NCBI GenBank assembly: GCA_965178125.1
Contig: OZ237757.1
Location: 806,001 to 870,000 of the forward strand
DNA length: 64,000 nt
Source: Bilabrum cf. latius
Taxonomy: Eukaryota
Reading direction: 5' to 3'
Positions 1 through 64,000 of the stretch are shown in pieces. Under the pieces are notes generated by a model, which saw only the letters and a list, made by a program, of their open reading frames with translations, did no database searches and was not told where the DNA came from. A program made the position numbers and the translations under genes. Numbering within the stretch: the stretch's first letter is position 1; every line of letters starts with the position of its first letter.

Positions 1-2
1 CC

Positions 3-3000
3 AGGCAGAAGCAAGCACACGCTTTGAGAGCGGCAGGGAGCGGTGGAGGGATGGGCAGCAGCACAGCAACAGCTGGTATGGACGGCTTTGAGGCGCTCGC
101 CGAGGCCCTCTAGGCCGACGATGATGAGGAACAGGAAGATGCACACACGCACGGGCAAGGGAACACCAGGCCTGGGCAAGCGCGGGTCACCTCTGCCGCG
201 AGTGACGTCATGCGTGTGGTGGGTGCGAGTCACGAGCCGCAGGAGACGGAACGGGCTCTGGGCCGCGAGCAGGCGCGAGTGGCGTGGGCGCTTGCGGCCC
301 CCGCCGAGAGGATGTGCCGGCTGGGGGGGTAGGGCCTAAGCGCGCTGGCGGCCTGCAAGCGGGCGGTGTTTGCGACTGTGGACGAGGCCGCCGCCTGGCT
401 GGGTCACGCGCGGCAGCTGCTGCAGGGGATAAAGAGCAGCAGCGACAGAGGGCAGGGTGCGGTCAGGGGGCACAAGGGTTCGTGGGGGCGGGCTGTCGAG
501 ACCAAGCCAAGCACGGGTGCAGGCGCGGGCACAGGTGCAGGCGCGAGTGCAGACCAGTCGCTGTACCATCGCGCGCTTCATTTCGACTATATCATGCTGG
601 ACGATGCGAGCGGTATCACCCGGGAAGAGGTGCTGCCAGCACTGGCGGCGTGCCATCTCGCTTCACAGCTGAGTCAGGGAACACGTGGTGAGTCAGGTGC
701 GGGCACCAGGGTGGGACTCACTCACGGCAGCACGGCTGCAGCGGCAGCCGCCGCAACCAGCGCGACAGGTGCACCTGCAGGCACCCTCCCGGGGATGCCG
801 ACGCTGATCCTGGCGGGGGACCCTCGTCAGCTGGGGCCCGTAATCCACGACCGGCTGGCGGAGCTGGCGGGGGCGGGTGTCTCGCTGCTTGAGAGGATGC
901 TGGGGGCAGGGTACAAATTCAGTGCCACAAGCAGCAGCAGCTCAGGTGATGGATCACAAGACGACAAAGAACCTCTGCAGCAGCATTCCATCCAGGCCTT
1001 CCCGAGAGGAGTGTGGATGCAAGGGACAGTAGGCGTGGCTCACCTGACTACGAACCACAGAGCTGCCCCCGTGCTGGCTGCGTTGACCAAGCACCTCGCT
1101 CAGAATGAGGTAGGTGCAGCAGGCGATGCAGAGCGCGAGCAGACACACATGCAGGCACAGAAATAGCCTTCGCGAATCCCGCCCACCGGCAGGGAAGCAG
1201 CTGTTTGCAGTGCACTGCATGCGGTGCTCGTCCAGGGACCAGCCAGCGAAGCGGGTCATGCATAGGATGACGATGATGCACAGAAGCACTCGGCCGTGTA
1301 GCCCGTCACGATGGACGATCTGGACGAGCTGGAGGAGGAGCTCTTCGGAGATGGGCCCAAACGGGCTGCCGGAGGACCGCCGGTATCTGAATCTGAATCA
1401 GCACAAGAAGAATACGATGATATCGGGGCCCCTGTCGATGCCGATGATGCTGCAACCCAGGCAGCCCTGGATCTGCTCGCGCCGGGATCCCCCACCAGGC
1501 CTGCAAACGAAGAAGAGGCTGGTGCTGATGCAAGCGCCGAGGCAGAGACGGAGCCTTAGGTTAAAGACTAGCACGGCGAAACAAAGGCAAAAGAAGGAGA
1601 CGATACCCAGCGTACTAGTCTAGACGTCCGAGCGGCGCGAAAAGCGCGCAAGGAGAGGAGGCGGGCTGTCGCGGCAGCAGCCACCACGTCGGGTTGGGGA
1701 GGCAGGCAGTCCCTCCCGCAAAGCGACTCCGACTCGGAATCTGATTCCGAGTCCAACGGCGGCGGCGAGGACGGTGCCGCGGAAGAGGCGAAGAAGCAAG
1801 GGCCGATCAAGTACGCGCAGCCCGCTGCCGGGTCCTCGTCGTCGACTGCCGCCGGGTACAGCTCCATACCAGGCGCATTGCATGCAAGTGCGGGCGATGG
1901 CGCGTCCAGCAGCGGATGGGCAACGAGGGGGCAGACCCCTGCTTCGGGTAGCGGGTCAGTTCCCACATCTCCAGTGAGCGGTGGCAGCGGTGCGGGTGCG
2001 GGTGCTGGTGTGGACAGCTAGGGGGAGGAGGACAAAGATGAGGAGGGCATCGGCGAGAGTCATAGCGAAGAGGAGGACAAGCAGGAGGATAAGGGGCCTG
2101 GGGCGTTGCCCGAAGAGGAGGGCGCTGCGCTGCGGCTGCTTCGCGACCTATGCAAGTGCTGGCCGGCAACGGGCCGGCGCGTGATATAGGCACTGCGAGA
2201 AGCCATGCAGGCAGCAGGAAAGAAGGGGGGCAGTGGGAGCGAACATGGGGCGCTTTCGCTTTCTGGGTCTCGCGCAAAGGATGGAGGTTTTGGCGCAAAT
2301 ACCGAGCCACATATGCCTGGGTCTGCATCTGAGTCAGGACTGCTCTTTGGGGGTGCGTCTGGCGTCACCGGGGGCATGCCTGGGCTGGGTGGGCTCGGGC
2401 TCGGCGGCGGCGCGGTGGGCGGGGGCTTCGATGCGATGCCTGCGGGCATGCTGAGCTCCTTGGGACAATCCGCGGGGTCTATGCCCGGCATTGGCGGCAC
2501 GGGTGGGGGAGGCGGCCAAACGTCAAAACTAGAGATCGTGGACCAGGATTCGGGCGAGGCAAATGCGGGGAAACAAGGCGCAATGTTGGTGCATTTCTGC
2601 TCTGCGGCGGCAGATGCTGATGGCTGCAGAATCTCCACCAACCCATCGATGGCCAAACATGGCGACCCCACCGCCAAGCAGATTGCGAGAGACGTCGCAA
2701 GGATCGTGCACAAGTCGCTGCAAGCAGCCGAAGCGGCAAATAAGCGAGCACAAGAGGAGGAAGACAAGGAAGCAGATGCCCGCCAGAATGGGCTTGTTCC
2801 CCAGGGAACACAATCGAACGTCTCTGCGCCCCTGTCATCGTCTCCTTGGGACACAGCGTACTCCACCGGTGGACCCCCAACCCAGTCAGGAGGCGTGTCG
2901 TCAGGACTGGGCATAGGGGCCCGGCACCTGCAGGGCGGATTGGGCGGGCTGTCTGCGGGTCCGTTCGGGGGCGGTGGCAGCGGCAACGGCGCCTCACCAG

Positions 3001-5738
3001 CCGTGAGTCCGTTCGGGGGCAGCCCGTTCGACGAGTCCCCGTTCGGGTCTGGCTTTGACGAGACAAACGCCTGGAGGACGCTGCAGGAGCAGGGGCCGCA
3101 AGGCGCGACGCAGATGGGAATACAGCCACGAGGCCAGCAATGGGACCTGCAGCGTGCAATGCATCAGCCGGCGGCACAGGCGCCACAGCAGGCCCAGCCA
3201 CAAGGCCAGAGCAGAAGCCCACCCAAGGATGGGCCTGGGGCGCACTCGTCACGCTTCAAGGCGCTTAGCGTGGCCGTGGTCTCGGCTTCACAGGCGCAGC
3301 GTGACGCTATCCGAGATGCACTGCGCGAGCGGATTGGCGGAGCAGATCCGCGCATTGGCCGGGTGATAGTCGCTGCACCGGACCAGCTAGAAGGAGTTGA
3401 AGCCGACCTGGTGCTGGTGGCCGCATCCCCGGCCTATGTGTTCGCTGAGGACCACATAGGTATGGAGAGGGCCGCTGCAGCCAGTGGAGACGGGGCAGGG
3501 ACAGGGACAGGCGGGGAGGACGCTGTTGCTGTGCATGGAATGGTGGAGGACTTGGCGACTAGCCCGGAGCTGGCACTGCTGCAGGACGAGAGACGGGCCC
3601 ATGCGGCCATCTCTCGCGCCAAGTTCGGCCTGGTGCTGGTGTGCGACCCTCGGGCGCTCATGCACGACGCCCACTGGGCCGCTTGCGTGGCGTATGCGGC
3701 GTGCCTAGGCGGGCTGCGGGCACGTGCCGCCAGGCCACTGCCCCGACCCAGCCGCAGACGGCACGTCGCGCTCAGGCAGAGCGCGGGGGCAGCCGACGGG
3801 GCGTACAGGAGCGGTGACTCGCTGTCCTTGCACCAGCCCGAGCGGTCTGCAGCAGCAGCAGCAGCGGTGGCGATGCACAGCAAGGCAGAGCCGGATAAGC
3901 ACGCGCGGGCTGCGTTCAACCCCAAGCTGGCATCGCCACCCACAGGCATGGCCGGTTGGGTGAAGCTGGTGGTGGCGGTAGTCGCAGAGATGGGCGGGCG
4001 CACCACAGGTGCGAGCGTGGGCGGCTTTCAGCTGCGAAGGAGCAGGCAGTCGCTCGCGCGGGCCCTCAAGGCATGGAGCCCGGACAAGAAGCTGGGCGTG
4101 GTGGTGCACAGGGCACAGACACTGGGGTACCTCAAGACCACGGGGAGCGTGGACGAGATGGTCATCACCCACAAGGGCAGGTCGCTCCTGACTGGCAAAG
4201 GGGCGATGGCGATGGCAGCATCAGGGGCAGGGGCAGGGGCAGGCAGGGACAGCGAGGGGCCGCAGAGGCGCGCTGGCACCGGGCCTGTGGTGGACCCTCG
4301 GTTTTCTGCGGGGGTGGAGGAGGGCGGTCTCGAGAGGGCACGGAGCTCGCCACCGGTTGCAACCACCGGGGGCCTGCGGGTGGAAGTGGCGGCGGGTGCG
4401 GCCTCGGGGACGGGGGGCGGCGGCGGGAGCGGGCTGCCGAGGAGCCATTCTGCGACGGAGGCGGGCGTATCCAAGGCGCGGGGCAGGCTGGGAGGAGCAG
4501 GGGCATCCGCGCCCATGGATACACTAGAGGACTGGCGGTGGACCGTGCTGATGGCGGTGGCAGACAGGGGCGGGCGGGCCCCCATCATCGAGGTGGCCAA
4601 TGCGTTCAACGCGCGCGCCAAAGAGAGCATGAAAAACTCCCTGGCGAGGGTCAGCCCGGGTTCTACGATCGCCAAGACGCTCACTGGCATGACGAAGACG
4701 GGCATGCTCGTCAGCAGGGCGGATAAACAGTTAGAGGTGCCGAGGGCCACGATGGAGGATCTGCGGGGGAACAAGGGGGTGGGCAAAGCGGCGATCGCTG
4801 GGTCGGCGGCCTCCTCAGCGACGCGGGCGCCCACGGGCGGTGCCGCTGCACGTGGCACGCCGCCGCCCCCGCCGCCGCCGCCGTCCACGGCGCCGCCCGG
4901 TACCGGATCAGGTTCCGCAGCAAGCGCGGCGCCGCGCATCCCCGTCGGGCTGCCCTCCACGACCATCGAGTGGCGCGAGCAGGTGCTGGCCATCCTGCGG
5001 GAGCAGGGCCCCTGGATCACGCTTGCCAGGCTAGGCGTGCTCTACCAGGTCAAGCACCGGGCCGGGCTGCGGGCCGCGCTGCAGGCGATCAAGCCGGCGA
5101 TCAAGCCGAAGGGGGAGGTGGAGGGGATGATCAAGAGGGGCCTGGTCCGCGTGAGGGGGCACGGGATGGGGGCAGAGCTGGCCATCGGGGAGGGTGCAGC
5201 GCACGGGGGTGAAGAGCCAGGAGCCGCGCGAGGGGCGACCGGCGGGGCCAAGTCCCGGAGCAGTGCATCATCGCACAGCAGCAGCAGCAGCAGCAGCAGC
5301 GCCGGGCCCAAGCACATTCTCAGCTGGAATGCGCTCAAGGGTGGGGCCACCGGTACTGGTGCCGGTGCCGGTGCCGGGCCAGCGCGCGCGCCTTCCTCTT
5401 CAGCCTCCAGTAGGGCGGGTGCAGAAGCTGCCGGTGCCAGGCCCGGTCTCAAGCACGGCGCGAAGACCGCAGCCGCTTCCACCGCGGCAGCCTCTAGGAG
5501 TGCGTCTGACTGGCAGGCGCTCGTGTGCAGGCTCATGCGAGGACTGGGGCCGAACGTGCCTGCTGCGCGCATAGGCATCGCGTACAAGCAAAAGTTCGGC
5601 GAGAAGATCGCCCGTGCCATGGCGAACGACGGAGTGAGCATGCCGGGGGTGCTCGGTGCCATCGTCAGGGCTGGCAAGATAAAGGTATCCGGGGGCAAGG
5701 GAGAGCACGCCAGGTACTCGCTGCAAGCTGCACATTAA
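3..5738 (+). CDS. 5'-partial UPF1/MOV10/DNA2-like superfamily 1 helicase (degenerate motifs) with four C-terminal winged-helix/LOTUS-like repeats; needs TAG read-through
   Basis: One frame runs from the window edge to TAA 5736-5738. It is interrupted only by TAG (111, 330, 1164, 1263, 1299, 1557, 1569, 2019, 2187). SF1 motifs occur in the correct order on both sides of the TAGs: DYIMLDDAS, LILAGDPRQLGPVI, SLLERM, LTTNHR, then VAVVSASQAQ, PDQLEGVEADLV, DERRAHAAISRAKFGLVLVCD. Confidence 0.8.
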
Positions 5739-6085
5739 GAACGCAATAGTGCATACCGGTTTACCGCTGGTATGCGTGATTGTGAGTGCAGGGGCCGTGG
5801 TAGCCGTCGCGGTTTCGCGAGTCTGCCACAGCAGCCGTGCTTTGGCACACAATGCTCAAGCGCTTGGAGGGTTCCCGGAGTTTGCATGCACACTATAGCA
5901 CGATTATCAACAAAACAAAACACCCCGCCGATCGCAATTAGGATCAGGGTAGTCCTTTCAGCTGCATGATAGTGGATCATCGGACCTGGATCGGGTTCCG
6001 GACGGAAGCAGAGTTTCCTTGCAACCCCACGCCCTCACTAGTGGCTCACAAAGCGTTTGCTGGGATCACACAGAAGCATCTTCGT

Positions 6086-8068
6086 ATGCAAATTAAATCT
6101 GGTGCCGCAATCCTATTTTTTGCGAGCTTGCCGCCGTTGCAAGCTGCAGTTGCAGCAACAACGAACAGAACAGTGTTCGTTGACGCGCAAGCCAAGCCAA
6201 ATAGTACTGTCCCAGAGGACTTTCTCGGATTCAGGTGAGATGCAAAACAATTTTTGAGTGTGTTCGGTGATCTATGCTGGTACAGCTTGTTGTGCTGGCC
6301 ATGCATACCTTCAGATCCTCGCAGCTCCAATTGGATCAACTACCCCGGCCTCGTAGGCAACGAGACTAAGGACTACCCGGGTCAGTCATGGTTTGTCCCG
6401 ATTCTGCAGAATTTATAGCCATGCCGGGACTGTGCCGGGCCGCTCATTCGCATTAATGGAGACGGCCAGGCACCATTTTGGGGCGAGGGATGGAAGGACA
6501 AGCGGCCTCCCGAGTGGGGCTCCAACGCCGGCTACAACGTGTCTGCAGCTGCTGCAATCGCAATAGGAAAGGCTGTTCATGAGCTCAACTCATCCATAGT
6601 GGTGGGCTTGCCTTTTTAGGTTTTATTCACGCATTTCGAGAAGCAGCCGTACAACGCGTGCCTCGCCGTCTAGATGGCATAGGGGGTCCGCTAGCAGCTG
6701 GATTGCATACCCGGCGGGAGCTCGATTCGTATGCGACTTGAAGTTGGCAAGTGAGTTCAGCTTCTTCGCGCAGCGTGCAGCCCTGGTGCATGAGCCAGCA
6801 TCTCGTCTAGACGCTGCAAACCCTTGCTGGCTTGGATTATACCTGCCCCGTCTGTTTTTTCCTGCATCTCTCACAGCGAGCCAGACATTGACGGACCCAG
6901 GCTGGATTTCTACCACGACGAGCAGGGCTGGGAAGACCAGTGGACCGCATTTGCGACCAACTTGACCTCCTCGAAGGTCATCGCCGGGAGCTGCTCCACC
7001 GGTGGATCCGGCCCCTCCTTCCAGCCAGACGACATTGTCGGCGCCGTGTGGGCGAGCTGCAGCTGGTGCAAGTACGCCGGCGACTACGTGTCGCGCAGGG
7101 GCTCACTGCTGGGCGAAGTGAACGTTCACTGGTACCCCTTGATCAAGGGTTCCAAGCCGGGGATGGGCGACCTCCTCAGCGACATGGCCTCCCTGGGCAG
7201 CCTTAGGTACCACGGGTACGATGTGGCCGCCCAGCACGTCAGATCCCAGGGCAAGCGATTCACCATACGGGAGTCCAACAACATCAACATGGGCGGGATG
7301 CCCGGCGTTTCGGACCGATTCGGAGCGGCGCTGTGGGCCGTGGATGCTCTGTTCTCCGCGGCGTCGATCGGGTCCAGCACCTGGCACTTCAACACGGGCA
7401 CGGGCTGCGGCACCGACTCCGAGGGCACGCCGTACGCACCGTTCTGCGTGGACTTGTCGAAGGGATGGGGCCCGGGGCCGCGCGTGGGTCCCCCCCAGGT
7501 GAGGCCGGCCTTCTACGGTATCATCGCATTCGCGCGCGCTGCTCTGCAGGACGGTGGGGGCGAGTCGGCGATGCCGCTCGTGCAGACGATGCAGTACAAC
7601 TTCGGTGACAACGTCGTCGTGTGGGCCGTTCGCCGCCGGGGGAACAAGTGGGACGGGCTGGGTGCCTCCAGGCAAGTGCTCGTCGTGGTGGTCGCAAACA
7701 AGAATTTGGTGTCCATGCCCGGCCAGCCCGACGCGCCCGCCGCCACGAACGTCTCCATCTGCGTGCGGGGCGCCTCAATACAAGCCCACGGCCAGCACCA
7801 TGGGCAGCGTGGGGTGGACGGTTCCGGGTCCGATCCCACCAAGCCCTGGCTGGAATGGATGCAGGCATCCAAGGGAGCAGGTTCGGCCGACGGTGTCACG
7901 CTCGCGGGGCAGACGTTCGACGGTACGGAGGACGGGAGGCCCACAGGGCCCGTGCACCGCGAGCCGGTGCAGCCGTCGGCCCCTGGCGTGTGCGCCGAGG
8001 GCCTGCTGGGGCTGATGGTGCCCGCCCCAGCGGAGACCGCTGCCTTCGTGTACATCCCGCTCGACTGA
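6086..8068 (+). CDS. Secreted glycoside hydrolase family 79-like protein (beta-glucuronidase/heparanase-like); 3 exons ~6086-6234, ~6325-6750, 6877-8068
   Basis: Signal-peptide-like N-terminus, then VPEDFLGFS and GPLIRING. The acid/base motif EVGN/EPD is rebuilt by splicing. Downstream: VHWYP, nucleophile region IRESNN, GMPGVSDRFGAALWAVD, VRPAFYG. Exon 2 has 5 in-frame TAGs (6416, 6617, 6671, 6680, 6692). Ends in TGA. Confidence 0.85.
6235..6324 (+). other. Spliceosomal intron 1 of the GH79 gene (alternative in-phase acceptor at 6285)
   Basis: GTGAGA donor and CCTCGCAG acceptor, phase 2. Removes an in-frame TGA and gives DFLGFSSNW. Confidence 0.65.
6751..6876 (+). other. Spliceosomal intron 2 of the GH79 gene
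   Basis: GTGAGT donor, pyrimidine tract, TCACAG acceptor. Splicing restores the catalytic GNEPD motif. Confidence 0.9.
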
Positions 8069-8164
8069 GGCATCCAATGGGCGGATGGGTCCTGCGGGGT
8101 CAGGGGTTGGCCTGATGGATTGGCTTTCTAGCGCCCTGTGTGACGAGTGCGAATAGATGCTTCG

Positions 8165-8243
8165 GCTGGTGGTGGCCTTGATGCTTGCGTCTGACTCTGC
8201 TTTGCCAATTTTCGAATCGCTTTCATCTTCCAGCAGCAGTGCT
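8165..8243. repeat. ~75-bp dispersed repeat, copy 1 (copy 2 at 10351-10433)
   Basis: Shared core TTGATGCTTGCGTCTGACTCTGCT(T/A)T(G/A)CCAATTTTCGAATCGCTTTCATCTTCCAGCA. Confidence 0.9.
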
Positions 8244-8339
8244 GCAGCCAGCACCATTACCGCGCCGTCATTTTGGCCGTCGCCCAAAGAGCTCTGGTCC
8301 TACAGGTTCACTTTAGCTTGTGTGGCACATGTCCTGAGC

Positions 8340-9938
8340 TCACTCGTTGTCAACCACCACCTCCGCGTCATGCGAGACATGAATGCTGTGCACCCGAACC
8401 AGGTCAACCCGACCGTTCCCATTGCCAGCACACAGGTAGTAGGGCCCCGCCTATTTACCTGGAGGCAGCTTCTCTTCCAGCACGTGCTCAGTGCCCCGGA
8501 CGACCACCACCAACCGACCTTTCACGGTGCCGTCGCCAAGCTCCAGGCGAATAGTGACATCCTCGTCAGCGGCGACCTTCCTTGCCTCTACTTTGGTACT
8601 AGTTCGCCCACGCGATCCCTTCAGCACCTCGCCATTTCGCGCCCATAGCAGAGACTTGTTGCCATTGTCCCACCTGTTCCCAATCTGCTGCCTGGTGCCC
8701 CATGCCACGCCGTACTCCATATCTACCCTAGTTCCGTTCTCCTCTCGACCAGACATGACCGCCTCCATCGTGCCGCTGCGGATGCCCACACCAAAGTGCG
8801 TGTCACGACCAGACGCAGCGACTCGAACCGTCATAGGATCCCCGTCGATAGCCGCGCATCCGTTCGTGCCCGACCACCGCATCGCATCGCCCACCAGTGA
8901 CACCGAGTGCATTCGGCCAGGGAAAAGGCCAGCAGGCAGAGGTTTACCGAGACGTATGTCAGCATCGATGCTTGCACCGGCCATGGCACGCTGCACATCC
9001 GCAGGCAGCCGATGCAGCCTAACGGCACTCGTCGCTACACCAGCGTGACGCATACCTGCAGCGATAGAGCGCGCGACCACTCTCGCCATCTTATCCCGCG
9101 CGCCTGGTGCCCCTGGATCCATCTGTAGCATCTCATGAAGGCCCTCTAGTCCCATCGCGGCGTATGGAATGACGGCCCACGCCCACTCGTCACACCTGAA
9201 ACAGCCGCGGAGAGCGGTGGCTACGGTCGCGGCGCTCTCTTCGACCGCTTCCCTCACGCGCACAGCGGCTTCAGCATGCAGCCGACGGGGCTCCACGCCC
9301 CGTTCAAGCGCAGCCCGCACGTCCTGCACGGCCTCTTCCACCATGCCAAACATTTCAAAGGGCCCGAGGTCGCGGAGGAGCCGCCCCACCATCTCCAGCT
9401 GCTCCTCCGCGCTCTCACGGAAGCGCTCGGTGACGCCATAGTGGGCCCTTGCTGCTTCCTTCGACGTGTTTATACACCTACGCAGCAGCGACGCGAGCTC
9501 ATTCACGGCCGTCACCACGTTGTCATGAGCCTCTATCGAGACCAGAGCCCCCTCGGCAGCCATCAGGCAGGGTGGGCTTGCAGCACCGCTGCCGCAACTG
9601 GCGCCAGCGCTCGCGCCAGCCCCCGAAGCTGCTCCTGCGCCAGCGGCCGCGCCAGCATCTCCGCCTTCACCACCGGTCAGACCACTGGCAGCAGCGCCGG
9701 TCGCCTCGCCGCCCTAGCCCTCGCCCTCGCCCTCGCCCTCTCCACCGGCAGTCGCTCGCCGATCATCCTCCAGTGTCTCCCGCAGTTTTTGCAGGATTGC
9801 AGGCTTTCTCGCCGCGAACTCAAGCAATGCGACATCTTGGGCTTTGGTGGGCACTCCGGGGGCTGTACCTGCCTCGGTATCCGTCGATTCGCAGACTCCT
9901 GCTGCCTGGGGATGCGCAGCGGTTGTGTCCATTGCCAT
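8340..9938 (-). CDS. Hypothetical protein: helical/coiled-coil N-half and possible SPRY/B30.2-like C-terminal domain
   Basis: ORFs 9714-9980 and 8451-9563 share a frame and are joined through TAG 9714. Reading through TAG 8451 extends to TGA at 8340 (..KLPPGK*AGPYYLCAG..). The beta-rich end (HFGVGI, VTIRLELGDG..GRLVVVVRG, GPYYLCA) is SPRY-like. The start could instead be 9980. Confidence 0.65.
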
Positions 9939-10350
9939 ATTCGCTACGAGGCGAAGAGAGAAAAATTGGGGGTGCATCATAACACAACGTTAACACTTTG
10001 AGTATGAGTGCTACTACATGCGGCGAACAGCGCTGCAAAGCCGCCAAAGTGGCAGCGACGGCCCGGCTTCCAGGGTTTGGACACAGTGGACAATCCCCTG
10101 CGACAATCCCCTGCTAGTACTTTTCGGCACGGGGCACTTCATCTCGTCTACTAGCCAGCTAGGCATACCACTATTTTACTGCCATTTCTTCCCGTTACTC
10201 ACGGAATTCTAAATTCAGGGCTCCTTCTGAACCGGGTAAAATGTCGCGTTGGATCCGTGGCAGGCGCGGAAGCTTCCGTGACGTGCACGCAACAATACGG
10301 AAAAACAGATTGCGTGACACGAGCGGCTAGCCGCGCTTGCGTCTTGCTCT

Positions 10351-10433
10351 GCTAGTGGTGGCCTCGCTTGATGCTTGCGTCTGACTCTGCTATACCAATT
10401 TTCGAATCGCTTTCATCTTCCAGCACTGGTGCT
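10351..10433. repeat. ~75-bp dispersed repeat, copy 2
   Basis: Near-identical to 8165-8243, same orientation, with a small indel near one end. Confidence 0.9.
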
Positions 10434-10458
10434 ACCACCACCGTCGGTGTCCTCGTCG

Positions 10459-13188
10459 TCACCTGTCGCCGTCGTCGTCGTCCGAAGAGCTATCGCCCAG
10501 CAGATCCACCACTGCCTCCTCCCCACCGGCCTATGCCGCCACTGCCTTGCGGCCTGATGTCCTCCTGTCCTGGCCCTGGCTCGCACCGCTTTGGCCTGAA
10601 GATGATGATGACGATGATGACGCACTAGGTGTGTTTGTACCACTCGTCACACCGAACGCGAACAGTCCACCAGCATGACTTGGCAGCTGCGTCCGGGGCC
10701 CAGTCTCCGTGCGGGTTCGCTTGCGAGCAGCGCCAGCACCAGCGCCAGCGCCAGCACCAGTACAATCCTGCGCACGACCACCTGCAAGCGGTAGCTGGAC
10801 GATGCGAGCACCACGGCGATGCAGCGAGGAATTCGATTTGGACTAAAGTGGAGCTCCTGGAGTCCTGTCTCCCTTCGATTGGCGCTCAGAGGCCTTGGTG
10901 CGGCTTGCGACTGGGCCCTCACCACCGGCACCCTTGATAGATCTATCTTCATCTTCATCTTCATCTTCATCTTCATCTTCATCTTCGCCACAACCTCCAC
11001 CACCCGTGAGGTCGACGGGCCCCGACGCATCCGAAGCGCTGTTTTGGCTGATGCTGCCCCGCTTCCGCTTCCGCGTGCGACTGCCGGCAAGATTCAGCCC
11101 GCGCTGGCCCGTTGCACTGAACGGCCTATTATGCGAGGCAGAAGAGCTGCTTTGGGCTGGCAGCGAGCTCGAGCTCGAGCCCGAGCCGATGCGTGGCGTC
11201 GAGCTGGCTTCCATCTGCTCAGCAGCTTTAGTAGCAGCGCTTGCAGCAGTACCCGAGCGAGAAGCCCCTGAAGAACGGAGGATCGTCGTCTTCTTCCCGA
11301 ACAGCATGCCGGCTGCGGCGGCCTTGCTCGCGAAGGGGTTGAGCAGCTTGAGGATGCGTCTCCTGTCGGATGCATCTCTGTACACGGTGGGGTGGATGGC
11401 GCCTGGCCTCGCCCACCTGACGAACCGAGTCAGCTCCGAGTAGCTGGAGTGCTCCGAATAGGGCGCCAGCAGTACCGTGGCACTCCCCCGCCGCAGCGTC
11501 GTACGCTTGGCCCCGTGGGCCCATCCAGTCGGGACGATCCCAATGACCCCCGGCCGTTGATCCAGGCCCAGCTGTGCGCGCTGGCTGTTGACCCTGTCGA
11601 GATACGTGTGCATGGCCTGCCAGTCGGGCCGGAAGAACGGGAAGGTCTCGCCGCACAGGTCCATGCCAACGACGTGAAGCGGGCACGTGGCCGCGGGGCT
11701 GGGCGTCGCAGGGTGGCCCGAGACCGGTGAGCTTCCGACGGCGGCTGCACGGCCGGACGCTGTCGCGCTCGATGCAGACGACAATGATGGCGGATAGGCC
11801 GATCGTGCTAGCGCTGGTATCGCCGGTCTACCTGCTCCAGCACCACCGTGCGTTGCACCTGCAGCCCCGCTTTCATGCAGTGGCTGACCAAGAGAGCCTG
11901 CTCGTACTGCTATCTCGCTAGTGTCCCCCCCTGTGCTGCACCTCGCCAGCACACCCTCGCTGATTCCCAGCGCACGCAGCACCTTGAGTTTTCTCGCGCT
12001 GATGTACGCTGTGTCTAGAGGTTTTGACACGAATCTGCTTCCTTGGCTGCTTGGAATTGGCACCTCCGGGCTGCTAACACCATGTCCATTGCGCAAACTC
12101 CCACCTGCACCTGCATCTGCACCTGCACCTGCTGTACCTGCCATCGGACCCAAATCAAGATCCAGGAGAGCCTCAAGGACCTTCTCTTTGCCTACCACGT
12201 ACGCAGCCAGCAGCACCAGCGGGGTTGGCCCAGCGCCACCGTGCCCTGCACTAGACTCGCTGGATGTGGGCTTTGTCCCTGCTGCTGGCGGTGAGCCCGA
12301 TGTCGCACAATCGCGATCTTCTGTGCAGCCAGTAGCATGAGGCAGTCCATGTGCGCTGGAATCAGTCCCTACAGTGCTGTTGTCGCCTGCTGCTTTGTCG
12401 CCTGTGGCGATCACCACTGGCACCTGCATCCTCATCCTCATTCTCTGGATCTCCGCCCTCACCCTGCCGGCGATGGCTGCAACTGCTTCTTGCTGGACGG
12501 GAAAATCATGGCGAGCCCTGCAGTAGGTGGTGTCTACAAATAGGTGGTCTATCTTGACCCTGCGTTTCCCCGCAGTATGGTGCTCCGTCGTGCCTGCCTC
12601 AGCCTCGGTGGAGCCGCTCCGCGGTGCCCTTCTGGGAGGGGATCGCGGCCCCGGACCGACGGCACGATAAAAATAAGGGTACCGCTCCATGCTCGCACAT
12701 GCCCTAAAGTCACCCGTATGGAGCACAATTGTCCCAACAGGTCTCCGGCGAGGCTCGCCGATCCATGCCTTTGTATCAATAGCACGGGATGACGTGTCGA
12801 TGGCAGAATCCACGGCGTGGGCCATCTCTGCTTCTTCCCTGGACCCAAACACTTCAAATAAAAGCATGACAGCTCCTGGGCAATGATTAGCATTACTTGC
12901 TGTTACAATGGCTGGTGTCGAGTTCTCAAGGAGGCGGGGGCAATCGAGTGCAAGCCGAACTATACGCTTAGGCTGCACACCAAGGATCTGCTCTGCAAAA
13001 TCGGCGGTCTTTCCCGAGGCATACAGATGGCATCCCTCCAAAGCAAATGATGATGACAGACCACCATAGTGATCACCGTGTGCATGAGTGAGAAAGAACT
13101 CTGTTGCAGTTCGGCGAGGCTATCTGAAGCCGTCGACCAGGGCTTGTGGAAGACCTGGAACCTCATGTGCCTCTCTTGCTTGATTCAT
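10459..13188 (-). CDS. SNM1/DCLRE1-family DNA cross-link repair nuclease (metallo-beta-lactamase/beta-CASP)
   Basis: MNQAREAHEVPGLPQALVDGFR*PRRTATEFFLTHAHGDHYGGL (HxHxDH), then ANHCPGAVMLLF, LHTGDFR, LFVDTTY, AYVVGKEK, IVPTGW, APYSEHSSYSEL, IHPTV. In-frame TAGs at 13120, 10843 and 10531. Ends in TGA. Confidence 0.9.
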
Positions 13189-13313
13189 TGAGGAAGTTCT
13201 CGAATCAAATTACATGCAACCACTATAATCCGACGCTGCTTGCACCCGCTTATCTGGCAATTCGGAGCCAATGGCAGGTCGACATGCAGCGATGTGGCAC
13301 TCCACAAAGAAAC
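13189..13313. promoter_or_regulatory. Putative compact bidirectional promoter between the divergent SNM1-like and PTRHD1 genes
   Basis: Only ~125 bp of lower-GC DNA separates two head-to-head start codons. Inferred from position only. Confidence 0.45.
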
Positions 13314-13932
13314 ATGGCAGCCGTGGGCGGTGAAAGTGAAATATCAGTGGTTAATGGTGCCGAGCCGGTTCCGTCAACAGCGAAGAAAGGCCCTGAATTG
13401 AGCGCAGCAGACCCACCAACAGATGGTGCAGTTGAGGAACCTCTCGTGCAGTATATAGTGCTTCGAAAAGATCTTGTAGATAAATTGGAATGGCCTCAGG
13501 GGGCTGCAATTGCTCAAGCCTGTCATGCGAGTACAGCAGCCTTGCATGCTTTTAAAGATAGAGATGAAACGAAGCGATATTTGGATGACATCAAGAAGTG
13601 AGAGTGGCCGAGCTCTGTAGCAGCGGTCTGATACATTCACTGACAAACAGAAGCAGTGCGTGGTACTATTGTTTGATGCGTTTGCTGCATACCATCCGAT
13701 TTCACATCTAACCTGCCTGCCGAGCGAGCGCAGCATGCACAAGGTGGTGCTTGAGGCAAAGCACGAGGCGCACCTGGAGAAGATCGCGGCCAAGCTAGCC
13801 GCAAGAGATCCGCCTATCGAGCACCAGTCGTGGGTCGAAATGCCGGAGAAGATCGTCACGGCGCTCGCCACTCGACCGTACGCCCGCAGCGCGATGCGAG
13901 CGGCCTTCAAGGGACTGCGGCTGTTTAGATAA
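13314..13932 (+). CDS. PTRHD1: Peptidyl-tRNA hydrolase 2-family protein, PTRHD1-like; exons 13314-13597 and 13734-13932
   Basis: LVQYIVLRKDL..WPQGAAIAQACHASTAA..YLDDIKN/MHKVVLE..WVEMPE..TALATRPY..FKGLRLF. Ends in TAA. Confidence 0.88.
13598..13733 (+). other. Spliceosomal intron of PTRHD1
   Basis: GTGAGA donor, CTAAC branch-point-like sequence near 13708, GCGCAG acceptor. The join gives DDIKNMHKVVLE. Confidence 0.88.
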
Positions 13933-14142
13933 CGCCGCTTACACTGTTGGCAAGTAGAAACTGCCTCCGCGGCAACAGAATGCACAGATATATAGTTCAG
14001 GACCGATGTCGATCGCTCTTGCATGTACCACTCACTGCAAGTGTTTGTCATTGCGTGCAAGCTCGCCATCAGCCCACCCGACCCACGCATTTGAAGTCGC
14101 GCCCGGAGGCTGAGGCTGCACCATTACCAGTTCCGGTTCCAG

Positions 14143-15417
14143 TCAGCGCGATGATGGTGTCGGCCCAGCCATCCACACACACAGCGTTGCAGCCCCTACT
14201 GTGACGAGTGCGGCCACGCCAGCAGTCCAGGGTCTCCCTGCGATGCTGTGCCGACTGCCGCTGGTCTCGCTCGGCTGCCCCGTACTCGGGCTCGATCCCG
14301 GGAGTTCCTCGCCTTCACCCGACCCCCCATCCACCGATCCACCCGCTCCCAATCGATCCTGCTCCTCCTCCCCCCCCTGCTCCTTCACCTCCTCTGCCCC
14401 CTCCTCTTCTCCCCCCACCGAGGCCCCGCCCCGCCCCCACCCCGCCCGTGCCGCTGCCTCCAGAAGCGCCTGCTCCCACCGACCCGCCTCCCCACGCCCC
14501 ATCCGCACCGCCCCGCCTACCCCATCGCCCCCACCACTCGTCACACCTGTGTCCTCCCTCTCTTCCTCCTGCCGCCCTTCAGCGTCCAGCTCCACCTCGG
14601 GGAGCAAAGCAGCCACCTCCAGTGCCAGGTTCGGGGCCTGCCCCGTCAGCTCCCCGATCCCGAGCCCGCACAAGGTTCCGTCCGATTGCGCGGCGCCGGG
14701 AGGGCTCACCGGGCGGTGCAAGACGTGGCCGGCCTCCACTGCGGAGAACTACGGGCACGGCGTGGCGCCGGTGACGGGCCCTCCCGTGGCTGCTCTGACG
14801 GCGGAGAGGGTGCTGCCGTCCTGCTGCAAGCCGAAGCAGATGTACTGCCCCACCGATGCAGGGTTCGCGTCGTTCCTGGTCAGTAGCGTGATCGCATTTA
14901 TCACTCCGTCTCGCCCAGCCGTCGAGGTTACCCTGCGAGGACTAGTGAGTGTTCGTGGAATAGTAGGTTGATGGCATTTCCACCGTCGACGACAGTGCCG
15001 GCCAGAGAAACGAATCGCAGCGTTAGGTGATTTCATCAGGTCGCCGAAGTATTGGGATGTTACATCGGCCAGATGGTCAAAGTGCACCTCGCTGGATCCA
15101 GTTCAGCAGCTGTGCGGGTGTTCGACACGTCCAATTCATGAAAACTGTCCTCACGCGACTGTCGCTTCCACAACCGATTCTTTTGCAACTACCCTGCCGA
15201 GCAGGTCTTTGGTAGCCACAACAAGCTCCTGTCTTATGGTGGAAGATGTCACAGAGGTTTGTATCGCAGCGCTTCCAATCGTGGTCTCGAGCTCCACCGG
15301 AGATGTAGCGGAGTTGGGGAGCTGCAAAGGACCAACGCGCCACACGCCGCACAGTGTGGCATCCCGTGACTGTAACTGTGCATTCGATAGCACGACTAAT
15401 AAACTGATCCAGAGCAT
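14143..15417 (-). CDS. Hypothetical type I membrane protein (signal peptide, C-terminal TM helix); putative intron 15092-15154
   Basis: Starts MLWISLLVVLSNA. A phase-2 GTGAGG...TCCAG intron removes in-frame TGAs. TAG 14749 is read through. Hydrophobic WTAGVAALVTVGAATLCVWM precedes the TGA. Confidence 0.65.
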
Positions 15418-15967
15418 CCCGTCTTACGACCGAATGATCCTTGCGATGACTCGTTCGCAAAATGCGCGGCGCCGCCGTCGCAACCGTTGGTCGCAGGCCT
15501 TCAAACCCCCTTGTAACCCACATCGAGACGCCCAGTGAGCCCGATCTGAGAGTTTGAAAATGGTATACAACACCATGCACTGGCTCTTTAGCGGCACTAG
15601 TTTGCTTCAGGGTCATGGCAAAGGCTCAAGCGACCGGCACATAGTCTAGTGCGGTTCCAGCGACCCTGGTTCGCAGCGGTTGTAACCTGCGGCCGAACGG
15701 GCTGGTATCCATTTGGCCTCCCTGTGAGGCCCTGTACCGTACTTTCGATACTACATCTTAAGCATGGATTCAATTTAGTTGTTTGTTGTCCCCGAGTGCA
15801 CGAGTAGAGGTGGAGGTACAGGATGGCCGGGCGGCCACGATCCAGCTGGGCTGGTAGCGAGCAAAGCAACGCTCGCGGATGCCAAAAGAGCTCTCCAGCC
15901 CACTGAAGTTCGCTCCAGCAGCTAGTAGCTTGATGAATCATCTCTCGAGCGATCCACAGTCCAGTCA

Positions 15968-18900
15968 ATGGAGAGAAAATCACGGAGTGCGACAGGAAGC
16001 GCCAGACAAACGGGCTCTGCCAAAGCGCCTTCATCCCCAGCCGCCAACGATAGTGGGACAATAAAGCTAAAGGATGGTACCCAGGTAGCTATGACTACCA
16101 AGCTGCAACGACTGACCCGTCATGCTAGCCGGAGCAGCAACGAGCTGCCGCGTGTGAAGTCACGTGCAGCACGAGCCCAGCTTGCACAGCAGTACGGCAG
16201 GACGACGAGCTCCAATCGACGCTCCTCGCCGAGGTCCAGCTTATCATAGAGTGCTCCAGTTTACAGAAGCCCGCCTCGGCCAGTTCGTGGAGCGAGCAGG
16301 CCGATCAGAAGCGACTCCTGCGTGGGGTTACTTGCGACCGAGCGATTGCTCGCAAGCCAGTCCTCCGCGCGAGACATCTTGAGAGATAGCACCGGCATCC
16401 TAGGCGCAGAATCAAGTCTATATAGAGCACATTTGCGCGCGTCGTGGCTCCGCCTTGCCCTTGAGTCGGCTGGGATGCTCCAACCACTAGTAGGGACAGG
16501 CCGTTCGTCAAAACCGATCATCAGCAAGGCGAGCACTGAAGCACCTGCTCGACATCGGCCGAGCATCACCATGTCGCTATAGCCACGGCCCTAGCCAGCG
16601 CTTTCTGCAGCCAGGCATGCTCCTTTGCCCGGGGAGGGTCCGGCCCTCGTGCTCCTGACCGTGGGCGAGCACGAGGAAGGTAGAGCTGGGGGCGGGCACG
16701 ACGAAGGTATAGCTGGGGGCGAGGAGGCGGAATGCAGACGAGAGGGTGAAGGCGGCGCGCTGTCGGGAGGAGCTGGCAGCGTGAAAGGGGCGCTGCATGG
16801 CGCTGGGACTGGCAGCGGTCCGGGTACAGCAGCGACGCAGCACGCTGGAGGTCATGGGGAAGAAAGCCCACCGGCAGGGGAGGACGGGTCCTCGCTGCGA
16901 GCGCTGCTGCAGGAGGCCAGCACCGGTGTGACGAGTGCAAGCGCGGTAGTGGACGGCGGTGTGCACGTGCAAAGGGAAGGTCGCGCCCGGCCGAGTACAG
17001 CTGCCTCCTAGTCCTCGGGCCCTCGATGGGCGGGCTAGCTGCTCCAGCTGGGGTGCGCGCTGCTGCCCGCGGCCCTGGGTGTCAGCGTGCTTGCCGTGCA
17101 GGAGGAGGCCGTGGACGCAGTGATGTCGGGTGGTGTGACGAGTGAGGCCCCAATAGACCCGCTGTGCCGGTCGCTGGCGGTGCTGCTGGTGCTGCTGGAA
17201 TCCCTCTTGGCTGCTGCACCCGTACTGGGTCTGGCTCGCAGCGGTGCAGCGGGCGATGGTGCTTCAGCCAATAGAGGGGAGGAAATGCTGGATTATGTGG
17301 CGCTGCTGCGTCTGGCAGGACAGGGAGCAAGTTGTACAGGAGAGCGGCAAGTGCCGGACGCCGGCACGCGGCTCGCACTGCTCCTGCTCCTGCTCGGCCG
17401 CCCGATGCCTTCCCGTGGTGGTGGTGACAGCCTGCCGTTTGTGCCTCCCATTGACATGGATGGAAGGGAGGGAGCACAGACCGTGGCTGCTGCCGGTCTG
17501 TTGCTCGGTCAGATGCTAGCTAAGGCTGGAGCCGGTGTCGGGGAGCCGCAGCCGAGACGCCCCCATCAAGGTGTCGGCAAGGGGGGCAAGGCAGAGCAGC
17601 GGAACAGGGCGGGGCTAGGGCAGCAGTCGCACGGCATTGCAGTGCAAGCGTGGACGGCGCTGGCGCGACACCCCTAGGGTGCATCGCACGCGGGTGCAGA
17701 CAAGCCGGCCACCCGATCGGATGCTCTGCAGTGGAGGGACAGCCCGCTGCCACTCCCACTGCCTTACCTGCACCTGCTGTCCGTGGACGATGCGCGTTAC
17801 AGAGCCTCTAGGGCTATTGCAGATTGGTCCTCAGTGCCTTTGGTGCGCGGTGGCAGAGATGAACAGTTCGACGAAGAGCAGTCGGTGCTGGGAGGGAGCG
17901 CGCAGCTGACCTCGAGGCTGAGGGCTCTAGCCGAAGGCAGGGAGGCTGCCACGCCCGAGCACGACCAGAACGGTCCGGACAGCGCCCGCGATTCTGGCTC
18001 CGAATCATCGCTGGTCACCTCCATGGCCCGATTGCTGGAGTCGAGTCCGATTGCTGCCACCGCCGCGAGTCGGCTGGTGCTGTCTGCGTGGCACGACGTG
18101 GCACTCTGGATACTCCCTGGGCCACCAGCACCAGTAGGGCAAGATGGATTGATGGCAGGCGGCTCATCGCATGAGAACATGCAGCCAAAAAGCGCTGCAA
18201 GGGGCAGAACGGATCGGCGAGGCAGCAACACCAGCGGCACAGGCCAGCGGCGGCCGCACATGACGAGCGCACCACCGCTGGCAGGCAATGCGAGCCGAGC
18301 CAGGGCGAGCCGTCACTCGAGGCGTCGGTCTGTCGGCGCATCGGGCAAGCGTGGAGCATCGTCCAGACGGCAGGGCGCGCATCATATCTCGAAAACTGCT
18401 GCTCCTGGCGGCGCAATGGGCATGTCGCGCCTACAGATGCGGCGGAGGGCGCGGGAGGCCGCCGCTGCCATCCAGGGGGGCTCCAATCCCAACCGAAGGC
18501 CCTTGGCGCAGCCCCTGGCGCGGCACAAAAGGAGATCTTCGGCAGCTGGTGCCCAAGTTCCAAGCAAGGCTGGTGCGCCACCCGTCACCCCCGATGCGAA
18601 GGAACAAAGTGCCGCCAGCGAGGTCTCTAGATGTACCCCCCACCCGTGCCTCGCCCTCGCCTGCGTCGGTGCCGCGCTTCGAGCGTCGATCAGCGACCAG
18701 CTGCACTGCGAGGCCGCGAAAAAGATCGTTGCGGATCGAAGGGCCGCGCTCAGGGAACAACGTTCCAAGGAACAATCGAGCGACCATCCCGAAGCCGCTG
18801 CGCCCGTTGGGAGGATTAACCCAGGCAGGGGCAAGAGACCACCCATGCCGTCCGTGGGGTAGTGGCTGCAGGGGCTGGGTGCTGGGAGGAGAGGGGAATA

Positions 18901-21900
18901 TGACGAGAGTCGTACGGGTGGTGGAAATACCGGAGGGGGGCAGCGGGACGGCGCATCGAAGAAGAGCAAGCGTTCCACAACTCCCGGGCCCATGCCCCCC
19001 GTCCCCACCCCTACATCGGAGCTGCCTCCACTCCCGTCATACGCCGTAGTAGCGGCGGGCAGGCGGCCATACGGCCCGCCCGAGCTGTTGGCAGCAGCTG
19101 GAGGCACGGTCTGCCCGCTGCTCCCAGTGCGGGCCAGCGACTCGGAGGGGGACGTGGGAGTGAACTATAGTGACACTTCCAGAGGACGCAGCAAAACTTC
19201 GGATGCGTCGAATGGCGGGCGCGAAAAGGTAGAAGAGTCACCGACAGGGAGACCAGCCGAGCATGCACAGGCTCCTGTACCCGGCAGCCACGCAGATCAG
19301 AATGTGGGCGGCAGCTAGCCAGATGCCCGGGGGGGCGCGTATCCCGAGAATCCGTTCGAGGACGAGTCTCTGCTTGGGGGCGGCGATGCATCCTCGGGTG
19401 GTACCACGCCTCAAGGACCTGGCACTGATGCTGGCAGGGGTGCCGAAGGGCGGCATGGTGCCCTGGTCACGGACAAGATGAACTTGATGGGCCAGGGCAA
19501 GCAAGAGGAAGAAGAAAAAGACGAAGAAGACCCGTTCCCGTGGTGGCAGCCGGGTGAAGGCACCCAGCAGGACGCTGGCAACAAAACGAGCAGTGCACAA
19601 GTGGGCGATGGACTGGGACACGATGGCTCGCCAGGCTAGCCCAAGGATGGCAGCCCCACCAGCCCAGTGCAAGGACTCAGAGCGCTGCTGCAGCAAGCCA
19701 AGGCGGCCTCTGAACTGGGCGATGGTGTGCAGCATACGGTGCGGGACGGGCCAGCAACTGAATCAGGTAATCAGACCGTCGACAATGACAAGTCTATCGC
19801 TGCTGCCACCCCCGAGCGCGGTGTGGTCACGCCCATCGACTGGGCGCTCGTGGGCAGGCGTGCTGCCTTGTTGCAGTGGAGGGGCGCAGAAACGATCGAT
19901 CACAGCCGGTGGAACGGCTTGGGGTCGCCCGATCAGCGGAAGGGGCGCGGCAGTCGGCAGTCGTCGCAGAGATAGCAGCAACGGAAGGTACGGGGAGGCC
20001 ACCGCAGCGGGGAGTACGGCGGGGAGAACGACGGCGTGCACGAGGCCGGGTGGTTTGCCACGGCTAGCCAGAGGTATGCGTCCACCCTCCGCGGTGGAGA
20101 CAACACGGACCGGATGGGGATCTATGGCAGGGGGCCGCACGGGGCTGGCATGCCGCAAGGAACACGGCCTCGTGGGCGGCGGGAGGGCCGTGCCTCGCAC
20201 ACACCACTCGCTTCGCTGCAATGGGCGCTCCTGCCATAGAGCCAGCAGGCAGTCGCGCTGAAGAGACTGAGGCACCGACCGAGGCGGTGGATCAAAACAC
20301 TGCCCCTGCTGGCCGAGCGGACAGCAAATCTTCTGCAGGAATTCGCCGGCCAGAGTGCCGCTCCTGACAGCAAGACAGGGCAGGGCACGGCTAGTGCACG
20401 GAGCTCGGTCGGCTGGCTGGGTGAACAGGGACCCAAGGAGTACCTCCGTGATGTGCTACAAGATGCTGCTGATGCCCACGCAGCATCCCTGGCCGCAGCG
20501 GCGCCGAATCAGAGGCAGCTCCACCACGACCACCAGAGGCTTCAGGTGGGTCGCGTCCCCCAAGCGGCAGTGGGAAAGGCTGCGAGCGAGTCAGACGTCC
20601 CGGTAGGTGACCCGCGCAGGCACTCGTCACACTCAAAGCAGCCGCATTCGCAGCACAAGCACAAGCACGGGCGCGATCCAAGCGGCAAATCGGACGATGC
20701 GCCCCGCACGCCGACGAGGCGAGGCGGAGGACTCGAGACCCAGGCCGGTGCCGGAGCTCGAGGAGGAGGCAACCACGGGTCCCATGGTACGGGCGGTCCA
20801 ATGCGCGAGGAGGTGGAGCGGCTGCACACGCCCCGCTCAGAGCGAGGAGTGGTGGCAGGGGGTGGCAGCAACCAGCCGGCCCCTGCTGCGCTCCTCGTTG
20901 AGCTGGACCAGAGGCACTGGCGAGGGAAGGAGGAGGCAGCCGGCGCCGCGCTTTCTTCGTTCCTTGCGGAGCTCAACGACAGGCAGGAGTCGATCGCCGG
21001 TGATCTCAGCAAGTGGCGGGACCTGTGCGTCAGAGAGGAAGAGGTGTCCGCGATGCAGGCCAGGCTCAACAGGACCGCAAGCGGCAGAGGCGGAGGGGCT
21101 GCCCTCCAGCGAGGCCATGGGGGCCTTGAAGGTGCACCGCACGATGGTGTTGACGCACGCGCGGGCGGCGGGATGTCCCGTCGCCGGAGCAGCGACAGGC
21201 TCCTTCGCCGATCCAGCACGCTGCAGTCCATGGGAGCCCAGGCACAGGCCAGTGGGAGTGTATCGACTGGCGCACAGCTGCGGGGAGCTGCAGCGGCAGC
21301 AATACCGGATCGCAGCGAGATGGACCCCTCTACTGCGTCCAGGGAACAGTGGGGCGAGCTGTCCTTTGGGGAGGACGAGGGTTTGCAGGACGTGGAGGTG
21401 CTGGTGCAGCTGCTCAAACCCACCGAGACAGCCGCAGCGGAAGTCAGGGAGGCTGCCGGCCGGATTCTCAGGGAACAATACCCGCCCAGGGTGCTTGAGA
21501 CCTCCCAGCCGGCGCGTCAGGCTGCGGAACATGCCGGTGCCGCGCTCGCCAAGGCGGCCAACCGGTTCCTGAAGAGGCACCGGCAGCGGCTCCGGGGTGC
21601 GCTGCAGGCCGTGGCAGCCGTGGCCTACGTAAGGTACCAGCGAGACGTGGAGGAGATCACGAACAGGGAACCTTCGCTGTCCCTGGCGACTCTCCGGGCC
21701 GAGCAGGAGGCGGTGAGGGGCGGCGGCGCGGCTGCATTCGCTGCAGCTGGCTCCAGAGAGACAGAGAGCGCCAGTGGATCGGGTCTGGCCCCTGCATCCG
21801 CGAAGTCGTCGGGTCTAAGCGCACATCATCGAGGTGGAACGGGCAGAGAAGCTGCAGCGCATAATGCAAAAGAGGGGGGGGGGCAGCCCACACATCCCCG

Positions 21901-24900
21901 CAACCTGAAGGAACTGCAGCAGCTTGCTCGCCGGGAGGTGGATCGGCTCACCGATGTCACAAAGGTCCTGCTTGGAGCCGCCCGCTGGCGCGCCACCGGG
22001 CTGCTGGATGGCGCGCTGGCCCGGTTCCGCAAGGCCGCCAGCAGGCTGCTGCAGCCCGGGCCCGAGGGTTGGCTCGCATTCGAGGTGCAGGAGGGCGAGG
22101 CGCGGGGCGGCGTGGCTGCCGCCATCGCAGCGGCTGGGTCCGACCTGAGGCAGCGCGTGGTCGCGCAGATGGAGCGGGCCCTGCTTGCGGCGGTGAGACG
22201 GGCGAGGGTGGAGAGGGAGCGGAGGCAGGAGCAGCAGAAGCAATAGGAGGGGGAAGAGAGGGAAGAGCAAGCATCGGGGGAGATAGAGCATGGCAACTAG
22301 GCAGATGGAGCTCATCTGGAAGAGCGCGCTGTAGTCGTGGGTGAGGGTGCTGGCGGGGAGGAACCGAAATAGGAACTGGCGGGCGAGGAGGAGGAGTAGA
22401 TCTAGTCTAAGGCTGATGATGACGAGTGGAAGGAGCTGTCTCCGAGGAGCTAGTCCAGCAAGGACAAGGACGATGCGGCTGTCGATCGCACGGCGGAGCC
22501 CTAGCCCTTGCCTCAAGCAGGAGGCAGTAGTGCCCGCCCTGCCCCTGCTCCTGCCCCCGCTGACCATGGCCCTCATCAGGAGGGCAAGGAGAAGGAGAAG
22601 GAAACGGGCGGGCGAGTACAGGCTAGCTGGACGGCCAAACGCAACGAAGTGGAAGAAATCGAGGGCACCGACAGCGACAATGGCAGCGACGATAACGATG
22701 ACAGCAGTGACATATTCGGGGAGGGCAAGACGGTGGAAGACACCCTCAGGGCAGTGAGCCAGCTCGTGGCCTCCATGAGAACTGCGAGGGGGTACGTGGC
22801 GCGGGTCGTGAAAAGGGAGGCCCAGTCGCACAGACACGGGGTGGTCAAAGCGGAGGGGGTGGCCAATCTGGGTAGATCGGGCCAGGGTCCACCGATCGAG
22901 TGGGGCACGGCAATCAGCATGTGCCGCGCAGCTGCGTTCGCCCTTCGCTTCGCGCCGAGACTGAGGGCGCAAGCGCTCGCTTGGAAGGAGGAGGCGCAGA
23001 CGCAGATATAGGCACAGGCACAAGAGCAGGCAAGCGGCAGTCAGACCACAGAGGGCCGGGGGCTGCCGAGTCTGTCCACCACCCAACACGCGGGCCCAAG
23101 GCCGCCGCAGGGTAGCCCGCTGGCACGGCAGCGCACGGCCCTCGCCGACTTTGGCCAGGACCAGGGAACAACGGCAGGAACCACAGAGCGAGGCCCGTTG
23201 CCGTCCAGACAAGCCCTCGACGCGGCGCGCGGCGCCGGTTCCGCAGACGCGCTGGAGCTCCGCGTGTCGGAGCGAGCAGACAGGATCGTGGCTGCTGCTT
23301 CGGGCCGCATCTACGTGCCCCAGGGCGCGCTGCAAGGCAGTGCACCCGGCGGGGGCGCCTCCCCCGGTGGTAGAAGCACAGGTTCCATGGGCAGCGGCCG
23401 GTCGGGAAGCCGCCGGGGCTCTGTTCTCCAGCCCAGGCACTCCCGGGCACAGCTGCTGCTGCCGGGGACTTCCCCCCCAGCGGGAGCCTCCTAGCCGGGG
23501 GCATCCTCTCCGGATGGAAAATGGGTTGGGAGCGTGAGTGGCTCCCCGTCTGCTCTACTTAGGCGGTAGACGGCCGCACCTGGATCCCCCGCCATCGACG
23601 ACGACCGGTTGCAACCAACCGCTGGAAGAGGGTCCACGCCCTAGCCGCCCTCCTCCTCACCAAGGGCGGGGAGAGCCCCCACCCATTTAGATGCGGAGGC
23701 ACTCCTTGCCGCGGAGCAAGCATGTGTGACGAGTGCGATGCCGGTGCTGTCCAGGTTGCTGCCGTGGCTCTGGCCCACCTTCGAGACAGGAACAGGAACA
23801 GGGGACAGACGCAGTGCAGAGAGCGGCCCCAACAGGGGCCCTGCCGTGGCCTGCCTGCCCCCGGTGATTGACGGCTGGAGCGGGAGCGGGAGCAGGAGCG
23901 GCGGCGCGGGAAATGGGATCGAAGATGAAGATACCGACCGCCCGACGCCGCCCTCACTCCTGTAGGCACTGCAGTGCGCTGCAGCTGCCGCGGACCACAC
24001 CGCCCGCCGCGCCTCCGACAGCACTGCGGCTGTTTCGCTGACCGCAGGACTCAGGCGGCTGCTGACCCTATGTGGCGACTCGCTGCGGGGATGGACACCC
24101 CCTCTCGGTTCCGCAGGGCGCGGCGCCGCAGAGGGCATGCTGGACGCGTCGCTGGCTGCGGCCGGGGCGGCGCTGCGTGCGTGTGCGAGCGCGATGGTGC
24201 TGCATCGCACTGCGGTGCGGGTGCAGGGGTCCTGCTGCCGGTGCGCCGCCTCGGCTGTGCGCCTGGCGGCAGGCGCGCGGGCCGCGGCGCGGTCGGCTCT
24301 GAGTGTTGATGGATACATCGCTGGGGGTGGGTCTGACGGCGCGATGGAGGCAGCAGCAGAAGCAGGAGCAGGAGCAGGAGCAGGAGCAGACTCAGTAACC
24401 CAGATGGGTAGGCGGGCCCGTGGCACGGGCACGGGCACGCCGCCCGAGCTGTTGGAGGGGCCTGTGGCGTGGCTGTTTGCTGGCAGCAACAGCAGCGGTA
24501 ATGATGGAGGGGAGGAGGATGCGGTTGGCCGGGACGACGATGCACCAGGCGTGGGGGAGGCTGCGGTGGAGTGCGTGGCGGCAGCGCTTGCCATCGTGCC
24601 GGCGGCTCTGGCGTGCATCGCGGTGCACAAGCGAAACGCCGCCGCGCAAGCCCCCGCCCTCGCCGTCCGTCTGCTGTGCCAGCTGCTCCTGGGCGGGGAA
24701 CAGGACGAAATCGAAGATGAAGATGGTGACACGGGTGCTCGTGGATGTGGTGACACGGATGCCTCGCGGGTCGCCATGCTGCGGTGCCTCCCGCGGCCCT
24801 CCGACCTTGTAAGGATGCTCGTTGAGGAGGACGCCGTGGCCGTGGTGGTGGGCTGGCTGCTGGCGCGCTGCGGCGTGGCCGGGGACGGTGAGGGGAGCGG

Positions 24901-25654
24901 GGCCGGGGTCGGGACTGGTGGCGTGGCCGGGGAAGGTGAGGGGAAGCGTGAGGGGGGCGGTGACGACGGCGGGGGCCAGGCGCTGGGGCTGAGGCTGCGG
25001 CTAGTTGTTCCCCGGGGAACTCGGAGCGATAATGGCGGGGCGAGGGGGCGGCAGGTGGACGAGGGTTGCGTGGGTGCTGCGCTGCTGGGCGGTCGATTGC
25101 TTCAGCTGCTGGTGGGGGCGGGTGCCTCCGAGGGAGAGGGGCAGGAGGGTGATGGGGAGGATGGGAGCGTGGCAGAGAGTGTGACGAGTGAGCAGCGGGT
25201 CGACGGTGGCAGCGGAGAGACCCCGGTGCCACTTGGGGGCGCGAGTGGCCGCTATCACTCGTCACATCAGCCAGGTCAGCTGCTCCGAGGCATGGGCTCG
25301 AGCATCGACGTTCTGCGGCGTCGCCAGTGGTTCCGCAACCAGAAAGCCTCCCCCACGTCGCGAGCTGGTGAGGCTGGTGGCGATGGCAGCACGCGTAGCA
25401 GTGCAGTGCACCCGGACCTGTCGTCCGCTTGGAGGGACGCGTAGGAGGTGCTGGAGGAGGAGGACGGCGAGGTGCTTGCGCAGGCCGTGCTGGAGGCAGC
25501 CCGGGAGGGCGCCCAAGGTGCACTGTATTCGGGTACTGTGCGCACCCGGCTGGCGATGCGTCGGCTCGCCAAGGTGTGGGGCCAGGTGGGTGCGGCTGCC
25601 CAGCACGCCGAGGTGAGCGTGGAGCAGGTGGACGAGCACTCGCTCGGGATTTGA
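15968..25654 (+). CDS. Large hypothetical protein (~3,200 aa; helical and low-complexity)
   Basis: Fourteen track ORFs (15968 to 25448) share one frame. They are separated only by ~24 TAG codons, with no in-frame TAA/TGA until TGA 25652-25654. I recognised no domain. Confidence 0.78.
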
Positions 25655-26040
25655 GTCGGGGTGTAGAAGAACCTTGCGCGGTCTGTACGCGGTCCCTGAG
25701 TGGTCATGGAAAGCGTGCAGCACAAGGTGCGCCTGCACGATCCAGTTACAGCTCCGAGAATCGGATCCAACTAGTAAAATTTGATGATTTTGGCAAGATC
25801 CAGGATCAGGACAAATCAAACCGCAAAGCAGACAGACCACTGGCAGTGATCACCCTTTTGACGGGAATATTGAGACTTTTCATCAAGTAATTGTTTACTT
25901 CTCCCAGGCAGTTTCGTAACGTTTTCTGTTGTTTTGGACGAAGGCGGCTGGACCAGCTGGCCAATAATATCGACTGCCAGTGGGCTGATGAGTTTCCAAG
26001 AGGTTTCTCGCATCTCCTGGTTTTAATATATTGCATCGGA

Positions 26041-28131
26041 ATGACATCGTATCCTACAGATACCCTCTCGAGACACGTTCCGTGCTACAAAAATCAAATC
26101 GACGCATTCGTGGAAGAGCTTGGAAGGATTCAGAAATATGCTGGTCCCATGCGTATTGTACTTTCTGGCGATTTGAGCTCAAGCCGTGCCATTAAGGCTG
26201 TTGCCGACTTGCTTGCCACTGCTCCAGGAATTGTGGACATGGACGTGGGCACAACGCGATGCACGCCGCCGGGTGCCACCCTGATCGCGGATGCTTTGCG
26301 GCGATCGAGCTCGAGCCTACTATCATTCTCGGCTAATTCCAATCGAAATCTAGACGTGAAGGCAGCAGCAGCACTTGCAGCAGCAGCCGGGGCGCAGCCC
26401 TCCCTCGAAGACTTAGATTTGAGCATGTGCTGGCTGCACCTGGGCGGGGCTCTGGCTATTGGGAAGGCCATTGAGCAATCCAACAATCTGCAGCGAGTGC
26501 TTGTTAATGCTTGCGGCATCGAGCACAAGGGAGCAGCTGCCATCGCGAACGGGATCAGGGCGAGCACCAGCCTGCAGATACTTTGTCTTGATAACAACCC
26601 GATGGGCGACGATGGTGCCGCCGCCATCCTCAACAGCATCCAGCAATGCCCATCCATGAAGAACATCTTGCTCAGTGATGTTCACGGCGGCGATGAAATG
26701 GCGCGGGCCATGGCGCGGTGCCTGGGCCCCGACAGCCGATGCAGGTTGCAAATCATCAATGTCAATGGCAACTTGATCGGGTCAGATGCAGCTGATGCCC
26801 TGGCAGACGCGATCGCCACAAATGACTCCTTACAATCCTTATTCTGTAGCGCCACGCTGCGCACGCTGGAAAGCAGACAGCGCATGCGAGAGGCCATCCA
26901 GGCTGTGCGGCAGCGGAGGTCGTTCTACTTCAAGGCCCGCGACATGGATGTGCCGCCACGTAACGAAGACCTGGAGGGCTTCTCCTCCTGGCGCCAGCGG
27001 GCCGTGGTGCTGCACAGGAGGGTCCATGCCGCGCGCCGGGATGCAGGCCGCATGGGCCGGGCCGCGGCGGAGGGCAGGCCCCTGGAGCTGGGCAAGCGGG
27101 TCCGGCTGGGGGCACTGGGCGGGGGCTTGCGGGCCCGTGTGCGCGTGGGCGTGGACGGGCGTATGAAAAGCCGGCTGGGTCTGGAAGGATGCAGCGCACT
27201 GCTGTGCGACCCTTTGTGCGGGGCCTGTGTGGGCGGGCACGCGGACTGCGTGGGCGTGCTGCTTGACGGTGTGGTCTCGTTGGGCGATGGGACGCGGGGT
27301 CTGTGGGGCTTGCAGGACGGCGCGTGGGGCATGGGGGCGGATGGGTCCGGGCCTGTGGGGCGGGGCATGAGCTGTGTAGATGTGTGCATGCGGCTGGTGG
27401 GGGCCGCTGGGTACGAGGGTGTGTGCTCGTGTGTGGGCAGGTGGGTGGGTCAGGTGCGTGCGGGTGTGTCGAAGCTGCGTGAGTAGTGGCGTGGTGTGCG
27501 CGACCGTGCAATGCATGCGCGGCAGAAGGCGTCGGAGCTGCGGGAGGGGCTGGGCGCGGATGCACATGCCCGGGAGCAGGCGGCTCGGGAGGCGTGCTTG
27601 GCTCAATCGAGGAAGCTTTGCGAGATGAGCGGGAACGACGAGGAGGATGAGCGGCGAGGCAAAAAGTACGGGTGGTAGCTGTAGGAGGCGGATGAAGAGT
27701 TCGAGATGCAGGAGAGGGCTTGGAACAAGCTGGTGGCTGCCCGGCTGGGAGCGGAAGAGGCCCAGCAGCAGGCCCGTGTCTGCGAGCAAGAGGCGGCGCG
27801 GGTGTGGGAGGGCGTGCGGGCGAGTGTGGATGGGGTGCGGCGGGTGCTTGTGGAGGGGCAGGGGGGGGCGAGGTGCGGGGGCAGTGTGGGGAGCTGTGGT
27901 GGAGGGGAGGGTGCTATAGGGCTGTGGGATGTGGCTCTGGGGGAGGGGGCCGGGGCTGGGCTGCTGGATGCTGCGCTGGGCGCGCTGGAGCGTGGGCTGT
28001 GCGGGGATGGTGTGGACTGGGCGGTGGCTTGCGAGACTGCGCGTGTGCATGAGTGGGCGGTGTGCGAGGCTGTGGATGTGGAGGCGTTGTTCCTTGCTTC
28101 AAAGGAGGGGGGCGGTGCATGTCGGAAGTGA
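26041..28131 (+). CDS. RNI-like leucine-rich-repeat protein with ankyrin-like segment and coiled coil, paralog 1 (~696 aa)
   Basis: LRRs such as LEDLDLSMCWL, LQILCLDNNPMGDDGAAAI and LQIINVNGNLIG. Ankyrin-like PLCGACVGGHADCVGVLL. TAGs at 27484, 27676 and 27682 join a coiled-coil tail. Ends in TGA. Intronless. Confidence 0.85.
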
Positions 28132-28319
28132 GCATCCTGAATCAGATGGCTGCTTTCAATGAGACGGCAATTACAATCTTGCGTTGCCCGACTTCAGCGC
28201 GCCCTGCAGTGAGGAAGAAGGTGACATGTCGTCCACTGGCGCACCCGCACGAATCCACGGGTGTGTCATGAAGCAGTCGCGCTGCAAGTCCCCTAGGCCC
28301 ATGCCCCATGGGTGTGACC

Positions 28320-28754
28320 GATGCTAGCTATACGACACAGAGTCTCGCCTGCCTCCAGACCAGCCTCGCACCCTCACACCTGCTCACATCGCCGATGCTG
28401 GCTATATGACACAGAGTCTCTCCTGCCTCCAGACCAGCCTCGCACCCTCACACCTGCTCACATCGCCGATGCTGGCTATATGACACAGAGTCTCTCCTGC
28501 CTCCAGACCAGCCTCGCACCCTCACACCTGCTCACATCATCGATGCTGGCTATATGACACAGAGTCTCTCCTGCCTCCAGACCAGCCTCGCACCCTCACA
28601 CCTGCTCACATCATCGATGCTGGCTATATGACACAGAGTCTCTCCTGCCTCCAGACCAGCCTCGCACCCTCACACCTGCTCACATCATCGATGCTGGCTA
28701 TATGACACAGAGTCTCTCCTGCCTCCAGACCAGCCTCGCACCCTCACACCTGCT
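28320..28754. repeat. Tandem minisatellite, 74-bp unit, ~5.9 copies
   Basis: Unit GATGCTGGCTATATGACACAGAGTCTCTCCTGCCTCCAGACCAGCCTCGCACCCTCACACCTGCTCACATC(GCC/ATC), starting at 28320, 28394, 28468, 28542, 28616 and 28690. Confidence 0.97.
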
Positions 28755-30402
28755 AACCTTATCGCTCCACGCTGATGCTCGCCTCCCTTCCGCCCGGCCC
28801 TTCTGTTGTGAATATCTTCCTCCTTGGACTCGGCCTGCAGGAGACTAACCTTGCCGGACTAGTCGGTCGCTCCGTTGGCCCCAGTCGCGTCCCCATCCTG
28901 GCCTGGTCCCGGATCGTGCTCGGCTGCACCGCTAGAGCCAGACGAGCACGCTTCCGGCGCCGCGCGAGGCTTCTTGCCGGCGGGCTTGGCATCTTCATCG
29001 GAATCACCCCTGGGCCGTTTCGCTGGGAGGATGCTCCCTGACCCAGGCTGCCCGCCGGCAGCATCCCCCTCTCCGGGTGCTTCAGGGGCCGTTCCGCCCT
29101 TGTGTTGCTCAGAGTCTACACCCATGTCCTCCTATATCTCCTCTTGGTCTGCACTGAGATCAAGCAGATCTGCGCCCCCCGCGCCCGACTTGGGCTGCTG
29201 AGCCCCGCCGTAGGCATCAACCCCGATCTCGTCTTCGTCTTCGTCTTCGTCTTCATCACCCTCAAGGCTTGCTCCATCCTCCTCCCCACCCCCTGCACCT
29301 TTACCCTCACCTGCGCCCCCACCCATAGCCTTCTAGCCATCCCCTCCCCACCCCCTGCACCTTTATCCTCACCTGCGCCCCCACCCATAGCCTTCTAGCC
29401 ATCCCCAGCCAGTTGTTTCTCGCTCTTATGCATCTTCTCCATGGCTCCCTTAAGGTCTGTGCGCTGGATGAAGTCGGGCCACAGCTCTATCAGCGGCTTC
29501 TCGCCGTGTCCTGCCCGCATGTCAATCGTCAAGTGGCACTTCCTTGGGAGCGGGGCGGGCGATGCTGGGCAGTCATTGAACATGCTGACCTCATTCACCG
29601 CCTCAATCACATCTTCTGCTGCCTTTTTAAGCTTCCTGATTTGCTGGTCCCCGTCCTGCAGGTCCATCGCTATTTCTGGCGGGGCACCACTATCATCACC
29701 ATCACCAGCAGCACCAGCAGTAGCAGCAGCAGACGAAGAGGATGAGGATGAGGATGGCGACGATGTGGCTCTTCTTTGCTCACGCGGCAGGACGAACTGT
29801 TCCCTCAGGCCTGCTTGAATGGTAACTGCAGCCTGCGCCCAAGGAGCTCCGGCCTCTGTTCGGTCTGCGACTCGGCTCATCTTGAGAAGAATCGCTGACG
29901 GCGGAGGGCGTGCACTATGGTCCTTATACGCATCTAGAGCATCCTTATAGCTCGCCGTATCACCTGCTTTCCGCACAAGAAACGCGTGGTAGGAGCTCTC
30001 GAGCTATCCAATTGACAGGTCTTCAGCTTCCGCATTACGAGTGTAGTAGATCGTGGTGTAGACTGGCAAAAGCCAAATGCCTCTAGATTTACAGCCCCCA
30101 TCCGGCATCGTTAGGCTGTGCTGCATCAACCTGATAATCGATGCTGACCGCTCAAGCACTCCTAATTGAACGAAGGCTGACACTTCGGGAGCATCAGGCC
30201 GAGCGTAAAACTCCACAACGGTCGGTCCCTCCTCAGTCCCAGACATACCACCAGCCTCTCCGGCAGCATGCCCTTGTTCTTCTCGCAGGAGCTTCTCCTC
30301 CACGTAGTTCCATTTCTTGCCCAGCAGCACATCTTTCCCGACCTTCAATGAATACGACCACACCGATCCCTTCTCTGGACAATCGGAACGCTGAACAACC
30401 AC
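28685..30402 (-). CDS. Hypothetical protein with acidic C-terminal tail; 5' exon unresolved; apparent 1-nt frameshift near 29343
   Basis: ORFs 30004-30402 and 29395-29976 join through TAG. The natural-looking continuation (29132-29326, 28859-29125, also TAG-joined) is in another frame, offset by a 62-bp duplication. First TGA is at 28685. Confidence 0.55.
29281..29404. repeat. 62-bp tandem duplication inside the CDS
   Basis: CCTCCCCACCCCCTGCACCTTTA(C/T)CCTCACCTGCGCCCCCACCCATAGCCTTCTAGCCATCC at 29281 and 29343. Confidence 0.9.
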
Positions 30403-30738
30403 ATACTAGTAAATCGTTCCAGCTTGTTAAGAACCGTAGGCACAATGCAACGAAATGTACGAGAAGACGAACGCTGCAAAGGTTGCTGTTGAAAATTGCA
30501 TCATGAGCTTCATCGACATCTACGGCGAGGCTTTCATGCCCTCTTCACGACAAATGCGAAATCTTGTATGCAACAGCGGCACTGGGGTTGAAAATTGGCG
30601 TAGCGCCTGGTCAGGGGAGGCTCGGAAGTTCCGCTGAGCAATTCGGTGCCGGCGGCGCCTCATCACCTCTGCTGGCCTGGCTGTGCTGAGTCTTAAAGAG
30701 GTTTCTCGCATGTCGCAGTTTTAATATACTGCATCGGA

Positions 30739-32826
30739 ATGACATCGTATCCTACAGATACCCTCTCGAGACACGTTCCGTGCTACAAAAATCAAATCGA
30801 CGCATTCGTGGATGAGCTTGGAAGGATTCAGAAATATGCTGGTCCCATGCGTATTGTACTTTCTGGCGATTTGAGCTCAAGCCGTGCCATTAAGGCTGTT
30901 GCCGACTTGCTTGCCACTGCTCCAGGAATTGTGGACATGGACGTGGGCACAACGCGATGCACGCCGCAGGGTGCCACCCTGATCGCGGATGCTTTGCGGC
31001 GATCGAGCTCAAGACTACTATCATTCTCGGCTAATTCCAATCGAAAGCTAGACGTGAAGGCAGCAGCAGCACTTGCAGCAGCAGCCGGGGCGCAGCCCTC
31101 CCTCGAAGACTTAGATTTGAGCATGTGCTGGCTGCACCTGGGCGGGGCTCTGGCTATTGGGAAGGCCATTGAGCAATCCAACAATCTGCAGCGGGTGCTT
31201 GTTAATGCTTGCGGCATCGAGCACAAGGGAGCAGCTGCCATCGCGAACGGCATCAGGGCGAGCACCAGCCTGCAGATACTTTGTCTTGATAACAACCCGA
31301 TGGGCGACGATGGTGCCGCCGCCATCCTCAACAGCATCCAGCAATGCCCATCCATGAAGAACATCTTGCTCAGTGATGTTCACGGCGGCGATGAAATGGC
31401 GCGGGCCATGGCGCGGTGCCTGGGCCCCGACAGCCGATGCAGGTTGGAGGTTATCCGTGTGAATGGCAACTTGATCGGGCCAGATGCAGCTGATGCCCTG
31501 GCAGCCGCGATCGCTACAAATGACTCCTTGCAGTCCGTACGCTGTAGCGCCACGCTGCGCACGCTGGAAAGCAGGCAGCGCATGCGAGAGGCCATCCAGG
31601 CTGTGCGGCAGCGGAGGCAGATCAAATTCACGGCCCACGACATGGATGTGCCGCCACGTAACGAAGACCTGGAGGGCTTCTCCTCCTGGCGCCAGCGGGC
31701 CGTGGTGCTGCACAGGAGGGTCCATGCCGCGCGCCGGGATGCAGGCCGCATGGGCCGGGCCGCGGCGGAGGGCAGGCCCCTGGAGCTGGGCAAGCGGGTC
31801 CGGCTGGGGGCACTGGGCGGGGGCTTGCGGGCCCGTGTGCGCGTGGGCGTGGACGGGCGTATGAAAAGCCGGCTGGGTCTGGAAGGATGCAGCGCACTGC
31901 TGTGCGACCCTTTGTGCGGGGCCTGTGTGGGCGGGCACGCGGACTGCGTGGGCGTGCTGCTTGACGGTGTGGTCTCGTTGGGCGATAGGACGCGGGGTCT
32001 GTGGGGCTTGCAGGACGGCGCGTGGGGCATGGGGGCGGATGGGCCCGGGCCTGTGGGGCGGGGCATGAGCTGCGTAGATGTGTGCATGCGGCTGGTGGGG
32101 GCCGCTGGGTACGGGGGTGTGTGCTCGTGTGTGGGCAGGTGGGTGGGTCAGGTGCGTGTGGGTCTGTCGAAGCTGCGTGAGTAGTGGCGTGGTGTGCGCG
32201 ACCGTGCAATGCATGCGCGGCAGAAGGCGTCGGAGCTGCGGGAGGGGCTGGGCGTGGATGCACATGCCCGGGAGCAGGCGGCTCGGGAGGCGTGCTTGGC
32301 TCAATCGAGGAAGCTTTGCGAGATGAGCGGGAACGACGAGGAGGATGAGCGGCGAGGCAAAAAGTACGGGTGGTAGCTGTAGGAGGCGGATGAAGAGTTT
32401 GAGGATCTGGAGGAGGCTTGGAACAAGCTGGTGGCTGCCCGGCTGGGAGCGGAAGAGGCCCAGCAGCAGGCCCGTGTCTGCGAGCAAGAGGCGGCGCGGG
32501 TGTGGGAGGGCGTGCGGGCGAGTGTGGATGGGGTGCGGCGGGTGCTGGTGGAGGGGCAGGGGGGGGCGAGGTGCGGGGGCAGTGTGGGGAGCTGTGGTGG
32601 AGGGGAGGGTGCTATAGGGCTGTGGGATATGGCTCTGGGGGAGGGGGCCGGGGCTGGGCTGCTGGATGCTGCGCTGGGCGCGCTGGAGCGTGGGCTGTGC
32701 GGGGATGGTGTGGACTGGGCGGGGGCTTGCGAGGCTGCGCGTGTGCATGAGTGGGCAGTGCGTGAGGCTGTGGATGGTTGTGCGGTGAGGCGCCTCGTTC
32801 TGCATGCAGGAGGCGAGCATGGCTGA
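30739..32826 (+). CDS. LRR protein paralog 2 (~695 aa)
   Basis: Near-identical to 26041-28131, with the same three in-frame TAGs. Ends in TGA. Confidence 0.85.
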
Positions 32827-33216
32827 TGATGACTGGACGGGGCACTTGCTTGGAAGATGTTGCAGAATGCTCCACTGTTAGTCATGCCTGACGCAGCCTG
32901 ATAATCTGTGCGGTTGCTTGCTCTAGCCTGTTGACGCAGATCATTGCTGCTTTCCACAACCAAATGACGGTCTACCAGCCATCGCGGCGCCACGCGGTCG
33001 CCGCTGCGCAATGCGCATCACGAGTCGAAACAGCACGCAACCGTGCGGGCCTGCAGGATTGACTCAGATCCAAGCGCTGCGACGCAGAATAAATCTGCTC
33101 GCCTCGTTTCAAGTACTGCTTCTTTGTTTCACTCAATTGCCGTATCCTGTTTAACGGCAGGACTCGGGTTGAAGTCAGGAAACGGTTCTGAACGACACGG
33201 GCAAAACACAGGCGCG

Positions 33217-36200
33217 ATGGTAGAGAGCGCCCAATTTGAAGTCTTGGTGAGCACAGTGCTTGAGAAACGTTACAGTATTGGGTCAGATCGAGTTCTATGT
33301 GCAATTGACCCCCGCACCTTTCTCAGCGGCAGGGTTCAAGGGCAAGCTATTGGCACATAGAACTCGCGAAACTTCGGGTGGTTTGTCTTCTGCGCAGCCT
33401 CTCCGCTTTAATGTACGTAAAGAGTTTCCTCGCAGACAAGCCAAGCCTTTCTTGTTGAGTAGATTGGGCTGCTGATAGACTGCTACCTGGACCCGCTGCG
33501 AAATGTTGGATGCCCGGGCGCGCACCAGCTCAGGGAAGCTGGGGCTCTGGCACTTGCCGAGTCCAGACGTCTTTTATCAAATCTTCGCCAGGGCCTTTAG
33601 ACGACAGGTGCAAATGGCGAGGCGCCATGGTCCGTAGATGCCGTCGCTGGTGCATGTGCTCGCTTGCGCCGCCCGTTCGCCCTGTACATGGTAGAGCACC
33701 GGGCATGGCAAGGGCAACTCCTTGACTTTGTCCGAAGCAATGAGCGCGCTGCACAAGTGATGGGTCGCTGCAAAGAGACGCACCAGAGACGAGTGGCGGA
33801 CATCGTGCGGTCGATCGAATCGTTCGCTCCACCGGCCTCCGCAGGGAGCAGCAGTACCAGCGTAACCGAAAGCGACGCCACCTCTTAGTCGCGCAAGGGC
33901 CCTCGCCAGCGATCAGCCTCGGAGGATCCCCTCAGGCAGGCCATCGGGCTCCCCCCGCTGGAATCCAGGCGATCGAGCGACCTGTCCGGGCACGCTTCCG
34001 GGCGCTCCTCGCCCGTTCTAGGTTCCGCAAACGGCGGCGCCGCCGCGGGAAGCACCCCGGGTCTACGAGACTCCTCGGCGCTCAAGCGCCGGGAGCAGGC
34101 CGCCGCGGGCGGGCCCCTCCTCACCCGCCTGGAGGCCTCGCAGCTGGGCAGGCAGGCGCTCGCGGCTCTCCTTGTGGCACCAGTGCAGAGGCCCACGAGG
34201 CTGGAGCTGCTGGCCAGGAGGGTGGCCGAGGAGGCAAACCGGAAATAGAGGAAGGAATCGGTCCCGGGGGCAGCCCCGGACCCGGGGCTGCAGGAGCTGG
34301 CGCGGCGTGCGGAACTCGCGCGCGGCGCCGCGGCCGAGGTCAACCTGGCGGTGGACGCTGCCCTGGCCGCGGCAGAGAGCGCGGGGGCCCTTCGATCCGC
34401 GGCATCGCGCATGGCGCTGCCCCTGCCGCCCACGGACCCCCGCGCCGCGAGGGCTCGCCTGGCCCAGCTACGGAGCGCATCGGCCCGAGGGGGGGGTGGG
34501 CCTAGGGCCGCCGAGCGGCGGTCCAGCCGAGCCACGAGCCGACCCAGGACCAACGAGACACAGATGGCCGCGGCGGGGTTCGTCCGGCGGCCGCTGCAGT
34601 GCAATGCATCCGGGATCCTGCTGCACCCGCGGGCCCACGCCGTCGACGAGCCTGTGCACCTGCTGGCCGTGGGGGAGCTCAGGCTCGCGTGGGGCCTGGC
34701 CGACATACACGCGGGGGCCAGGCCGGCGGGCCTGGTGGCGGCGCAGGCAGCTGCCGAGAATGCCCGGGTGCTGGGGCTGGGCCCCCCTTGGGGTCTGCTC
34801 AGCACCTCCGTGCGGGCGGTTCTAACCTCCAGGGCGCTGGTCCTGCTGGCGGACGCGCGGCCGGCCCTGGCGCAGGACCGCCTATCTGCATCGTCCGGAG
34901 CCACTGGCAGCTCTGCGCGCCCATTGCCGCAGGGGCTGCTCTCTCTCGACGAGCCGGAGCAGTGGAGCGGGACGATCCTGCGGTCCAGGAGCGGCGGGAG
35001 CCTCCTCACAGGGGGCAGCGGCACGGTGGGCGGGGGGGCTGCGAGCAGCACGGGGGGCGGGTCATCCTCTGTGCTGTCCGGTTCCTCCTCCCAGGATGGG
35101 AGGGTGGGGAGCGGGGCGGGGTGGGGGGACCAGGCCCCCGCCACTGGGTACGACGCGACGCCCGAGGGCAGGCTGTGCACCATGCCTGCAGGGTACGTGG
35201 TCGGGGTGATTCCCGTGGGGCGGGACTCGGGATGCCGCGTGGAGTGGCTGTCCTCCTCTTCCTCCTCCTCGTCATCATCATCAACGGCAGCAGGGAAAGG
35301 CCCGGGAGGGCCGCGCGTGCAGCGAGGGGACTCCGTGGGGAGCCTCCTCGGGAATGCCCCTGGAAGGGGTCGCTCAGGCAGCCTCAGTGCCAGCCGCAGG
35401 TCGAGGCAGTTCGCGCTCCTGATCCCCAGAGAGAAGCTCAGGCAGGGGGCCAGGTCCATGCTGCGGACATCGGCGGGGAATGCCGAAGCGTGGAGCGCCG
35501 CGGAGGATGACCTGGCGGGGGATGGGCCAGGGAACAACGGTGCTGGAAGCCGGGGTGCCGCCGCAACCTCCACCTCCTCCACCACCTCCGACCCGTCCGA
35601 GCTGTGCTGCGCCCTCGTGGCAGAGGTGGCGGACAGGGAGCCGCTCCCTGCGTGGCAGGCCGCTTTCGCCAAGCTGGGCGCCGTGCAAGGGCGGCATGGG
35701 CGCGGCAGCGGCGGTGTGACGAGCGCGGGGTCCCTGAGCGGACTGGTCGGGGGTCGGGGTCGCGCCCATGCCCAGGGGGGCTCATCCAAGGGCATGGGGG
35801 GCATGGGCAGGAGCGGCACGGCAGCGGCGGCGGTGGTGGAGAGCCAGGGGGTGGTGGAGGGGCTGGCTCCCTTCGCCACGGCAGAGGCCCGCGCCGCCGC
35901 GGTTGCGACCGCTATCCGGCTGACCGTTGGTGGGAACGTCCCTAGGACGAGCGCCACTGCCGATGCCGCCGCGGCGGCTGCGGCGACCAGCGGCTCCCCC
36001 GCCCGCAGGCAGTCCCGGCTGCGCCAGTACAACTCGAGGGGGCAGTCGTCCGCCGAGAGCGTGTCTGGGCTGCTGCCACAGGGGCAGGGCGACGACCCTG
36101 ACGGGCAGGACGGCCGCAGGAGCGCGGCAAGCAGCGCGTCTTCCTCGTCCAGCCGCGGAGACGGGGACGGGGACGGGGGGGAGTTCCTCGACGACGGCGG

Positions 36201-39200
36201 GGTTGCAGCCCCCGTGTCCTCCCGGCACTCCGTGGTCCTGCGCAAGGGCGTGCTGGACAAGAGGATCGGCAACCTGCTGACCAGGCGGTGGGCAGGGAGA
36301 TACTACGCCGCTAGGGCCACGCCGCCGCCCGAGGACGGGGCGGGGGCAGGGGCCGGCGTGGCGTCTGCCAGCCCCCTCCCCCCGTCCCCCCTGCAGGTCT
36401 CGCAGGCTCTCGCTGCTCTCATCGTGAGGAGGAGCAGCGGCGGGGGCGGCGGTGGGGGCGGGACTACGGCTGGTGCTGGTTCTGGTGCTGGTGCTGGTGC
36501 TGGTGCTGGGGGGCGCGGCGCTTCCTCCCCAAAGGGGGCCCGCGGCAGCAGTGGCACGTCTGCGCTGCCGGATGCGGACGATGCCCTGGGGCTCCATCGG
36601 GCGGGGTTCCATGCCGCGGCTGCCGTGGCGGCTGTCCGTGACCCCGGCGTGCTCCGTCAGCTCGGGGGTATCCTGGGGGTGGGAGGAGGACCCCACCATG
36701 GGGTCAGCGGCAGGGGCGCAAGTAGCCCAACTGCGCCCCTCCCCCTCCCGCCCATGCGTCCCTCGGCGGCGTGCAGCTCAAGCGGCGGGGGCGTCCTGTG
36801 GCTCGAGCAGCACAAGGACCAGACCGCGTGCGACGGCGGCAGGCGCCCCGACCGAACCCTGCCGCTGGGTCGGCTCAGCGATCTGGCCTGGAGGGACAGC
36901 GGGGCCGGAGTGCACCTGTGCGGCAGGACTGCAGAATCCGCGGCGGCGGCGGGCGGCACTCTGCCCCAGTCCTCCACCCTGGGCGGCGGTGCTTCGAGCG
37001 CGAGCGGGGCCGGGGCCTGGGGAACGGACGACGAGGCGAGGAAGCTGGAGATCGGCGTGTCCGTTGTTCCCCTGCCCCCCGAGGCCGAGGAGGCCGAGTC
37101 GGAGCAGCTGGGCGCGCTGGCGGCGACCGGCGACGCGGAGTCCCGCACCCTGTCCCTGCGGGCCCCCTCCCAGGATGACGCGCAGGAATGGGTGCTGGCC
37201 CTTGCAGCCGCGCTGGAGGCTCGCTGCAGGGTGGGAGAGGCCCGGAGGGCGCGGGTGCTGCTGGGGGCCCAGTGGAGGGAGGCGCGTAGGGAGGCGAGGC
37301 GGGAGCTCAGGGAGCTGGCGGGGAGCAAGCATGAGGCGGCCAGGGAACAAGAAAGGGAGGAAGGGTAGAAGCAGAGTCTGGCCGGGGAGCAGCAACGGGA
37401 ACAGGCAGAAGCAGATGGACCCGCCCCAGGACCATCGGCCCCCTCGCCCACGGGCCCGCCACCGCGCCCCGCCTCCCCTGGAGCACACCCGCCACCGCCC
37501 GCCGTGCCGCTCCCCGCGCCGCCGGCCTAGAGCCCCGGAACGAACGTCCAGGACGCCACAGCCCCGCTGTCCCTGTCGCCCAGCGCCAGCAAGCGTGCCG
37601 GCAAGGGACCCCGGCCGCCGCCCCTTTCCGCCGGCACGCCCCGGGCCAAGGTCAAGGGCAAGGGTTAGGGTTAGGGTTAGGGCAGGTCCGGTTCGGCGGG
37701 GGCGACCACCCCCGGGGGCATCGCGGGCAAGGCGTCTGCCTTCTCCGGCTCGTCTGCCCCCACGCCCCTCAACTAGGCCCTGGGCAAGCCGGGCCCGAAG
37801 ACCACGACCAGTGCCGCTGCGGCTGCCCAGAAGGGCAAGGGCATGGGCAAGGGCTCCCCCAGGGCGTTCTCGTTCTCGGAGGCAGCCGCCGGCGGAACCA
37901 CGGGGAGTCGCGCGGCGCCGGCCGCTTCCTGGGCCGAGTCGGGAGCACCCCCCGCGGCCTCGGCCCGCGTCCCTGCGGACAAGGTGCGGCTCGAGCTGGG
38001 CACCGCCTCGACCAAGATCGTGCGGGCCGCCGCCAAGCTCCGCTCCAGGACGGCCATGGACAAGAGGGAGGCCCGCGCGGGGAAGTTCGGGTGCACTGCA
38101 TTGCAGGTGCTAGAGATGTACGTGCGCCTGGGGCTTGGCACGCGAGCCGTGCGGTTCTTGGAAGGGATGGCCAAAGCGGCGGCGGCGGCAGCAGGCCCGG
38201 GGTCCTCGCGCACGGGGGCCAGCGGGGGTCAGCAGGGCAGCGCGGAGTCGGATGGCGGCAGCAGCGGCGGCGGTGGCAGCGGCTCGTTGCCGGGGTCACA
38301 GCAGGGCGGCGGCGCGGGGAGCGGCGGGGGTTAGATGACCGCCGCGCTGCAGCCCCAGGTGTGGGCGGCGGGCGCCCTGGCACTGGGGCGGGCGGGGCAG
38401 CTCTCCAGGGCTGTCGCCGTGTTGTCCAGGGGTCTCAGTTCCCTGGGCCCCGTGATTGCGGGGCCGGGAGCCCCCCGAGGCGCAGTGCTGGGCGCGGTGC
38501 TGCTCCGGTGCGCTGGGGCCCGCGTGTTTGCCCGCTACGGGCTGGTGAGGCCCGTGAGCAGGTGCCTCAAGCTGGTGAGAGAGGCCGCCTGGGGCGGCAG
38601 TGCGATGCACCCGGTCCGGCTGGGTCTCGGCCAGGGAGCAGCAGCGGCGGCGGCACGGGGCGCCGAGCTGGCGGTGCCTTCCGCGCTCGCCGACTGCGCC
38701 GTTGAGGCCGCGTGCAGGAGCGGCGGCTGGCGGGCGGGCGAGGCCGTGGTGGCCACCCTGCTGCGAGACGCGCTCGCGGCCAGGCAGGGAACAAGGGCCA
38801 CCCCCCTGGACCCGCAGGCTAGGGCGCGTGCCCGCTGCGCCCCGCTGCCGTCAACCCACGGCCTGGCTAGCCTGATCGAAGCCTACGGCGCCGCGGGGCA
38901 GCACGGCAGTGCGGTGCGCCTGGCGGACGCGTTGCTGGTGGCGACGGGGGCACAGACCGTGGCCGCGCTGGCGGCGTCCGCCGGTGTGACGAGCGCGCGG
39001 GGCGGGTACCCGGTGGTGCTTCCCTGCAGCCCCCTGGTGCACTGCACTGCGGACACGCTGCGCGTGCAGGCCGAGGCCGAGGAGGAGGCGAGGCAGCGGA
39101 GGCAGCGGAGGCTGAGCGGGGAGCGGAGGCGCAGGCGCTCCCAGTCCAGCCTGGTGCTGGCCCGGGGGAGCTTCAAGAGGGGCAGGTCCTCCGGTGTGCT

Positions 39201-42200
39201 CCTGTCGGGGGGGCAGCCCGCCCTGGGGGCTGGGGGTAGCGGGGCTGGGGGCAGCGGGGGCGCGTGGGGGGTCGAAGGGGACGGGGAGCCTGACGGTGCT
39301 TCGCTCGGGGGGGTGCTGGCGGGGGCAGGCCTCGTGGGCGAGGTGGTGCGGCTGCTGCACGCATGGAACGGCGTGACTGTGTCCGTGTCAGACTCCGCTG
39401 ATGCCCCCGAGGGCGGCGGTGGGGATGGGGATCGTGCCGGGGAACAGCGCCCCGAGGGACTCCCAGGGGATATCCCCTGGCCCCTGCAGGGGGTCCCCCA
39501 CGGAGGCAAGCCCCTCGTCGAGTCAGCCGATGATGACCCTTCCATCCTCACCCAGGGAACAAGAGGCGGAGGGCACGTCACGGGGGCCATCCTCGGAGGC
39601 ACCCGCTCAGCGCTGCACCCCACCCTGCGAGCCACCCGGCGCCCCTGGGACCCACTCATCGCGGCGGACGGGAGCACCTTCCTGTCCCTGCTGCGGGGGC
39701 TGTCCTCCGGTGGCCGCACGGGGGACGCTGCGGCGGTCCTTGAGGCGGCCCGTGCCGCAGGGGGCGCGGTGGGCCGCATCAACCGGGAGATTTTGGCGAC
39801 GGCCTCGTCCCACGGGGCAGCGTGCGTGGCATCACCCGTGGACAGGGCCAGCATGCGCGACATCCCCGCGGTTGCGGCCGCGTGGGTGCATGCGTGCAAG
39901 GCCGCAGATCGCGCAGAAGCAGAGGGGGGAGCAGAAGCCTTTAGTGCTCGAGGAGAAGGAGAAGGAGAAGCAGCACGGGTTGGGGCGGGCGGGACGACGG
40001 GGTACCGGTCGCAACAGCCCGCCGGACCGAGGACGCCGTCGCCCCCGCCGCTAGGCAACGCATCCGGCGGGAACGCAGCCCCGCCGCACTCGTCACACGG
40101 CTCGGGGAAGTCCCCCTCCACCCCGCCCCCGATGGACGTGTCGGCGCTCGCCGCAGCCCACGGGCAGTCCCCGGCGGCGGACCCTCTGCTCCCCCCGGAG
40201 AGACCCAGGGAGGCGTGGATGGCCGCGGTGCTGACTGACGGGCTCGCTGACGCTGGCACTCGTCACATGAACGCCCGTCTCGCGGCCAGAGACGCCGCGG
40301 TGCTGACTCGGCCCACGGGAGACGCGGCATCGGACGACGTGCTGTTCCTGCGCAGGGCCGGCCTGGAGCTTGGTGACGGGTGCCCGGGCTTGGTGCTCCC
40401 GGGAGACGAGGGGCAGCCGCAGGACGCCGGCGCCGGCACTGGCACTGGCACTGTCGCACCGGGCGAGAAAGGGCACGGGGCCTGGTGGCGGCTGCTGCCC
40501 GAGGTGTGCTGCCAGGGGGCGGCCTGGGCCGAGCTCATCGCCGCGCACGCGCAGGCCAAGGACACGGGGGCGGCGGTCGAGATGCTGTCGGACCCTCGGG
40601 GAACAGTGGGCCCCCCCGCGGGGCAGGCCTCTGTCCTTGCCCCCGCCGGTGCCGGTGCCGGTGCCCCGTCCTCGTCCTCGGCTTCGGCGGCAGGGGCAGA
40701 CGGGCCAGGCAGGGACAGGGACAGGGACGAGCGGGCGGTGGTGGCCGCGGTCCTGGCGGCGGCGCAGGGAGAGGACTTCCGGTCTGCGCGTGAGGCATAC
40801 GTGGAATCGATCGGAGCCGCCGCCACCTCGCTGAGCGCCCGCCCCCACGACGCGATGATCCGGGCGGCGGGGACCCTGGGCGCGGCGGCGGCCCGCTCCG
40901 GCACCGTCATGGGGGCAGCGATGCTGTCGATGGGCGGCGTGGGGTCGGGCCCGGGCGCCCTGGATGGGGACAGGACGGGCGGGTCGGACGAGGCCGCGCT
41001 GTACGGGAGGCAGGTGGGCGAGGCGGCGGCGATGGCGGCGCATGGGGAGCACGACCCTCTCCTGCAGCGGCGTGCGGCAGAGGCCCTCAAGCTGGCCAGA
41101 GACATATTCGGGATGATGGCCAGGGCTCCTCCCGTGGCGGGCGAGTTCAAGAAACCGGGCGGGTCGGGCAAGCAAGGCGCAGGTGGGAACGGGAGCGGGA
41201 AGGCAATCCGCGCGCCCCTTCATGCCGCGGGGAACAAGAGCTTCAAGCGCGCCTTCTCCCGAGCTCAGATCATCAAGCGCAAGACCTCCCTCCTGCCCGC
41301 TGCAGCCCCCAGGCTCTCCCAGCTGGGCGCCTCTGCCTCTGCCGCTGCAGGCAAGCAAAGCGGCGGTGCATCCCAGTCCCCTCAGATCGCGGCGAGGGGA
41401 ATGCCCCAGAGACCAAGGAGCGAGACGCTGATGAAGCTGCTGGGCCCTCAGGGCGTGGACGCTTAGACCCCGCAGGCGTGCACCGCCACCTACCAGGCCC
41501 TCATGGTCGCATTCAGCGGCACGGGCAGCTCGAGGCGGGTGCTGGAGGCGGCGCAAGCCATGCTGCACGAGGGGGTGGCGCCCGACATGCCCACGCTCGC
41601 CGTGATGCTGTCGGTGCTGCCCGCGGCGAGGCAGGCGCAGGCGGCGTGCAGGGCCGTGGAGACGCTGTGCGCTTGTTCCCTGGACATGGAGGAGGCGGAC
41701 CCCAAGGGGCTGCTGTTGGCGGAGGCCCCCTGGGAGAGCAGGCAGGCCGTTGGGGGCGGCCTAAGCATCGGCACCGTCAGTCGTCGCGCCTCTCTCGCCG
41801 TGCAGGACGGGGCACAGGCTTCGCACTCGTCACACTACGCGGACCACCTGGCGAAGCACCCCTTGGAGGCTCTGCGGCAGGAGGGCCCACTGGGCTGCCT
41901 CATGGCTAAGACGTACGCGGAGGCGGGGGCTCTGGGCAAGGCCGAGGGTGCTCTGCGGCGGGTGGAGGCGGGACCCCCGCCCCCCGCCGAGGTGCTGGCA
42001 GACGCCTACACGGCCGTGCTGGACGCGCTGGGGGACAAGGGCAGGGCGGACGCGGCGGAGAGGGTGGTGAGGAGGAAGGCGAGGTCGGCCGTGCTACAGG
42101 CAGGGGGGAATGCGGGAGGGGGAGGGGGAGGGGCCGGCGAGGGCGGCGGAGATGGGGCCGATGAAAGCGGGGCGGGCACAGGAACGGGGGCAGGGAGGGC

Positions 42201-45200
42201 GCCTGGCCTGGCCCTGTCCGTGGCGGATCTCCTCTTCGGGATCGCTGGGGCCGGCAGCGGGGCGGGGCTCGACGCCGACCTGGCGCCCGTGCCGGGTGCA
42301 TCGCACGGTGGTGGTCCTCTCCGGCCCCCGGGTGCTCCGGGGCGGCACGCGCACACCCTGGCTCCCGCGGGACAGCGGCGGGCGTCCATTCTGCTCGTGG
42401 GCCCGGGCGGGCTGGACGGCGAGGGTGGCGCGTCGCATGCTACGGGGTCAGGGAGCGGCAGTCCAGGGCGGGAGGGCGGGGGCAGCACGCCCATGGTCGT
42501 GTCTCCAGCGGGTCGGAGCGGGCTCACCGCGAGGATACACTGGGGCGAGGACAATGAGGGGGCTGCGCGCTGGGGTGGCAGGCACGGGCATGGGCACGCG
42601 AGCGAGCGGTAGCGGCTGCAGGCAGAGCTGGACCGCCGGGCGGCTCGTGTGCTGCAGCTCGCCAACGCGTTCCTCGCACTGCCCCCTGAGGCCACGGCCC
42701 TGGTGATTGACGTGGCTCAAGGGGTCAGGACGGAGCAGGCCTTCGTGTCTCTGGAGCAGCGGCTGGGGCTCGGGGGCAAGGTGGCTGACGCGAGGCGTCT
42801 GTTCGAGAGGCTGCAGCGGCTGCGGGGGACGCGGCGGCACTGTGCCGTGCTGCTGCGGGAGGGGGGCAAGCGTGTGGACGGGCTGCTCTCCGAGCGGCTG
42901 GGCGCCGTGGGGCGTGAGGCGAGGTAGAGGAGGAGTTCCAGGAGGAGTTCCAAGATGCTGGGGGCGGAGCAGCTCAGGGACCTCAGGGCGAAGGCGGAGC
43001 AGAGACGGGCGGACCGGGCGGCAAGGAGCGCGGGAAGGCGGCCCGGCAAAGCGGGTCCGGTCGGCCGAATGGAAGGCGGGACGGCAGCTGGGTCCGCCGA
43101 GGGAGCAGCGGTCGGGGCACAGCAGCTGGGTACGGTGGCTGAAGGGGATGAAGAGGAGGAGGACGAGAAGGAGGAGGAGGAGGAGGAGGAGGAGGAGGAG
43201 GAGAGCGGGCCCCCCTCGAGGCGGAGCAGCATGCCAGAGTACTCGGATACGGAAAGCGAGGAAGGAGAGGATGAGGATGGTTGGCGAGGCAGGGGCGAGG
43301 AGGAGGAGACAAAGGATGGCGAGGAGGAGGAGGATGGCGAGGAGGAGGAGGACAGCAGCGATGATTCCGGCTCCGAGTCGGACCTCAGCGACGAGGAGCA
43401 GGAGCAGAGGGGCGCGGTGCTGCGGGATGTCGCCGAGATGCTGCTGCTGGGGCACGGCGACGGCAACGACCAGCCGGAAGGAGGTGCCGCCAGCACCAGC
43501 ATAACGGATGAAGAGAGTCGGCTGGTTGTGGCTGCCGCGCTGCTGGCCGAGCGGGCGATCGTCTTTGCCCACTCGCAGCCCTCGCCCTCTGCAGGCGGCG
43601 GCGCCGACGTGGTGCAGTTCCGCATCCGGACGGACGACGTGTTCCGCGCCATGGACAGGGCCGACGCCCTGCCCGGGGATTCGGAGCCGTTCGCCGCCCT
43701 GGTGGAGGCATGCGGTCGGCCGGGGGGGCACGGCCTCGTGCGGGAGGCGCTGGCGGCCATGCGAGCCCAGGGTGTGGAGCCCGACGGGCGCGTCTGCGCC
43801 GCCGTGGTGGGCGCGATGGCCGCGAGCGGGAGGGGGGCCCTCGCTCTCGACGCGGTGCGGTGGCTCGCGCGAGGGCTGTCGGGGACTCGCGCGGCGCCGC
43901 GCATGCTGGCCCTGACTGCGGATGTTCCGCTGGTCTCGGCGCTGCTGAGCGCGGCCGGGGCGGCTGGCCGTGCCGGTGACGTAGTGCGCATATGGGTAGC
44001 CTACCGCGGAGCCCAATCGCAGCATCAGCGGCGGGCGATACGGGGCCGCAGAGGTGCGCGTGTATCCGCGATCGATCATGCTCTGGAGGAGGAGGACGCT
44101 GCAGGCGGCGGGAATGGCAACAGCAGCGGCGGCTTCTTGGCTGCCGCGGTGCACCGCGGCAGGGAGGAGACCCGAGACCACCTCAACCAGGGCGGAGATG
44201 AAGACCGCGGGGAACAATACGACGCCGGCGCTGCCTCTCGACCTGGCCTGCTCTCCAGGCGAGGACTCGCGGGGCGGCTGGCAGCTCCAGACTTCAGGCG
44301 CGCGGCAGCGGAGTCCCAGCTGATCGACCTGATGCTGCTGGCCCTCGGGGCCGCCGGGGGCTGCGTCGCGGATTCGGAGCCGGAACTCTCGGCGACCAGC
44401 GGGTGCGCGCTGGGGGCCCGAGCCCCCGTTTGGTGGACCGACTCGGAATCGAAAACAGAGACCCCGGGGGCTGTCGCAACGTCTGCAGCAGCAGCGACCG
44501 GCCGCGAGAGCAAGGGCGCGCCGGGCGCTCGATGGACCGCGAGCGTGCGGGCGGGTGCTTGCAACCTTGCCCGCCGGGAGGTGCTTGCGCGGGTGGGGCT
44601 GGGCGAGGCCCCCTCGGCTGGGACGGCGGCGGGGCTGGCGCTGGTGCTCCGCGAGTTTGGGGGCGCGGAGGGCCGGCGGCAGGGGCGTGAGATCCTGCTC
44701 GCACTCGCGCGCGGGCTGGGCCGCGGGATCGTGCAGCTGGCTGGGAGCAGCCTGAGGGGCGGACCGGGTGTTGGTCAAACTGGTGTTCCATTGGACGGCC
44801 AGTCCAAGGGTGGAGAGGAGCAGAAGGAACAAGAGGCAACGAAGGACGGAGAGGAGGGCGACACTGGATATGCTTCGGCGGGCGAGGCATGCCTTGACCT
44901 GGCCTCCTTGCCCATTGTTCTCTTCGCCCTCACTCGGCTGGGCCTGGCGGCGGAGGCGCGGAGGCTGTGTGACCTCCTGAGGGCAGTCGGAGGCGCCCTT
45001 CGAGACGGGAGCAGCGGACCCGGGGCGGTGTCTGGGCTGCTGCGCGGGATGGGGCTGTCGGACTCGGAGCTGCTCGCGGGGGCGGGGGCGGGAGCCGCCT
45101 CCGGGGGCTCTGGCGGTGCTGCGGCTGTGGCGGCCTCTGCGATGGACGCGTCGGTCCGCGATTCCGCCCATTCCCTTTGGCTGGCGGCGGCGGCGGGGCG

Positions 45201-48200
45201 CGACGACGACGCTCTGGACCGGCTTGTTGCCTCTGGGGAGCTGACGAGGGGGTGGGTGCGCGGGTCCGAGATGGCCGCGGAATCGCAGGGTGACGATGAG
45301 GCGTCTGAGCCTGGGTCGGTTCCTGGGGATGGGGATGGGGATGGTGGGGATGGTGGCACCGCGGATTCGTTAGCGGCGACAGAGAGCTTGGATCAGGACG
45401 GTGAGGGCGAGGTGGATGCGGGTGATGGAGGCATTATCGTCAGGCGGCCCCATCAAGCAGCAGAGGGCCGCACTGCTGGCGCCGGCGCAAGGCAGCCGCA
45501 GGGTCAGGGTCAGGGTCACGGCCGGCCAGCTGCCGAGGCCGAGGCTGCAGCGCTCTTGCTCATTCGCGGGGCGGTGCGGAACATCCTCAGGGCCGGCGCC
45601 GCGCAATCAGTGCAGCTGGAGGAGGACTCTGCCCTGGCCGGTTCCGCTGGGGCGGGCATGGGCATGGGCACGGCACAGTCGGGGTCGGCCAGGGCCAGGG
45701 ACGCAGTGACAGCCGTGGTGCTTCGGACCCACGGTGCGGGCCAGCTGCTGGGCCTGGGCGCGGCGTGGCAGGGGGGGCAGGAGGGGGAGGGCCCTGGCGC
45801 TGCGGGGACGCTCCCCTCCCAGCTGGTGCAGGTGCACCACGGCCGGCCCGGAGCGAGCGGGCGTGACGAGTGGGGCGTGCCGGGGATCCGATCGATGCTG
45901 GGCGGCGGGGAGGAGGAAGTGGACGAGGAAGGAGAGGGGGGAGTGGGTGTGCAGGATGCTTGGACCCCCCTCGCGCACGCTGCCGTGGTGTCTAGCCTAT
46001 CGGGCCGAGGGAGGCACGTGGAGGCTGCCGCGCGCGCCTTGGGGATCGAGGCGGTGGGTGTGCTGGAGAAGGTGCTGGCAGTCGATGGCGCGGCCGGGCT
46101 TGCGCGGGCGGTGGCTGTGGCGAACAGCAAGGGACAGGGGTAGGAACCCTCCGCCCTGAGCTCACTCGTCACACCCAGTGCGCGCGACTGGGACTCGCTC
46201 CTCTCCCAGATCGAGGCGTCCTGGAGATAGGCGGGCAAGGGGGCCGAGGGGGCGCTCGGCATGGCGGGGATGGGCGGGGGCGCAAGCGAGGCTGTCGCGC
46301 CCAACGGTGACATCCCGGGCGCAACCACGCAGTAGAAGAAGATCAGGACCACGAGGAGCAAGGACGGCAAGCGGGGGGGCAACAAGAAGACGACCGCGGA
46401 AGAGATGGACGCGCCGCTGCCGGAGGCCGTGACGGCTGCCCTGCACGCCCTCTGCTCTCGATCGGCCGACCTGAGCAGGGAGGCGCACCGCCTCGGGGAA
46501 CAACAGAGGGGTGGTCAAACCGGCGGTAGCAGTGGCGATCCGCTCGCCCTAGCACTGGGTGGTCAAACGCGGGACGGATCCTTGGCCGCCAGTTCCCCGG
46601 AGCTTGAGGCGCTGCTTGACGCCGCCGGGGCCTGCGCCGCCGCGCTCGTCCTGACGGTGCGCACCGCCTTGGACGCGGGCTTTGCTCCCAGGGACGCGGA
46701 CGTGGCCGCCGTGCTGGAGATGGCGGCTGGCAGCGGGGCCGCCCGCCGCGCCCTGGAGTCCTGCGTGAGCCCGGGTGCTCGGGCGGGCACGCTGGCCTTC
46801 CGTGCGCTCCTGCGGGGACTAGGGTGGTGCGCCGACCCGAGTCCTGCTCTGCTGGAGGCGGTCGCGGACACGATGCGCGAGGTGGGTGCGGTGCCGGACC
46901 GGGCGCTCCTGCAGGCCGCCACGCCGCTGTCCCGGAGGCTTCGGTTGGACGCTCGACGAACGTTCGTCAGGGTTGCGGAGGAGGCCGCGGCGGAGGGCCG
47001 GCGGTCGGGTGCGTGGGCGCTCGGGAGCGGCGCGGGCGCGGGCGGCGGGAGCAGCGCTGATGGTGCCCTGGGCGGCGGGTCCCTGCATGACAGTGGTCGC
47101 GGTGGTGCCTTGGAAGACGATGCCCAGCCCTCTGGCGCCGGGGCAGGGGCGGGGGGGCTCTCCTTCCTGGAGGCCTCTGGGCACGCGGACCGCGGGGCTA
47201 GCTCTCTGCAGCAGGCAGTGCTGCCTCTCATGCGGCAATGGGCGCTGGAGAGGCAGCGGTGTCTGGCCGTGGCGGCGCACTGCCTGTCGGGGCAGGAGGC
47301 GGAGGGGCTGCTGGCCCTCAGGAGGGACGCGGTTGTGGCGGGGATCGCGATCCAGGGGGTGGGCAAAGGCGACGGGGATGCCACCGGCGAGGCTGGTGGG
47401 GGGCGCAGAGGCGCAGCGCGGGGTGAGTTCGGCATGGAACAGGACGATGGTGAAGAAGAAGAAGAAGAGGAGGCGATCGATGCGGCGATGGAGGTGCTGG
47501 CACCCACCTCGGCGGCTGGACAGAGGCCTGGCGCGCGCAAGGCCCTGGCTTATGCCGTGCGCTCTATCCGAAGCGCGGGCGGGTCCCCCGAGACATACAT
47601 CACGAGAGCTGCGCTCCGGGTGGCGGGAGGGCTCGGGCTGCACCTGCTGGGGGCCTCCTGCCCTGCTGACGTGGTGCAGATGGTGGCGGCGGCTTGTCGG
47701 TCGTCCCAGCCAGAGCCCGCCGTGCAGCAGGCCCGGGCTGCCCAGCCTGCTATTGAGAACGGCCTTGATGCTGGTCCTGGTGCTGGTGCTGGTGCTGCGG
47801 TTGGCACTGGGGCTGGGGGTGGTACTGCTGACCCGATGCCACAGTTGACGGCGGGTACCAGCCATAGCACCAGCGGCAGCCGCAGCCGCAGCACCAGTCC
47901 AGGCACGACCACTGACGGTTCCGGAAGGGGCGGGCTCCGTGTGAGCGCCGTGCGACCGCTCGCGTTCGGCAGAGACCACCAGCGGGACGGTGACCGGGGC
48001 CAGGAGAGCGTGCCTCCTCCCGCCACGGCCCCTCCCGCCATGGGTGGCCGGCATAGCGGCACCAGCACCGGCACCGCGCACCACGACGCCTCGCCAGCTG
48101 GGCACGGGCACAGCAGGCGCAGAGCTCCCGAGGAGGGGGAGCCCCCCTCTCTGGTCAGGGAACAAGGGGCGGCAGCCGCCTCGATGGCGCCTGCCGCAGC

Positions 48201-51200
48201 TGGCACATCGTCCTACTCTGGCTCCGCAGGGTCACCCATGTCCTCGTCATCCTAGTTCACCCCGTATGTGGTGGGCAGCTCGATCACGTTGCCTGGTATG
48301 AGCGTTCCTGCGGGCAGTGGGTAGGGCACCAGCGGTGCAGATGCCAAAGCAGGCGATTATTAGAGCGAGAGCGGTGCAGACGGGCGCGCAGACCCCGCCC
48401 CCGGACCTCGAGACCTTGGTCCCGCAGTGAGCGACGACGAGGCGGCCCACAAGGAGTCGCCCTAGCACGAGCAGGAGCAGGAGCAGGAGCAGGGGCAATC
48501 GAGGCACGGCGAGGAGCAGGAAGATGTGGACGCGCAGTTCCGCAGGGAGAACGCAGCCCGCCTCAGGGAGCTGCAGGCAGAGCTGCTCGGGGAGGAGTAG
48601 CAGGCGCCAAACGCCCAGAGGGTTGTATTGGGGGATGCGGGGGCTGGCGCTAGCGCCAGTGCTGCAGGGGGCCAGCTGGGACCGTCGAATGCGGCGAGGC
48701 ACGGCCCGGGCCATCCGGCCCCGTGGTCTCCCTCGTCACACGGCGCTGCTCGGAGCGGCCTCTACGACGACCTGCCCATGGGTTTCTCGTCCTTTAACGG
48801 CTCCGAGTCCGTCATGGGTGCCCCGGGGGACAGCGGGGGCAGCGCCGCCTCTGCAGGTCTCGAGGGTGGCAGATTGCCCACAGACCCGGCTGACGTGGCC
48901 AACCAGCTCGGTCCACACCGGAAGCCGTTTGCTGTGGTGACCCGCCGCCCCAGCGAGTTGCCCCGCCAGATCCGTGAGGCGGCCAGGGCAGGCCAAGAGT
49001 GGGCAAAGTCGAGGCACGATGGCACAGGAAGGTCCTCTGGGCATCAGGAACAACAACAGCAGCAGTAGGAAGCACCGCCCCCGCCCCCACCCTCCTCCTC
49101 TCGACCCCAGCCATCCACTGCTGGCGAGGCCTTGACGGCATCCACATCCACATCCGGATCTACACCTAAACCTACACCTGCACCCACATCATCCACGAGG
49201 CCAAGCACAGGGCGGAAGAGGAAGCTGCTGCCCGAGGCGGACCCTGCCATGGGGGAACCCCTGGATCCGGAGGGGTTCCCGCTGGGGGCCCCCCGGGAGG
49301 CCGCCCCGCGAGAGGAAGACGTGGCCAAAGTGGCGCCCTCCGCCCTGGGGCGGTGGCTCCGTGGATCTCTCGAGTCCCAGGTCCGCCAGGCGGCCAAAGA
49401 GGCGGCCGAGGAGGCAGACCAGATCAGGAAGGGGGCAGAGGACACGGCCAGGAGGGTGACCCCGGCGATGCTGGGGGAGGCGGTCGGGGGAGGCGCGGGG
49501 GCGGGTGCGGGTGCACTGCACGGAGGTGCTGGCGGGGTTGGGCCTCGCCCCAGCCTCGAGCCCGGGCTGGCGGAGATGTTCCGCTAGACTGCCGCGGCGC
49601 CTGGTTTCGTCCCGCTGCCTCTCACCAGGACGGCCGGCCGCGACGTGTGGGGCTCCCACGGTGCCATCGCGCGCACTGCCGCGGACCTGAGGGCGCAGGC
49701 ATCGGCATAGGCGGAGGCGGCGGCTGCTGGGTCGGACGAGTCGAGACCTGGGGGCGTTGCCGCCGGGCGTGACGGATCACAGGGTATCTGGGGAACAACG
49801 GGATCTCATGGAGAGATGCAAGGTGGCGGGAGTTACTCCGATGCAGGCACACCTGCACAGGAGCCGGGACAGTGGCGGCACACGGAGGGGGGGGGGGGCG
49901 CCTCTGGCCGGCGGTGGCCGCGTGATGATGGGCAGCGCCGGGGTGATCCACCTCCCGGATGCGGCAGGCATCGACCGCGCCGCCGCCCAGATCGCGGCAA
50001 GGCTGGGGCCCTCCAGGAACGAGGACGAGGTGTTTGCCGCGATCCTGGGTGACCTGGCCAAAGCGGCGGGCAGGCAGCCCCCGAGGCCCGACCTGCCCGC
50101 GCCTCCGATGGCTCGGCCTGCCGATCCCGATCCAGCGCACCCGATGGCAGAAGGCAACGCGAGGCCGAGCCCGGGCGCTGGCTCGGGGCCAGTGGCCAGG
50201 ACCCCTGCCTCCTTGGCACTGGAGGAGGAGGTGCGTCGCATGGCGGGGCGCGCGGTGGGCGTCCGCGCCGAGTGCGAGACGCTCGAAGGGATGCTGTCGT
50301 CGGCGGCGGCTGACCTGGTGCGGGAAGAGAGCGCGCTGAGCGAGGCTCTGAGCAGACTGACGGACCTGCGCGTGATGGCGAGCGTGCTGGGGCTGCAGGG
50401 AGGTGCCAGTGGGGGAGAGGGGCACCTGCTGGACGAGGACGAGCACGATATGGACATGTAGGACGACTACCCTGATGCCATGGGACTGGCACGGCAGCTG
50501 GGCCGGCGCTGGGGAGGGGGCGCGAGTGGCAGCACCCAGCTGGCCCTTGCTTCCGACGTGTTCTCCAGGCGGCTGGAGGAGCTTGGCGTGGGGGAACAGC
50601 GGCGGGCGGCGGCGGCTGGAGCCGTGCTGCAGCAGGGGCTGCGGCAGCTGCTTCTGGAGCTGCAGGAGCAGGAGATGTCCATGGCCGCTTGGATGCAGGG
50701 GGCGAGGGCGGGCAGCGGCGAGGGCGGGGCCAGGCACCGAGACGGTGCCGCAGAGGTGCTGTCCGCTGCTGGCAGGGCGGGGACTTTGCACGCGGATCGA
50801 GAGCGCCGGCGAGAGGCGGCGCTCCAGCGGGCACAGAGGTCGCTGGGCGCTGACCTGGCGGGTGAGCTGCGAGAGCTTCTGGGTGGCATGGGCGGGGGCG
50901 GGGGCGACGGCGGCATGGGTATCGCGCCGGGGTCTGACTTGGATCTATTCGAGAGCGACAGCCTTGATGGCGATGGGGACGGGGACGGGGTTCGTGATGG
51001 TGATCGTGATGCAGGTGGCGGTCAATCGCAAGGGGGCGGGTCCTATGCCAGCGCCGCGCTTAGGACGTACGGGTCCTTTTTCGAGGGTGCGGGTGCGGGC
51101 GTGGGCGTGGGCAGGGGGGGCAAGTCACCCTCCCCGCCTCCCCCGGGGGGTGACCCCACTTCCCCCCTGGGAATGCGGGGTCCATCGTGGCAGCCTTCCG

Positions 51201-53923
51201 TCCTTCTGGACTCCACGCGGGGACCGGGGCGCTCGCAGGGCAGCAGGAGTGGAGGCGATCCCAACGGATCTGTGCCGAAGCAGCGTGCGGGCGCCGGGAG
51301 GGGCAATGGTGGAGAAGAGGAAGGCGGGGCGCAGTGGGCGGCCCGGGTGCACGAGGGGTACAGCGCCACCCTGCGCGTGCTGCAGACCAAGGAGCGGGAG
51401 GTGCAGGGGCGACTGAGCGGCGCCAGGGAACAAATAGAGGCGCTGGAGGCCCAGAGGTTCAGGGATCTCGAGACCGTGCGCCGCAATGCGCTGCAGCTGG
51501 TGGCCTCGACCGCCCGCGGTGCCGCGACGGCGGGCTCGCCCCTGGTTCCGCACAGAGGCGGCAGGAAGATCCAGGGGGCCCATCGGTCCCACCCTTTTTG
51601 GGGCCTGGGCCTGCTCTCGCTCGCGAACGGGAGGCTGGCGGGGGCGGCCATGGCTGCTGCGGCTGCGGGAGCCATCGCTCCCCTCACCCCGCGGTATGCG
51701 GGGCTGTCGCACGGCAGGTGGGGACAGGGACAGGGACAGGGACATTCGTGGCCAAAGGAACCGGAGATGGAGGGAGAGGGAGAGGGAGGGGGGGGTCTGC
51801 GGCCCGCGGGGCAGGGCGTGGTGGGGTCTGCCGCGCTCCTCGGGGTGCAGCTGAGCGAGGCCCGGGCGAGGGCCAGGGAACACATGGACGCGCAGCTGAA
51901 GTCCGCCGAGTCGGCAGCTGCGCTCGCAGGGCGGAGGGCGGAGGCACTTCGGCTGCGGGTGGGCGAAATGCGCCAAATGCTGGGCACTTGGCGGAGGGAG
52001 CTGGAGCGGGCGGAGCAGGGGCTCAGGGAACAAGAAGAGGGCCGCATATCCGCCGAGAAGCAGGCGGGCGAGCTGGCGGAGGCGCTGCGGGCCCACGTAC
52101 AGGCGGGCGCCAGGACCAGGGAACAAGCCGAGCGGCGCGTGCGCTCCCTGGAGACGGCTCTGGAGGGCCTGCGGGACCAGACGAGGACCGACACGGTGCG
52201 CCGGCTGGAGGCCAGACTCAGGGACGCGCGGGCCCGGGGCAAGCTGCGGGGGGCCAGCGACGGGAGGACCGACCTGGAGGCGGCGCAGGCGGAGTGTGGC
52301 GCGGGGGTGCGGGAGGCGCAGGCGCACGAGGTGCAGAGGGTGAGGGGGGCCCGGGACGGCGTAGAGTCGGAGATGAGGCAGCACCTGGAGCCCGCGCTGA
52401 GGGCGGAGAGGGCGGAGGTGGAGGCCGCGGCGGGGCGGCGCGTGGCGCTCGAGGCGAGGCTGCAGGCGGCCCGCGGGTTGTTGTCCAGGGAACAAGCCGG
52501 CCTCGCGAGGGAGAGAGGGCTGCTGGTCGAGGCCCGGGGGTGGGAGAGGGCATGGGCAGAGGGCAAGGGCGGTGGCAGGGGGCACCCGCAGCTTGAGCTG
52601 GGGGGCCCATCGGGAGCCTCGGGTGCTGGCGCTGGTGCTGGTGCTGGTGCCGACGGGGGTAGGGAGGCCGGCCGGGACTCGGGTCTGTCTGTGGAGGCCA
52701 CTGCAGTCCCTTCGAGTCCGTCAGCGTCAACGCCGGCCGCCGAGCTGGGGGCCGATCCGCAAGAGGAGGAGGAAGAGGAGGATACAGGTCTGCACAAAGC
52801 GGATGCGGAGGGGTCTGCGCGAGGCCCTGCCGAGTGGCACGCCTCGCTGATGGCGATGGCATCGAGGCTGGCAGGCGAGGGGGGGCGGGGCGAGGGGGGG
52901 CGGGGCGAGGGGGGCAATGAGACTCGCGACACGAACCCTGGCGAAGGTTCGATCGTCGGGGGGAGGAGCGAGCAGCGCGCCAGTGGGGAGTCCTGGGGCG
53001 GGAGCGGGCTGCTGGGCCAGCTGCTGCGTGACTGGATGGACGTTGGCGCAAGCGCGGATGACCTTGCGGATCTGCTGGACGTGGTTGCCCCGGACGGGGC
53101 TGGGACTATCGGCAGCAGCGGCGCCAATGGTAACAAGGAGCACGACGCATCGCTTCCAACCCCTCAAGCAGACAGCGCGCGTGCTCTGGCCGCCCACAGC
53201 CCGTCCAACGGCGGTACATCGTCGCAGCCTTCTCTTGCGGCCAGTGGCAAAGCCAAGGCAGTCAGCGACAGGCTGCTCGGCGAGCCGGGGTGGCCGTTCC
53301 GGGGGCGCCCTGAAGCGCTTCACGCGGCCATCAATGAGCTCAAACGGGAGTTTGCTGAACTGCGGCGCCGAGCACCGGGCCTCGTGGACACCTTGACCGT
53401 GCTGGAGGCAGGCAAGGGGTCAACGAGCGCTGAGGTGCCTATGAACGCGATGGTGCGCGCGGGTGTGGCAGAATCGCTGCTAGAGGAAGTGGTGCCTGGC
53501 GCTGGCGAGGACGAGCACGGGCACGGGGATGTGGGTCGTGCGGGCAGTTTTGCATCCGATGCGGTGGCCCGCCGCCTGGCTGCAGGCTTCGCGACTCCTG
53601 GCAAGCCCGGTGAAGTAGGGGGAATCGACACTGGTACCAAGCAGGACATAAACGCTCGCAGGAGCGGGGGGCCTGCCGGTACAGCCGCGCAGCTCACCCC
53701 CCGCAGGTCTGGCCCACTGCCCCGCGTGGCGGCCCTGGCTGGCTCGTAGACCCTGGATGGAAGGCCGCTCTCGCCGTGGGATGCCGCCCGGCTGCTGGCC
53801 GGTGCGGGAGCCACAACAGGATCGGGATCCGGGTCGGGAGGAATGAACGTTGCGTCCTTTGGACGCCGGCCAAGACAGGACCTGGCCTGGCGACGAGCGC
53901 GGGCTTCGAGATAGCGCAAGTAA
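33217..53923 (+). CDS. Giant (~6,800 aa) protein: RhoGEF(DH)-like domain, PH domain(s), PPR-like repeats, C-terminal coiled coil; intron 33247-33435; apparent 1-nt frameshift at a G12 run (49887-49898)
   Basis: DH-like FEVL/TSQAFLVE*IGLLIDCYLDPL, LLVAPVQRPTRLELL and AEVNLAVD. PH-like LRKGVLDKRIGNLLTRRWAGRYY...LSLRAPSQDDAQEWVLAL. PPR-like TYQALMVAFS..LHEGVAPD, AYTAVLDALGDKG and FAALVEACGRPG..MRAQGVEPD. About 28 in-frame TAGs. Ends in TAA 53921. Confidence 0.75.
33247..33435 (+). other. Putative spliceosomal intron (phase 0)
   Basis: GTGAGC donor and TTTCCTCGCAG acceptor. Removes two in-frame TAAs and yields a DH helix-1-like sequence. Confidence 0.7.
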
Positions 53924-54173
53924 TGGTAGGAGCTGGCGGGAAGCCTTACTTTGAAATGAAAAGCACTCGGATGCATGGACCTTATGTTGTTTACTACGAT
54001 TTATCTATTGGTCTGTGAGTTTGACACTCAGACAAAAGTTGAAGCAGCGCCAATTCATGTGGACCATCATCAAAAAGACACTGAATCCATGAATTGTTCA
54101 CGAGTAGCACAGTGCCCGGGAACCAGGATCCCAGGGTAGTTGACAGGTTGACAGTGTCGACTTAACACTTCAG

Positions 54174-56258
54174 TTACGCATGCAGACCAACGGCATCCCC
54201 AGCACGGATTGCAACATCAACACGCGCAGCCTCACGCACCGCCCACTCATGCACACGCGCAGCCTCGCAAGCCCCCGCCCAGTCCACACCATCCCCGCAC
54301 AGCCCACGCTCCAGCGCGCCCAGCGCAGCATCCAGCAGCCCAGCCCCGGCCCCCTCCCCCAGAGCCACATCCCACAGCCCTATGGCACCCTCCCCTCCAC
54401 CACAGCTCCCCACACTGCCCCCGCACCTCGCCCCCCCCTGTCCCTCCACAAGCACTCTCTGTACCCCATCCACGCTCGCCCGCACGCCCTCCCACACCCG
54501 CGCCGCCTCTTGCTCGCAGACACGGGCCTCCTGCTGGGCCTCTTCCGCTCCCAGCCGGGCAGCCACCAGCTTGTTCCAAGCCCTCTCCTGCATCTCGAAC
54601 TCTTCATCCGCCTCCTACAGCTACCACCTGTACTTTTTGCCTCGCCGCTCATCCTCCTCGTCGTTCCCGCTCATCTCGCAAAGCTTCCTCGATTGAGCCA
54701 AGCACGCCTCCCGAGCCGCCTGCTCCCGGGCATGTGCATCCGCGCCCAGCCCCTCCCGCAGCTCCGACGCCTTCTGCCGCTCATGCATCGCACGGTCGCG
54801 CACACCACGCCACTACTCACGCAGCTTCGACAGACCCGCACGCACCTGACCCACCCACCTGCCCACACACGAGCACACACCCCCGTACCCAGCGGCCCCC
54901 ACCAGCCGCATGCACACATCCACGCAGCTCATGCCCCGCCCCGCAGGCCTGGTCCCATCCGCCCCCATGCCCCACGCGCCGTCCTGCAAGCCCCACAGAC
55001 CCCGCGTCCCATCGCCCAACTAGACCACACCGTCAAGCAGCACACACACGCAGTCCGCGTGCCCGCCCACACAGGCCCCGCACAGAGGGTCGCACAGCAG
55101 CGCGCTGCATCCTTCCAGACCCAGCCGGCTTTTCGTACGCCCGTCCACACCCACCCGCACACGGGCCCGCAAGCCCCCGCCCAGTGCCCCCAGCCGGACC
55201 CGCTTGCCCAGCTCCAGGGGCCTGCCCTCCGCCGCGGCCCGGCCCATGCGGCCTGCATCCCGGCGCGCGGCATGAGCCCTCCTGTGCAGCACCGCGGCCC
55301 GCTGGCGCCAGGAGGAGAAGCCCTCCAGGTCTTCGTTACGTGGCGGCACATCCATGTCGCGGGCCTTGAATTTGATCTGCCTCCGCTGCCGCACAGCCTG
55401 GATGGCCTCTCGCATGCGCTGTCTGCTTTCCAGCGTGCGCAGCGTGGCGCTACAGAATACGGATTGTAAGGAGTCACTTGTGGCGATCGCGGCTGCCAGG
55501 GCATCAGCTGCATCCGGCCCGATCAAGTTGCCATCTACATCGATGATTTGCAACCTGCATCGGCTGTCGGGGCCCAGGCACCGCGCCATGGCCCGCGCCA
55601 TTTCATCGCCGCCGTGAACATTACTGAGCAAGATGTTCTTCATGGATGGGCATTGCTGGATGCTGTTGAGGATGGCGGCGGCACCATCGTCGCCGATCGG
55701 GTTGTTGTCAAGACAAAGTATCTGCAGGCTGGTGCTCGCCCTGATGCCGTTCGCGATGGCAGCTGCTCCCTTGTGCTCGATGCCGCATGCATTAACAAGC
55801 ACCCGCTGCAGAGTGTTGGATTGCTCAATGGCCTTCCCAATAGCCAGAGCCCCGCCCAGGTGCAGCCAGCACATGCTCAAATCTAAGCCTTCGAGGGAGG
55901 GGTGCGCCCCGGCTGCTGCTGAAAGTGCTGCTGCTGCCTTCACGTCCAGATTTCGATTGGAACCAGCCGAGAATGAGAGTAGGCTCGAGCTCGATCGCCG
56001 CAAAGCATCCGCGATCAGGGTGGCACCCTGCGGCGTGCATCGCGTTGTGCCCACGTCCATGTCCACAATTCCTGGAGCAGTGGCAAGCAAGTCGGCAACA
56101 GCCTGAATGGCACGGCTTGAGCTCAAATCGCCAGAAAGTACAATACGCATGGGACCAGCATTTTTCTGAATCCTTCCAAGCTCATCCACGAATGCGTCGA
56201 TTTGATTTTTGTAGCACGGAACGTGTCTCGAGAGGGTATCTGTAGGATACGATGTCAT
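54174..56258 (-). CDS. LRR protein paralog 3, inverted (~694 aa)
   Basis: Reverse-complement near-identical copy. It has the three shared TAGs plus a private TAG at 55020 (TCG in paralogs 1 and 2). Ends in TAA. Confidence 0.83.
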
Positions 56259-56604
56259 TCCGATGCAGTATATTAAAAATGGGAGATGCGAGAAACCTCT
56301 TTAAGAATCAGCACAGTCGATACTTTCACACCTATACCATCTGCCAGGTGTGCTTTCTAAACTCTGGCTGTAATCTTTGCCCTATCTGTCCAAAATGGAT
56401 TCAGCTAGACTAGTGGCGCCGCGCACTCTTGGCGGAACCGGATCCGACGGCTCGACCAGGTACGACAAGAAACAAAACAGTAACTCCCGACAAGAAGGAT
56501 AAGACGTGTATATGTACCGCAACATCTTAAAGCAGGCCTCTATCTGTCCATTGATAATAGTGGACATTCAGGATCAACAGCACAGGCGAGCACTGCCGTG
56601 AGTA

Positions 56605-59600
56605 TTACCCATACACCGACCGCGGATCCCTCCGCCTCGAGCGGGGCCCCCTCCTTCCACTGCCACTGCTGCCGGTAGATGCGGATGCATTGCCCGGTGC
56701 TGCCATACCCGGCCGGCCCTCCCTCCGGCCAGAGCCCCGCAACGAGACTGCGCCAGCGTGCGCTGCACCTTGCGCCAGCCCTTCCACCGCAGCTGCAGAC
56801 CCGCCGGCACCGAACTGCCGCTGCAGCCGCTGCAGCTGCCCCTCCGCCGCCCCCGCCCCCTTGGAAAGCATGTCCAGCCGCCTCTGACCACCCCGGCAGG
56901 CCGCGTGCCACGCAGCCCGCCACGCACCCACCGCCTGTTTGGCCACCTGGGCGGGCGGCAGCGACGTGGCTGATGTCGCATCGGCACCCTTGTTCCCTGA
57001 ATTGTTCCTTGACCTCGCTGTTGCAATCTCCCCAAGCGCATCTCGGCAGGCTCTCGCCTGTTCCTCCACCCTGGCCTCCGTGCCCTCGTCACACGCCGCC
57101 GCCGCCTCCAGGGACTGCTCCACCACGTCCACGGCTGCGTCCAGGGCACCCTCCCATGCCCCGCGGTGTGACGAGTGTGCCGCCTTGGCGCCCGCCTCTA
57201 GGCCCCCGACCGCCGCCACCGCGCGGGCCAAGGCCCCCGTGCACCGTGCCTCGATGTCCGCCAGGGAACAAGCCAGGCCCACCGACTGGGCCCCGCCCTC
57301 CGCTGCGGCCACCGCCCTCATGGCCACCCTGGCCCCCGCCTCGTCACCGTGCCACTCGACCTAGGGCGAAGAAGAAGGGGCAGGGGCAGGGGCAGGGACA
57401 GGGGCAGGGGCAGGGGCAGGGGCAGGGGCAGCAGGGGAAGAGAAACCTCCCTCCGCCCTAGGGCTCCCAGCACTGATGCCTCCGGGAATCGATCCCGGGA
57501 TCTCTCCATCCTACCCCGACCCCGAGGCAGCCTCCCAACGCCTCATGGTCTCGGCGCCCGCCCCGGGCACGATCCCGTGTTTGGCCACCCTCCGGAAGAA
57601 AGCCCCCAGCGTGCGCCTCAGCTTGCCCCCCACCAGCTCCTGCACCAGCCAGGACCTAGACTTGGACAGACGCGGCGCCTTCGCCCTGCCCGAGACATGG
57701 CTCGATCCCTGCCCCTGCCCATGCCCCTGCCCCTGTTCCTGTTCCTCCCCGTCCAGTTCCCGCGCCCTCAGGTGCCCGCAAGGCCCCAACTGCCTCGCGA
57801 CCGGATCCTCGGAGACCCCACAGCGGGACCCGACCGCCGCCCCTCCGCCTGTCCCGCCCAAGATCCTCGCCCTGCACGCCACAGCCGCGCTCGTCGCCCG
57901 CATCCCACCCCATTCTCCCCTTTCCTCTCCCTCTCCCTCTCCGATGGCGTCCATCGGATCGGTCTACAGCCCTCGGGGCAGATACCGCAGCACGTCCTCC
58001 AGTGCGCGGCGCCTCTCCTCAGCGGAACCATGCAGCGGAGGCTCCCCGGCGTCCAAATCGGCCCCCAAAACCCCTTCTTTTGCCACCCCTCTGGTAGACT
58101 CCTCCCCCGAGCCAGGCCCGGCAGTCGGGGTTGGAACCAGCAGGGGCACAGAGGCTGACCCCGGGAGGAGAGATCGGACCGTCCGCCCGCAGGCCCTGCA
58201 CAGTGCCACGCCCAGACTGGTGGCCAGAGCGGCACGGCGGGTGCATCCCCGCCACTGGCACATGGGGTGTGACGAGCGCACCGAGGGACGCGGAGGCAGC
58301 GCGCCCCGCAGCCCCTTGCTAGCATCATCCACAAAGCCAGTGCTATTGCCAGTAGCAGGGGCAGTGCCAGTAGCAGCTGCCTCCATCAGCAAGGCCACCA
58401 TGCCCACCACCCTCGGTACAGACCTGCCCCGCGGGATCGGACTCCCCACCGGCCCTCCTTCACCACCTACATCTCCTACCCCTGACCCTACCCCTGCCCC
58501 TATTCCAGAGGAGAGACACCCGCCCGGCCCCAGCGCAGCGAGGCAGGCGCCGTGTGCTCCAGCGAGGAGGGCGGCACCGACAGCGGCATTCGAATCGTCG
58601 TTTTCCGCCCCTGCCAGCACCACCAGCTCCCCCATGCTACAGTGCGATGCACCCGGCAGGCACTTGAAGAGCAGTCCCTCCGCGCCCCCGCCCCCGCCCC
58701 CGCCCCCGGTCTCCCCTGCACACCCTCCTCCTCCACCGGGAGCGCCTCTCACTGATGCACCCGCGTCGTCGCTCGCGTGTTTCAAATTCTACCCGCGCTC
58801 ACTGCTGCACCCTGCAGGCTCAGTGATCGCAGCATCGGCAGCTGATGGGAGGTGTGATGGGACGCGGCCGCAGGCAGGGACGACGCGCGCCATGTGCCGA
58901 CGGAGCACGGCCTCGGCGCCGCGCGCGCTCAGCGGAACGATGAATTCCTGATCCTCCGCCGCGTGGCCCCCCTTGGCCCCCGCCCGCCGACTCCTCCCCC
59001 TGCTCTCCCTCTAATTCCCGCGTGCCGCGCATTCCACAAACAGCTCCGACCCCGCTCGAGATTCAGACTTGTGCCCATGTCCGCCCTTGCTGTCATGCCC
59101 ATGCTCGCACAGCCCGTAGTGCTTGGCGATCACTAGAAGCGCGGCTGCATCCGCCAGCGCATGCTCTATGCTTGAGTCCGTGGCTGGGGCTGGGAGCGAA
59201 GATCCGGCTGCGAGTGGCTCGTCCAGATCGCCAGAGGTGGTCAAAGTGGAGGTGGGCAAAGAGGCACCCGCAGCTGGTGCTCGTCCTCGAGCAGGTGCTC
59301 CGCCGCTGGTCGCAAGGCCCTCGAGCACTCGTCGAGCGCGAGCAGCTGCATCCAGGAAACCGTTCGACATGGCCACATCCAGCTCCGTGGCAGGCACAAA
59401 GACGTCTACGAGCGGCTCAAAAGCGCCACCGCCAGCATCAGCACCAGGACCAGCACCAGCACCAGCACCAGCACCATCACCATGCCTAATGGCATCGCTG
59501 GCCTCAGCACGAGTTGCATGACTGGCCCCAGCAGCGGCGGGGGCCACTGCTGTGGCCCGGATGGCGCAAGGCATCTCACCCGCAAAGTCCGCCCCGTCCA

Positions 59601-61716
59601 CCACCTGGGGGTCTTGCGCGGCGCCGGGGCGGTTCCGCATGTGCCGGTGAAGCCGTGCCTCGACTGCCCACGCATGCCCAGCCCGCGCTCCTGCGGAACC
59701 ATCTGGCGCCGCGCATTCCTCCCGGTAGCTCCTGGCCATGTAGGCCCTGTGCTGGCGGGCCGGGGCCACCAGGGAAGGGGAAGAGGGCTCTGCGGAACCG
59801 GCCGATTGCGCGGCGCCGGCAGCCCGCACCGCGGTCTCGAGCGCGAGCACCGCGGGCAAGGTCGCCACCTCCACATCCTCCTCCTCCTCCTCCTCCTCCT
59901 CCTCCTCCTCCTCCAATCCTCTTGTTCCCTGAGGACCGGTTAACACCCTGAGAACCGGTTCCGCCGCCAGCACGGCCCGCGCCAGGGCACGCGCCGCCGT
60001 CCCCACCAGCGCGCGGCGCCCCTCGAACGCGGCCTCAGATTCGGAGCCGGAAAGCCTCACCAGCACCCTCGAGCCCCCGGCCCTGAGGCGGGGCGCTGCA
60101 GCAGCCGATCCGACCCCGCTGCTCTGGCCACTGCTGCCTCCAGTGGCGCCCGAGCAGCGCGCGTGCACCGCCTCCAGTGCCTCACTCGTCACACCGGCAC
60201 GCAGACCCCCGATGATCCCTAGCGGAAGGGAAGTCGCGCAGAGCACCGCGGGCAGCAGGCCGCTCCATTGCTTCTCCTTCTAGCCTGCCTTGCCCTTGTC
60301 CTTGCCCTTGCTCTTGGCTTGTCTCTGCTTGCCCGCCGCTGCTGCTGCTGCTGCTGCTCCCGCGCTGCCACCACCACCGACTCGCATCCCCGATGCCGCC
60401 AGGCCCGGCCGAGTCCCTCTGCTGGAGGCCCACGATGGCGGGGAGGGACCTCCTCGTGCGGAACCAGTCCCACTATGCGCGGCGCCGGCATACAGGCCCA
60501 GCACCGCTGCCTCAAGCTGCTCATCACTGTCAGCGTGCGCCGCTGATGCCGCTGATGCTGATGTTGATGCTGCAGACCTAGGGGGGCCGAGGGACTGCCT
60601 GTTCCCTCGCAGCGGGATCCGGGCCACCACCCGCAGCGGAACCTGCGCGGCGCCGCCTGATGCCGCCAGCACGTCCCGCCGCATCCCGTCCGGATCCGCG
60701 GGCAGGTCCCGCCCCCCTGCACCTTCGTGCGATGCAGCTAGCGCGCCTCCACCGGCCCACGGGCCGCCAAGGCAGGCGCGGAGCCGTCCGATCCCGTCGT
60801 GTGACGACTGGCCGCCGGGATGGGGGCGGTCCAGCGCGCCACCGTGCGGTGCACCCATGGACACGCACCCGCATCGCCCCACCGTCCCATCGAGCCCTTC
60901 CGACCCCTTGCCCCTGCCTCTGCCCCTCCCCCCCTTGCTCCCCGCGCCCCTGTTGTTCCCTGGCACTGCCAGGAGGCCCCAGTGCACGAGCCGTTTCCTT
61001 GGCACGGTGCCTCCAGCAGGCAGGCAAGCGGCTGTCACGGACCGGAGGGCAGCGGCAGCCACGCCCGCACTGGCACTGGCACTGGCTCTGGCTCTGGCAG
61101 CGCGGTCCATGTCCCCCGCGCCATCCCCACGTGTTATGCCTGTTCCTTGGTTGGTGCCGGGGTCCCCCTCGAGAGCCCGCAGGACACGCTCCTGGTCGAG
61201 CGAGCCCGGGGCCAGACTGCCGGTGACGGCTTCCGGGGGCACGATCGGGAGCAAGACGACGGGGGCAATGGCGCTGGCCAAGCTTGCAGTCTTACCAGAG
61301 CCAGCGCCAATGGCCCCGATGCTGTGGTTGGTGCCAGTGGCGGTTGCTACAGCAGAGGCGGCGGAAGCCGACCAGCGCGAGCTGAGTGCCGCCGCGGTTT
61401 CGATCCAGGCGGCGTGCAGCTGCGCGAGATCGGCCGAACGGCGGGTGGCTTGTCTCTACGTGTCTGCATAGGACCTCACTTCCGTTCGAATGTGTTTGCG
61501 AGCATCCGCAATCGTCTCATGCACAAGCTCGTTGCAGCGGACGGTCGCTTGAACTGTTTCCTTCTCAACGTGCGCGGGCCATAACGACGCCATGCGCTCT
61601 GCTACTCGGCGTATCGAATCAATCTACCCATTGGTTGACTGAAGGGCGATCAAGTTTCTCTTGTTCTGGGCGTGCTTCGCTTCAATATTCGAGTGTAGTA
61701 GTGATGTCGCCTGCAT
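56605..61716 (-). CDS. Large hypothetical protein (~1,700 aa)
   Basis: Five track ORFs share one frame, broken only by TAG (57361, 57511, 57964, 58789, 59011, 60280, 61456, 61624). Ends in TAA. Start is 61716 or 61593. Confidence 0.72.
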
Positions 61717-62116
61717 GCCTGACCCAGTATTTCTCCTACAATACAGACCCACAGATCAGATTGGGATAATACTCTGAATCAACCTCATTATACGTTTTTG
61801 TGGGTAACGCGAATCCTGCGCGGTGTACTCGTCAAACCGTTCGAATTGAGCTAGGATTCGTGAAGGTTCCATGCTGTTTTGGACGACAGAAACTTTAAGC
61901 GTAAATATTGGCGACAATTCGACGTGAACAAGCACATATATACGATAGTCCCGCAGACAACGAGGTTGAGAAAGGCGATTTTCAGTTTTTGTTTAGTTGC
62001 GAGGCGTTGTGGCATCCCACATTGCAGGTTAGCCAACAGCAACTGCAACATATTGAAAGTTTCCGAGTTATACTCTGTTGTGGCGTGGCCTCCGTAGGCG
62101 TTTAATTGTACTAGCA

Positions 62117-64000
62117 ATGAGTAGGCAAGGCGGAAGGGATGGTGATGGCAGCAATGATGATGCTTGGGCTGCACTTGGTGATGGTACTGTCGGGCAGATA
62201 TCCGATTTCCCTGTCCCAAAGAATAGAAGTGACGCAAGCAACATGGAGACACACACCAAGAACGATATATAGAGCTCAGTCAACCCAGATGGCGGTTTCT
62301 CTCAATCGCTCTTTGGAGGAGTTGGCGGCATGCTGCCCGATGCACCGCTGCCACTGGCCCAGCCCCCAACCCCTGCATCTGGCCAGAGCCCAGACAGCCG
62401 CCAATTTGGACCCAGTGACAGCAGCCTAGATTTGGAATCAGATTCAGACGGTTGGGAGTGGGATCTGGGCGAGCATGGTCAAGGCGACCCAGGGGCAGCA
62501 GGGAGGAGGGGCACTGGCAGCCAGCCGCAGCACACTCTCGGGAGCGGCCGGGGAGCGGTCGCAGGCACACCGCAGTACCCCACACCCTCACAAGTAGAGC
62601 CATCAGGCGGTGTCCGCTACCGCCTGTTCTCCGACCACGACGACTCATCGTCACACGAGGCGGGCAGCTGGGGCGCCCCTGCCTCCACTCCTACTCAGCC
62701 TAGCTGGGGGCCTGCTTCCACAGACGGCGCCTGGGAGAACGAGGGTTTCGATTACGGGTTGTATTCAGAGCCGATGGAGCGGCTGGCGCCAACTCTTCTA
62801 GAGCCGGACCCTGTTGAGTTCTGGAGGGCATGCCGCACGGCGGTGCGAGCCTGTCTCGGCGCGGAGAGGCCTGGCAGGCTGGAGGAGGCACTGACCCAGG
62901 CGACCGTGGGGTGGTGGGTCCCAGGGTATGCAAGACTTGGCGAGGACGACGAGGATCGGGGGTCGATGGGAGAAGAAGGAGGAGGAGGAGAGGGGGGCTG
63001 GGCGGTCGGATTCGGGGATGGGGCCACAGCCGGTGTGCCTGGAGCAGAGAGCGAGGGGGCCGGGGATGATGCTGGTGTTGCAGACGGATCGGGTGACCAT
63101 TCTAGCGAATACGTCGATGCTGGAGAGCTAGAGGCGTGGCGAGACATCGACAGATCCGCCCTCAGCTGGTGCACGAGGCAGGTCGTCGAGGAGAGGCAGA
63201 GGGAGAGGGCTAGGAGGTGCGGCGGCGGCAGGACGGCAGGATCGTGTTCCCCAGGGAACAGGACGAGGTCTTGGGAGGAGGGGCTGCGGGCGCGCGGGTC
63301 TGGCCCCCAGCTCAGGACAGCTCTGGACGCTCTGCACTCCCTCCCCGCCGCCTTGCAGCCCGGGTGCCTGTGGGCTGCACTCGTGGCCTGGCGGGTGGAG
63401 GGGCTGACCAGGCCCCAGGGAACAGAGGATGGAGGAGTGGAGGAAGGGCTAGCGCACGAGGGAGAAGAAAGTAAGTCCCTGGCAGATCTCATCGTGCAGG
63501 CAGCGGGTGCGTGCGGGGGCCTGGGAGGAAGCTGCGGGGGAGGGGACACCGTCGCGGATGGATCGCTGGGAGTGCCACAGGCAGTCGGCTCGAACACAAG
63601 CTCGTTCGAACACAGCCCAGCACCCGTGCAGCACGCGAGCGACGCGGGCTCTGGCCCCGCCGGTGCCCCCCTGTGTGCAGACAAGATCAGGAGGGCCAAC
63701 CTGCTGGGGGCCTGGCTGGAGGGCGAGCTGGGGGCCTCTGTGCGGCGAGAGGGGGCGGTGCCCATCGGCGCGCGGGAGGCCTCTGTCCTTCGGCTTAGTC
63801 TCCTGGACCTGCTCAGGGGCATGGGGAACTCTAGAGGGGTGGAGGAGGCGGCCGTGGCGCTGCACCTCTGGGGGCCTGTGCTTGCTGAGGCCGTGGGGCG
63901 GTCCTGGGAGGGCAAGGGGGAAGGGGTGGCGGGCGGCGAGGCTGTTGACGGGCGAAGGGATGAGCAGGCGCTGGCGTGGGCCGCGGCCCATCCAGGCGGG
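62117..64000 (+). CDS. 3'-partial hypothetical protein
   Basis: ATG 62117 (MSRQGGRDGDG..), one TAG at 62270, then apparently open to the window end with composition typical of the other genes. Confidence 0.7.

Follow-up and report, generated by a model that had tools for sequence, protein, structure and literature searches.

UAG as a probable glutamine codon, with UAA and UGA as stops, in the nuclear DNA of a GC-rich eukaryote

Reassignment of UAG alone to glutamine, with UAA and UGA kept as stops, occurs in the fornicate Iotanema spirale (PMC5304391), and UAG-only reassignment to glutamine is also found in the ciliates Hartmannula sinica, Trochilia petrani and Protocruzia tuzeti (PMC11687900). 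Iotanema is a non-ciliate protist that shares with the DNA analysed here (a stretch of 64,000 nt, hereafter the window) the reassigned codon, the inferred residue and the retained UAA stop, and a tRNA-Gln(CUA) and an altered eRF1 N-terminal domain are predicted for it, as for the window (PMC5304391). The Iotanema work is based on a transcriptome and its eRF1 is known (GTS motif T32G), whereas the window holds neither an eRF1 nor a tRNA gene; we found no statement of GC content for Iotanema in the available part of PMC5304391. The three ciliates follow NCBI table 15, with UAG widespread inside genes and UAA as the favoured stop, as also appears to be the case in the window, but their GC content is 27-54% (PMC11687900) against 58-75% in the window, which further differs from them in its giant low-complexity genes, its spliceosomal GT..AG introns and an SNM1 gene without ciliate affinity. 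UAA and UAG together encode glutamine (table 6 type) in many ciliates, ulvophycean green algae, Hexamita, Streblomastix and Amoeboaphelidium (PMC11687900), while UAG is read as leucine in the rhizarian exLh and three TARA phyllopharyngean ciliates, as serine in Scotinosphaera (PMC11687900) and as glutamate, alongside UAA as lysine, in the ciliate PL0344 (PMC10553269). A preliminary description of this DNA had cited Iotanema and the rhizarian as precedents; that list was incomplete, as it lacked Protocruzia, Hartmannula, Trochilia, the TARA ciliates and Scotinosphaera. The table 6 codes are like the window in turning a stop codon into a glutamine codon, for which a suppressor tRNA-Gln is expected, and the leucine, serine and glutamate codes are like it in uncoupling UAG from UAA. 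TAG is also read as glutamine, as in the window, under phage code 15 of crAss-like and other gut phages; a phage origin was rejected, since spliceosomal introns and eukaryotic genes (SNM1A, Upf1-like helicase, PTRHD1) mark the window as cellular nuclear DNA.

We consider it very probable that the window is nuclear DNA from a GC-rich eukaryote in which UAG is a sense codon, most likely for glutamine, and UAA and UGA are the sole terminators. An ORF scan of the window with TAG read as sense yielded frames of 5543, 3308, 1911, 1716 and 1410 codons, where the longest frame was 1182 codons under the standard code, 1361 with TGA as sense and 1259 with TAA as sense. On the + strand, TAG is outnumbered by TGA almost two to one (330 versus 580), yet TGA-sense frames are short, and the frame-opening effect is therefore specific to TAG. 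Twelve trimmed coding segments (17,859 codons) contained 81 TAG, no TAA and no TGA, the two zeros holding by construction within each ORF because ORFs were bounded by TAA or TGA; the evidence therefore lies in ORF length set against off-frame stop density. In-frame TAA/TAG/TGA counts in the big frames were 0/9/0, 0/27/0, 0/25/0, 0/3/0 and 0/8/0, while the other two same-strand frames of these stretches contained 1-8 TAA, 3-20 TAG and 15-59 TGA, the off-frame TGA count of the large genes being 36-59 each. A codon-usage scan trained on four ORFs ranked the TAG-bearing frame first, also in genes outside the training set, and UAG lies in frame inside a conserved domain, the metallo-beta-lactamase domain of SNM1, in both the window and a relative. 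The counts, frame lengths and gene ends thus support the preliminary description, which had read TAG as sense and TAA and TGA as stops: its TAG numbers (~28, ~24, 9 and 8) were reproduced (28 in 33421-53923, 24 from 15968 on, 9 and 8).

The genes of the window are listed in Table 1. Pfam searches assigned no family to the proteins of 15728..25654 and 56605..61755, and gave only a sub-threshold PPR match for the giant gene. The two frames of this gene join at a G12 run (49887-49898), which is the homopolymer frameshift reported in the preliminary description; once the shift is allowed for, the TGA at 50050 falls out of frame. Three TAGs are common to all three LRR paralogues. In the frame running off the window end, the true start may come only after the single TAG. 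The gene at 14143..15421 shows a weak match to positions 1-390 of L001, a contig of the relative.

Table 1. Genes, introns and in-frame TAG codons of the window (TAG positions are first bases)
Feature	Coordinates	Strand	In-frame TAG	Stop (position)	Remarks
Upf1-like SF1 helicase	3..5738	+	9 (111, 330, 1164, 1263, 1299, 1557, 1569, 2019, 2187)	TAA (5736)	5' end cut by window; Pfam AAA_12 2.8e-06; PDB matches to NAM7/Upf1
GH79-like glycoside hydrolase, last exon	6794..8068	+	none	TGA (8066)	PDB beta-glucuronidase/GH79 7e-07; Atlas GH79 C-terminal clusters 0.94-0.95
Gene, no family assigned	8340..9989	-	2 (9714, 8451)	TGA (8340)	
Candidate 5' intron of gene 8340..9989	9944-10202				CT..AC on + strand
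SNM1/DCLRE1A-like DNA cross-link repair nuclease	10459..13188	-	3 (13120, 10843, 10531)	TGA (10459)	Met at 13188; Pfam DRMBL 1.7e-13; PDB SNM1A 1.4e-27
PTRHD1/PTH2-like peptidyl-tRNA hydrolase	13353..13932	+	none	TAA (13930-13932)	Pfam PTH2 on both exons
PTRHD1-like exon 1 (homology-supported part)	13353-13597	+			
PTRHD1-like intron	13598-13733	+			GT..AG
PTRHD1-like exon 2	13734-13932	+			
Gene, no family assigned	14143..15421	-	1 (14749)	TGA (14143)	
Intron of gene 14143..15421	~14933-15154	-			GT..AG on - strand
3308-codon frame, low-complexity protein	15728..25654	+	27, 24 from 15968 on	TGA (25652)	
LRR (RNI-like) paralogue A	25891..28131	+	3 (27484, 27676, 27682)	TGA (28129)	
555-codon frame, no family assigned	28759..30426	-	4	TAA (28759)	Codon-usage support weaker, patchy
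LRR paralogue B	30697..32826	+	3 (32182, 32374, 32380)	TGA (32824)	
Giant gene, ~6,800 codons	33421..53923	+	25 + 3	TAA (53921-53923)	Frames 33421-50052 + 49691-53923
LRR paralogue C	54174..56300	-	4	TAA (54174)	
1716-codon frame	56605..61755	-	8	TAA (56605)	
Frame running off window end	62057..64000	+	1 (62270), near start		

All gene ends given in the preliminary description were recovered, together with one additional TAA end at 28759. TAA closes six of the 13 ends and TGA seven, with TAA about five times rarer than TGA across the window. TAA is strongly over-used at gene ends for a sequence this rich in GC. A code with both UAA and UAG as glutamine was rejected for the window on its in-frame TAA count (0/17,859), on this use of TAA at gene ends and on TAA-sense frames being no longer; were UAA sense, TAA would be expected at about one fifth of the TAG count, following the CAA:CAG ratio. 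Codes of the Condylostoma, karyorelict or Blastocrithidia type, in which UGA too or even every stop codon occurs in frame and a codon can be both sense and stop, were likewise rejected, as in-frame TGA and TAA both number zero.

Sequence comparison points to glutamine as the most likely meaning of UAG, as in NCBI table 15. When residue contexts were compared for codons with n>=40, TAG was nearest to CAA (Gln), relative to which TCG, TAC and TTG scored -20.3, -35.5 and -36.5 log units, respectively. TAG is also found after CAA CAA CAG CAG CAG, and before GCA CAG GCA CAA, where a glutamine reading extends a Gln-Ala repeat. Counted in this way, TAG (81) would make up ~11% of the glutamine codons in the 17,859, beside 537 CAG and 131 CAA. 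TAG sites lie in locally AT-richer, Lys/Glu/Gln-rich stretches, and such AT-richer, Gln-rich settings fit TAGs born from CAG by C-to-T transition after reassignment.

The same code is found in a second, related environmental lineage, represented by the metagenomic contigs L001 and L002, which also carry TAGs in frame. The first 128 residues of SNM1 are 62% identical between the window and L001/L002, and both lineages share a lineage-specific motif, THAHGDHYGGL. The window SNM1 TAG at codon 23 (13120..13122, - strand) aligns to CAG in L001 and L002. Conversely, the L001 SNM1 gene has a TAG at codon 227, 13 residues downstream of DTTY. At the position of this TAG the window has CAG, and 119 of 120 homologues have Q. 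The L001 frame stays open for 129 more codons past this TAG and includes a conserved 22-residue motif, PLVLLAAYVVGKEKVLQALLDL, of which 21 residues are identical in the window. In the PTRHD1-like gene of the relative, two TAGs stand opposite CAG and CGA of the window. Across the four TAG sites compared between species, a small sample with only one site in a strongly conserved column, the partner is CAG in three and CGA (Arg) in one, and never a Ser or Leu codon. It is these aligned glutamines and the near-invariant Q column that distinguish the window from the leucine, serine and glutamate codes described elsewhere.

The best-placed alternative, which we nevertheless regard as unlikely, is that UAG is sense but specifies another residue: Tyr, Lys, Arg, Ser, Leu or Glu. 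Tyrosine is suggested by the column of the window SNM1 TAG at codon 23, which in 120 more distant homologues is Y in 108, F in 9, H in 2 and N in 1, and by the four large ORFs, whose 69 TAG come close in number to TAC and TAT together (77). At this site, however, the closest relative, which shares the THAHGDHYGGL motif, has glutamine and not tyrosine. An amino-acid-level context classifier placed Lys first and both Lys and Phe above Gln for TAG, against the codon-level context, which is nearest to CAA, with TAC, TTG and TCG all distant. Arginine has its one between-species pair and serine one pair between paralogues, in which the TAG at 55020 of LRR paralogue C is matched by TCG in paralogues A and B; codes with UAG as Leu or Ser are also known elsewhere (PMC11687900). 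The TCG/TAG pair is of little weight, as the LRR paralogues evolve almost neutrally (the synonymous share of differing codons is 31% before the first shared TAG and 27% after it). Serine and leucine were rejected, with no case among the four between-species pairs, a distant codon context and this single near-neutral TCG. CAG in three of the four pairs and the Q column of the relative's TAG speak for glutamine against all of these residues.

Less probable again is an ambiguous UAG, read as glutamine inside genes and serving some genes as a context-dependent stop, as in some ciliates and Blastocrithidia. The gene ends number only 13, ORFs bounded by TAA or TGA would read through a true TAG stop, and a TAG does lie three codons before the terminal TAA in 49691-53923. 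Against this, the last TAG is 70 to 1183 codons ahead of the TAA or TGA in nine of the 12 TAG-bearing ORFs (the 114 codons given for 33421-50052 run to the TGA at the G-run shift, which is out of frame), and the stretch beyond it keeps its coding score in the codon-usage scan. The strong over-use of TAA at gene ends also counts against ambiguity, as does the sole gene end that could be checked in homologues, that of the PTRHD1-like gene, where a TAA stands at the homologous end in the window, L001 and L002.

Sequencing runs from three other studies (X5, X6 and X7) provided contigs that match the window with 0-1 differences, TAGs included. One X5 contig (15732-22253) runs colinear with the genome for 6.5 kb and shows no differences across 15 TAGs, and a second (22231-24344) has one difference. 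Together they span 26 TAGs of gene 15728-25654, all but one of its 27. A third (8206-9943, no differences) spans both TAGs of gene 8340-9989. When matched pieces were compared with TAG positions, X6 pieces extending across 20194-24228 covered 13 TAGs and X7 pieces six. The PTRHD1-like intron is absent from an X5 contig (flanks of 289 and 238 letters), and the intron at ~14933-15154 is absent from an X5 contig (sides of 255) and an X7 contig (side of 116); the joint 9943->10203 is present in X5 and X7, where its sides measure only 25 and 22 letters. The spliced contigs and the contigs with unchanged TAGs support, but do not prove, that UAG is kept in mature mRNA, as the run types of X5 ('RNA? 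(probably DNA)') and X7 ('RNA?') are guesses, all runs were compared as contigs and DNA may be mixed in.

The contigs also bear on a standard code in which U-to-C editing of mRNA converts UAG to CAG. Editing would account for the TAG/CAG pairs, and the TAG-carrying contigs are not proven to be RNA, but ~90 sites in 64 kb would have to be edited, and X5, which contains spliced transcripts, keeps its TAGs (0 differences over 15 and 1 over 12 more). We know of no nuclear U-to-C editing at such a scale and consider this explanation very improbable. An artefact, whether pseudogenes, sequencing errors or TAGs inside short in-frame introns, has a negligible chance of being correct: the true frame break at the G12 run does reveal an assembly with errors, but decay would bring TAA and TGA too, the assemblies of four studies agree, in-frame TAGs are kept in three paralogues and a second species, and X5 is colinear across 15 TAGs while the same run drops real introns.

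For a glutamine UAG, the expected mechanism would combine a tRNA-Gln with a CUA anticodon, one anticodon change from tRNA-Gln(CUG), which would pair with UAG and not UAA, with an eRF1 whose N-terminal domain would have lost affinity for UAG and kept recognition of UAA and UGA. After reassignment, CAG codons could become TAG by C-to-T transition. The tRNA and eRF1 parts are taken over from other UAG-to-Gln lineages (PMC5304391). We infer them by analogy, as the 64-kb window yielded no tRNA gene and no eRF1 gene; it likewise gave no Rfam match, and L001 and L002 contained no eRF1 gene either.

In an SNM1 tree, the window and its relative sit on a long unplaced branch with no ciliate affinity, and the named best matches are a mix of taxa; the affinity to bicosoecid stramenopiles, a weak impression in the preliminary description, is not shown by these results. 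Literature searches found no report of this case. We propose, tentatively and at slightly less than even confidence, an independent and undescribed origin of UAG-only reassignment to glutamine in an unplaced eukaryotic clade that is deep and has at least two lineages, which would be the first at ~65-75% GC; the GC-rich lineage is represented in runs of four studies and the other in environmental assemblies. If this is true, the change affected the codon expected to be the favoured stop in a genome so GC-rich, where UAA would be expected to be a rare one; UAA would seem to have kept its role as a stop, or even to have gained favour in it, despite the mutational bias. Since a GC-rich genome should favour UAG stops, loss of UAG through AT-driven codon capture could not explain the change. 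The code change would be of a rare type, a UAG-only reassignment, and unusual for a GC content of 58-75%.

When each stop codon was freed singly across the window, the longest open frame rose from 1182 codons under the standard code, where the longest frames lie at about 1,000-1,180 codons, to 5543 with TAG, 1361 with TGA and 1259 with TAA. Since TGA is nearly twice as common as TAG in the window, this lengthening is specific to TAG. With TAG alone as a sense codon, the 5543-codon frame is accompanied by frames of 3308, 1911, 1716 and 1410 codons, and further frames of 916, 746, 709, 708 and 549 codons. The five large frames carry in-frame TAA/TAG/TGA counts of 0/25/0, 0/27/0, 0/9/0, 0/8/0 and 0/3/0, whereas the two other same-strand frames contain 1-8 TAA, 3-20 TAG and 15-59 TGA over the same stretches; TAG is therefore as frequent in frame as off frame, while TAA and TGA are excluded. 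In total, 81 TAG and no TAA or TGA were counted in the 17,859 codons of 12 trimmed coding segments, and 93 in-frame TAG when summed over 13 untrimmed ORFs. After training on four ORFs, a scan of codon usage placed the TAG-bearing frame at the top along these four genes, as well as in untrained genes: three leucine-rich repeat (LRR) paralogues, the SNM1 gene, 8340-9989 and 49691-53923.

TAA and TGA both retain a terminating role, at six (5736, 13930, 28759, 53921, 54174 and 56605) and seven of 13 gene ends, respectively, against 114 TAA and 580 TGA on the forward strand of the window. The TGA at 50050 was rejected as a gene end, as it is an artefact of a frame shift at a G run. In the PTRHD1-like gene, TAA occupies the same homologous end in the window and in L001 and L002, two metagenome contigs of an environmental relative. 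The last in-frame TAG lies 70-1183 codons ahead of the stop in nine of the 12 TAG-bearing ORFs (for one of these, 33421-50052, the distance of 114 codons is taken to the artefactual TGA at 50050) and 37, 24 and 3 codons from it in the remaining three; judged on 13 gene ends, UAG may be an occasional terminator. The preliminary description had proposed, from the sequence alone, that TAG is a sense codon while TAA and TGA still stop; both parts of this proposal are borne out by these counts, and every one of its TAG counts and gene ends was recovered on recount.

The window is eukaryotic nuclear DNA, as judged from its recognisable genes and removed GT..AG introns.

Genes and introns recognised in the window, with the evidence for each
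Feature	Position	Strand	Evidence
SNM1A/DCLRE1A-like nuclease	10459-13188	-	Pfam DRMBL 1.7e-13; PDB SNM1A 1.4e-27
Upf1-like helicase	3-5738	+	Pfam and PDB matches
PTRHD1/PTH2-like hydrolase	13353-13932	+	Pfam PTH2
GH79-like hydrolase	6794-8068	+	PDB and Atlas matches
RNI-type LRR paralogue	25891-28131	+	Pfam
RNI-type LRR paralogue	30697-32826	+	Pfam
RNI-type LRR paralogue	54174-56300	-	Pfam
Intron, GT..AG	13598-13733	+	precisely absent from run contigs; well supported
Intron, GT..AG on gene strand	~14933-15154	-	precisely absent from run contigs; well supported
Third intron candidate	9944-10202	-	short contig sides only

The divergent SNM1/PTRHD1-like gene pair is kept in the window (10459-13932) and in the relative (L001, 740-2596), and the PTRHD1 intron position is the same in both. 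After the Upf1-like helicase core, three modules of approximately 70 residues are repeated in the C-terminal third (3900-5735), where Pfam gave nothing at E<=0.01; these modules may resemble winged-helix or LOTUS-type domains.

The TAGs are not sequencing errors. The stretch 15728-25654 is present whole or in part in eight public sequencing runs from four studies, and four runs were compared with the window as contigs. One of these, X5, which belongs to a different study from that of the probable source, yielded a 6522-base contig identical to the window (15732-22253) and a second contig with one difference (22231-24344), which jointly span 26 of the 27 TAGs of gene 15728-25654, while both TAGs of gene 8340-9989 fall inside a further X5 contig (8206-9943). 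By a tally of pieces against TAG positions, pieces from run X6 without differences across 20194-24228 cover 13 TAGs and pieces from run X7 cover six. X5 and X7 also carry spliced contigs and hence contain transcript-derived sequence, but their RNA status is a guess that rests on these spliced contigs only, with X5 marked 'probably DNA' and no matching run recorded as RNA. Retention of UAG in mature mRNA is therefore supported, not proven, because contigs cannot separate RNA from contaminating DNA. The four compared runs (X1, X5, X6 and X7) bear four organism labels, come from four studies and match 8201-28200 with 0-1 differences over kilobases, so samples with different labels contain this organism or a single clone of it.

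Given that TAG is sense, we have high confidence that it encodes Gln. When the residue contexts of all codons with n>=40 were compared, TAG came closest to CAA, the more AT-rich of the two Gln codons, with scores relative to CAA (log units) of -3.9 for AGA, -5.3 for AAG, -20.0 for CAG, -20.3 for TCG, -35.5 for TAC and -36.5 for TTG. An amino-acid-level context classifier ranked Lys first, but this ranking was confounded by local AT content, because TAG and CAA sit at lower local GC (0.663 and 0.655, versus 0.692 for CAG), and the codon-level version was used instead. In the window TAG directly follows CAA CAA CAG CAG CAG, and it also comes before GCA CAG GCA CAA, where a Gln reading carries the Gln-Ala repeat on.

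Comparison with other species centred on the SNM1 gene, where the TAG at 13120-13122 (codon 23) faces a column of 108 Tyr, nine Phe, two His and one Asn in 120 homologues. A HMMER scan identified a far closer relative, P0125 (E=3e-50, 48-54% identical), the stored SNM1 protein of the environmental relative, which shares the lineage-specific motif THAHGDHYGGL with the window and has Gln at the TAG position. Its DNA was recovered from both L001 and L002, each of which has CAG opposite the window TAG. The usual SNM1 motif THFHSDH reads THAHGDH in this lineage, and the mostly-Tyr column has become Gln, written CAG in the relative and TAG in the window.

The stored SNM1 of the relative stops at 226 residues because the following codon is TAG. 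Its frame is open for 129 more codons beyond this point and reaches PLVLLAAYVVGKEKVLQALLDL, a 22-residue motif that differs at one position from the window version (…VLEALLDL), so the relative also reads through TAG. Counted from the invariant DTTY, this TAG is 13 residues further on, at a column where 119 of 120 homologues have Gln and the window has CAG; the tally was anchored on the motif, replacing a MAFFT alignment that was unreliable around FPxQ. Two TAGs in the PTRHD1-like gene of the relative face CAG and CGA of the window, such that TAG is paired with CAG, from which it differs by a single C/T transition, in three of the four cases across species and with an Arg codon in the fourth. 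Six other metagenomic SNM1 loci have no TAG in their recognisable SNM1 coding stretch and are uninformative on the code. The relative, seen in two JGI contigs (GC content of 58% for L001 and 53% for L002) and in ENA and Logan proteins, shares the code, which makes it a property of a clade and not of one assembly.

The homopolymer frameshift noted in the preliminary description was located at a G12 run (49887-49898), at which a +1 shift of the coding frame joins 33421-50052 and 49691-53923 into what looks like one gene of approximately 6,800 codons. A homopolymer length error of the assembly is the most likely cause, although the frameshift may be real. A telomere-like (TTAGGG)3 repeat lies in frame within this giant gene (37665-37682) and is read Gly-TAG-Gly-TAG-Gly-TAG, so three of its TAGs originate from the repeat. 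The giant gene was also considered to begin with a DH/RhoGEF domain, in which a TAG would fall on a conserved Tyr, but this reading was discarded as it had neither Pfam nor PDB support. The three near-identical LRR genes have the same three TAG codons in common. Ahead of the first of these TAGs they show 40 synonymous and 87 non-synonymous codon differences, and beyond it 24 and 65; these differences are near-neutral on both sides, which points to a recent duplication or gene conversion and makes the comparison uninformative on downstream constraint. The JGI metagenome scan returned no relative of these paralogues, and their C-terminal part had no match of near length in the protein collection.

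A tree of SNM1 proteins grouped the window with L001 (SH-aLRT 100) on a long branch that falls within none of the groups sampled. The best named SNM1 matches are diatoms at approximately 30% identity, with animals, fungi and algae scoring nearly equally, and the cluster names are mixed (centrohelid, red alga and nematode). Taxon hints from the Atlas are weak and mutually inconsistent: its SNM1-like clusters were labelled 'commonest Chlorophyta' on 164 shared features, under the guide value of 170, while GH79 pointed to bacteria and Ascomycota. PTRHD1 matches carried no taxonomic signal, and a profile scan of genome contigs with the SNM1 alignment returned distant bacterial MBL proteins only. 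The green-algal poly(A) motif TGTAA is not enriched in the window (17 versus 16.3 expected), nor does it follow the gene ends on the coding strand.

Going by the lineages treated in PMC5304391 and PMC11687900, a tRNA-Gln(CUA), one anticodon change from tRNA-Gln(CUG), would be expected to read UAG and not UAA, alongside an eRF1 with reduced UAG recognition. In PMC5304391, eRF1 substitutions near GTS/Thr32 or Leu69 are considered for Iotanema and exLh. The 64-kb window contains no tRNA gene, no eRF1 gene and no match to an Rfam family.

The pattern in the window corresponds to NCBI translation table 15 (UAG as Gln, with UAA and UGA as stops), so this kind of code is already known. According to PMC11687900 and PMC5304391, nuclear codes that split UAG from UAA are rare and confined to a handful of lineages, mostly ciliates, with UAG alone reassigned to Gln in Iotanema, Protocruzia, Hartmannula and Trochilia. 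These papers additionally list UAG alone as Leu in the rhizarian exLh and three TARA ciliates, UAG as Ser in Scotinosphaera, and UAG as Glu with UAA as Lys in the ciliate PL0344. The phyllopharyngean UAG cases have a GC content of 27-54% (PMC11687900), in contrast to 58-75% along the window, and this high GC content is what is unusual about the case. We found no report of a GC-rich non-ciliate eukaryote with a UAG-only-to-Gln code in the full-text literature searched.

At such a GC content, UAG would be expected to be common as a stop and UAA rare. The code bears on the choice between codon-capture and ambiguous-intermediate models, since its GC-rich setting is the opposite of the AT-rich one usually invoked for stop loss. 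If this organism and its relatives are annotated with the standard code, most long proteins will be fragmented, as exemplified by the stored SNM1 of the relative, which ends exactly at a TAG, and genes of the relative's metagenomic contigs will be mis-called for the same reason.

What the first reader, a model, noticed from the sequence alone, without database searches (positions are those of the whole stretch)
8138..60194. Hyper-abundant 12-mer CACTCGTCACAC / GTGTGACGAGTG embedded in coding DNA on both strands
Seen: 14 perfect copies (8138, 9184, 10641, 14535, 16926, 17133, 20621, 23724, 25179, 40087, 41824, 46163, 57166, 60183) and about 10 near-perfect copies (e.g. 3243, 14200, 25256, 35714, 38984, 40257, 45861, 48731, 57083, 58267). 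A uniform-base estimate predicts about 0.01 per window. It is translated in different frames and orientations (GVTS, HSSH, SLVT, TRH, CDEW), so protein sequence does not explain it. The flanks are unrelated, so it is not a transposon fragment. Inference: a DNA-level signal analogous to bacterial uptake sequences, HIP1 or Chi, but in a eukaryote. It could be a binding site for a chromatin, replication or recombination factor (it has a TGACG core), or the product of sequence-directed mutation or repair.
Basis: partly seen in the sequence, partly recalled or inferred. Interest (0 to 1): 0.85.

Follow-up and report, generated by a model that had tools for sequence, protein, structure and literature searches.

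The report
Hyper-abundant 12-base word inside genes
A 12-letter DNA word recurs far more often than chance, on both strands, inside the protein-coding genes of an unidentified protist that also reads the stop codon TAG as an amino acid; it looks like a conserved DNA-level signal of a kind not described for eukaryotes.

Summary
CACTCGTCACAC occurs 14 times exactly and 25 times within one mismatch in 64 kb. A codon-preserving null gives 0.01 and 0.20.

- **Shape of the motif.** All 11 mismatches lie at motif positions 2, 3, 11 and 12. Information drops to background immediately outside the 12 bases.
- **Context.** Flanks are unrelated at 24 of 25 sites. The codon score does not dip around the sites.
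- **Orientation and frame.** 12 copies are sense, 12 antisense and 1 lies outside ORFs. Frames are skewed: 9 of 12 HSSH and 9 of 12 GVTS, and none in the TGA frame. Codons are invariant and include rare ones.
- **Not an artefact.** Contigs of runs from four studies carry the sites unchanged.
- **Relatives.** Three metagenome contigs from lower-GC relatives carry the word in the same frames. In two diverged paralogous copies its core is a conserved island.
- **Other findings.** There is a second dispersed motif, CCAGGGAACA(AG). TAG is a sense codon in the window and in those contigs.

Best reading, largely inferred: a selectively maintained recognition site for a sequence-specific DNA-binding factor. 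An in-frame 12-bp insertion process and a repair-driven spread are not excluded. Function is unknown.

The parts
3243..3254 (+). M1 near copy CACTCGTCACGC; sense, frame HSSR
8138..8149 (-). M1 exact; outside ORFs, at the edge of a ~90-nt repeat shared with 10348-10433
9184..9195 (+). M1 exact; antisense to ORF 8340-9989, frame CDEW
10641..10652 (+). M1 exact; antisense, frame GVTS, in the TAG-extended tail of the SNM1-like ORF (coding status of the tail doubtful)
14199..14210 (-). M1 near copy CACTCGTCACAG; sense to ORF 14143-15102, frame LVT (ORF doubtful here)
14535..14546 (+). M1 exact; antisense, frame GVTS
16926..16937 (-). M1 exact; antisense to ORF 15728-25654, frame GVTS
17133..17144 (-). 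M1 exact; antisense, frame GVTS
20621..20632 (+). M1 exact; sense, frame HSSH
23724..23735 (-). M1 exact; antisense, frame (C)VTS
25179..25190 (-). M1 exact; antisense, frame (S)VTS; 65 nt from the opposed copy at 25256
25256..25267 (+). M1 near copy CACTCGTCACAT (synonymous His); sense, frame HSSH
35714..35725 (-). M1 near copy CGCTCGTCACAC (synonymous Ser on the gene strand); antisense to ORF 33421-50052, frame GVTS
38984..38995 (-). M1 near copy CGCTCGTCACAC; antisense, frame GVTS
40087..40098 (+). M1 exact; sense, frame HSSH
40257..40268 (+). M1 near copy CACTCGTCACAT; sense, frame TRH
41824..41835 (+). M1 exact; sense, frame HSSH; M2 152 nt upstream
45861..45872 (-). M1 near copy CACTCGTCACGC; antisense, frame RDEW
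46163..46174 (+). M1 exact; sense, frame SLVT
48730..48741 (+). M1 near copy CCCTCGTCACAC; sense, frame PSSH
57083..57094 (+). M1 near copy CCCTCGTCACAC; antisense to ORF 56605-61755, frame CDEG; M2 94 nt upstream
57166..57177 (-). M1 exact; sense, frame HSSH; M2 95 nt upstream on its strand
58267..58278 (-). M1 near copy CGCTCGTCACAC; sense, frame RSSH
60183..60194 (+). M1 exact; antisense, frame GVTS
60799..60810 (-).
2795..2810 (.). Companion motif M2 as a palindrome TGTTCCCCAGGGAACA
63245..63260 (.). Companion motif M2 as the same palindrome
25007..25020 (.). M2-type palindrome GTTCCCCGGGGAAC
37340..37351 (-). M2 exact (CTTGTTCCCTGG on this strand; mRNA strand carries CCAGGGAACAAG, frame REQ). 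One of 6 exact and 17 one-mismatch copies listed
52116..52127 (-). M2 exact, frame REQ; ORF 49691-53923 holds 5 M2 copies and no M1
56989..57272 (.). Symmetric arrangement M2>-94 nt-M1> ... <M1-95 nt-<M2; the arms are otherwise unrelated

Best explanation
CACTCGTCACAC (M1) is a real 12-bp word that selection keeps at the DNA level. It is scattered, in either orientation, through the very large, nearly intron-less exons of a GC-rich protist that reads TAG as a sense codon.

Shown:
- extreme excess over codon-aware nulls
- an invariant core with degenerate ends
- sharp 12-bp boundaries
- invariant and partly rare codons
- presence in related species of different GC content
- conservation of the core between diverged paralogues

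Inferred: the word is the recognition site of a sequence-specific double-strand DNA-binding factor. A non-palindromic 12-bp footprint would fit, for example, a monomer with about four zinc fingers. The factor would act throughout gene bodies, in chromatin organisation, replication, recombination or repair.

Because almost the whole genome is exon, the sites have to sit in coding DNA. They survive mainly in the reading frames whose peptides are cheapest in disordered protein segments: HSSH when sense and GVTS when antisense, and never the TGA frame.

A second word, CCAGGGAACA(AG) (M2), sometimes forms a TGTTC-N6-GAACA palindrome. It behaves the same way and looks like the site of a dimeric factor.
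For: - **Excess.** 14 exact and 25 one-mismatch copies, against 0.01 and 0.20 in 300 codon shuffles.
- **Mismatch pattern.** All 11 mismatches fall at positions 2, 3, 11 and 12 and none at 4-10. If mismatches fell evenly, the chance would be (4/12)^11 = 6e-6, though the positions were chosen after seeing them.
- **Core.** 25 of the 31 TCGTCAC copies in the window sit in M1.
- **Boundaries.** Information is 1.0-2.6 bits at each of the 12 positions and at most 0.31 bit outside.
- **Two-mismatch copies.** These are at background: 2 observed, against a null mean of 4.75 for up to 2 mismatches.
- **Orientation.** 12 sense and 12 antisense fits a double-strand reader.
- **Codons.** They are fixed: HSSH 5 of 5 and GVTS 7 of 7 are coded by the word, with TCA, AGT and GGT. 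Four-fold degenerate positions inside the core never vary.
- **Relatives.** L012, L089 and L108 (GC 0.55-0.61, TAG sense) carry M1 as GVTS or HSSH and M2 as REQ or QGT.
- **Paralogue footprint.** In L012 two paralogous copies are 52% identical over a block (100 of 191 aligned bases). The only exact runs of 6 or more there are a 19-mer holding a TGTTC-N6-GAAC palindrome, the 10-nt M1 core and two 6-mers. The spacing from a shared GAATCT anchor to the M1 core is ungapped.
- **M2.** GGGAACA occurs 42 times against a null of 6.25, and CCAGGGAACA 15 times against 0.10. There are three palindromic dimers.
Against: - No binding protein, footprint or modification has been seen. Binding is inference only.
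- The length is exactly 12, which is four codons, with sharp edges. That is also what an in-frame insertion unit would look like.
- Density (one per about 2.6 kb, and higher in L012) is high for most known site-specific factors.
- The paralogue footprint is a single case. The peptide (VTS, ALFSEE) is conserved there too, so DNA-level and protein-level constraint cannot be separated at that place. The aligner also tends to anchor on identical runs.
- In the non-coding repeat shared by 8138 and 10348-10433, the M1 part is less conserved than its surroundings.
- Enrichment in ORFs over non-ORF DNA is not significant: 1 of 25 outside, P = 0.31.
- The three relatives were found with a 14-mer that contains M1, so one copy in each is there by construction.
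Confidence: 0.4

Rival explanations
1. In-frame micro-insertion. A fixed 12-nt unit is written into DNA by a templated process. Candidates are a reverse transcriptase or polymerase copying a short RNA at breaks, or the scar of a mobile element. Only copies that add four harmless residues survive in exons.
For: - The length is exactly 12 with sharp boundaries.
- Copies are identical with unrelated flanks.
- Sites lie in low-complexity protein segments.
- The frame spectrum fits 'clean' four-residue additions: sense 9:2:1, antisense 0:9:3, none in the TGA frame.
- L012 has two copies 3 nt apart, read as GVTSEGVTS.
Against: - No target-site duplication is visible in the printed flanks.
- Mismatches are confined to the ends, not spread as decay would give.
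- The core is conserved between diverged paralogues. The second copy in L012 copy A aligns without a gap to unrelated sequence in copy B. That suggests gain or loss by substitution, though the alignment there is weak.
- The word is not palindromic, unlike footprints left by inverted-repeat transposons.
- M2 is PWM-like and about 10 nt, not a multiple of three.
Confidence: 0.2
2. Drive by sequence-directed repair or gene conversion, like what is suspected for HIP1. A repair or mismatch-correcting activity converts near-cognate sequences into the word, so it accumulates without serving the host.
For: - Hyper-abundance in all tolerated frames and both strands.
- Presence across species.
- Several unrelated words are over-represented in the same genome: M1, M2 and GGTTCCGCA.
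Against: - A 12-bp specificity is far beyond known short-patch repair systems (recalled knowledge).
- Two-mismatch precursors are not enriched: 2 observed against a background of about 4.5.
- A drive would be expected to leave a gradient of near-cognates in the core, and none is seen.
Confidence: 0.15
3. RNA-level element. The word, its complement, or both act in transcripts. They could be sites for an RNA-binding protein, or complementary 12-mers that pair within or between mRNAs.
For: - 24 of 25 copies lie in ORFs.
- Opposed copies lie close together: 25179/25256, 57083/57166, and L012 50/212.
- M2 is strongly strand-biased: 15 of 17 copies have CCAGGGAACAAG on the mRNA strand.
Against: - M1 is 12 sense to 12 antisense, so no single RNA sequence is selected.
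- Predicted pairing of the motif and folding energies equal those of 150 control positions.
- The M2 bias can come from coding cost alone.
- M2 palindromes point to DNA recognition.
Confidence: 0.1
4. Ordinary cause: a protein motif with biased codons, a repeat family, a splicing signal, or an assembly or polishing artefact.
For: The frames are skewed toward two peptides. On first reading, several + strand copies look like GT...word...AG mini-introns.
Against: - Two unrelated peptides arise from the two strands, with rare invariant codons.
- Flanks are unrelated.
- The two real introns are 136 and 222 nt, GTGAG..CAG, with CTAAC-like branch sites and no M1.
- There is no dip in coding score.
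- The sites are identical in contigs of four studies and in independent metagenome assemblies.
Confidence: 0.03

Closest known systems
HIP1, the highly iterated palindrome GCGATCGC of cyanobacteria (recalled knowledge, no call)
   Same: A short exact word that is vastly over-represented. It lies inside coding regions in several frames, is shared by related species, and has an unsettled cause.
   Different: HIP1 is an 8-bp palindrome in bacteria and is linked to DNA methyltransferases. M1 is a 12-bp non-palindrome in a eukaryote, and no enzyme is known for it.
DNA uptake sequences (DUS/USS) of Neisseria and Pasteurellaceae; Chi of E. coli (recalled; PMC1939737 seen only in the listing)
   Same: Genome-wide words of 8-12 bp read by a dedicated protein machine. 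They occur within genes and are constrained by coding.
   Different: Uptake sequences serve natural transformation and often sit as inverted pairs in terminators. Chi is polar with respect to replication. M1 shows no polarity in the window (13 on +, 12 on -), and 24 of 25 copies are in ORFs. Neither uptake nor RecBCD applies to a eukaryote.
Exonic binding sites of eukaryotic site-specific factors such as CTCF, yeast general regulatory factors, or the M26/CRE hotspot of fission yeast (recalled knowledge)
   Same: Non-palindromic or dimeric sites with a conserved core and softer ends. They can lie in coding sequence and are conserved as footprints.
   Different: Those sites are mostly in promoters or intergenic DNA and are far less dense. 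None is known as an exact 12-mer every 2-3 kb inside exons.
Rickettsia palindromic elements, mobile insertions carried in frame inside genes (recalled knowledge)
   Same: DNA-level elements that persist inside ORFs because they keep the frame and add tolerated peptide.
   Different: They are 100-150 bp, palindromic, bacterial and recognisably mobile. M1 is 12 bp with no sign of mobility.

Membership tests
HIP1-type iterated palindrome | The word is a palindrome | tested here: not met
   The reverse complement GTGTGACGAGTG differs from the word.
HIP1-type iterated palindrome | Hyper-abundant in coding DNA in several frames and shared by relatives | tested here: met
   Relatives are L012, L089 and L108.
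HIP1-type iterated palindrome | A cognate DNA methyltransferase or base modification | not testable with these tools
   No genome is held and no long-read signal data are available.
Uptake sequence (DUS/USS) | Recognised by a DNA-uptake machine, with inverted pairs in terminators | tested here: not met
   24 of 25 copies lie in ORFs. The two close opposed pairs lie in coding sequence. Uptake itself cannot be tested.
Chi-like polar signal | Strand bias relative to replication or transcription | tested here: inconclusive
   13 copies on + and 12 on -, and 12 sense to 12 antisense. The direction of replication is unknown and only 64 kb was examined.
Transposon, MITE or repeat fragment | Similarity extends beyond the word; target-site duplication | tested here: not met
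   blastn of +/-150 nt found extended similarity at 1 of 25 sites (8138). No duplication is visible in the flanks.
Spliceosomal branch point or mini-intron signal | Lies inside introns at a fixed short distance from the 3' splice site | tested here: not met
   The first downstream AG lies 2-53 nt from the 14 exact copies. The two introns shown by spliced contigs lack the word. Frame and codon score run through the sites.
Protein sequence motif | One frame and strand, with synonymous codon variation | tested here: not met
   Five frames over two strands. HSSH 5 of 5 and GVTS 7 of 7 are coded by the word.
Site of a sequence-specific DNA-binding protein | Conserved core with degenerate ends (matrix-like) | tested here: met
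Site of a sequence-specific DNA-binding protein | Conserved at homologous positions beyond its surroundings | tested here: inconclusive
   There is one case: the L012 paralogues, with 10 of 10 core bases identical against 29 of 60 bases to the left. The peptide is conserved there too.
Site of a sequence-specific DNA-binding protein | Physical binding or a footprint | not testable with these tools
   This needs pull-down, DAP-seq, MNase or ATAC.
Nuclear code with UAG sense and UAA/UGA stop (side finding) | In-frame UAG only; genes end in UAA or UGA | tested here: met
   57 of 58 in-frame stops in six same-frame blocks are TAG. TAG-sense frames reach 5,543 codons. Ends are 8 TGA and 5 TAA. One TAG lies inside the aligned SNM1 domain.
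Nuclear code with UAG sense and UAA/UGA stop (side finding) | Which amino acid UAG encodes | tested here: inconclusive
   There is one informative column, F3 Y3 H1 K1 in 8 homologues. Two GH28 sites fall in unconserved columns.

The most novel reading that the evidence does not exclude
M1, together with M2, is a lineage-wide genome word of eukaryotes, a counterpart of Chi, uptake sequences or HIP1. A dedicated protein reads it to mark or maintain the organism's own DNA, for example in self/non-self discrimination or in guiding break repair or recombination. It is actively kept or spread in exons. It has persisted through a shift of at least 15 points in GC content in a protist group that has also recoded TAG.
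Probability: 0.2. Interest if true: 0.95.

Novelty: categorically new. Interest (0 to 1): 0.8.

Why it matters
Exact words that are hundreds to thousands of times over-represented and tolerated inside genes are a hallmark of bacterial genome biology: uptake, recombination and methylation signals. As far as my searches reach, none has been described inside eukaryotic exons. The motif strings occur only as primers in the papers found, and a keyword search gave nothing relevant.

If a protein reads M1, it defines a new genome-wide process in an unsampled protist lineage. It would also offer a natural example of a DNA code laid over a protein code. If M1 is instead written into DNA, it would reveal a new templated insertion mechanism.

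Either way, the word is a cheap diagnostic marker for this lineage in metagenomes.

The accompanying TAG-only recoding adds a further independent case, or a further member, of a rare code variant.

Tried and rejected
- **Branch-point or mini-intron idea.** It was suggested by GT...word...AG in four + strand copies. Rejected.
- **Local structure.** Pairing probability of the motif is 0.50 and 0.60 on the two strands, against 0.57 at 150 control positions. Mean MFE is -29.6 and -35.5 against -34.1, sd 9.5. No signal.
- **Fixed M1-M2 spacing.** M2-like words lie within 300 nt of about 8 of 25 M1 sites, at varied distances. The equal 94 and 95 nt at 56989-57272 is a single case with unrelated arms.
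- **ORF against non-ORF enrichment.** Not significant, P = 0.31.
- **Paralogy of the giant proteins, to look for presence or absence of the word.** blastp found only the three LRR paralogues, which hold no M1.
- **Orthologues in relatives.**
  - The search for related loci with the 38335-41463 ORF found 311 pattern matches and no relative.
  - tblastx and blastn of L012, L089 and L108 against the window gave only short, low-scoring pieces.
- **RNA evidence.** No RNA holder was listed by the look-up of sequencing runs. All runs laid were contigs.
- **Contig ends near M1.** Ends at 14534, 14540, 17147 and 25166 are not used. The table shows a selection that includes records at joints, and those joints are themselves caused by the repeated word.
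- **Joints 9201>14526 and 16937>17129.** These are short-side alignments through the shared word. They are not evidence of rearrangement.
- **Other multi-copy loci from the 14-mer scan.** L007, L018, L045, L083, L093, L095, L102 and L109 are internal repeats or chance. L066 is a high-GC frame without the other marks.
- **Searches with no hits.** Rfam and tRNA searches found nothing in the window or in five loci.
- **Meaning of TAG.** The PDB alignments of SNM1 and GH28 gave one informative column and two uninformative ones.
- **Aphelid identity.** Considered because of their recoding. The review passage read says UAR, both codons, is reassigned in Amoeboaphelidium (PMC5304391, passage). Here TAA is not used as a sense codon.

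Full report
**Observation**

CACTCGTCACAC (M1) occurs 14 times exactly at the coordinates given. No exact copy appeared in 100 dinucleotide shuffles. Within one mismatch there are 25 copies, against 0.30 expected and a maximum of 2. An eleventh lies at 60799.

Only two more sites have two mismatches. A codon-preserving null was run with codons shuffled in 100-codon blocks inside the ORFs, 300 times:

| Class | Observed | Null mean | Null max |
|---|---|---|---|
| exact | 14 | 0.01 | 1 |
| up to 1 mismatch | 25 | 0.20 | 2 |
| up to 2 mismatches | 27 | 4.75 | 13 |

So the excess is confined to the exact and one-mismatch classes. The component 9-mers occur 19-22 times, against 0.3-0.45 in 60 shuffles.

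**Not an artefact**

Contigs of four public runs from four studies (X1, X5, X6, X8) cover eight of the sites. No differing letter is listed at any of them, and all listed differences lie at 26031-26411. One of these runs may be the source of the assembly. Independent metagenome assemblies also carry the word (see "Relatives" below).

**What the DNA is**

The window is 58-75% GC. It has no tRNA or Rfam match. It encodes an SNM1/Artemis-type nuclease, a helicase domain, LRR proteins and a GH79-like protein, whose best relatives are only 31-44% identical. Spliced contigs show two ordinary introns, 13598-13733 on + and 14933-15154 on -. Both are GTGAG..CAG with CTAAC-like branch sites. It is therefore a eukaryote without close sequenced relatives.

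A codon log-odds track showed that the coding frame stays constant over blocks of up to 15 kb. Inside six such blocks, 57 of 58 in-frame stops are TAG, and the one TAA ends the first block.

Read with TAG as sense, the frames run for 5,543, 3,308, 1,911, 1,716 and 1,410 codons. They end in TGA (8) or TAA (5). This is although TGA occurs 580 times and TAA 114 times on the + strand. One TAG lies within the aligned metallo-beta-lactamase domain of the SNM1 homologue, 12 codons before HxHxDH.

The NAA:NAG ratios are about 1:3.5-3.9 and there are 92 in-frame TAG. If TAA were sense too, two dozen TAA would be expected, and none interrupts the long frames. So TAG is a sense codon, and TAA and TGA are stops. 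Its meaning is open, because the single informative column holds F, Y, H and K.

This code type is known from a rhizarian (Leu) and from Iotanema (Gln). I read the abstract and section 6 of PMC5304391.

**Where M1 sits**

Against the TAG-sense ORFs, 12 copies are sense, 12 antisense and 1 (8138) outside. Three assignments (10641, 14199, 14535) fall in stretches whose coding status is doubtful.

- Codon scores do not dip around 20 sites in the five large ORFs.
- blastn of +/-150 nt finds no shared flanks. The exception is 8138, which ends a roughly 90-nt repeat shared with 10348-10433. There the M1 part is degenerate.
- The frames are skewed:
  - sense: 9 HSSH, 2 LVT, 1 TRH (P = 0.004 for 9 of 12 in one given frame)
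  - antisense: 9 (G)VTS, 3 (C/R)DE, and none in the frame that reads TGA
- The codons do not vary. HSSH is coded by the word in 5 of 5 cases and GVTS in 7 of 7. These use rare codons TCA (140 of about 1,660 Ser codons), AGT and GGT.

**Anatomy**

All 11 mismatches fall at positions 2, 3, 11 and 12, while positions 4-10 are invariant in 25 of 25 copies. Of the 31 TCGTCAC heptamers in the window, 25 are inside M1. Information content is 1.0-2.6 bits at each of the 12 positions. It is at most 0.31 bit at any flanking position. No secondary structure is associated with the sites.

**Companions**

- A second word, CCAGGGAACAAG (M2), has 6 exact and 17 one-mismatch copies.
  - 15 of the 17 have that orientation on the coding strand.
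  - Those 15 are spread over three frames, 7, 4 and 4.
  - Its core GGGAACA occurs 42 times against a null of 6.25, and CCAGGGAACA 15 times against 0.10.
  - Its logo is matrix-like and about 10 nt long.
  - Three copies form palindromes of the type GTTCCCC(A/G)GGGAAC.
- GGTTCCGCA occurs 11 times against 0.7. Six of these lie next to GCGGCGCC.

**Relatives**

A protein-based scan of metagenome contigs found none.

Three are different. In L012 (8.2 kb, GC 0.55), L089 (1.2 kb, GC 0.61) and L108 (3.7 kb, GC 0.59) the long frames are open only if TAG is sense.

- **L012.** It holds 7 copies of the 9-nt core in 5 distinct contexts. They are read GVTS, HSSH and GVTSEGVTS. M2 is read REQ.
- **L089.** It reads GVTS from an exact copy and HSSH from a one-mismatch copy.
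- **L108.** It encodes an MLH1 homologue whose best named matches are stramenopiles and Mortierella-like fungi, at 55-58% identity. It carries one M1 and an M2 core read QGT.

One copy per locus is there by construction of the search. The extra copies, the shared frames, M2 and the TAG recoding are not. None of the three is orthologous to anything in the window.

**A footprint**

L012 contains two paralogous copies of one gene. They are nearly identical for 448 nt and then only 52% identical (100 of 191 aligned bases). In that block the only exact runs of six or more are:
- a 19-mer containing a TGTTC-N6-GAAC palindrome (M2 type)
- the 10-nt M1 core
- two hexamers

The M1 core keeps an ungapped distance from a shared GAATCT, although the 19 bases between them match at only 9 positions. 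A second M1 in copy A aligns, without a gap, to unrelated sequence in copy B. This is one case, and the peptides VTS and ALFSEE are conserved there as well.

**Interpretation**

The facts are as follows:
- extreme excess over a codon-aware null
- a hard core with soft ends
- invariant rare codons
- equal numbers on both strands
- occurrence in species that differ by 15 points of GC
- island-like conservation

Together they fit best a DNA word kept by selection and read on double-stranded DNA by a sequence-specific factor. The frame skew then reflects the cost of the encoded peptide in disordered protein segments. It also explains the strand bias of M2. What the factor does is unknown. No polarity, regular spacing or ORF preference could be shown in 64 kb.

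The exact length of four codons and the sharp edges keep an in-frame insertion process alive as a rival. A repair-driven spread and an RNA-level role are less likely, for the reasons given under the rivals. Ordinary explanations (protein motif, repeat family, splice signal, artefact) are contradicted by the calls cited.

**Literature**

The 12-mer and its 10-11-nt parts occur in the searched libraries only within primers and constructs (listings only). A keyword search for over-represented 12-mers in eukaryotic coding regions returned nothing relevant (listing). Searches on UAG reassignment (listings) list no GC-rich alga or stramenopile with this code. Supplementary files were not consulted.

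Comparisons with HIP1, uptake sequences, Chi, CTCF-like sites and Rickettsia palindromic elements rest on recalled knowledge.

Noticed in passing
whole window; e.g. 33421-50052 (+), 15728-25654 (+), 56605-61755 (-): TAG is a sense codon. 57 of 58 in-frame stops in six same-frame blocks are TAG. TAG-sense frames reach 5,543 codons and end in TGA or TAA. One TAG lies inside the SNM1 domain. The amino acid is unresolved: the single informative column holds F, Y, H and K. Contigs L012, L089 and L108 show the same recoding.
   Followed up: partly
17 sites, e.g. 37340, 39552, 41672, 52116, 52485, 57261; palindromes at 2795-2810, 25007-20, 63245-60: A second dispersed motif, CCAGGGAACA(AG). The GGGAACA core occurs 42 times against 6.25 in the null. 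15 of 17 copies are on the coding strand, in three frames. It sometimes forms a TGTTC-N6-GAACA palindrome, and it is also present in L012 and L108.
   Followed up: partly
4911, 22023, 23237, 24107, 25329, 34021, 51544, 59631, 59692, 59791, 60457: A third over-represented word, GGTTCCGCA: 11 copies against 0.7 in the null. Six of the 11 lie within a few bases of GCGGCGCC.
   Followed up: no
25891-28131 (+), 30697-32826 (+), 54174-56300 (-): Three paralogous LRR (RNI-like) genes, 93-96% identical at protein level, one of them inverted. They share the same three in-frame TAG codons and hold no M1.
   Followed up: no
28334-28760: A tandem array of six 74-bp units.
   Followed up: no
8150-8235 and 10348-10433 (- strand): A roughly 90-nt repeat, 87% identical, just downstream of two minus-strand ORFs. 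M1 at 8138 ends one copy. The other copy has a degenerate version.
   Followed up: partly
window 8132-8155 and L012:204-227: A 24-nt match with one mismatch around M1, between the window and the related contig. This is 11 of 12 flanking bases beyond the word, in unrelated contexts (a 3' region against coding sequence). It is unexplained, and may reflect a weak extended consensus (T)CG-word.
   Followed up: no
56989-57272: A mirror arrangement, M2>-94 nt-M1>-71 nt-<M1-95 nt-<M2, inside one ORF. The arms show no other similarity.
   Followed up: partly
13598-13733 (+) and 14933-15154 (-): Two spliceosomal introns shown by spliced contigs in runs X5 and X8. They have lower GC than the exons. Most large ORFs appear intron-less.
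   Followed up: partly
49691-50052: The 5,543-codon frame and the next 1,410-codon frame overlap by about 360 nt in different frames on the same strand. This may be one gene with an intron or a frameshift, or two overlapping genes.
   Followed up: no
37666-37683: Three TAG codons alternate with Gly codons, read KGKG-x-G-x-G-x-G. This looks like a slipped hexamer repeat that carries TAG.
   Followed up: no

Follow-up and report, generated by a model that had tools for sequence, protein, structure and literature searches.

TAG as a sense codon beside TAA and TGA stops in a GC-rich eukaryotic sequence, with glutamine as its likeliest meaning

Introduction

The TAG triplet at 23009-23011 of the sequence analyzed here lies in frame within a long open reading frame (ORF) and raises two questions: whether TAG is translated in this genome and, if so, into which amino acid. 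A preliminary description of the locus, drawn from local sequence context, had proposed Gln as the best, though unproven, answer. In the published accounts that we draw on here, nuclear codes with differing UAG and UAA meanings appear as rare, and the few lineages named are mostly ciliates. We address both questions across the window, by which we mean the whole stretch of 64,000 nucleotides (GC content 66.6%).

Results and discussion

TAG is sense, TAA and TGA are stops

That TAG is a sense codon in the window is strongly supported. With TAA and TGA as the sole stops, the longest ORF comprised 5543 codons, compared with 1182 codons when all three stops were active, 1361 when TGA was freed instead and 1259 when TAA was freed instead. 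Block shuffles (n=100) yielded longest ORFs with a mean of 725 and a maximum of 1149 codons. Four ORFs were opened by freeing TAG (5543, 3308, 1911 and 1716 codons, with 25, 27, 9 and 8 TAGs, respectively), and none of them contained a TAA or TGA. The following ORFs and genes are referred to below:

3..5735, plus strand: SF1 helicase-like ORF of 1911 codons with 9 TAGs, ending in TAA; PF13087 (AAA_12), E=2.8e-6
6322..6750, plus strand: exon 2 of a GH79-like glycosidase gene, supported by GT..AG joints in contigs of run X5, by translation and by alignment
6877..8068, plus strand: exon 3 of the GH79-like gene, without TAG, ending in TGA; aligns with homologs up to their C-termini
8343..9989, minus strand: ORF of 549 codons with 2 in-frame TAGs, including a (GE)n-TAG at 9714
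10462..13209, minus strand: SNM1/DCLRE1A-like gene with 3 in-frame TAGs; DRMBL domain, PF07522, E=1.7e-13
15728..25651, plus strand: ORF of 3308 codons with 27 in-frame TAGs, ending in TGA; no known family
23009..23011, plus strand: the TAG in question, codon 2428 of the ORF at 15728..25651
33421..50049, plus strand: ORF of 5543 codons with 25 in-frame TAGs; weak RhoGEF-like match at its start
56608..61755, minus strand: ORF of 1716 codons with 8 in-frame TAGs, ending in TAA; no known family

TAG accounted for 85 of 17,606 in-frame codons (0.48%), which equals its frequency in any frame (95-114 per 21,333), and is therefore not avoided in frame. TAA and TGA were absent from all 17,606 codons, their all-frame share being ca. 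1.1%. The window contains the 3' ends of 12 ORFs, all of which terminated in TGA (7/12) or TAA (5/12). UAA is hence still a terminator and not sense, given the lack of in-frame TAA, its use at five ORF ends and the absence of any ORF gain when it was freed. UGA also remains a terminator, as indicated by seven ORF ends and by the GH79-like gene, which stops at TGA where its homologs end.

Conserved genes carry TAG in frame and appear to be expressed. The GH79-like gene consists of an exon ending at 6231, a second at 6322-6750 and a third at 6877-8065, and PF16862 was present in 8 of its 10 homologs. Exon 2 contains five in-frame TAGs (6416, 6617, 6671, 6680 and 6692), all upstream of the EVGNEPD motif and within the catalytic domain. 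Read as a stop, TAG would truncate the gene at codon 81, ahead of this motif; the gene is nevertheless open, conserved and spliced. GT..AG joints occur in the contigs of runs X5 and X7 but not in those of X1 and X6; the X5 and X7 contigs are for this reason likely RNA-derived, the joints being the sole basis of this assignment, with none of the listed runs that contain the window recorded as RNA. Contigs of X5 cover 15732-22253 (0 differences) and 22231-24344 (1 difference) unspliced. Since these RNA-like contigs carry the TAGs unchanged, the codons are not edited out. The second of them spans the TAG at 23009-23011; the place of its single differing letter is unlisted. UAG thus occurs in frame in the SNM1-like motif, in the GH79-like domain and in RNA-like contigs.

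One could still suppose that TAG is a stop and attribute the long ORFs to artefacts, to pseudogenes or to strings of separate genes. In-frame TAG being as common as out-of-frame TAG is what non-coding DNA would also show. This reading is nevertheless extremely improbable, considering that TAA and TGA are missing in frame from all codons counted, that the ORF lengthening is specific to TAG, that the conserved SNM1 and GH79 domains run in frame across TAGs and that TAGs are spanned by spliced, RNA-like contigs.

Relatives of the encoded proteins are distant. Best matches of the SNM1-like and GH79-like proteins in the protein collections searched had 29-31% identity, and the protein collection searched contained no near-identical match to either, which suggests that this organism is missing from it. 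The helicase-like ORF is open at its 5' end, and the 5' part of the minus-strand ORF at 8343..9989 contains an intron (9944-10202). The RhoGEF match at the start of the 5543-codon ORF (E=0.016) fell below the cut-off, and no relatives of this 5543-residue protein were found among proteins of 3048-9701 residues. PDB searches returned no match for the helicase N-terminus, the RhoGEF-like start or GH79 exon 2, and Pfam searches with lenient thresholds gave sub-threshold matches only. A comparison of the window's proteins revealed neither internal repeats nor paralogs, and metagenome and genome contig collections yielded no related contigs with the LRR protein as query.

Local context does not identify the amino acid

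The Gln assignment in the preliminary description started from a repeat around the TAG at 23009-23011. The codons GCG CAG ACG CAG ATA TAG GCA CAG GCA CAA GAG CAG were found at 22994-23029, within the claimed interval of 22985-23030, and their reading as A-Q-T-Q-I-TAG-A-Q-A-Q-E-Q was verified in the frame of the ORF at 15728-25651, where TAG fills a Q slot in a stretch of six (x-Q) dipeptide units. The remaining contexts that had been quoted are all present at the positions given: with x for TAG, these are QQQQQxE (49066), QEQQKQxE (22244), SQRxQQR (19973), KGQGxE (46141) and GVRxQL (6692) and, on the minus strand, GEGEGEGEGxG (9714) and VDGFRx (13120). Generalizing from such Q slots to the meaning of TAG did not hold up. 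At positions ±1 and ±2 of 90 in-frame TAGs, Gln made up 16 of 360 residues (4.4%) compared with a background of 3.8% (binomial p=0.49), while its share around CAG codons was 5.9%. Because Gln near TAG is not above chance, the quoted contexts represent a selection, and further TAGs lie in stretches rich in S, P, G, K or E. In local repeats, TAG takes the place of CAG in Q runs and of GAG in (GE)n, and comes after AAG in (KG)n. Repeat context reveals the mutational source of TAGs, not their decoding.

Other compositional signals were similarly ambiguous. Lys was enriched beside TAG (18/360, p=0.002) and Ala was depleted (p=0.001). Around CAA, a Gln codon, the Lys neighborhood (0.043) was similar to that of TAG and flank GC (0.647) was identical, and composition explains at least part of the Lys signals. 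A neighbor-likelihood classifier has no power: among 55 sense codons it put the true residue on top in 16 cases, and it placed the Gln of CAG 19th of 20. When regional covariation was analyzed, Lys density alone beat length as a predictor of TAG density; this test has low power (correct residue on top for 5 of 32 codons), is confounded by local AT content and calls Lys for CAA as well. TAG codons also cluster together, representing 2.9% of neighbors versus 0.5%.

The hydrophobicity of the surroundings was lowest at TAG sites among all codon classes (0.175). Gln sites had a value of 0.204 (p=0.013), Leu sites of 0.236 (p=5.7e-7) and Tyr sites of 0.257 (p=1.8e-6), and the surroundings of Ala and Arg sites were likewise more hydrophobic than those of TAG (p=0.0014 and 2.8e-5, respectively). 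In-frame TAGs mostly occupy weakly constrained, hydrophilic positions and appear to derive from local CAG, GAG or AAG codons.

Sequence variation offered little further information. No polymorphism between TAG and CAG was seen across 5729-25728, where contigs of X1, X5, X6 and X7 are identical to the window apart from one unlisted letter in one X5 contig. Three LRR copies (96-97% identical) differ by 29 synonymous and 68 non-synonymous codon changes, which is near neutral, and TAG takes part in a single change, TCG/TCG/TAG.

Aligned TAG columns are compatible with Gln

A profile test was carried out on the five alignable TAG columns, four from the GH79-like protein and one from the SNM1-like protein; the TAG at 6617 falls in an insert state and thus outside the test. 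Summed log emissions gave the order Ala (-11.08), Lys (-12.91), Gln (-13.24), Glu (-13.40), Arg (-13.57) and Ser (-13.78), with Leu (-16.81), Tyr (-17.53) and Trp (-28.09) lower. Ala thus beat Gln by 2.2 nats and Lys did so by 0.3, while Glu trailed Gln by 0.16. Gln emissions at the five columns were 0.084, 0.061, 0.130, 0.091 and 0.029, the median for true Gln codons being 0.081. Four of the five columns are variable, exposed positions.

For calibration, true codons of these two proteins were drawn (3000 draws per residue), on the assumption that TAGs are distributed over sites as their synonyms are. True Gln codons placed Gln at rank 3 or worse in 55% of draws, with Ala on top in 614 of 3000. 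Observed ranks were likewise typical for Ala (P=1.0) and Arg (P=0.30) and borderline for Lys (P=0.20), but occurred in just 3.3% of the Glu draws and 0.3% of the Ser draws, and in none of the 3000 draws each for Tyr, Leu, Gly and Trp. The test recognized true Glu codons as Glu in 2771 and true Tyr codons as Tyr in 2817 of 3000 draws. Ala makes up 16% of residues, more than any other, and so also comes out on top at variable columns when the true codon is one for Gln, Arg, Lys or Pro. Should TAGs be young and mainly at unconstrained sites, the case against Glu and Tyr would weaken. Overall, the five-column result fits Gln, Ala and Arg equally well and speaks against Tyr, Leu, Glu and Trp. TAG columns do not align mainly to Glu, Leu or Tyr, the single Tyr column being one of five.

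This column belongs to the SNM1-like TAG at 13120-13122, which occupies the conserved VDxF-x-[Y] column of the N-terminal motif, directly before HxHxDH. Among 77 homologs, Tyr was found in 63, Phe in 7, His in 2 and Gln in 1, and the TAG aligns with a Tyr of human SNM1A. The emission was 0.48 for Tyr compared with 0.03 for Gln. The column is not fixed, since the two sequences with His are the closest homologs. As far as the alignments go, the SNM1 Tyr column is outweighed by the GH79 columns.

Comparison with known codes

UAG-only reassignment to Gln has been reported for the fornicate Iotanema spirale (PMC5304391) and for the ciliates Hartmannula sinica and Trochilia petrani (PMC11687900). 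As in the window, UAG is described there as sense and UAA as a stop, the predicted reader being a tRNA(CUA) without UAA pairing (PMC5304391, PMC11687900); the tRNA-Gln(CUA) of Tetrahymena is also reported to read UAG and not UAA (PMC5304391). The window differs from these cases in its high GC content, its GT..AG introns and its terminators (TGA in 7 and TAA in 5 ORFs), and also in that Gln is here the best inference rather than demonstrated, ranking third after Ala and Lys at the five columns, one of which is a Tyr column. UAG-only reassignment to Leu has been reported for the rhizarian exLh (PMC5304391) and for three uncultivated phyllopharyngean ciliates (PMC11687900), in which UAG alone is changed and UAA is still a stop as well. 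The window shares with exLh that its sequence also occurs in runs labeled with several different organisms. In contrast to these cases, Leu is disfavored here by the column test and by the hydrophobicity of the surroundings. In the ciliate Oligohymenophorea sp. PL0344, UAA is reported to be Lys and UAG Glu (PMC10553269), so that the two codons differ in meaning there too. In the window, UAA is a stop and Glu is disfavored.

NCBI table 6, in which both UAA and UAG are Gln, is used by many ciliates, hexamitid diplomonads and some ulvophyte algae. Its change of UAG from stop to Gln is also the likeliest reading here, but UAA is not sense in the window (0 of 17,606 in-frame codons, TAA at 5 of 12 ORF ends). 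The table 6 code does not fit the window, in which ORFs also gain no length when TAA is freed.

Which meaning is the most likely?

Largely from precedent, we consider Gln the most likely meaning of UAG, with a probability of about 0.55. From the preliminary description, the sense reading of TAG and Gln as the likeliest single meaning are thus retained, while its context argument lacks discriminating power. A dedicated tRNA(CUA) of Ala, Lys or Arg isotype is the unlikely yet still appreciable alternative. The anticodon is known not to be read by AlaRS, which would make Ala mechanistically easy. Ala and Lys head the five-column test, and the calibration was typical for Ala and Arg and borderline for Lys. 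Lys is moreover the sole residue enriched beside TAG and the sole density predictor of TAG better than length, and TAG takes a K slot in KGKG-TAG-G-TAG-G-TAG-G (37666-37680). Nuclear UAG reassignment to any of these residues was, however, not found in our literature search; the surroundings of TAG are less hydrophobic than those of Ala and Arg sites, Ala is depleted beside TAG and wins variable columns as the commonest residue, and the Lys signals are partly compositional and similar for CAA. Leu and Glu, the other meanings reported for UAG-only or UAG-specific nuclear reassignment (Leu: PMC5304391, PMC11687900; Glu: PMC10553269), are improbable in the window. Glu scored just below Gln in the columns and has TAG in E slots of GEGEGEGEG-TAG-G (9714) and EEEE-TAG-I-TAG (22397), but true Glu codons rarely rank fourth or worse. 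Leu ranked 10th, as low as in none of the true-Leu draws, and TAG sites are far less hydrophobic than Leu sites.

Tyr, suggested by the SNM1 column and its human counterpart, is very improbable. Its emission was 0.011-0.036 at the four GH79 columns, it came 11th overall, a rank that true Tyr codons never reached or fell below, its sites lie in much more hydrophobic surroundings, and the two closest SNM1 homologs carry His. Near-cognate readers of UAG in standard-code eukaryotes are Gln, Tyr and Lys tRNAs. Loss of UAG recognition by eRF1 with ambiguous reading by such tRNAs, and no dedicated tRNA, is another explanation, under which TAG would be tolerated mainly at unconstrained sites. The hydrophilic surroundings of TAG, the four variable columns, the mixed column signals (one Tyr, the others K/Q/A/E/R) and the clustering of TAG codons are in line with it. 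We regard it as improbable too, as ambiguous reading could hardly carry a TAG share of 0.48%, with up to 27 TAGs per gene and five in one enzyme domain, and as the accounts of stop-to-sense codes in PMC5304391 and PMC11687900 invoke or found cognate tRNAs. Taken as a whole, a UAG that is not Gln, be it Ala or Lys, for which no known nuclear precedent was found, or a product of ambiguous near-cognate reading, is possible but doubtful; if true, it would represent a new nuclear code in a lineage without close relatives in the protein collections searched.

As we read the evidence, the window belongs to a eukaryotic nuclear genome that is GC-rich (about 67%) and has spliceosomal introns, and in which UAG has been reassigned from stop to sense with UAA and UGA kept as terminators. 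If UAG is Gln, a dedicated tRNA with the anticodon CUA would pair with UAG and not with UAA, its simplest origin being a copy of tRNA-Gln(CUG) with a one-base anticodon change, and eRF1 would lack efficient UAG recognition. The amino acid, the tRNA(CUA) and the eRF1 change are what we infer, with tRNA and eRF1 placed outside the window: ARAGORN found 0 tRNA genes and Rfam 0 matches in the window, and a Pfam scan of all its long ORFs found no eRF1 gene.

Conclusion

Low-complexity context is not a valid basis for inferring the meaning of a reassigned codon, because it records the mutational origin from NAG codons and not decoding. For practical purposes, gene calling with the standard code would fragment nearly all long genes here, and a wrong residue for TAG would introduce protein errors at roughly 1 site in 200. 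A GC-rich, intron-bearing eukaryote in which UAG is sense at ca. 0.5% of codons while UAA and UGA are stops would add an independent case to the codes in which UAG and UAA differ, and bears on the evolutionary coupling of their meanings.

TAG as a sense codon

TAG is a sense codon in this window, with TAA and TGA as the stops. When only TAA and TGA terminate, frames of 5543, 3308, 1911 and 1716 codons open in a sequence of 66.6% G+C and contain 25, 27, 9 and 8 TAGs, respectively. The longest open reading frame (ORF) is 1361 codons if TGA is freed instead, 1259 if TAA is freed and 1182 with all three stops, while 100 block shuffles read with TAA and TGA as stops gave a mean of 725 codons (maximum 1149). 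The lengthening is specific to TAG among the three stop codons. Within 17,606 codons of 11 ORFs, 85 in-frame TAGs (0.48%) and no in-frame TAA or TGA were found. Since TAG is equally common in every reading frame of the window (95-114 per 21,333 codons), there is no in-frame avoidance of it. All 12 ORFs with a 3' end inside the window terminate in TGA (7) or TAA (5), and it is hardly credible that TAG is still a stop.

Features of the window
3-5735 (+): helicase-like ORF, 1911 codons; Pfam AAA_12, E=2.8e-6
6232-6321 (+): intron, GT..AG ends; joint in X5/X7 contigs
6322-6750 (+): GH79-like exon 2; in-frame TAGs at 6416, 6617, 6671, 6680 and 6692, all upstream of EVGNEPD
6751-6876 (+): intron, GT..AG ends; joint in X5/X7 contigs
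9944-10202 (-): intron, CT..AC ends on the plus strand; joint in X5/X7 contigs
10462-13209 (-): SNM1-like gene; Pfam DRMBL, E=1.7e-13
14932-15153 (-): intron, CT..AC ends on the plus strand; joint in X5/X7 contigs
15728-25651 (+): 3308-codon ORF
25986-28078 (+), 30684-32776 (+), 54227-56316 (-): LRR paralogs (RNI-type, 2.1 kb); Pfam LRR_6 slightly under cut-off
28317-28754: 74-base unit repeated in tandem (5.9 copies, 98% identical), located in the spacer that follows an LRR paralog
29274-29406: 62-base repeat, 2.1 copies, within ORF 28762-30426, including a TAG
33421-50049 (+): 5543-codon ORF
49691-53920 (+): 1410-codon ORF
56608-61755 (-): 1716-codon ORF

Few Pfam families were detected; beyond those listed there was a weak RhoGEF signal (E=0.016). 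The GH79-like gene, spliced at the observed joints, forms a single open frame that begins with what looks like a signal peptide and contains an EVGNEPD motif, and 8 of the 10 homologs of its exon 3 carry PF16862 (GH79 C-terminal domain). Its first exon-2 TAG, if a stop, would truncate the enzyme at residue 81. The three LRR paralogs (96-97% identity) share three TAG codons at matching positions; their codon differences, 29 synonymous and 68 non-synonymous, are close to neutral, and scans of two collections, metagenome and genome contigs, with an LRR paralog turned up no relative.

The helicase-like ORF ends in four similar modules of ~70 residues (3900-5735, +), each starting with W and free of TAG, which may resemble winged-helix or LOTUS-type domains. 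The 5543- and 1410-codon ORFs overlap by ~360 bases (49691-50049) on the same strand in different frames and may be one gene split by an intron or frameshift. The final TAG of the latter lies two codons ahead of its TAA stop (53912-53923, SR-TAG-RK-TAA).

Transcripts and introns

The region 15728-25651 is present in eight public runs from four studies. Contigs of four runs (X1, X5, X6 and X7) were compared with 5729-25728; all agree with the window and no differing letters were listed, one X5 contig having a single difference whose letter is not given. Joints at the four introns (90-259 bases) occur in X5 and X7 only and not in X1 or X6, and X5 and X7, which carry no record as RNA, are therefore taken to contain RNA-derived contigs. 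Accordingly, we infer that the organism is a eukaryote with spliceosomal introns, in which long unspliced ORFs neighbour intron-bearing genes. Unspliced X5 contigs span 15732-22253 and 22231-24344, so the TAGs of the 3308-codon ORF persist in transcripts and are not edited out. At 10398-11064, contig word depth reaches 54-489 in each of the four runs (elsewhere about 2-50), and numerous loose contig ends and false joints fall at 10726-10764. The stretch is a low-complexity, GC-rich repeat that also occurs at many other genome loci.

Local context of TAG

The preliminary description had proposed that local context indicates TAG = Gln. Its string GCG CAG ACG CAG ATA TAG GCA CAG GCA CAA GAG CAG is present at 22994-23029, with the TAG at 23009-23011 (codon 2428 of 15728-25651), and its seven further contexts lie at the coordinates given. 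The proposal itself does not hold: Gln makes up 16 of 360 residues at +-1/+-2 around 90 TAGs (4.4%), against a background of 3.8% (p=0.49) and 5.9% around CAG. Lys is over-represented beside TAG (18/360, p=0.002) and Ala under-represented (p=0.001), the Lys signal being at least partly compositional because CAA resembles TAG in its Lys neighbourhood (0.043) and matches it in flank GC (0.647 vs 0.646). A position-specific neighbour likelihood separated T, K, D, Q and S by no more than 6 log units; in leave-one-codon-out runs it ranked the true residue top for only 16 of 55 codons, and Gln 19th for CAG and 13th for CAA.

In repeats, TAG occupies the slot of the repeat's NAG codon (CAG in Q runs, GAG in (GE)n) or, in (KG)n, comes after AAG. 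Context therefore reflects mutational origin at weakly constrained sites and not meaning. In the quoted string, ATA TAG is three transitions from the adjoining GCA CAG unit, which fits a CAG-to-TAG origin at a site also tolerating Ala-to-Ile. TAGs cluster, with 2.9% of residues within 2 positions of a TAG being another TAG versus 0.5% overall (TAG-TAG, TAG-x-TAG and a triple TAG-GGT repeat; e.g. 15923-15928, 22397-22405, 37666-37680, 27676-27684). The mean hydrophobic fraction around TAG, 0.175, is the lowest of any class.

Hydrophobic surroundings compared with TAG (0.175)
S 0.186 (p=0.26); G 0.191 (p=0.14); K 0.199 (p=0.08)
Q 0.204 (p=0.013); E 0.206 (p=0.009); A 0.212 (p=0.0014)
L 0.236 (p=6e-7); Y 0.257 (p=2e-6)

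Conserved columns and their calibration

The closest SNM1 and GH79 relatives share only 29-31% identity. For SNM1, 77 of 79 homologs had an HxHxDH match and were aligned (2 dropped). For GH79, a profile from the two closest homologs retrieved 4318 proteins at E<=0.001, the best 150 of which were used. Window proteins were aligned to profile HMMs of 145 GH79 homologs (those of 152 with <=700 residues) and 79 SNM1 homologs. Match states (posterior 9 or *) were assigned to five TAGs; TAG 6617, the sixth, lay in an insert state and was left out of the tally (R 60, G 23, A 18 of 130 in plain MAFFT).

Emissions at TAG columns
GH79 node 100: R.15, A.12, K.11, Q.08
GH79 node 173: A.19, E.12
GH79 node 176: Q.13, K.12, A.12, R.11
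GH79 node 180: A.14, K.12, E.11
SNM1 node 456: Y.48, F.12, Q.03
Summed log, five columns: A -11.08, K -12.91, Q -13.24, E -13.40, R -13.57, S -13.78, L -16.81, Y -17.53, W -28.09

With five random true-codon columns from the same two proteins, the correct residue came out on top in 71% of 2000 trials (per residue: Y 0.99, E 0.99, L 0.94, K 0.88, A 0.86, Q 0.53). In a second calibration, 4 GH79 and 1 SNM1 columns were drawn 3000 times per residue to find how often a residue ranks as low as it does for TAG, or lower; when the true codons were those for Gln, Ala came first in 614 of the 3000 draws.

Probability that a residue ranks as low as it does for TAG, or lower
Ala 1.0; Gln 0.55; Arg 0.30; Lys 0.20
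Thr 0.057; Glu 0.033; His 0.019; Asn 0.017; Asp 0.006; Ser 0.003
Tyr, Leu, Gly, Trp, Phe, Val, Ile, Met 0

The window evidence therefore fits Gln, Ala, Arg and marginally Lys; Tyr, Leu, Glu, Ser, Gly and Trp are disfavoured by it. The calibration presumes that TAG is distributed over sites like its synonyms; these rejections would be softer if TAGs are young and limited to unconstrained sites, as their surroundings suggest.

Meaning and decoding of TAG

We favour Gln, with a probability of about 0.55. Ala, Lys or Arg, taken jointly, are possible but rather unlikely: Ala tops the five-column sum with Lys next, and Ala and Arg sit comfortably within the calibration, but the surroundings of Ala and Arg are unlike TAG's and no nuclear stop-codon precedent for either was found in the literature searched. 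By the identity rules for tRNAs, Ala would be an easy choice mechanistically and Arg an awkward one. Tyr is very improbable. As the preliminary description had anticipated, the SNM1 column at 13120 (VDGFR-TAG; VDAFQY in human SNM1A) is mostly aromatic (Y 63, F 7, H 2, A 2, G 1, Q 1 and P 1 of 77, H being that of the two best-matching homologs), yet true Tyr codons never ranked as poorly as TAG.

Leu or Glu would be improbable on the same calibration, although both have precedents in the literature consulted: UAG alone is Leu in the rhizarian exLh (PMC5304391) and one ciliate clade (PMC11687900), and UAG is Glu in one ciliate with UAA=Lys (PMC10553269). There is also a slim chance that near-cognate tRNAs read TAG ambiguously. 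For Gln, UAG-only reassignment is described in Iotanema (PMC5304391), Hartmannula and Trochilia (PMC11687900).

As UAG is sense and UAA is not, the reader pairs with third-position G and not A; a reader of this kind carries anticodon CUA (PMC5304391). A tRNA with anticodon CUA would thus decode UAG here, most simply derived from a copy of tRNA-Gln(CUG) by altering a single base, and eRF1 would recognise UAG poorly or not at all but still recognise UAA and UGA. Neither such a tRNA nor eRF1 is encoded in the window, which has no tRNA genes and no Rfam matches.

The literature searched yielded no GC-rich, intron-bearing eukaryote with a UAG-only code; one may still be in print. A UAG-only stop-to-sense change with Gln as the likely meaning is an already known type of change. 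If true, the minority reading, a non-Gln or ambiguous meaning of UAG, would be a new code.
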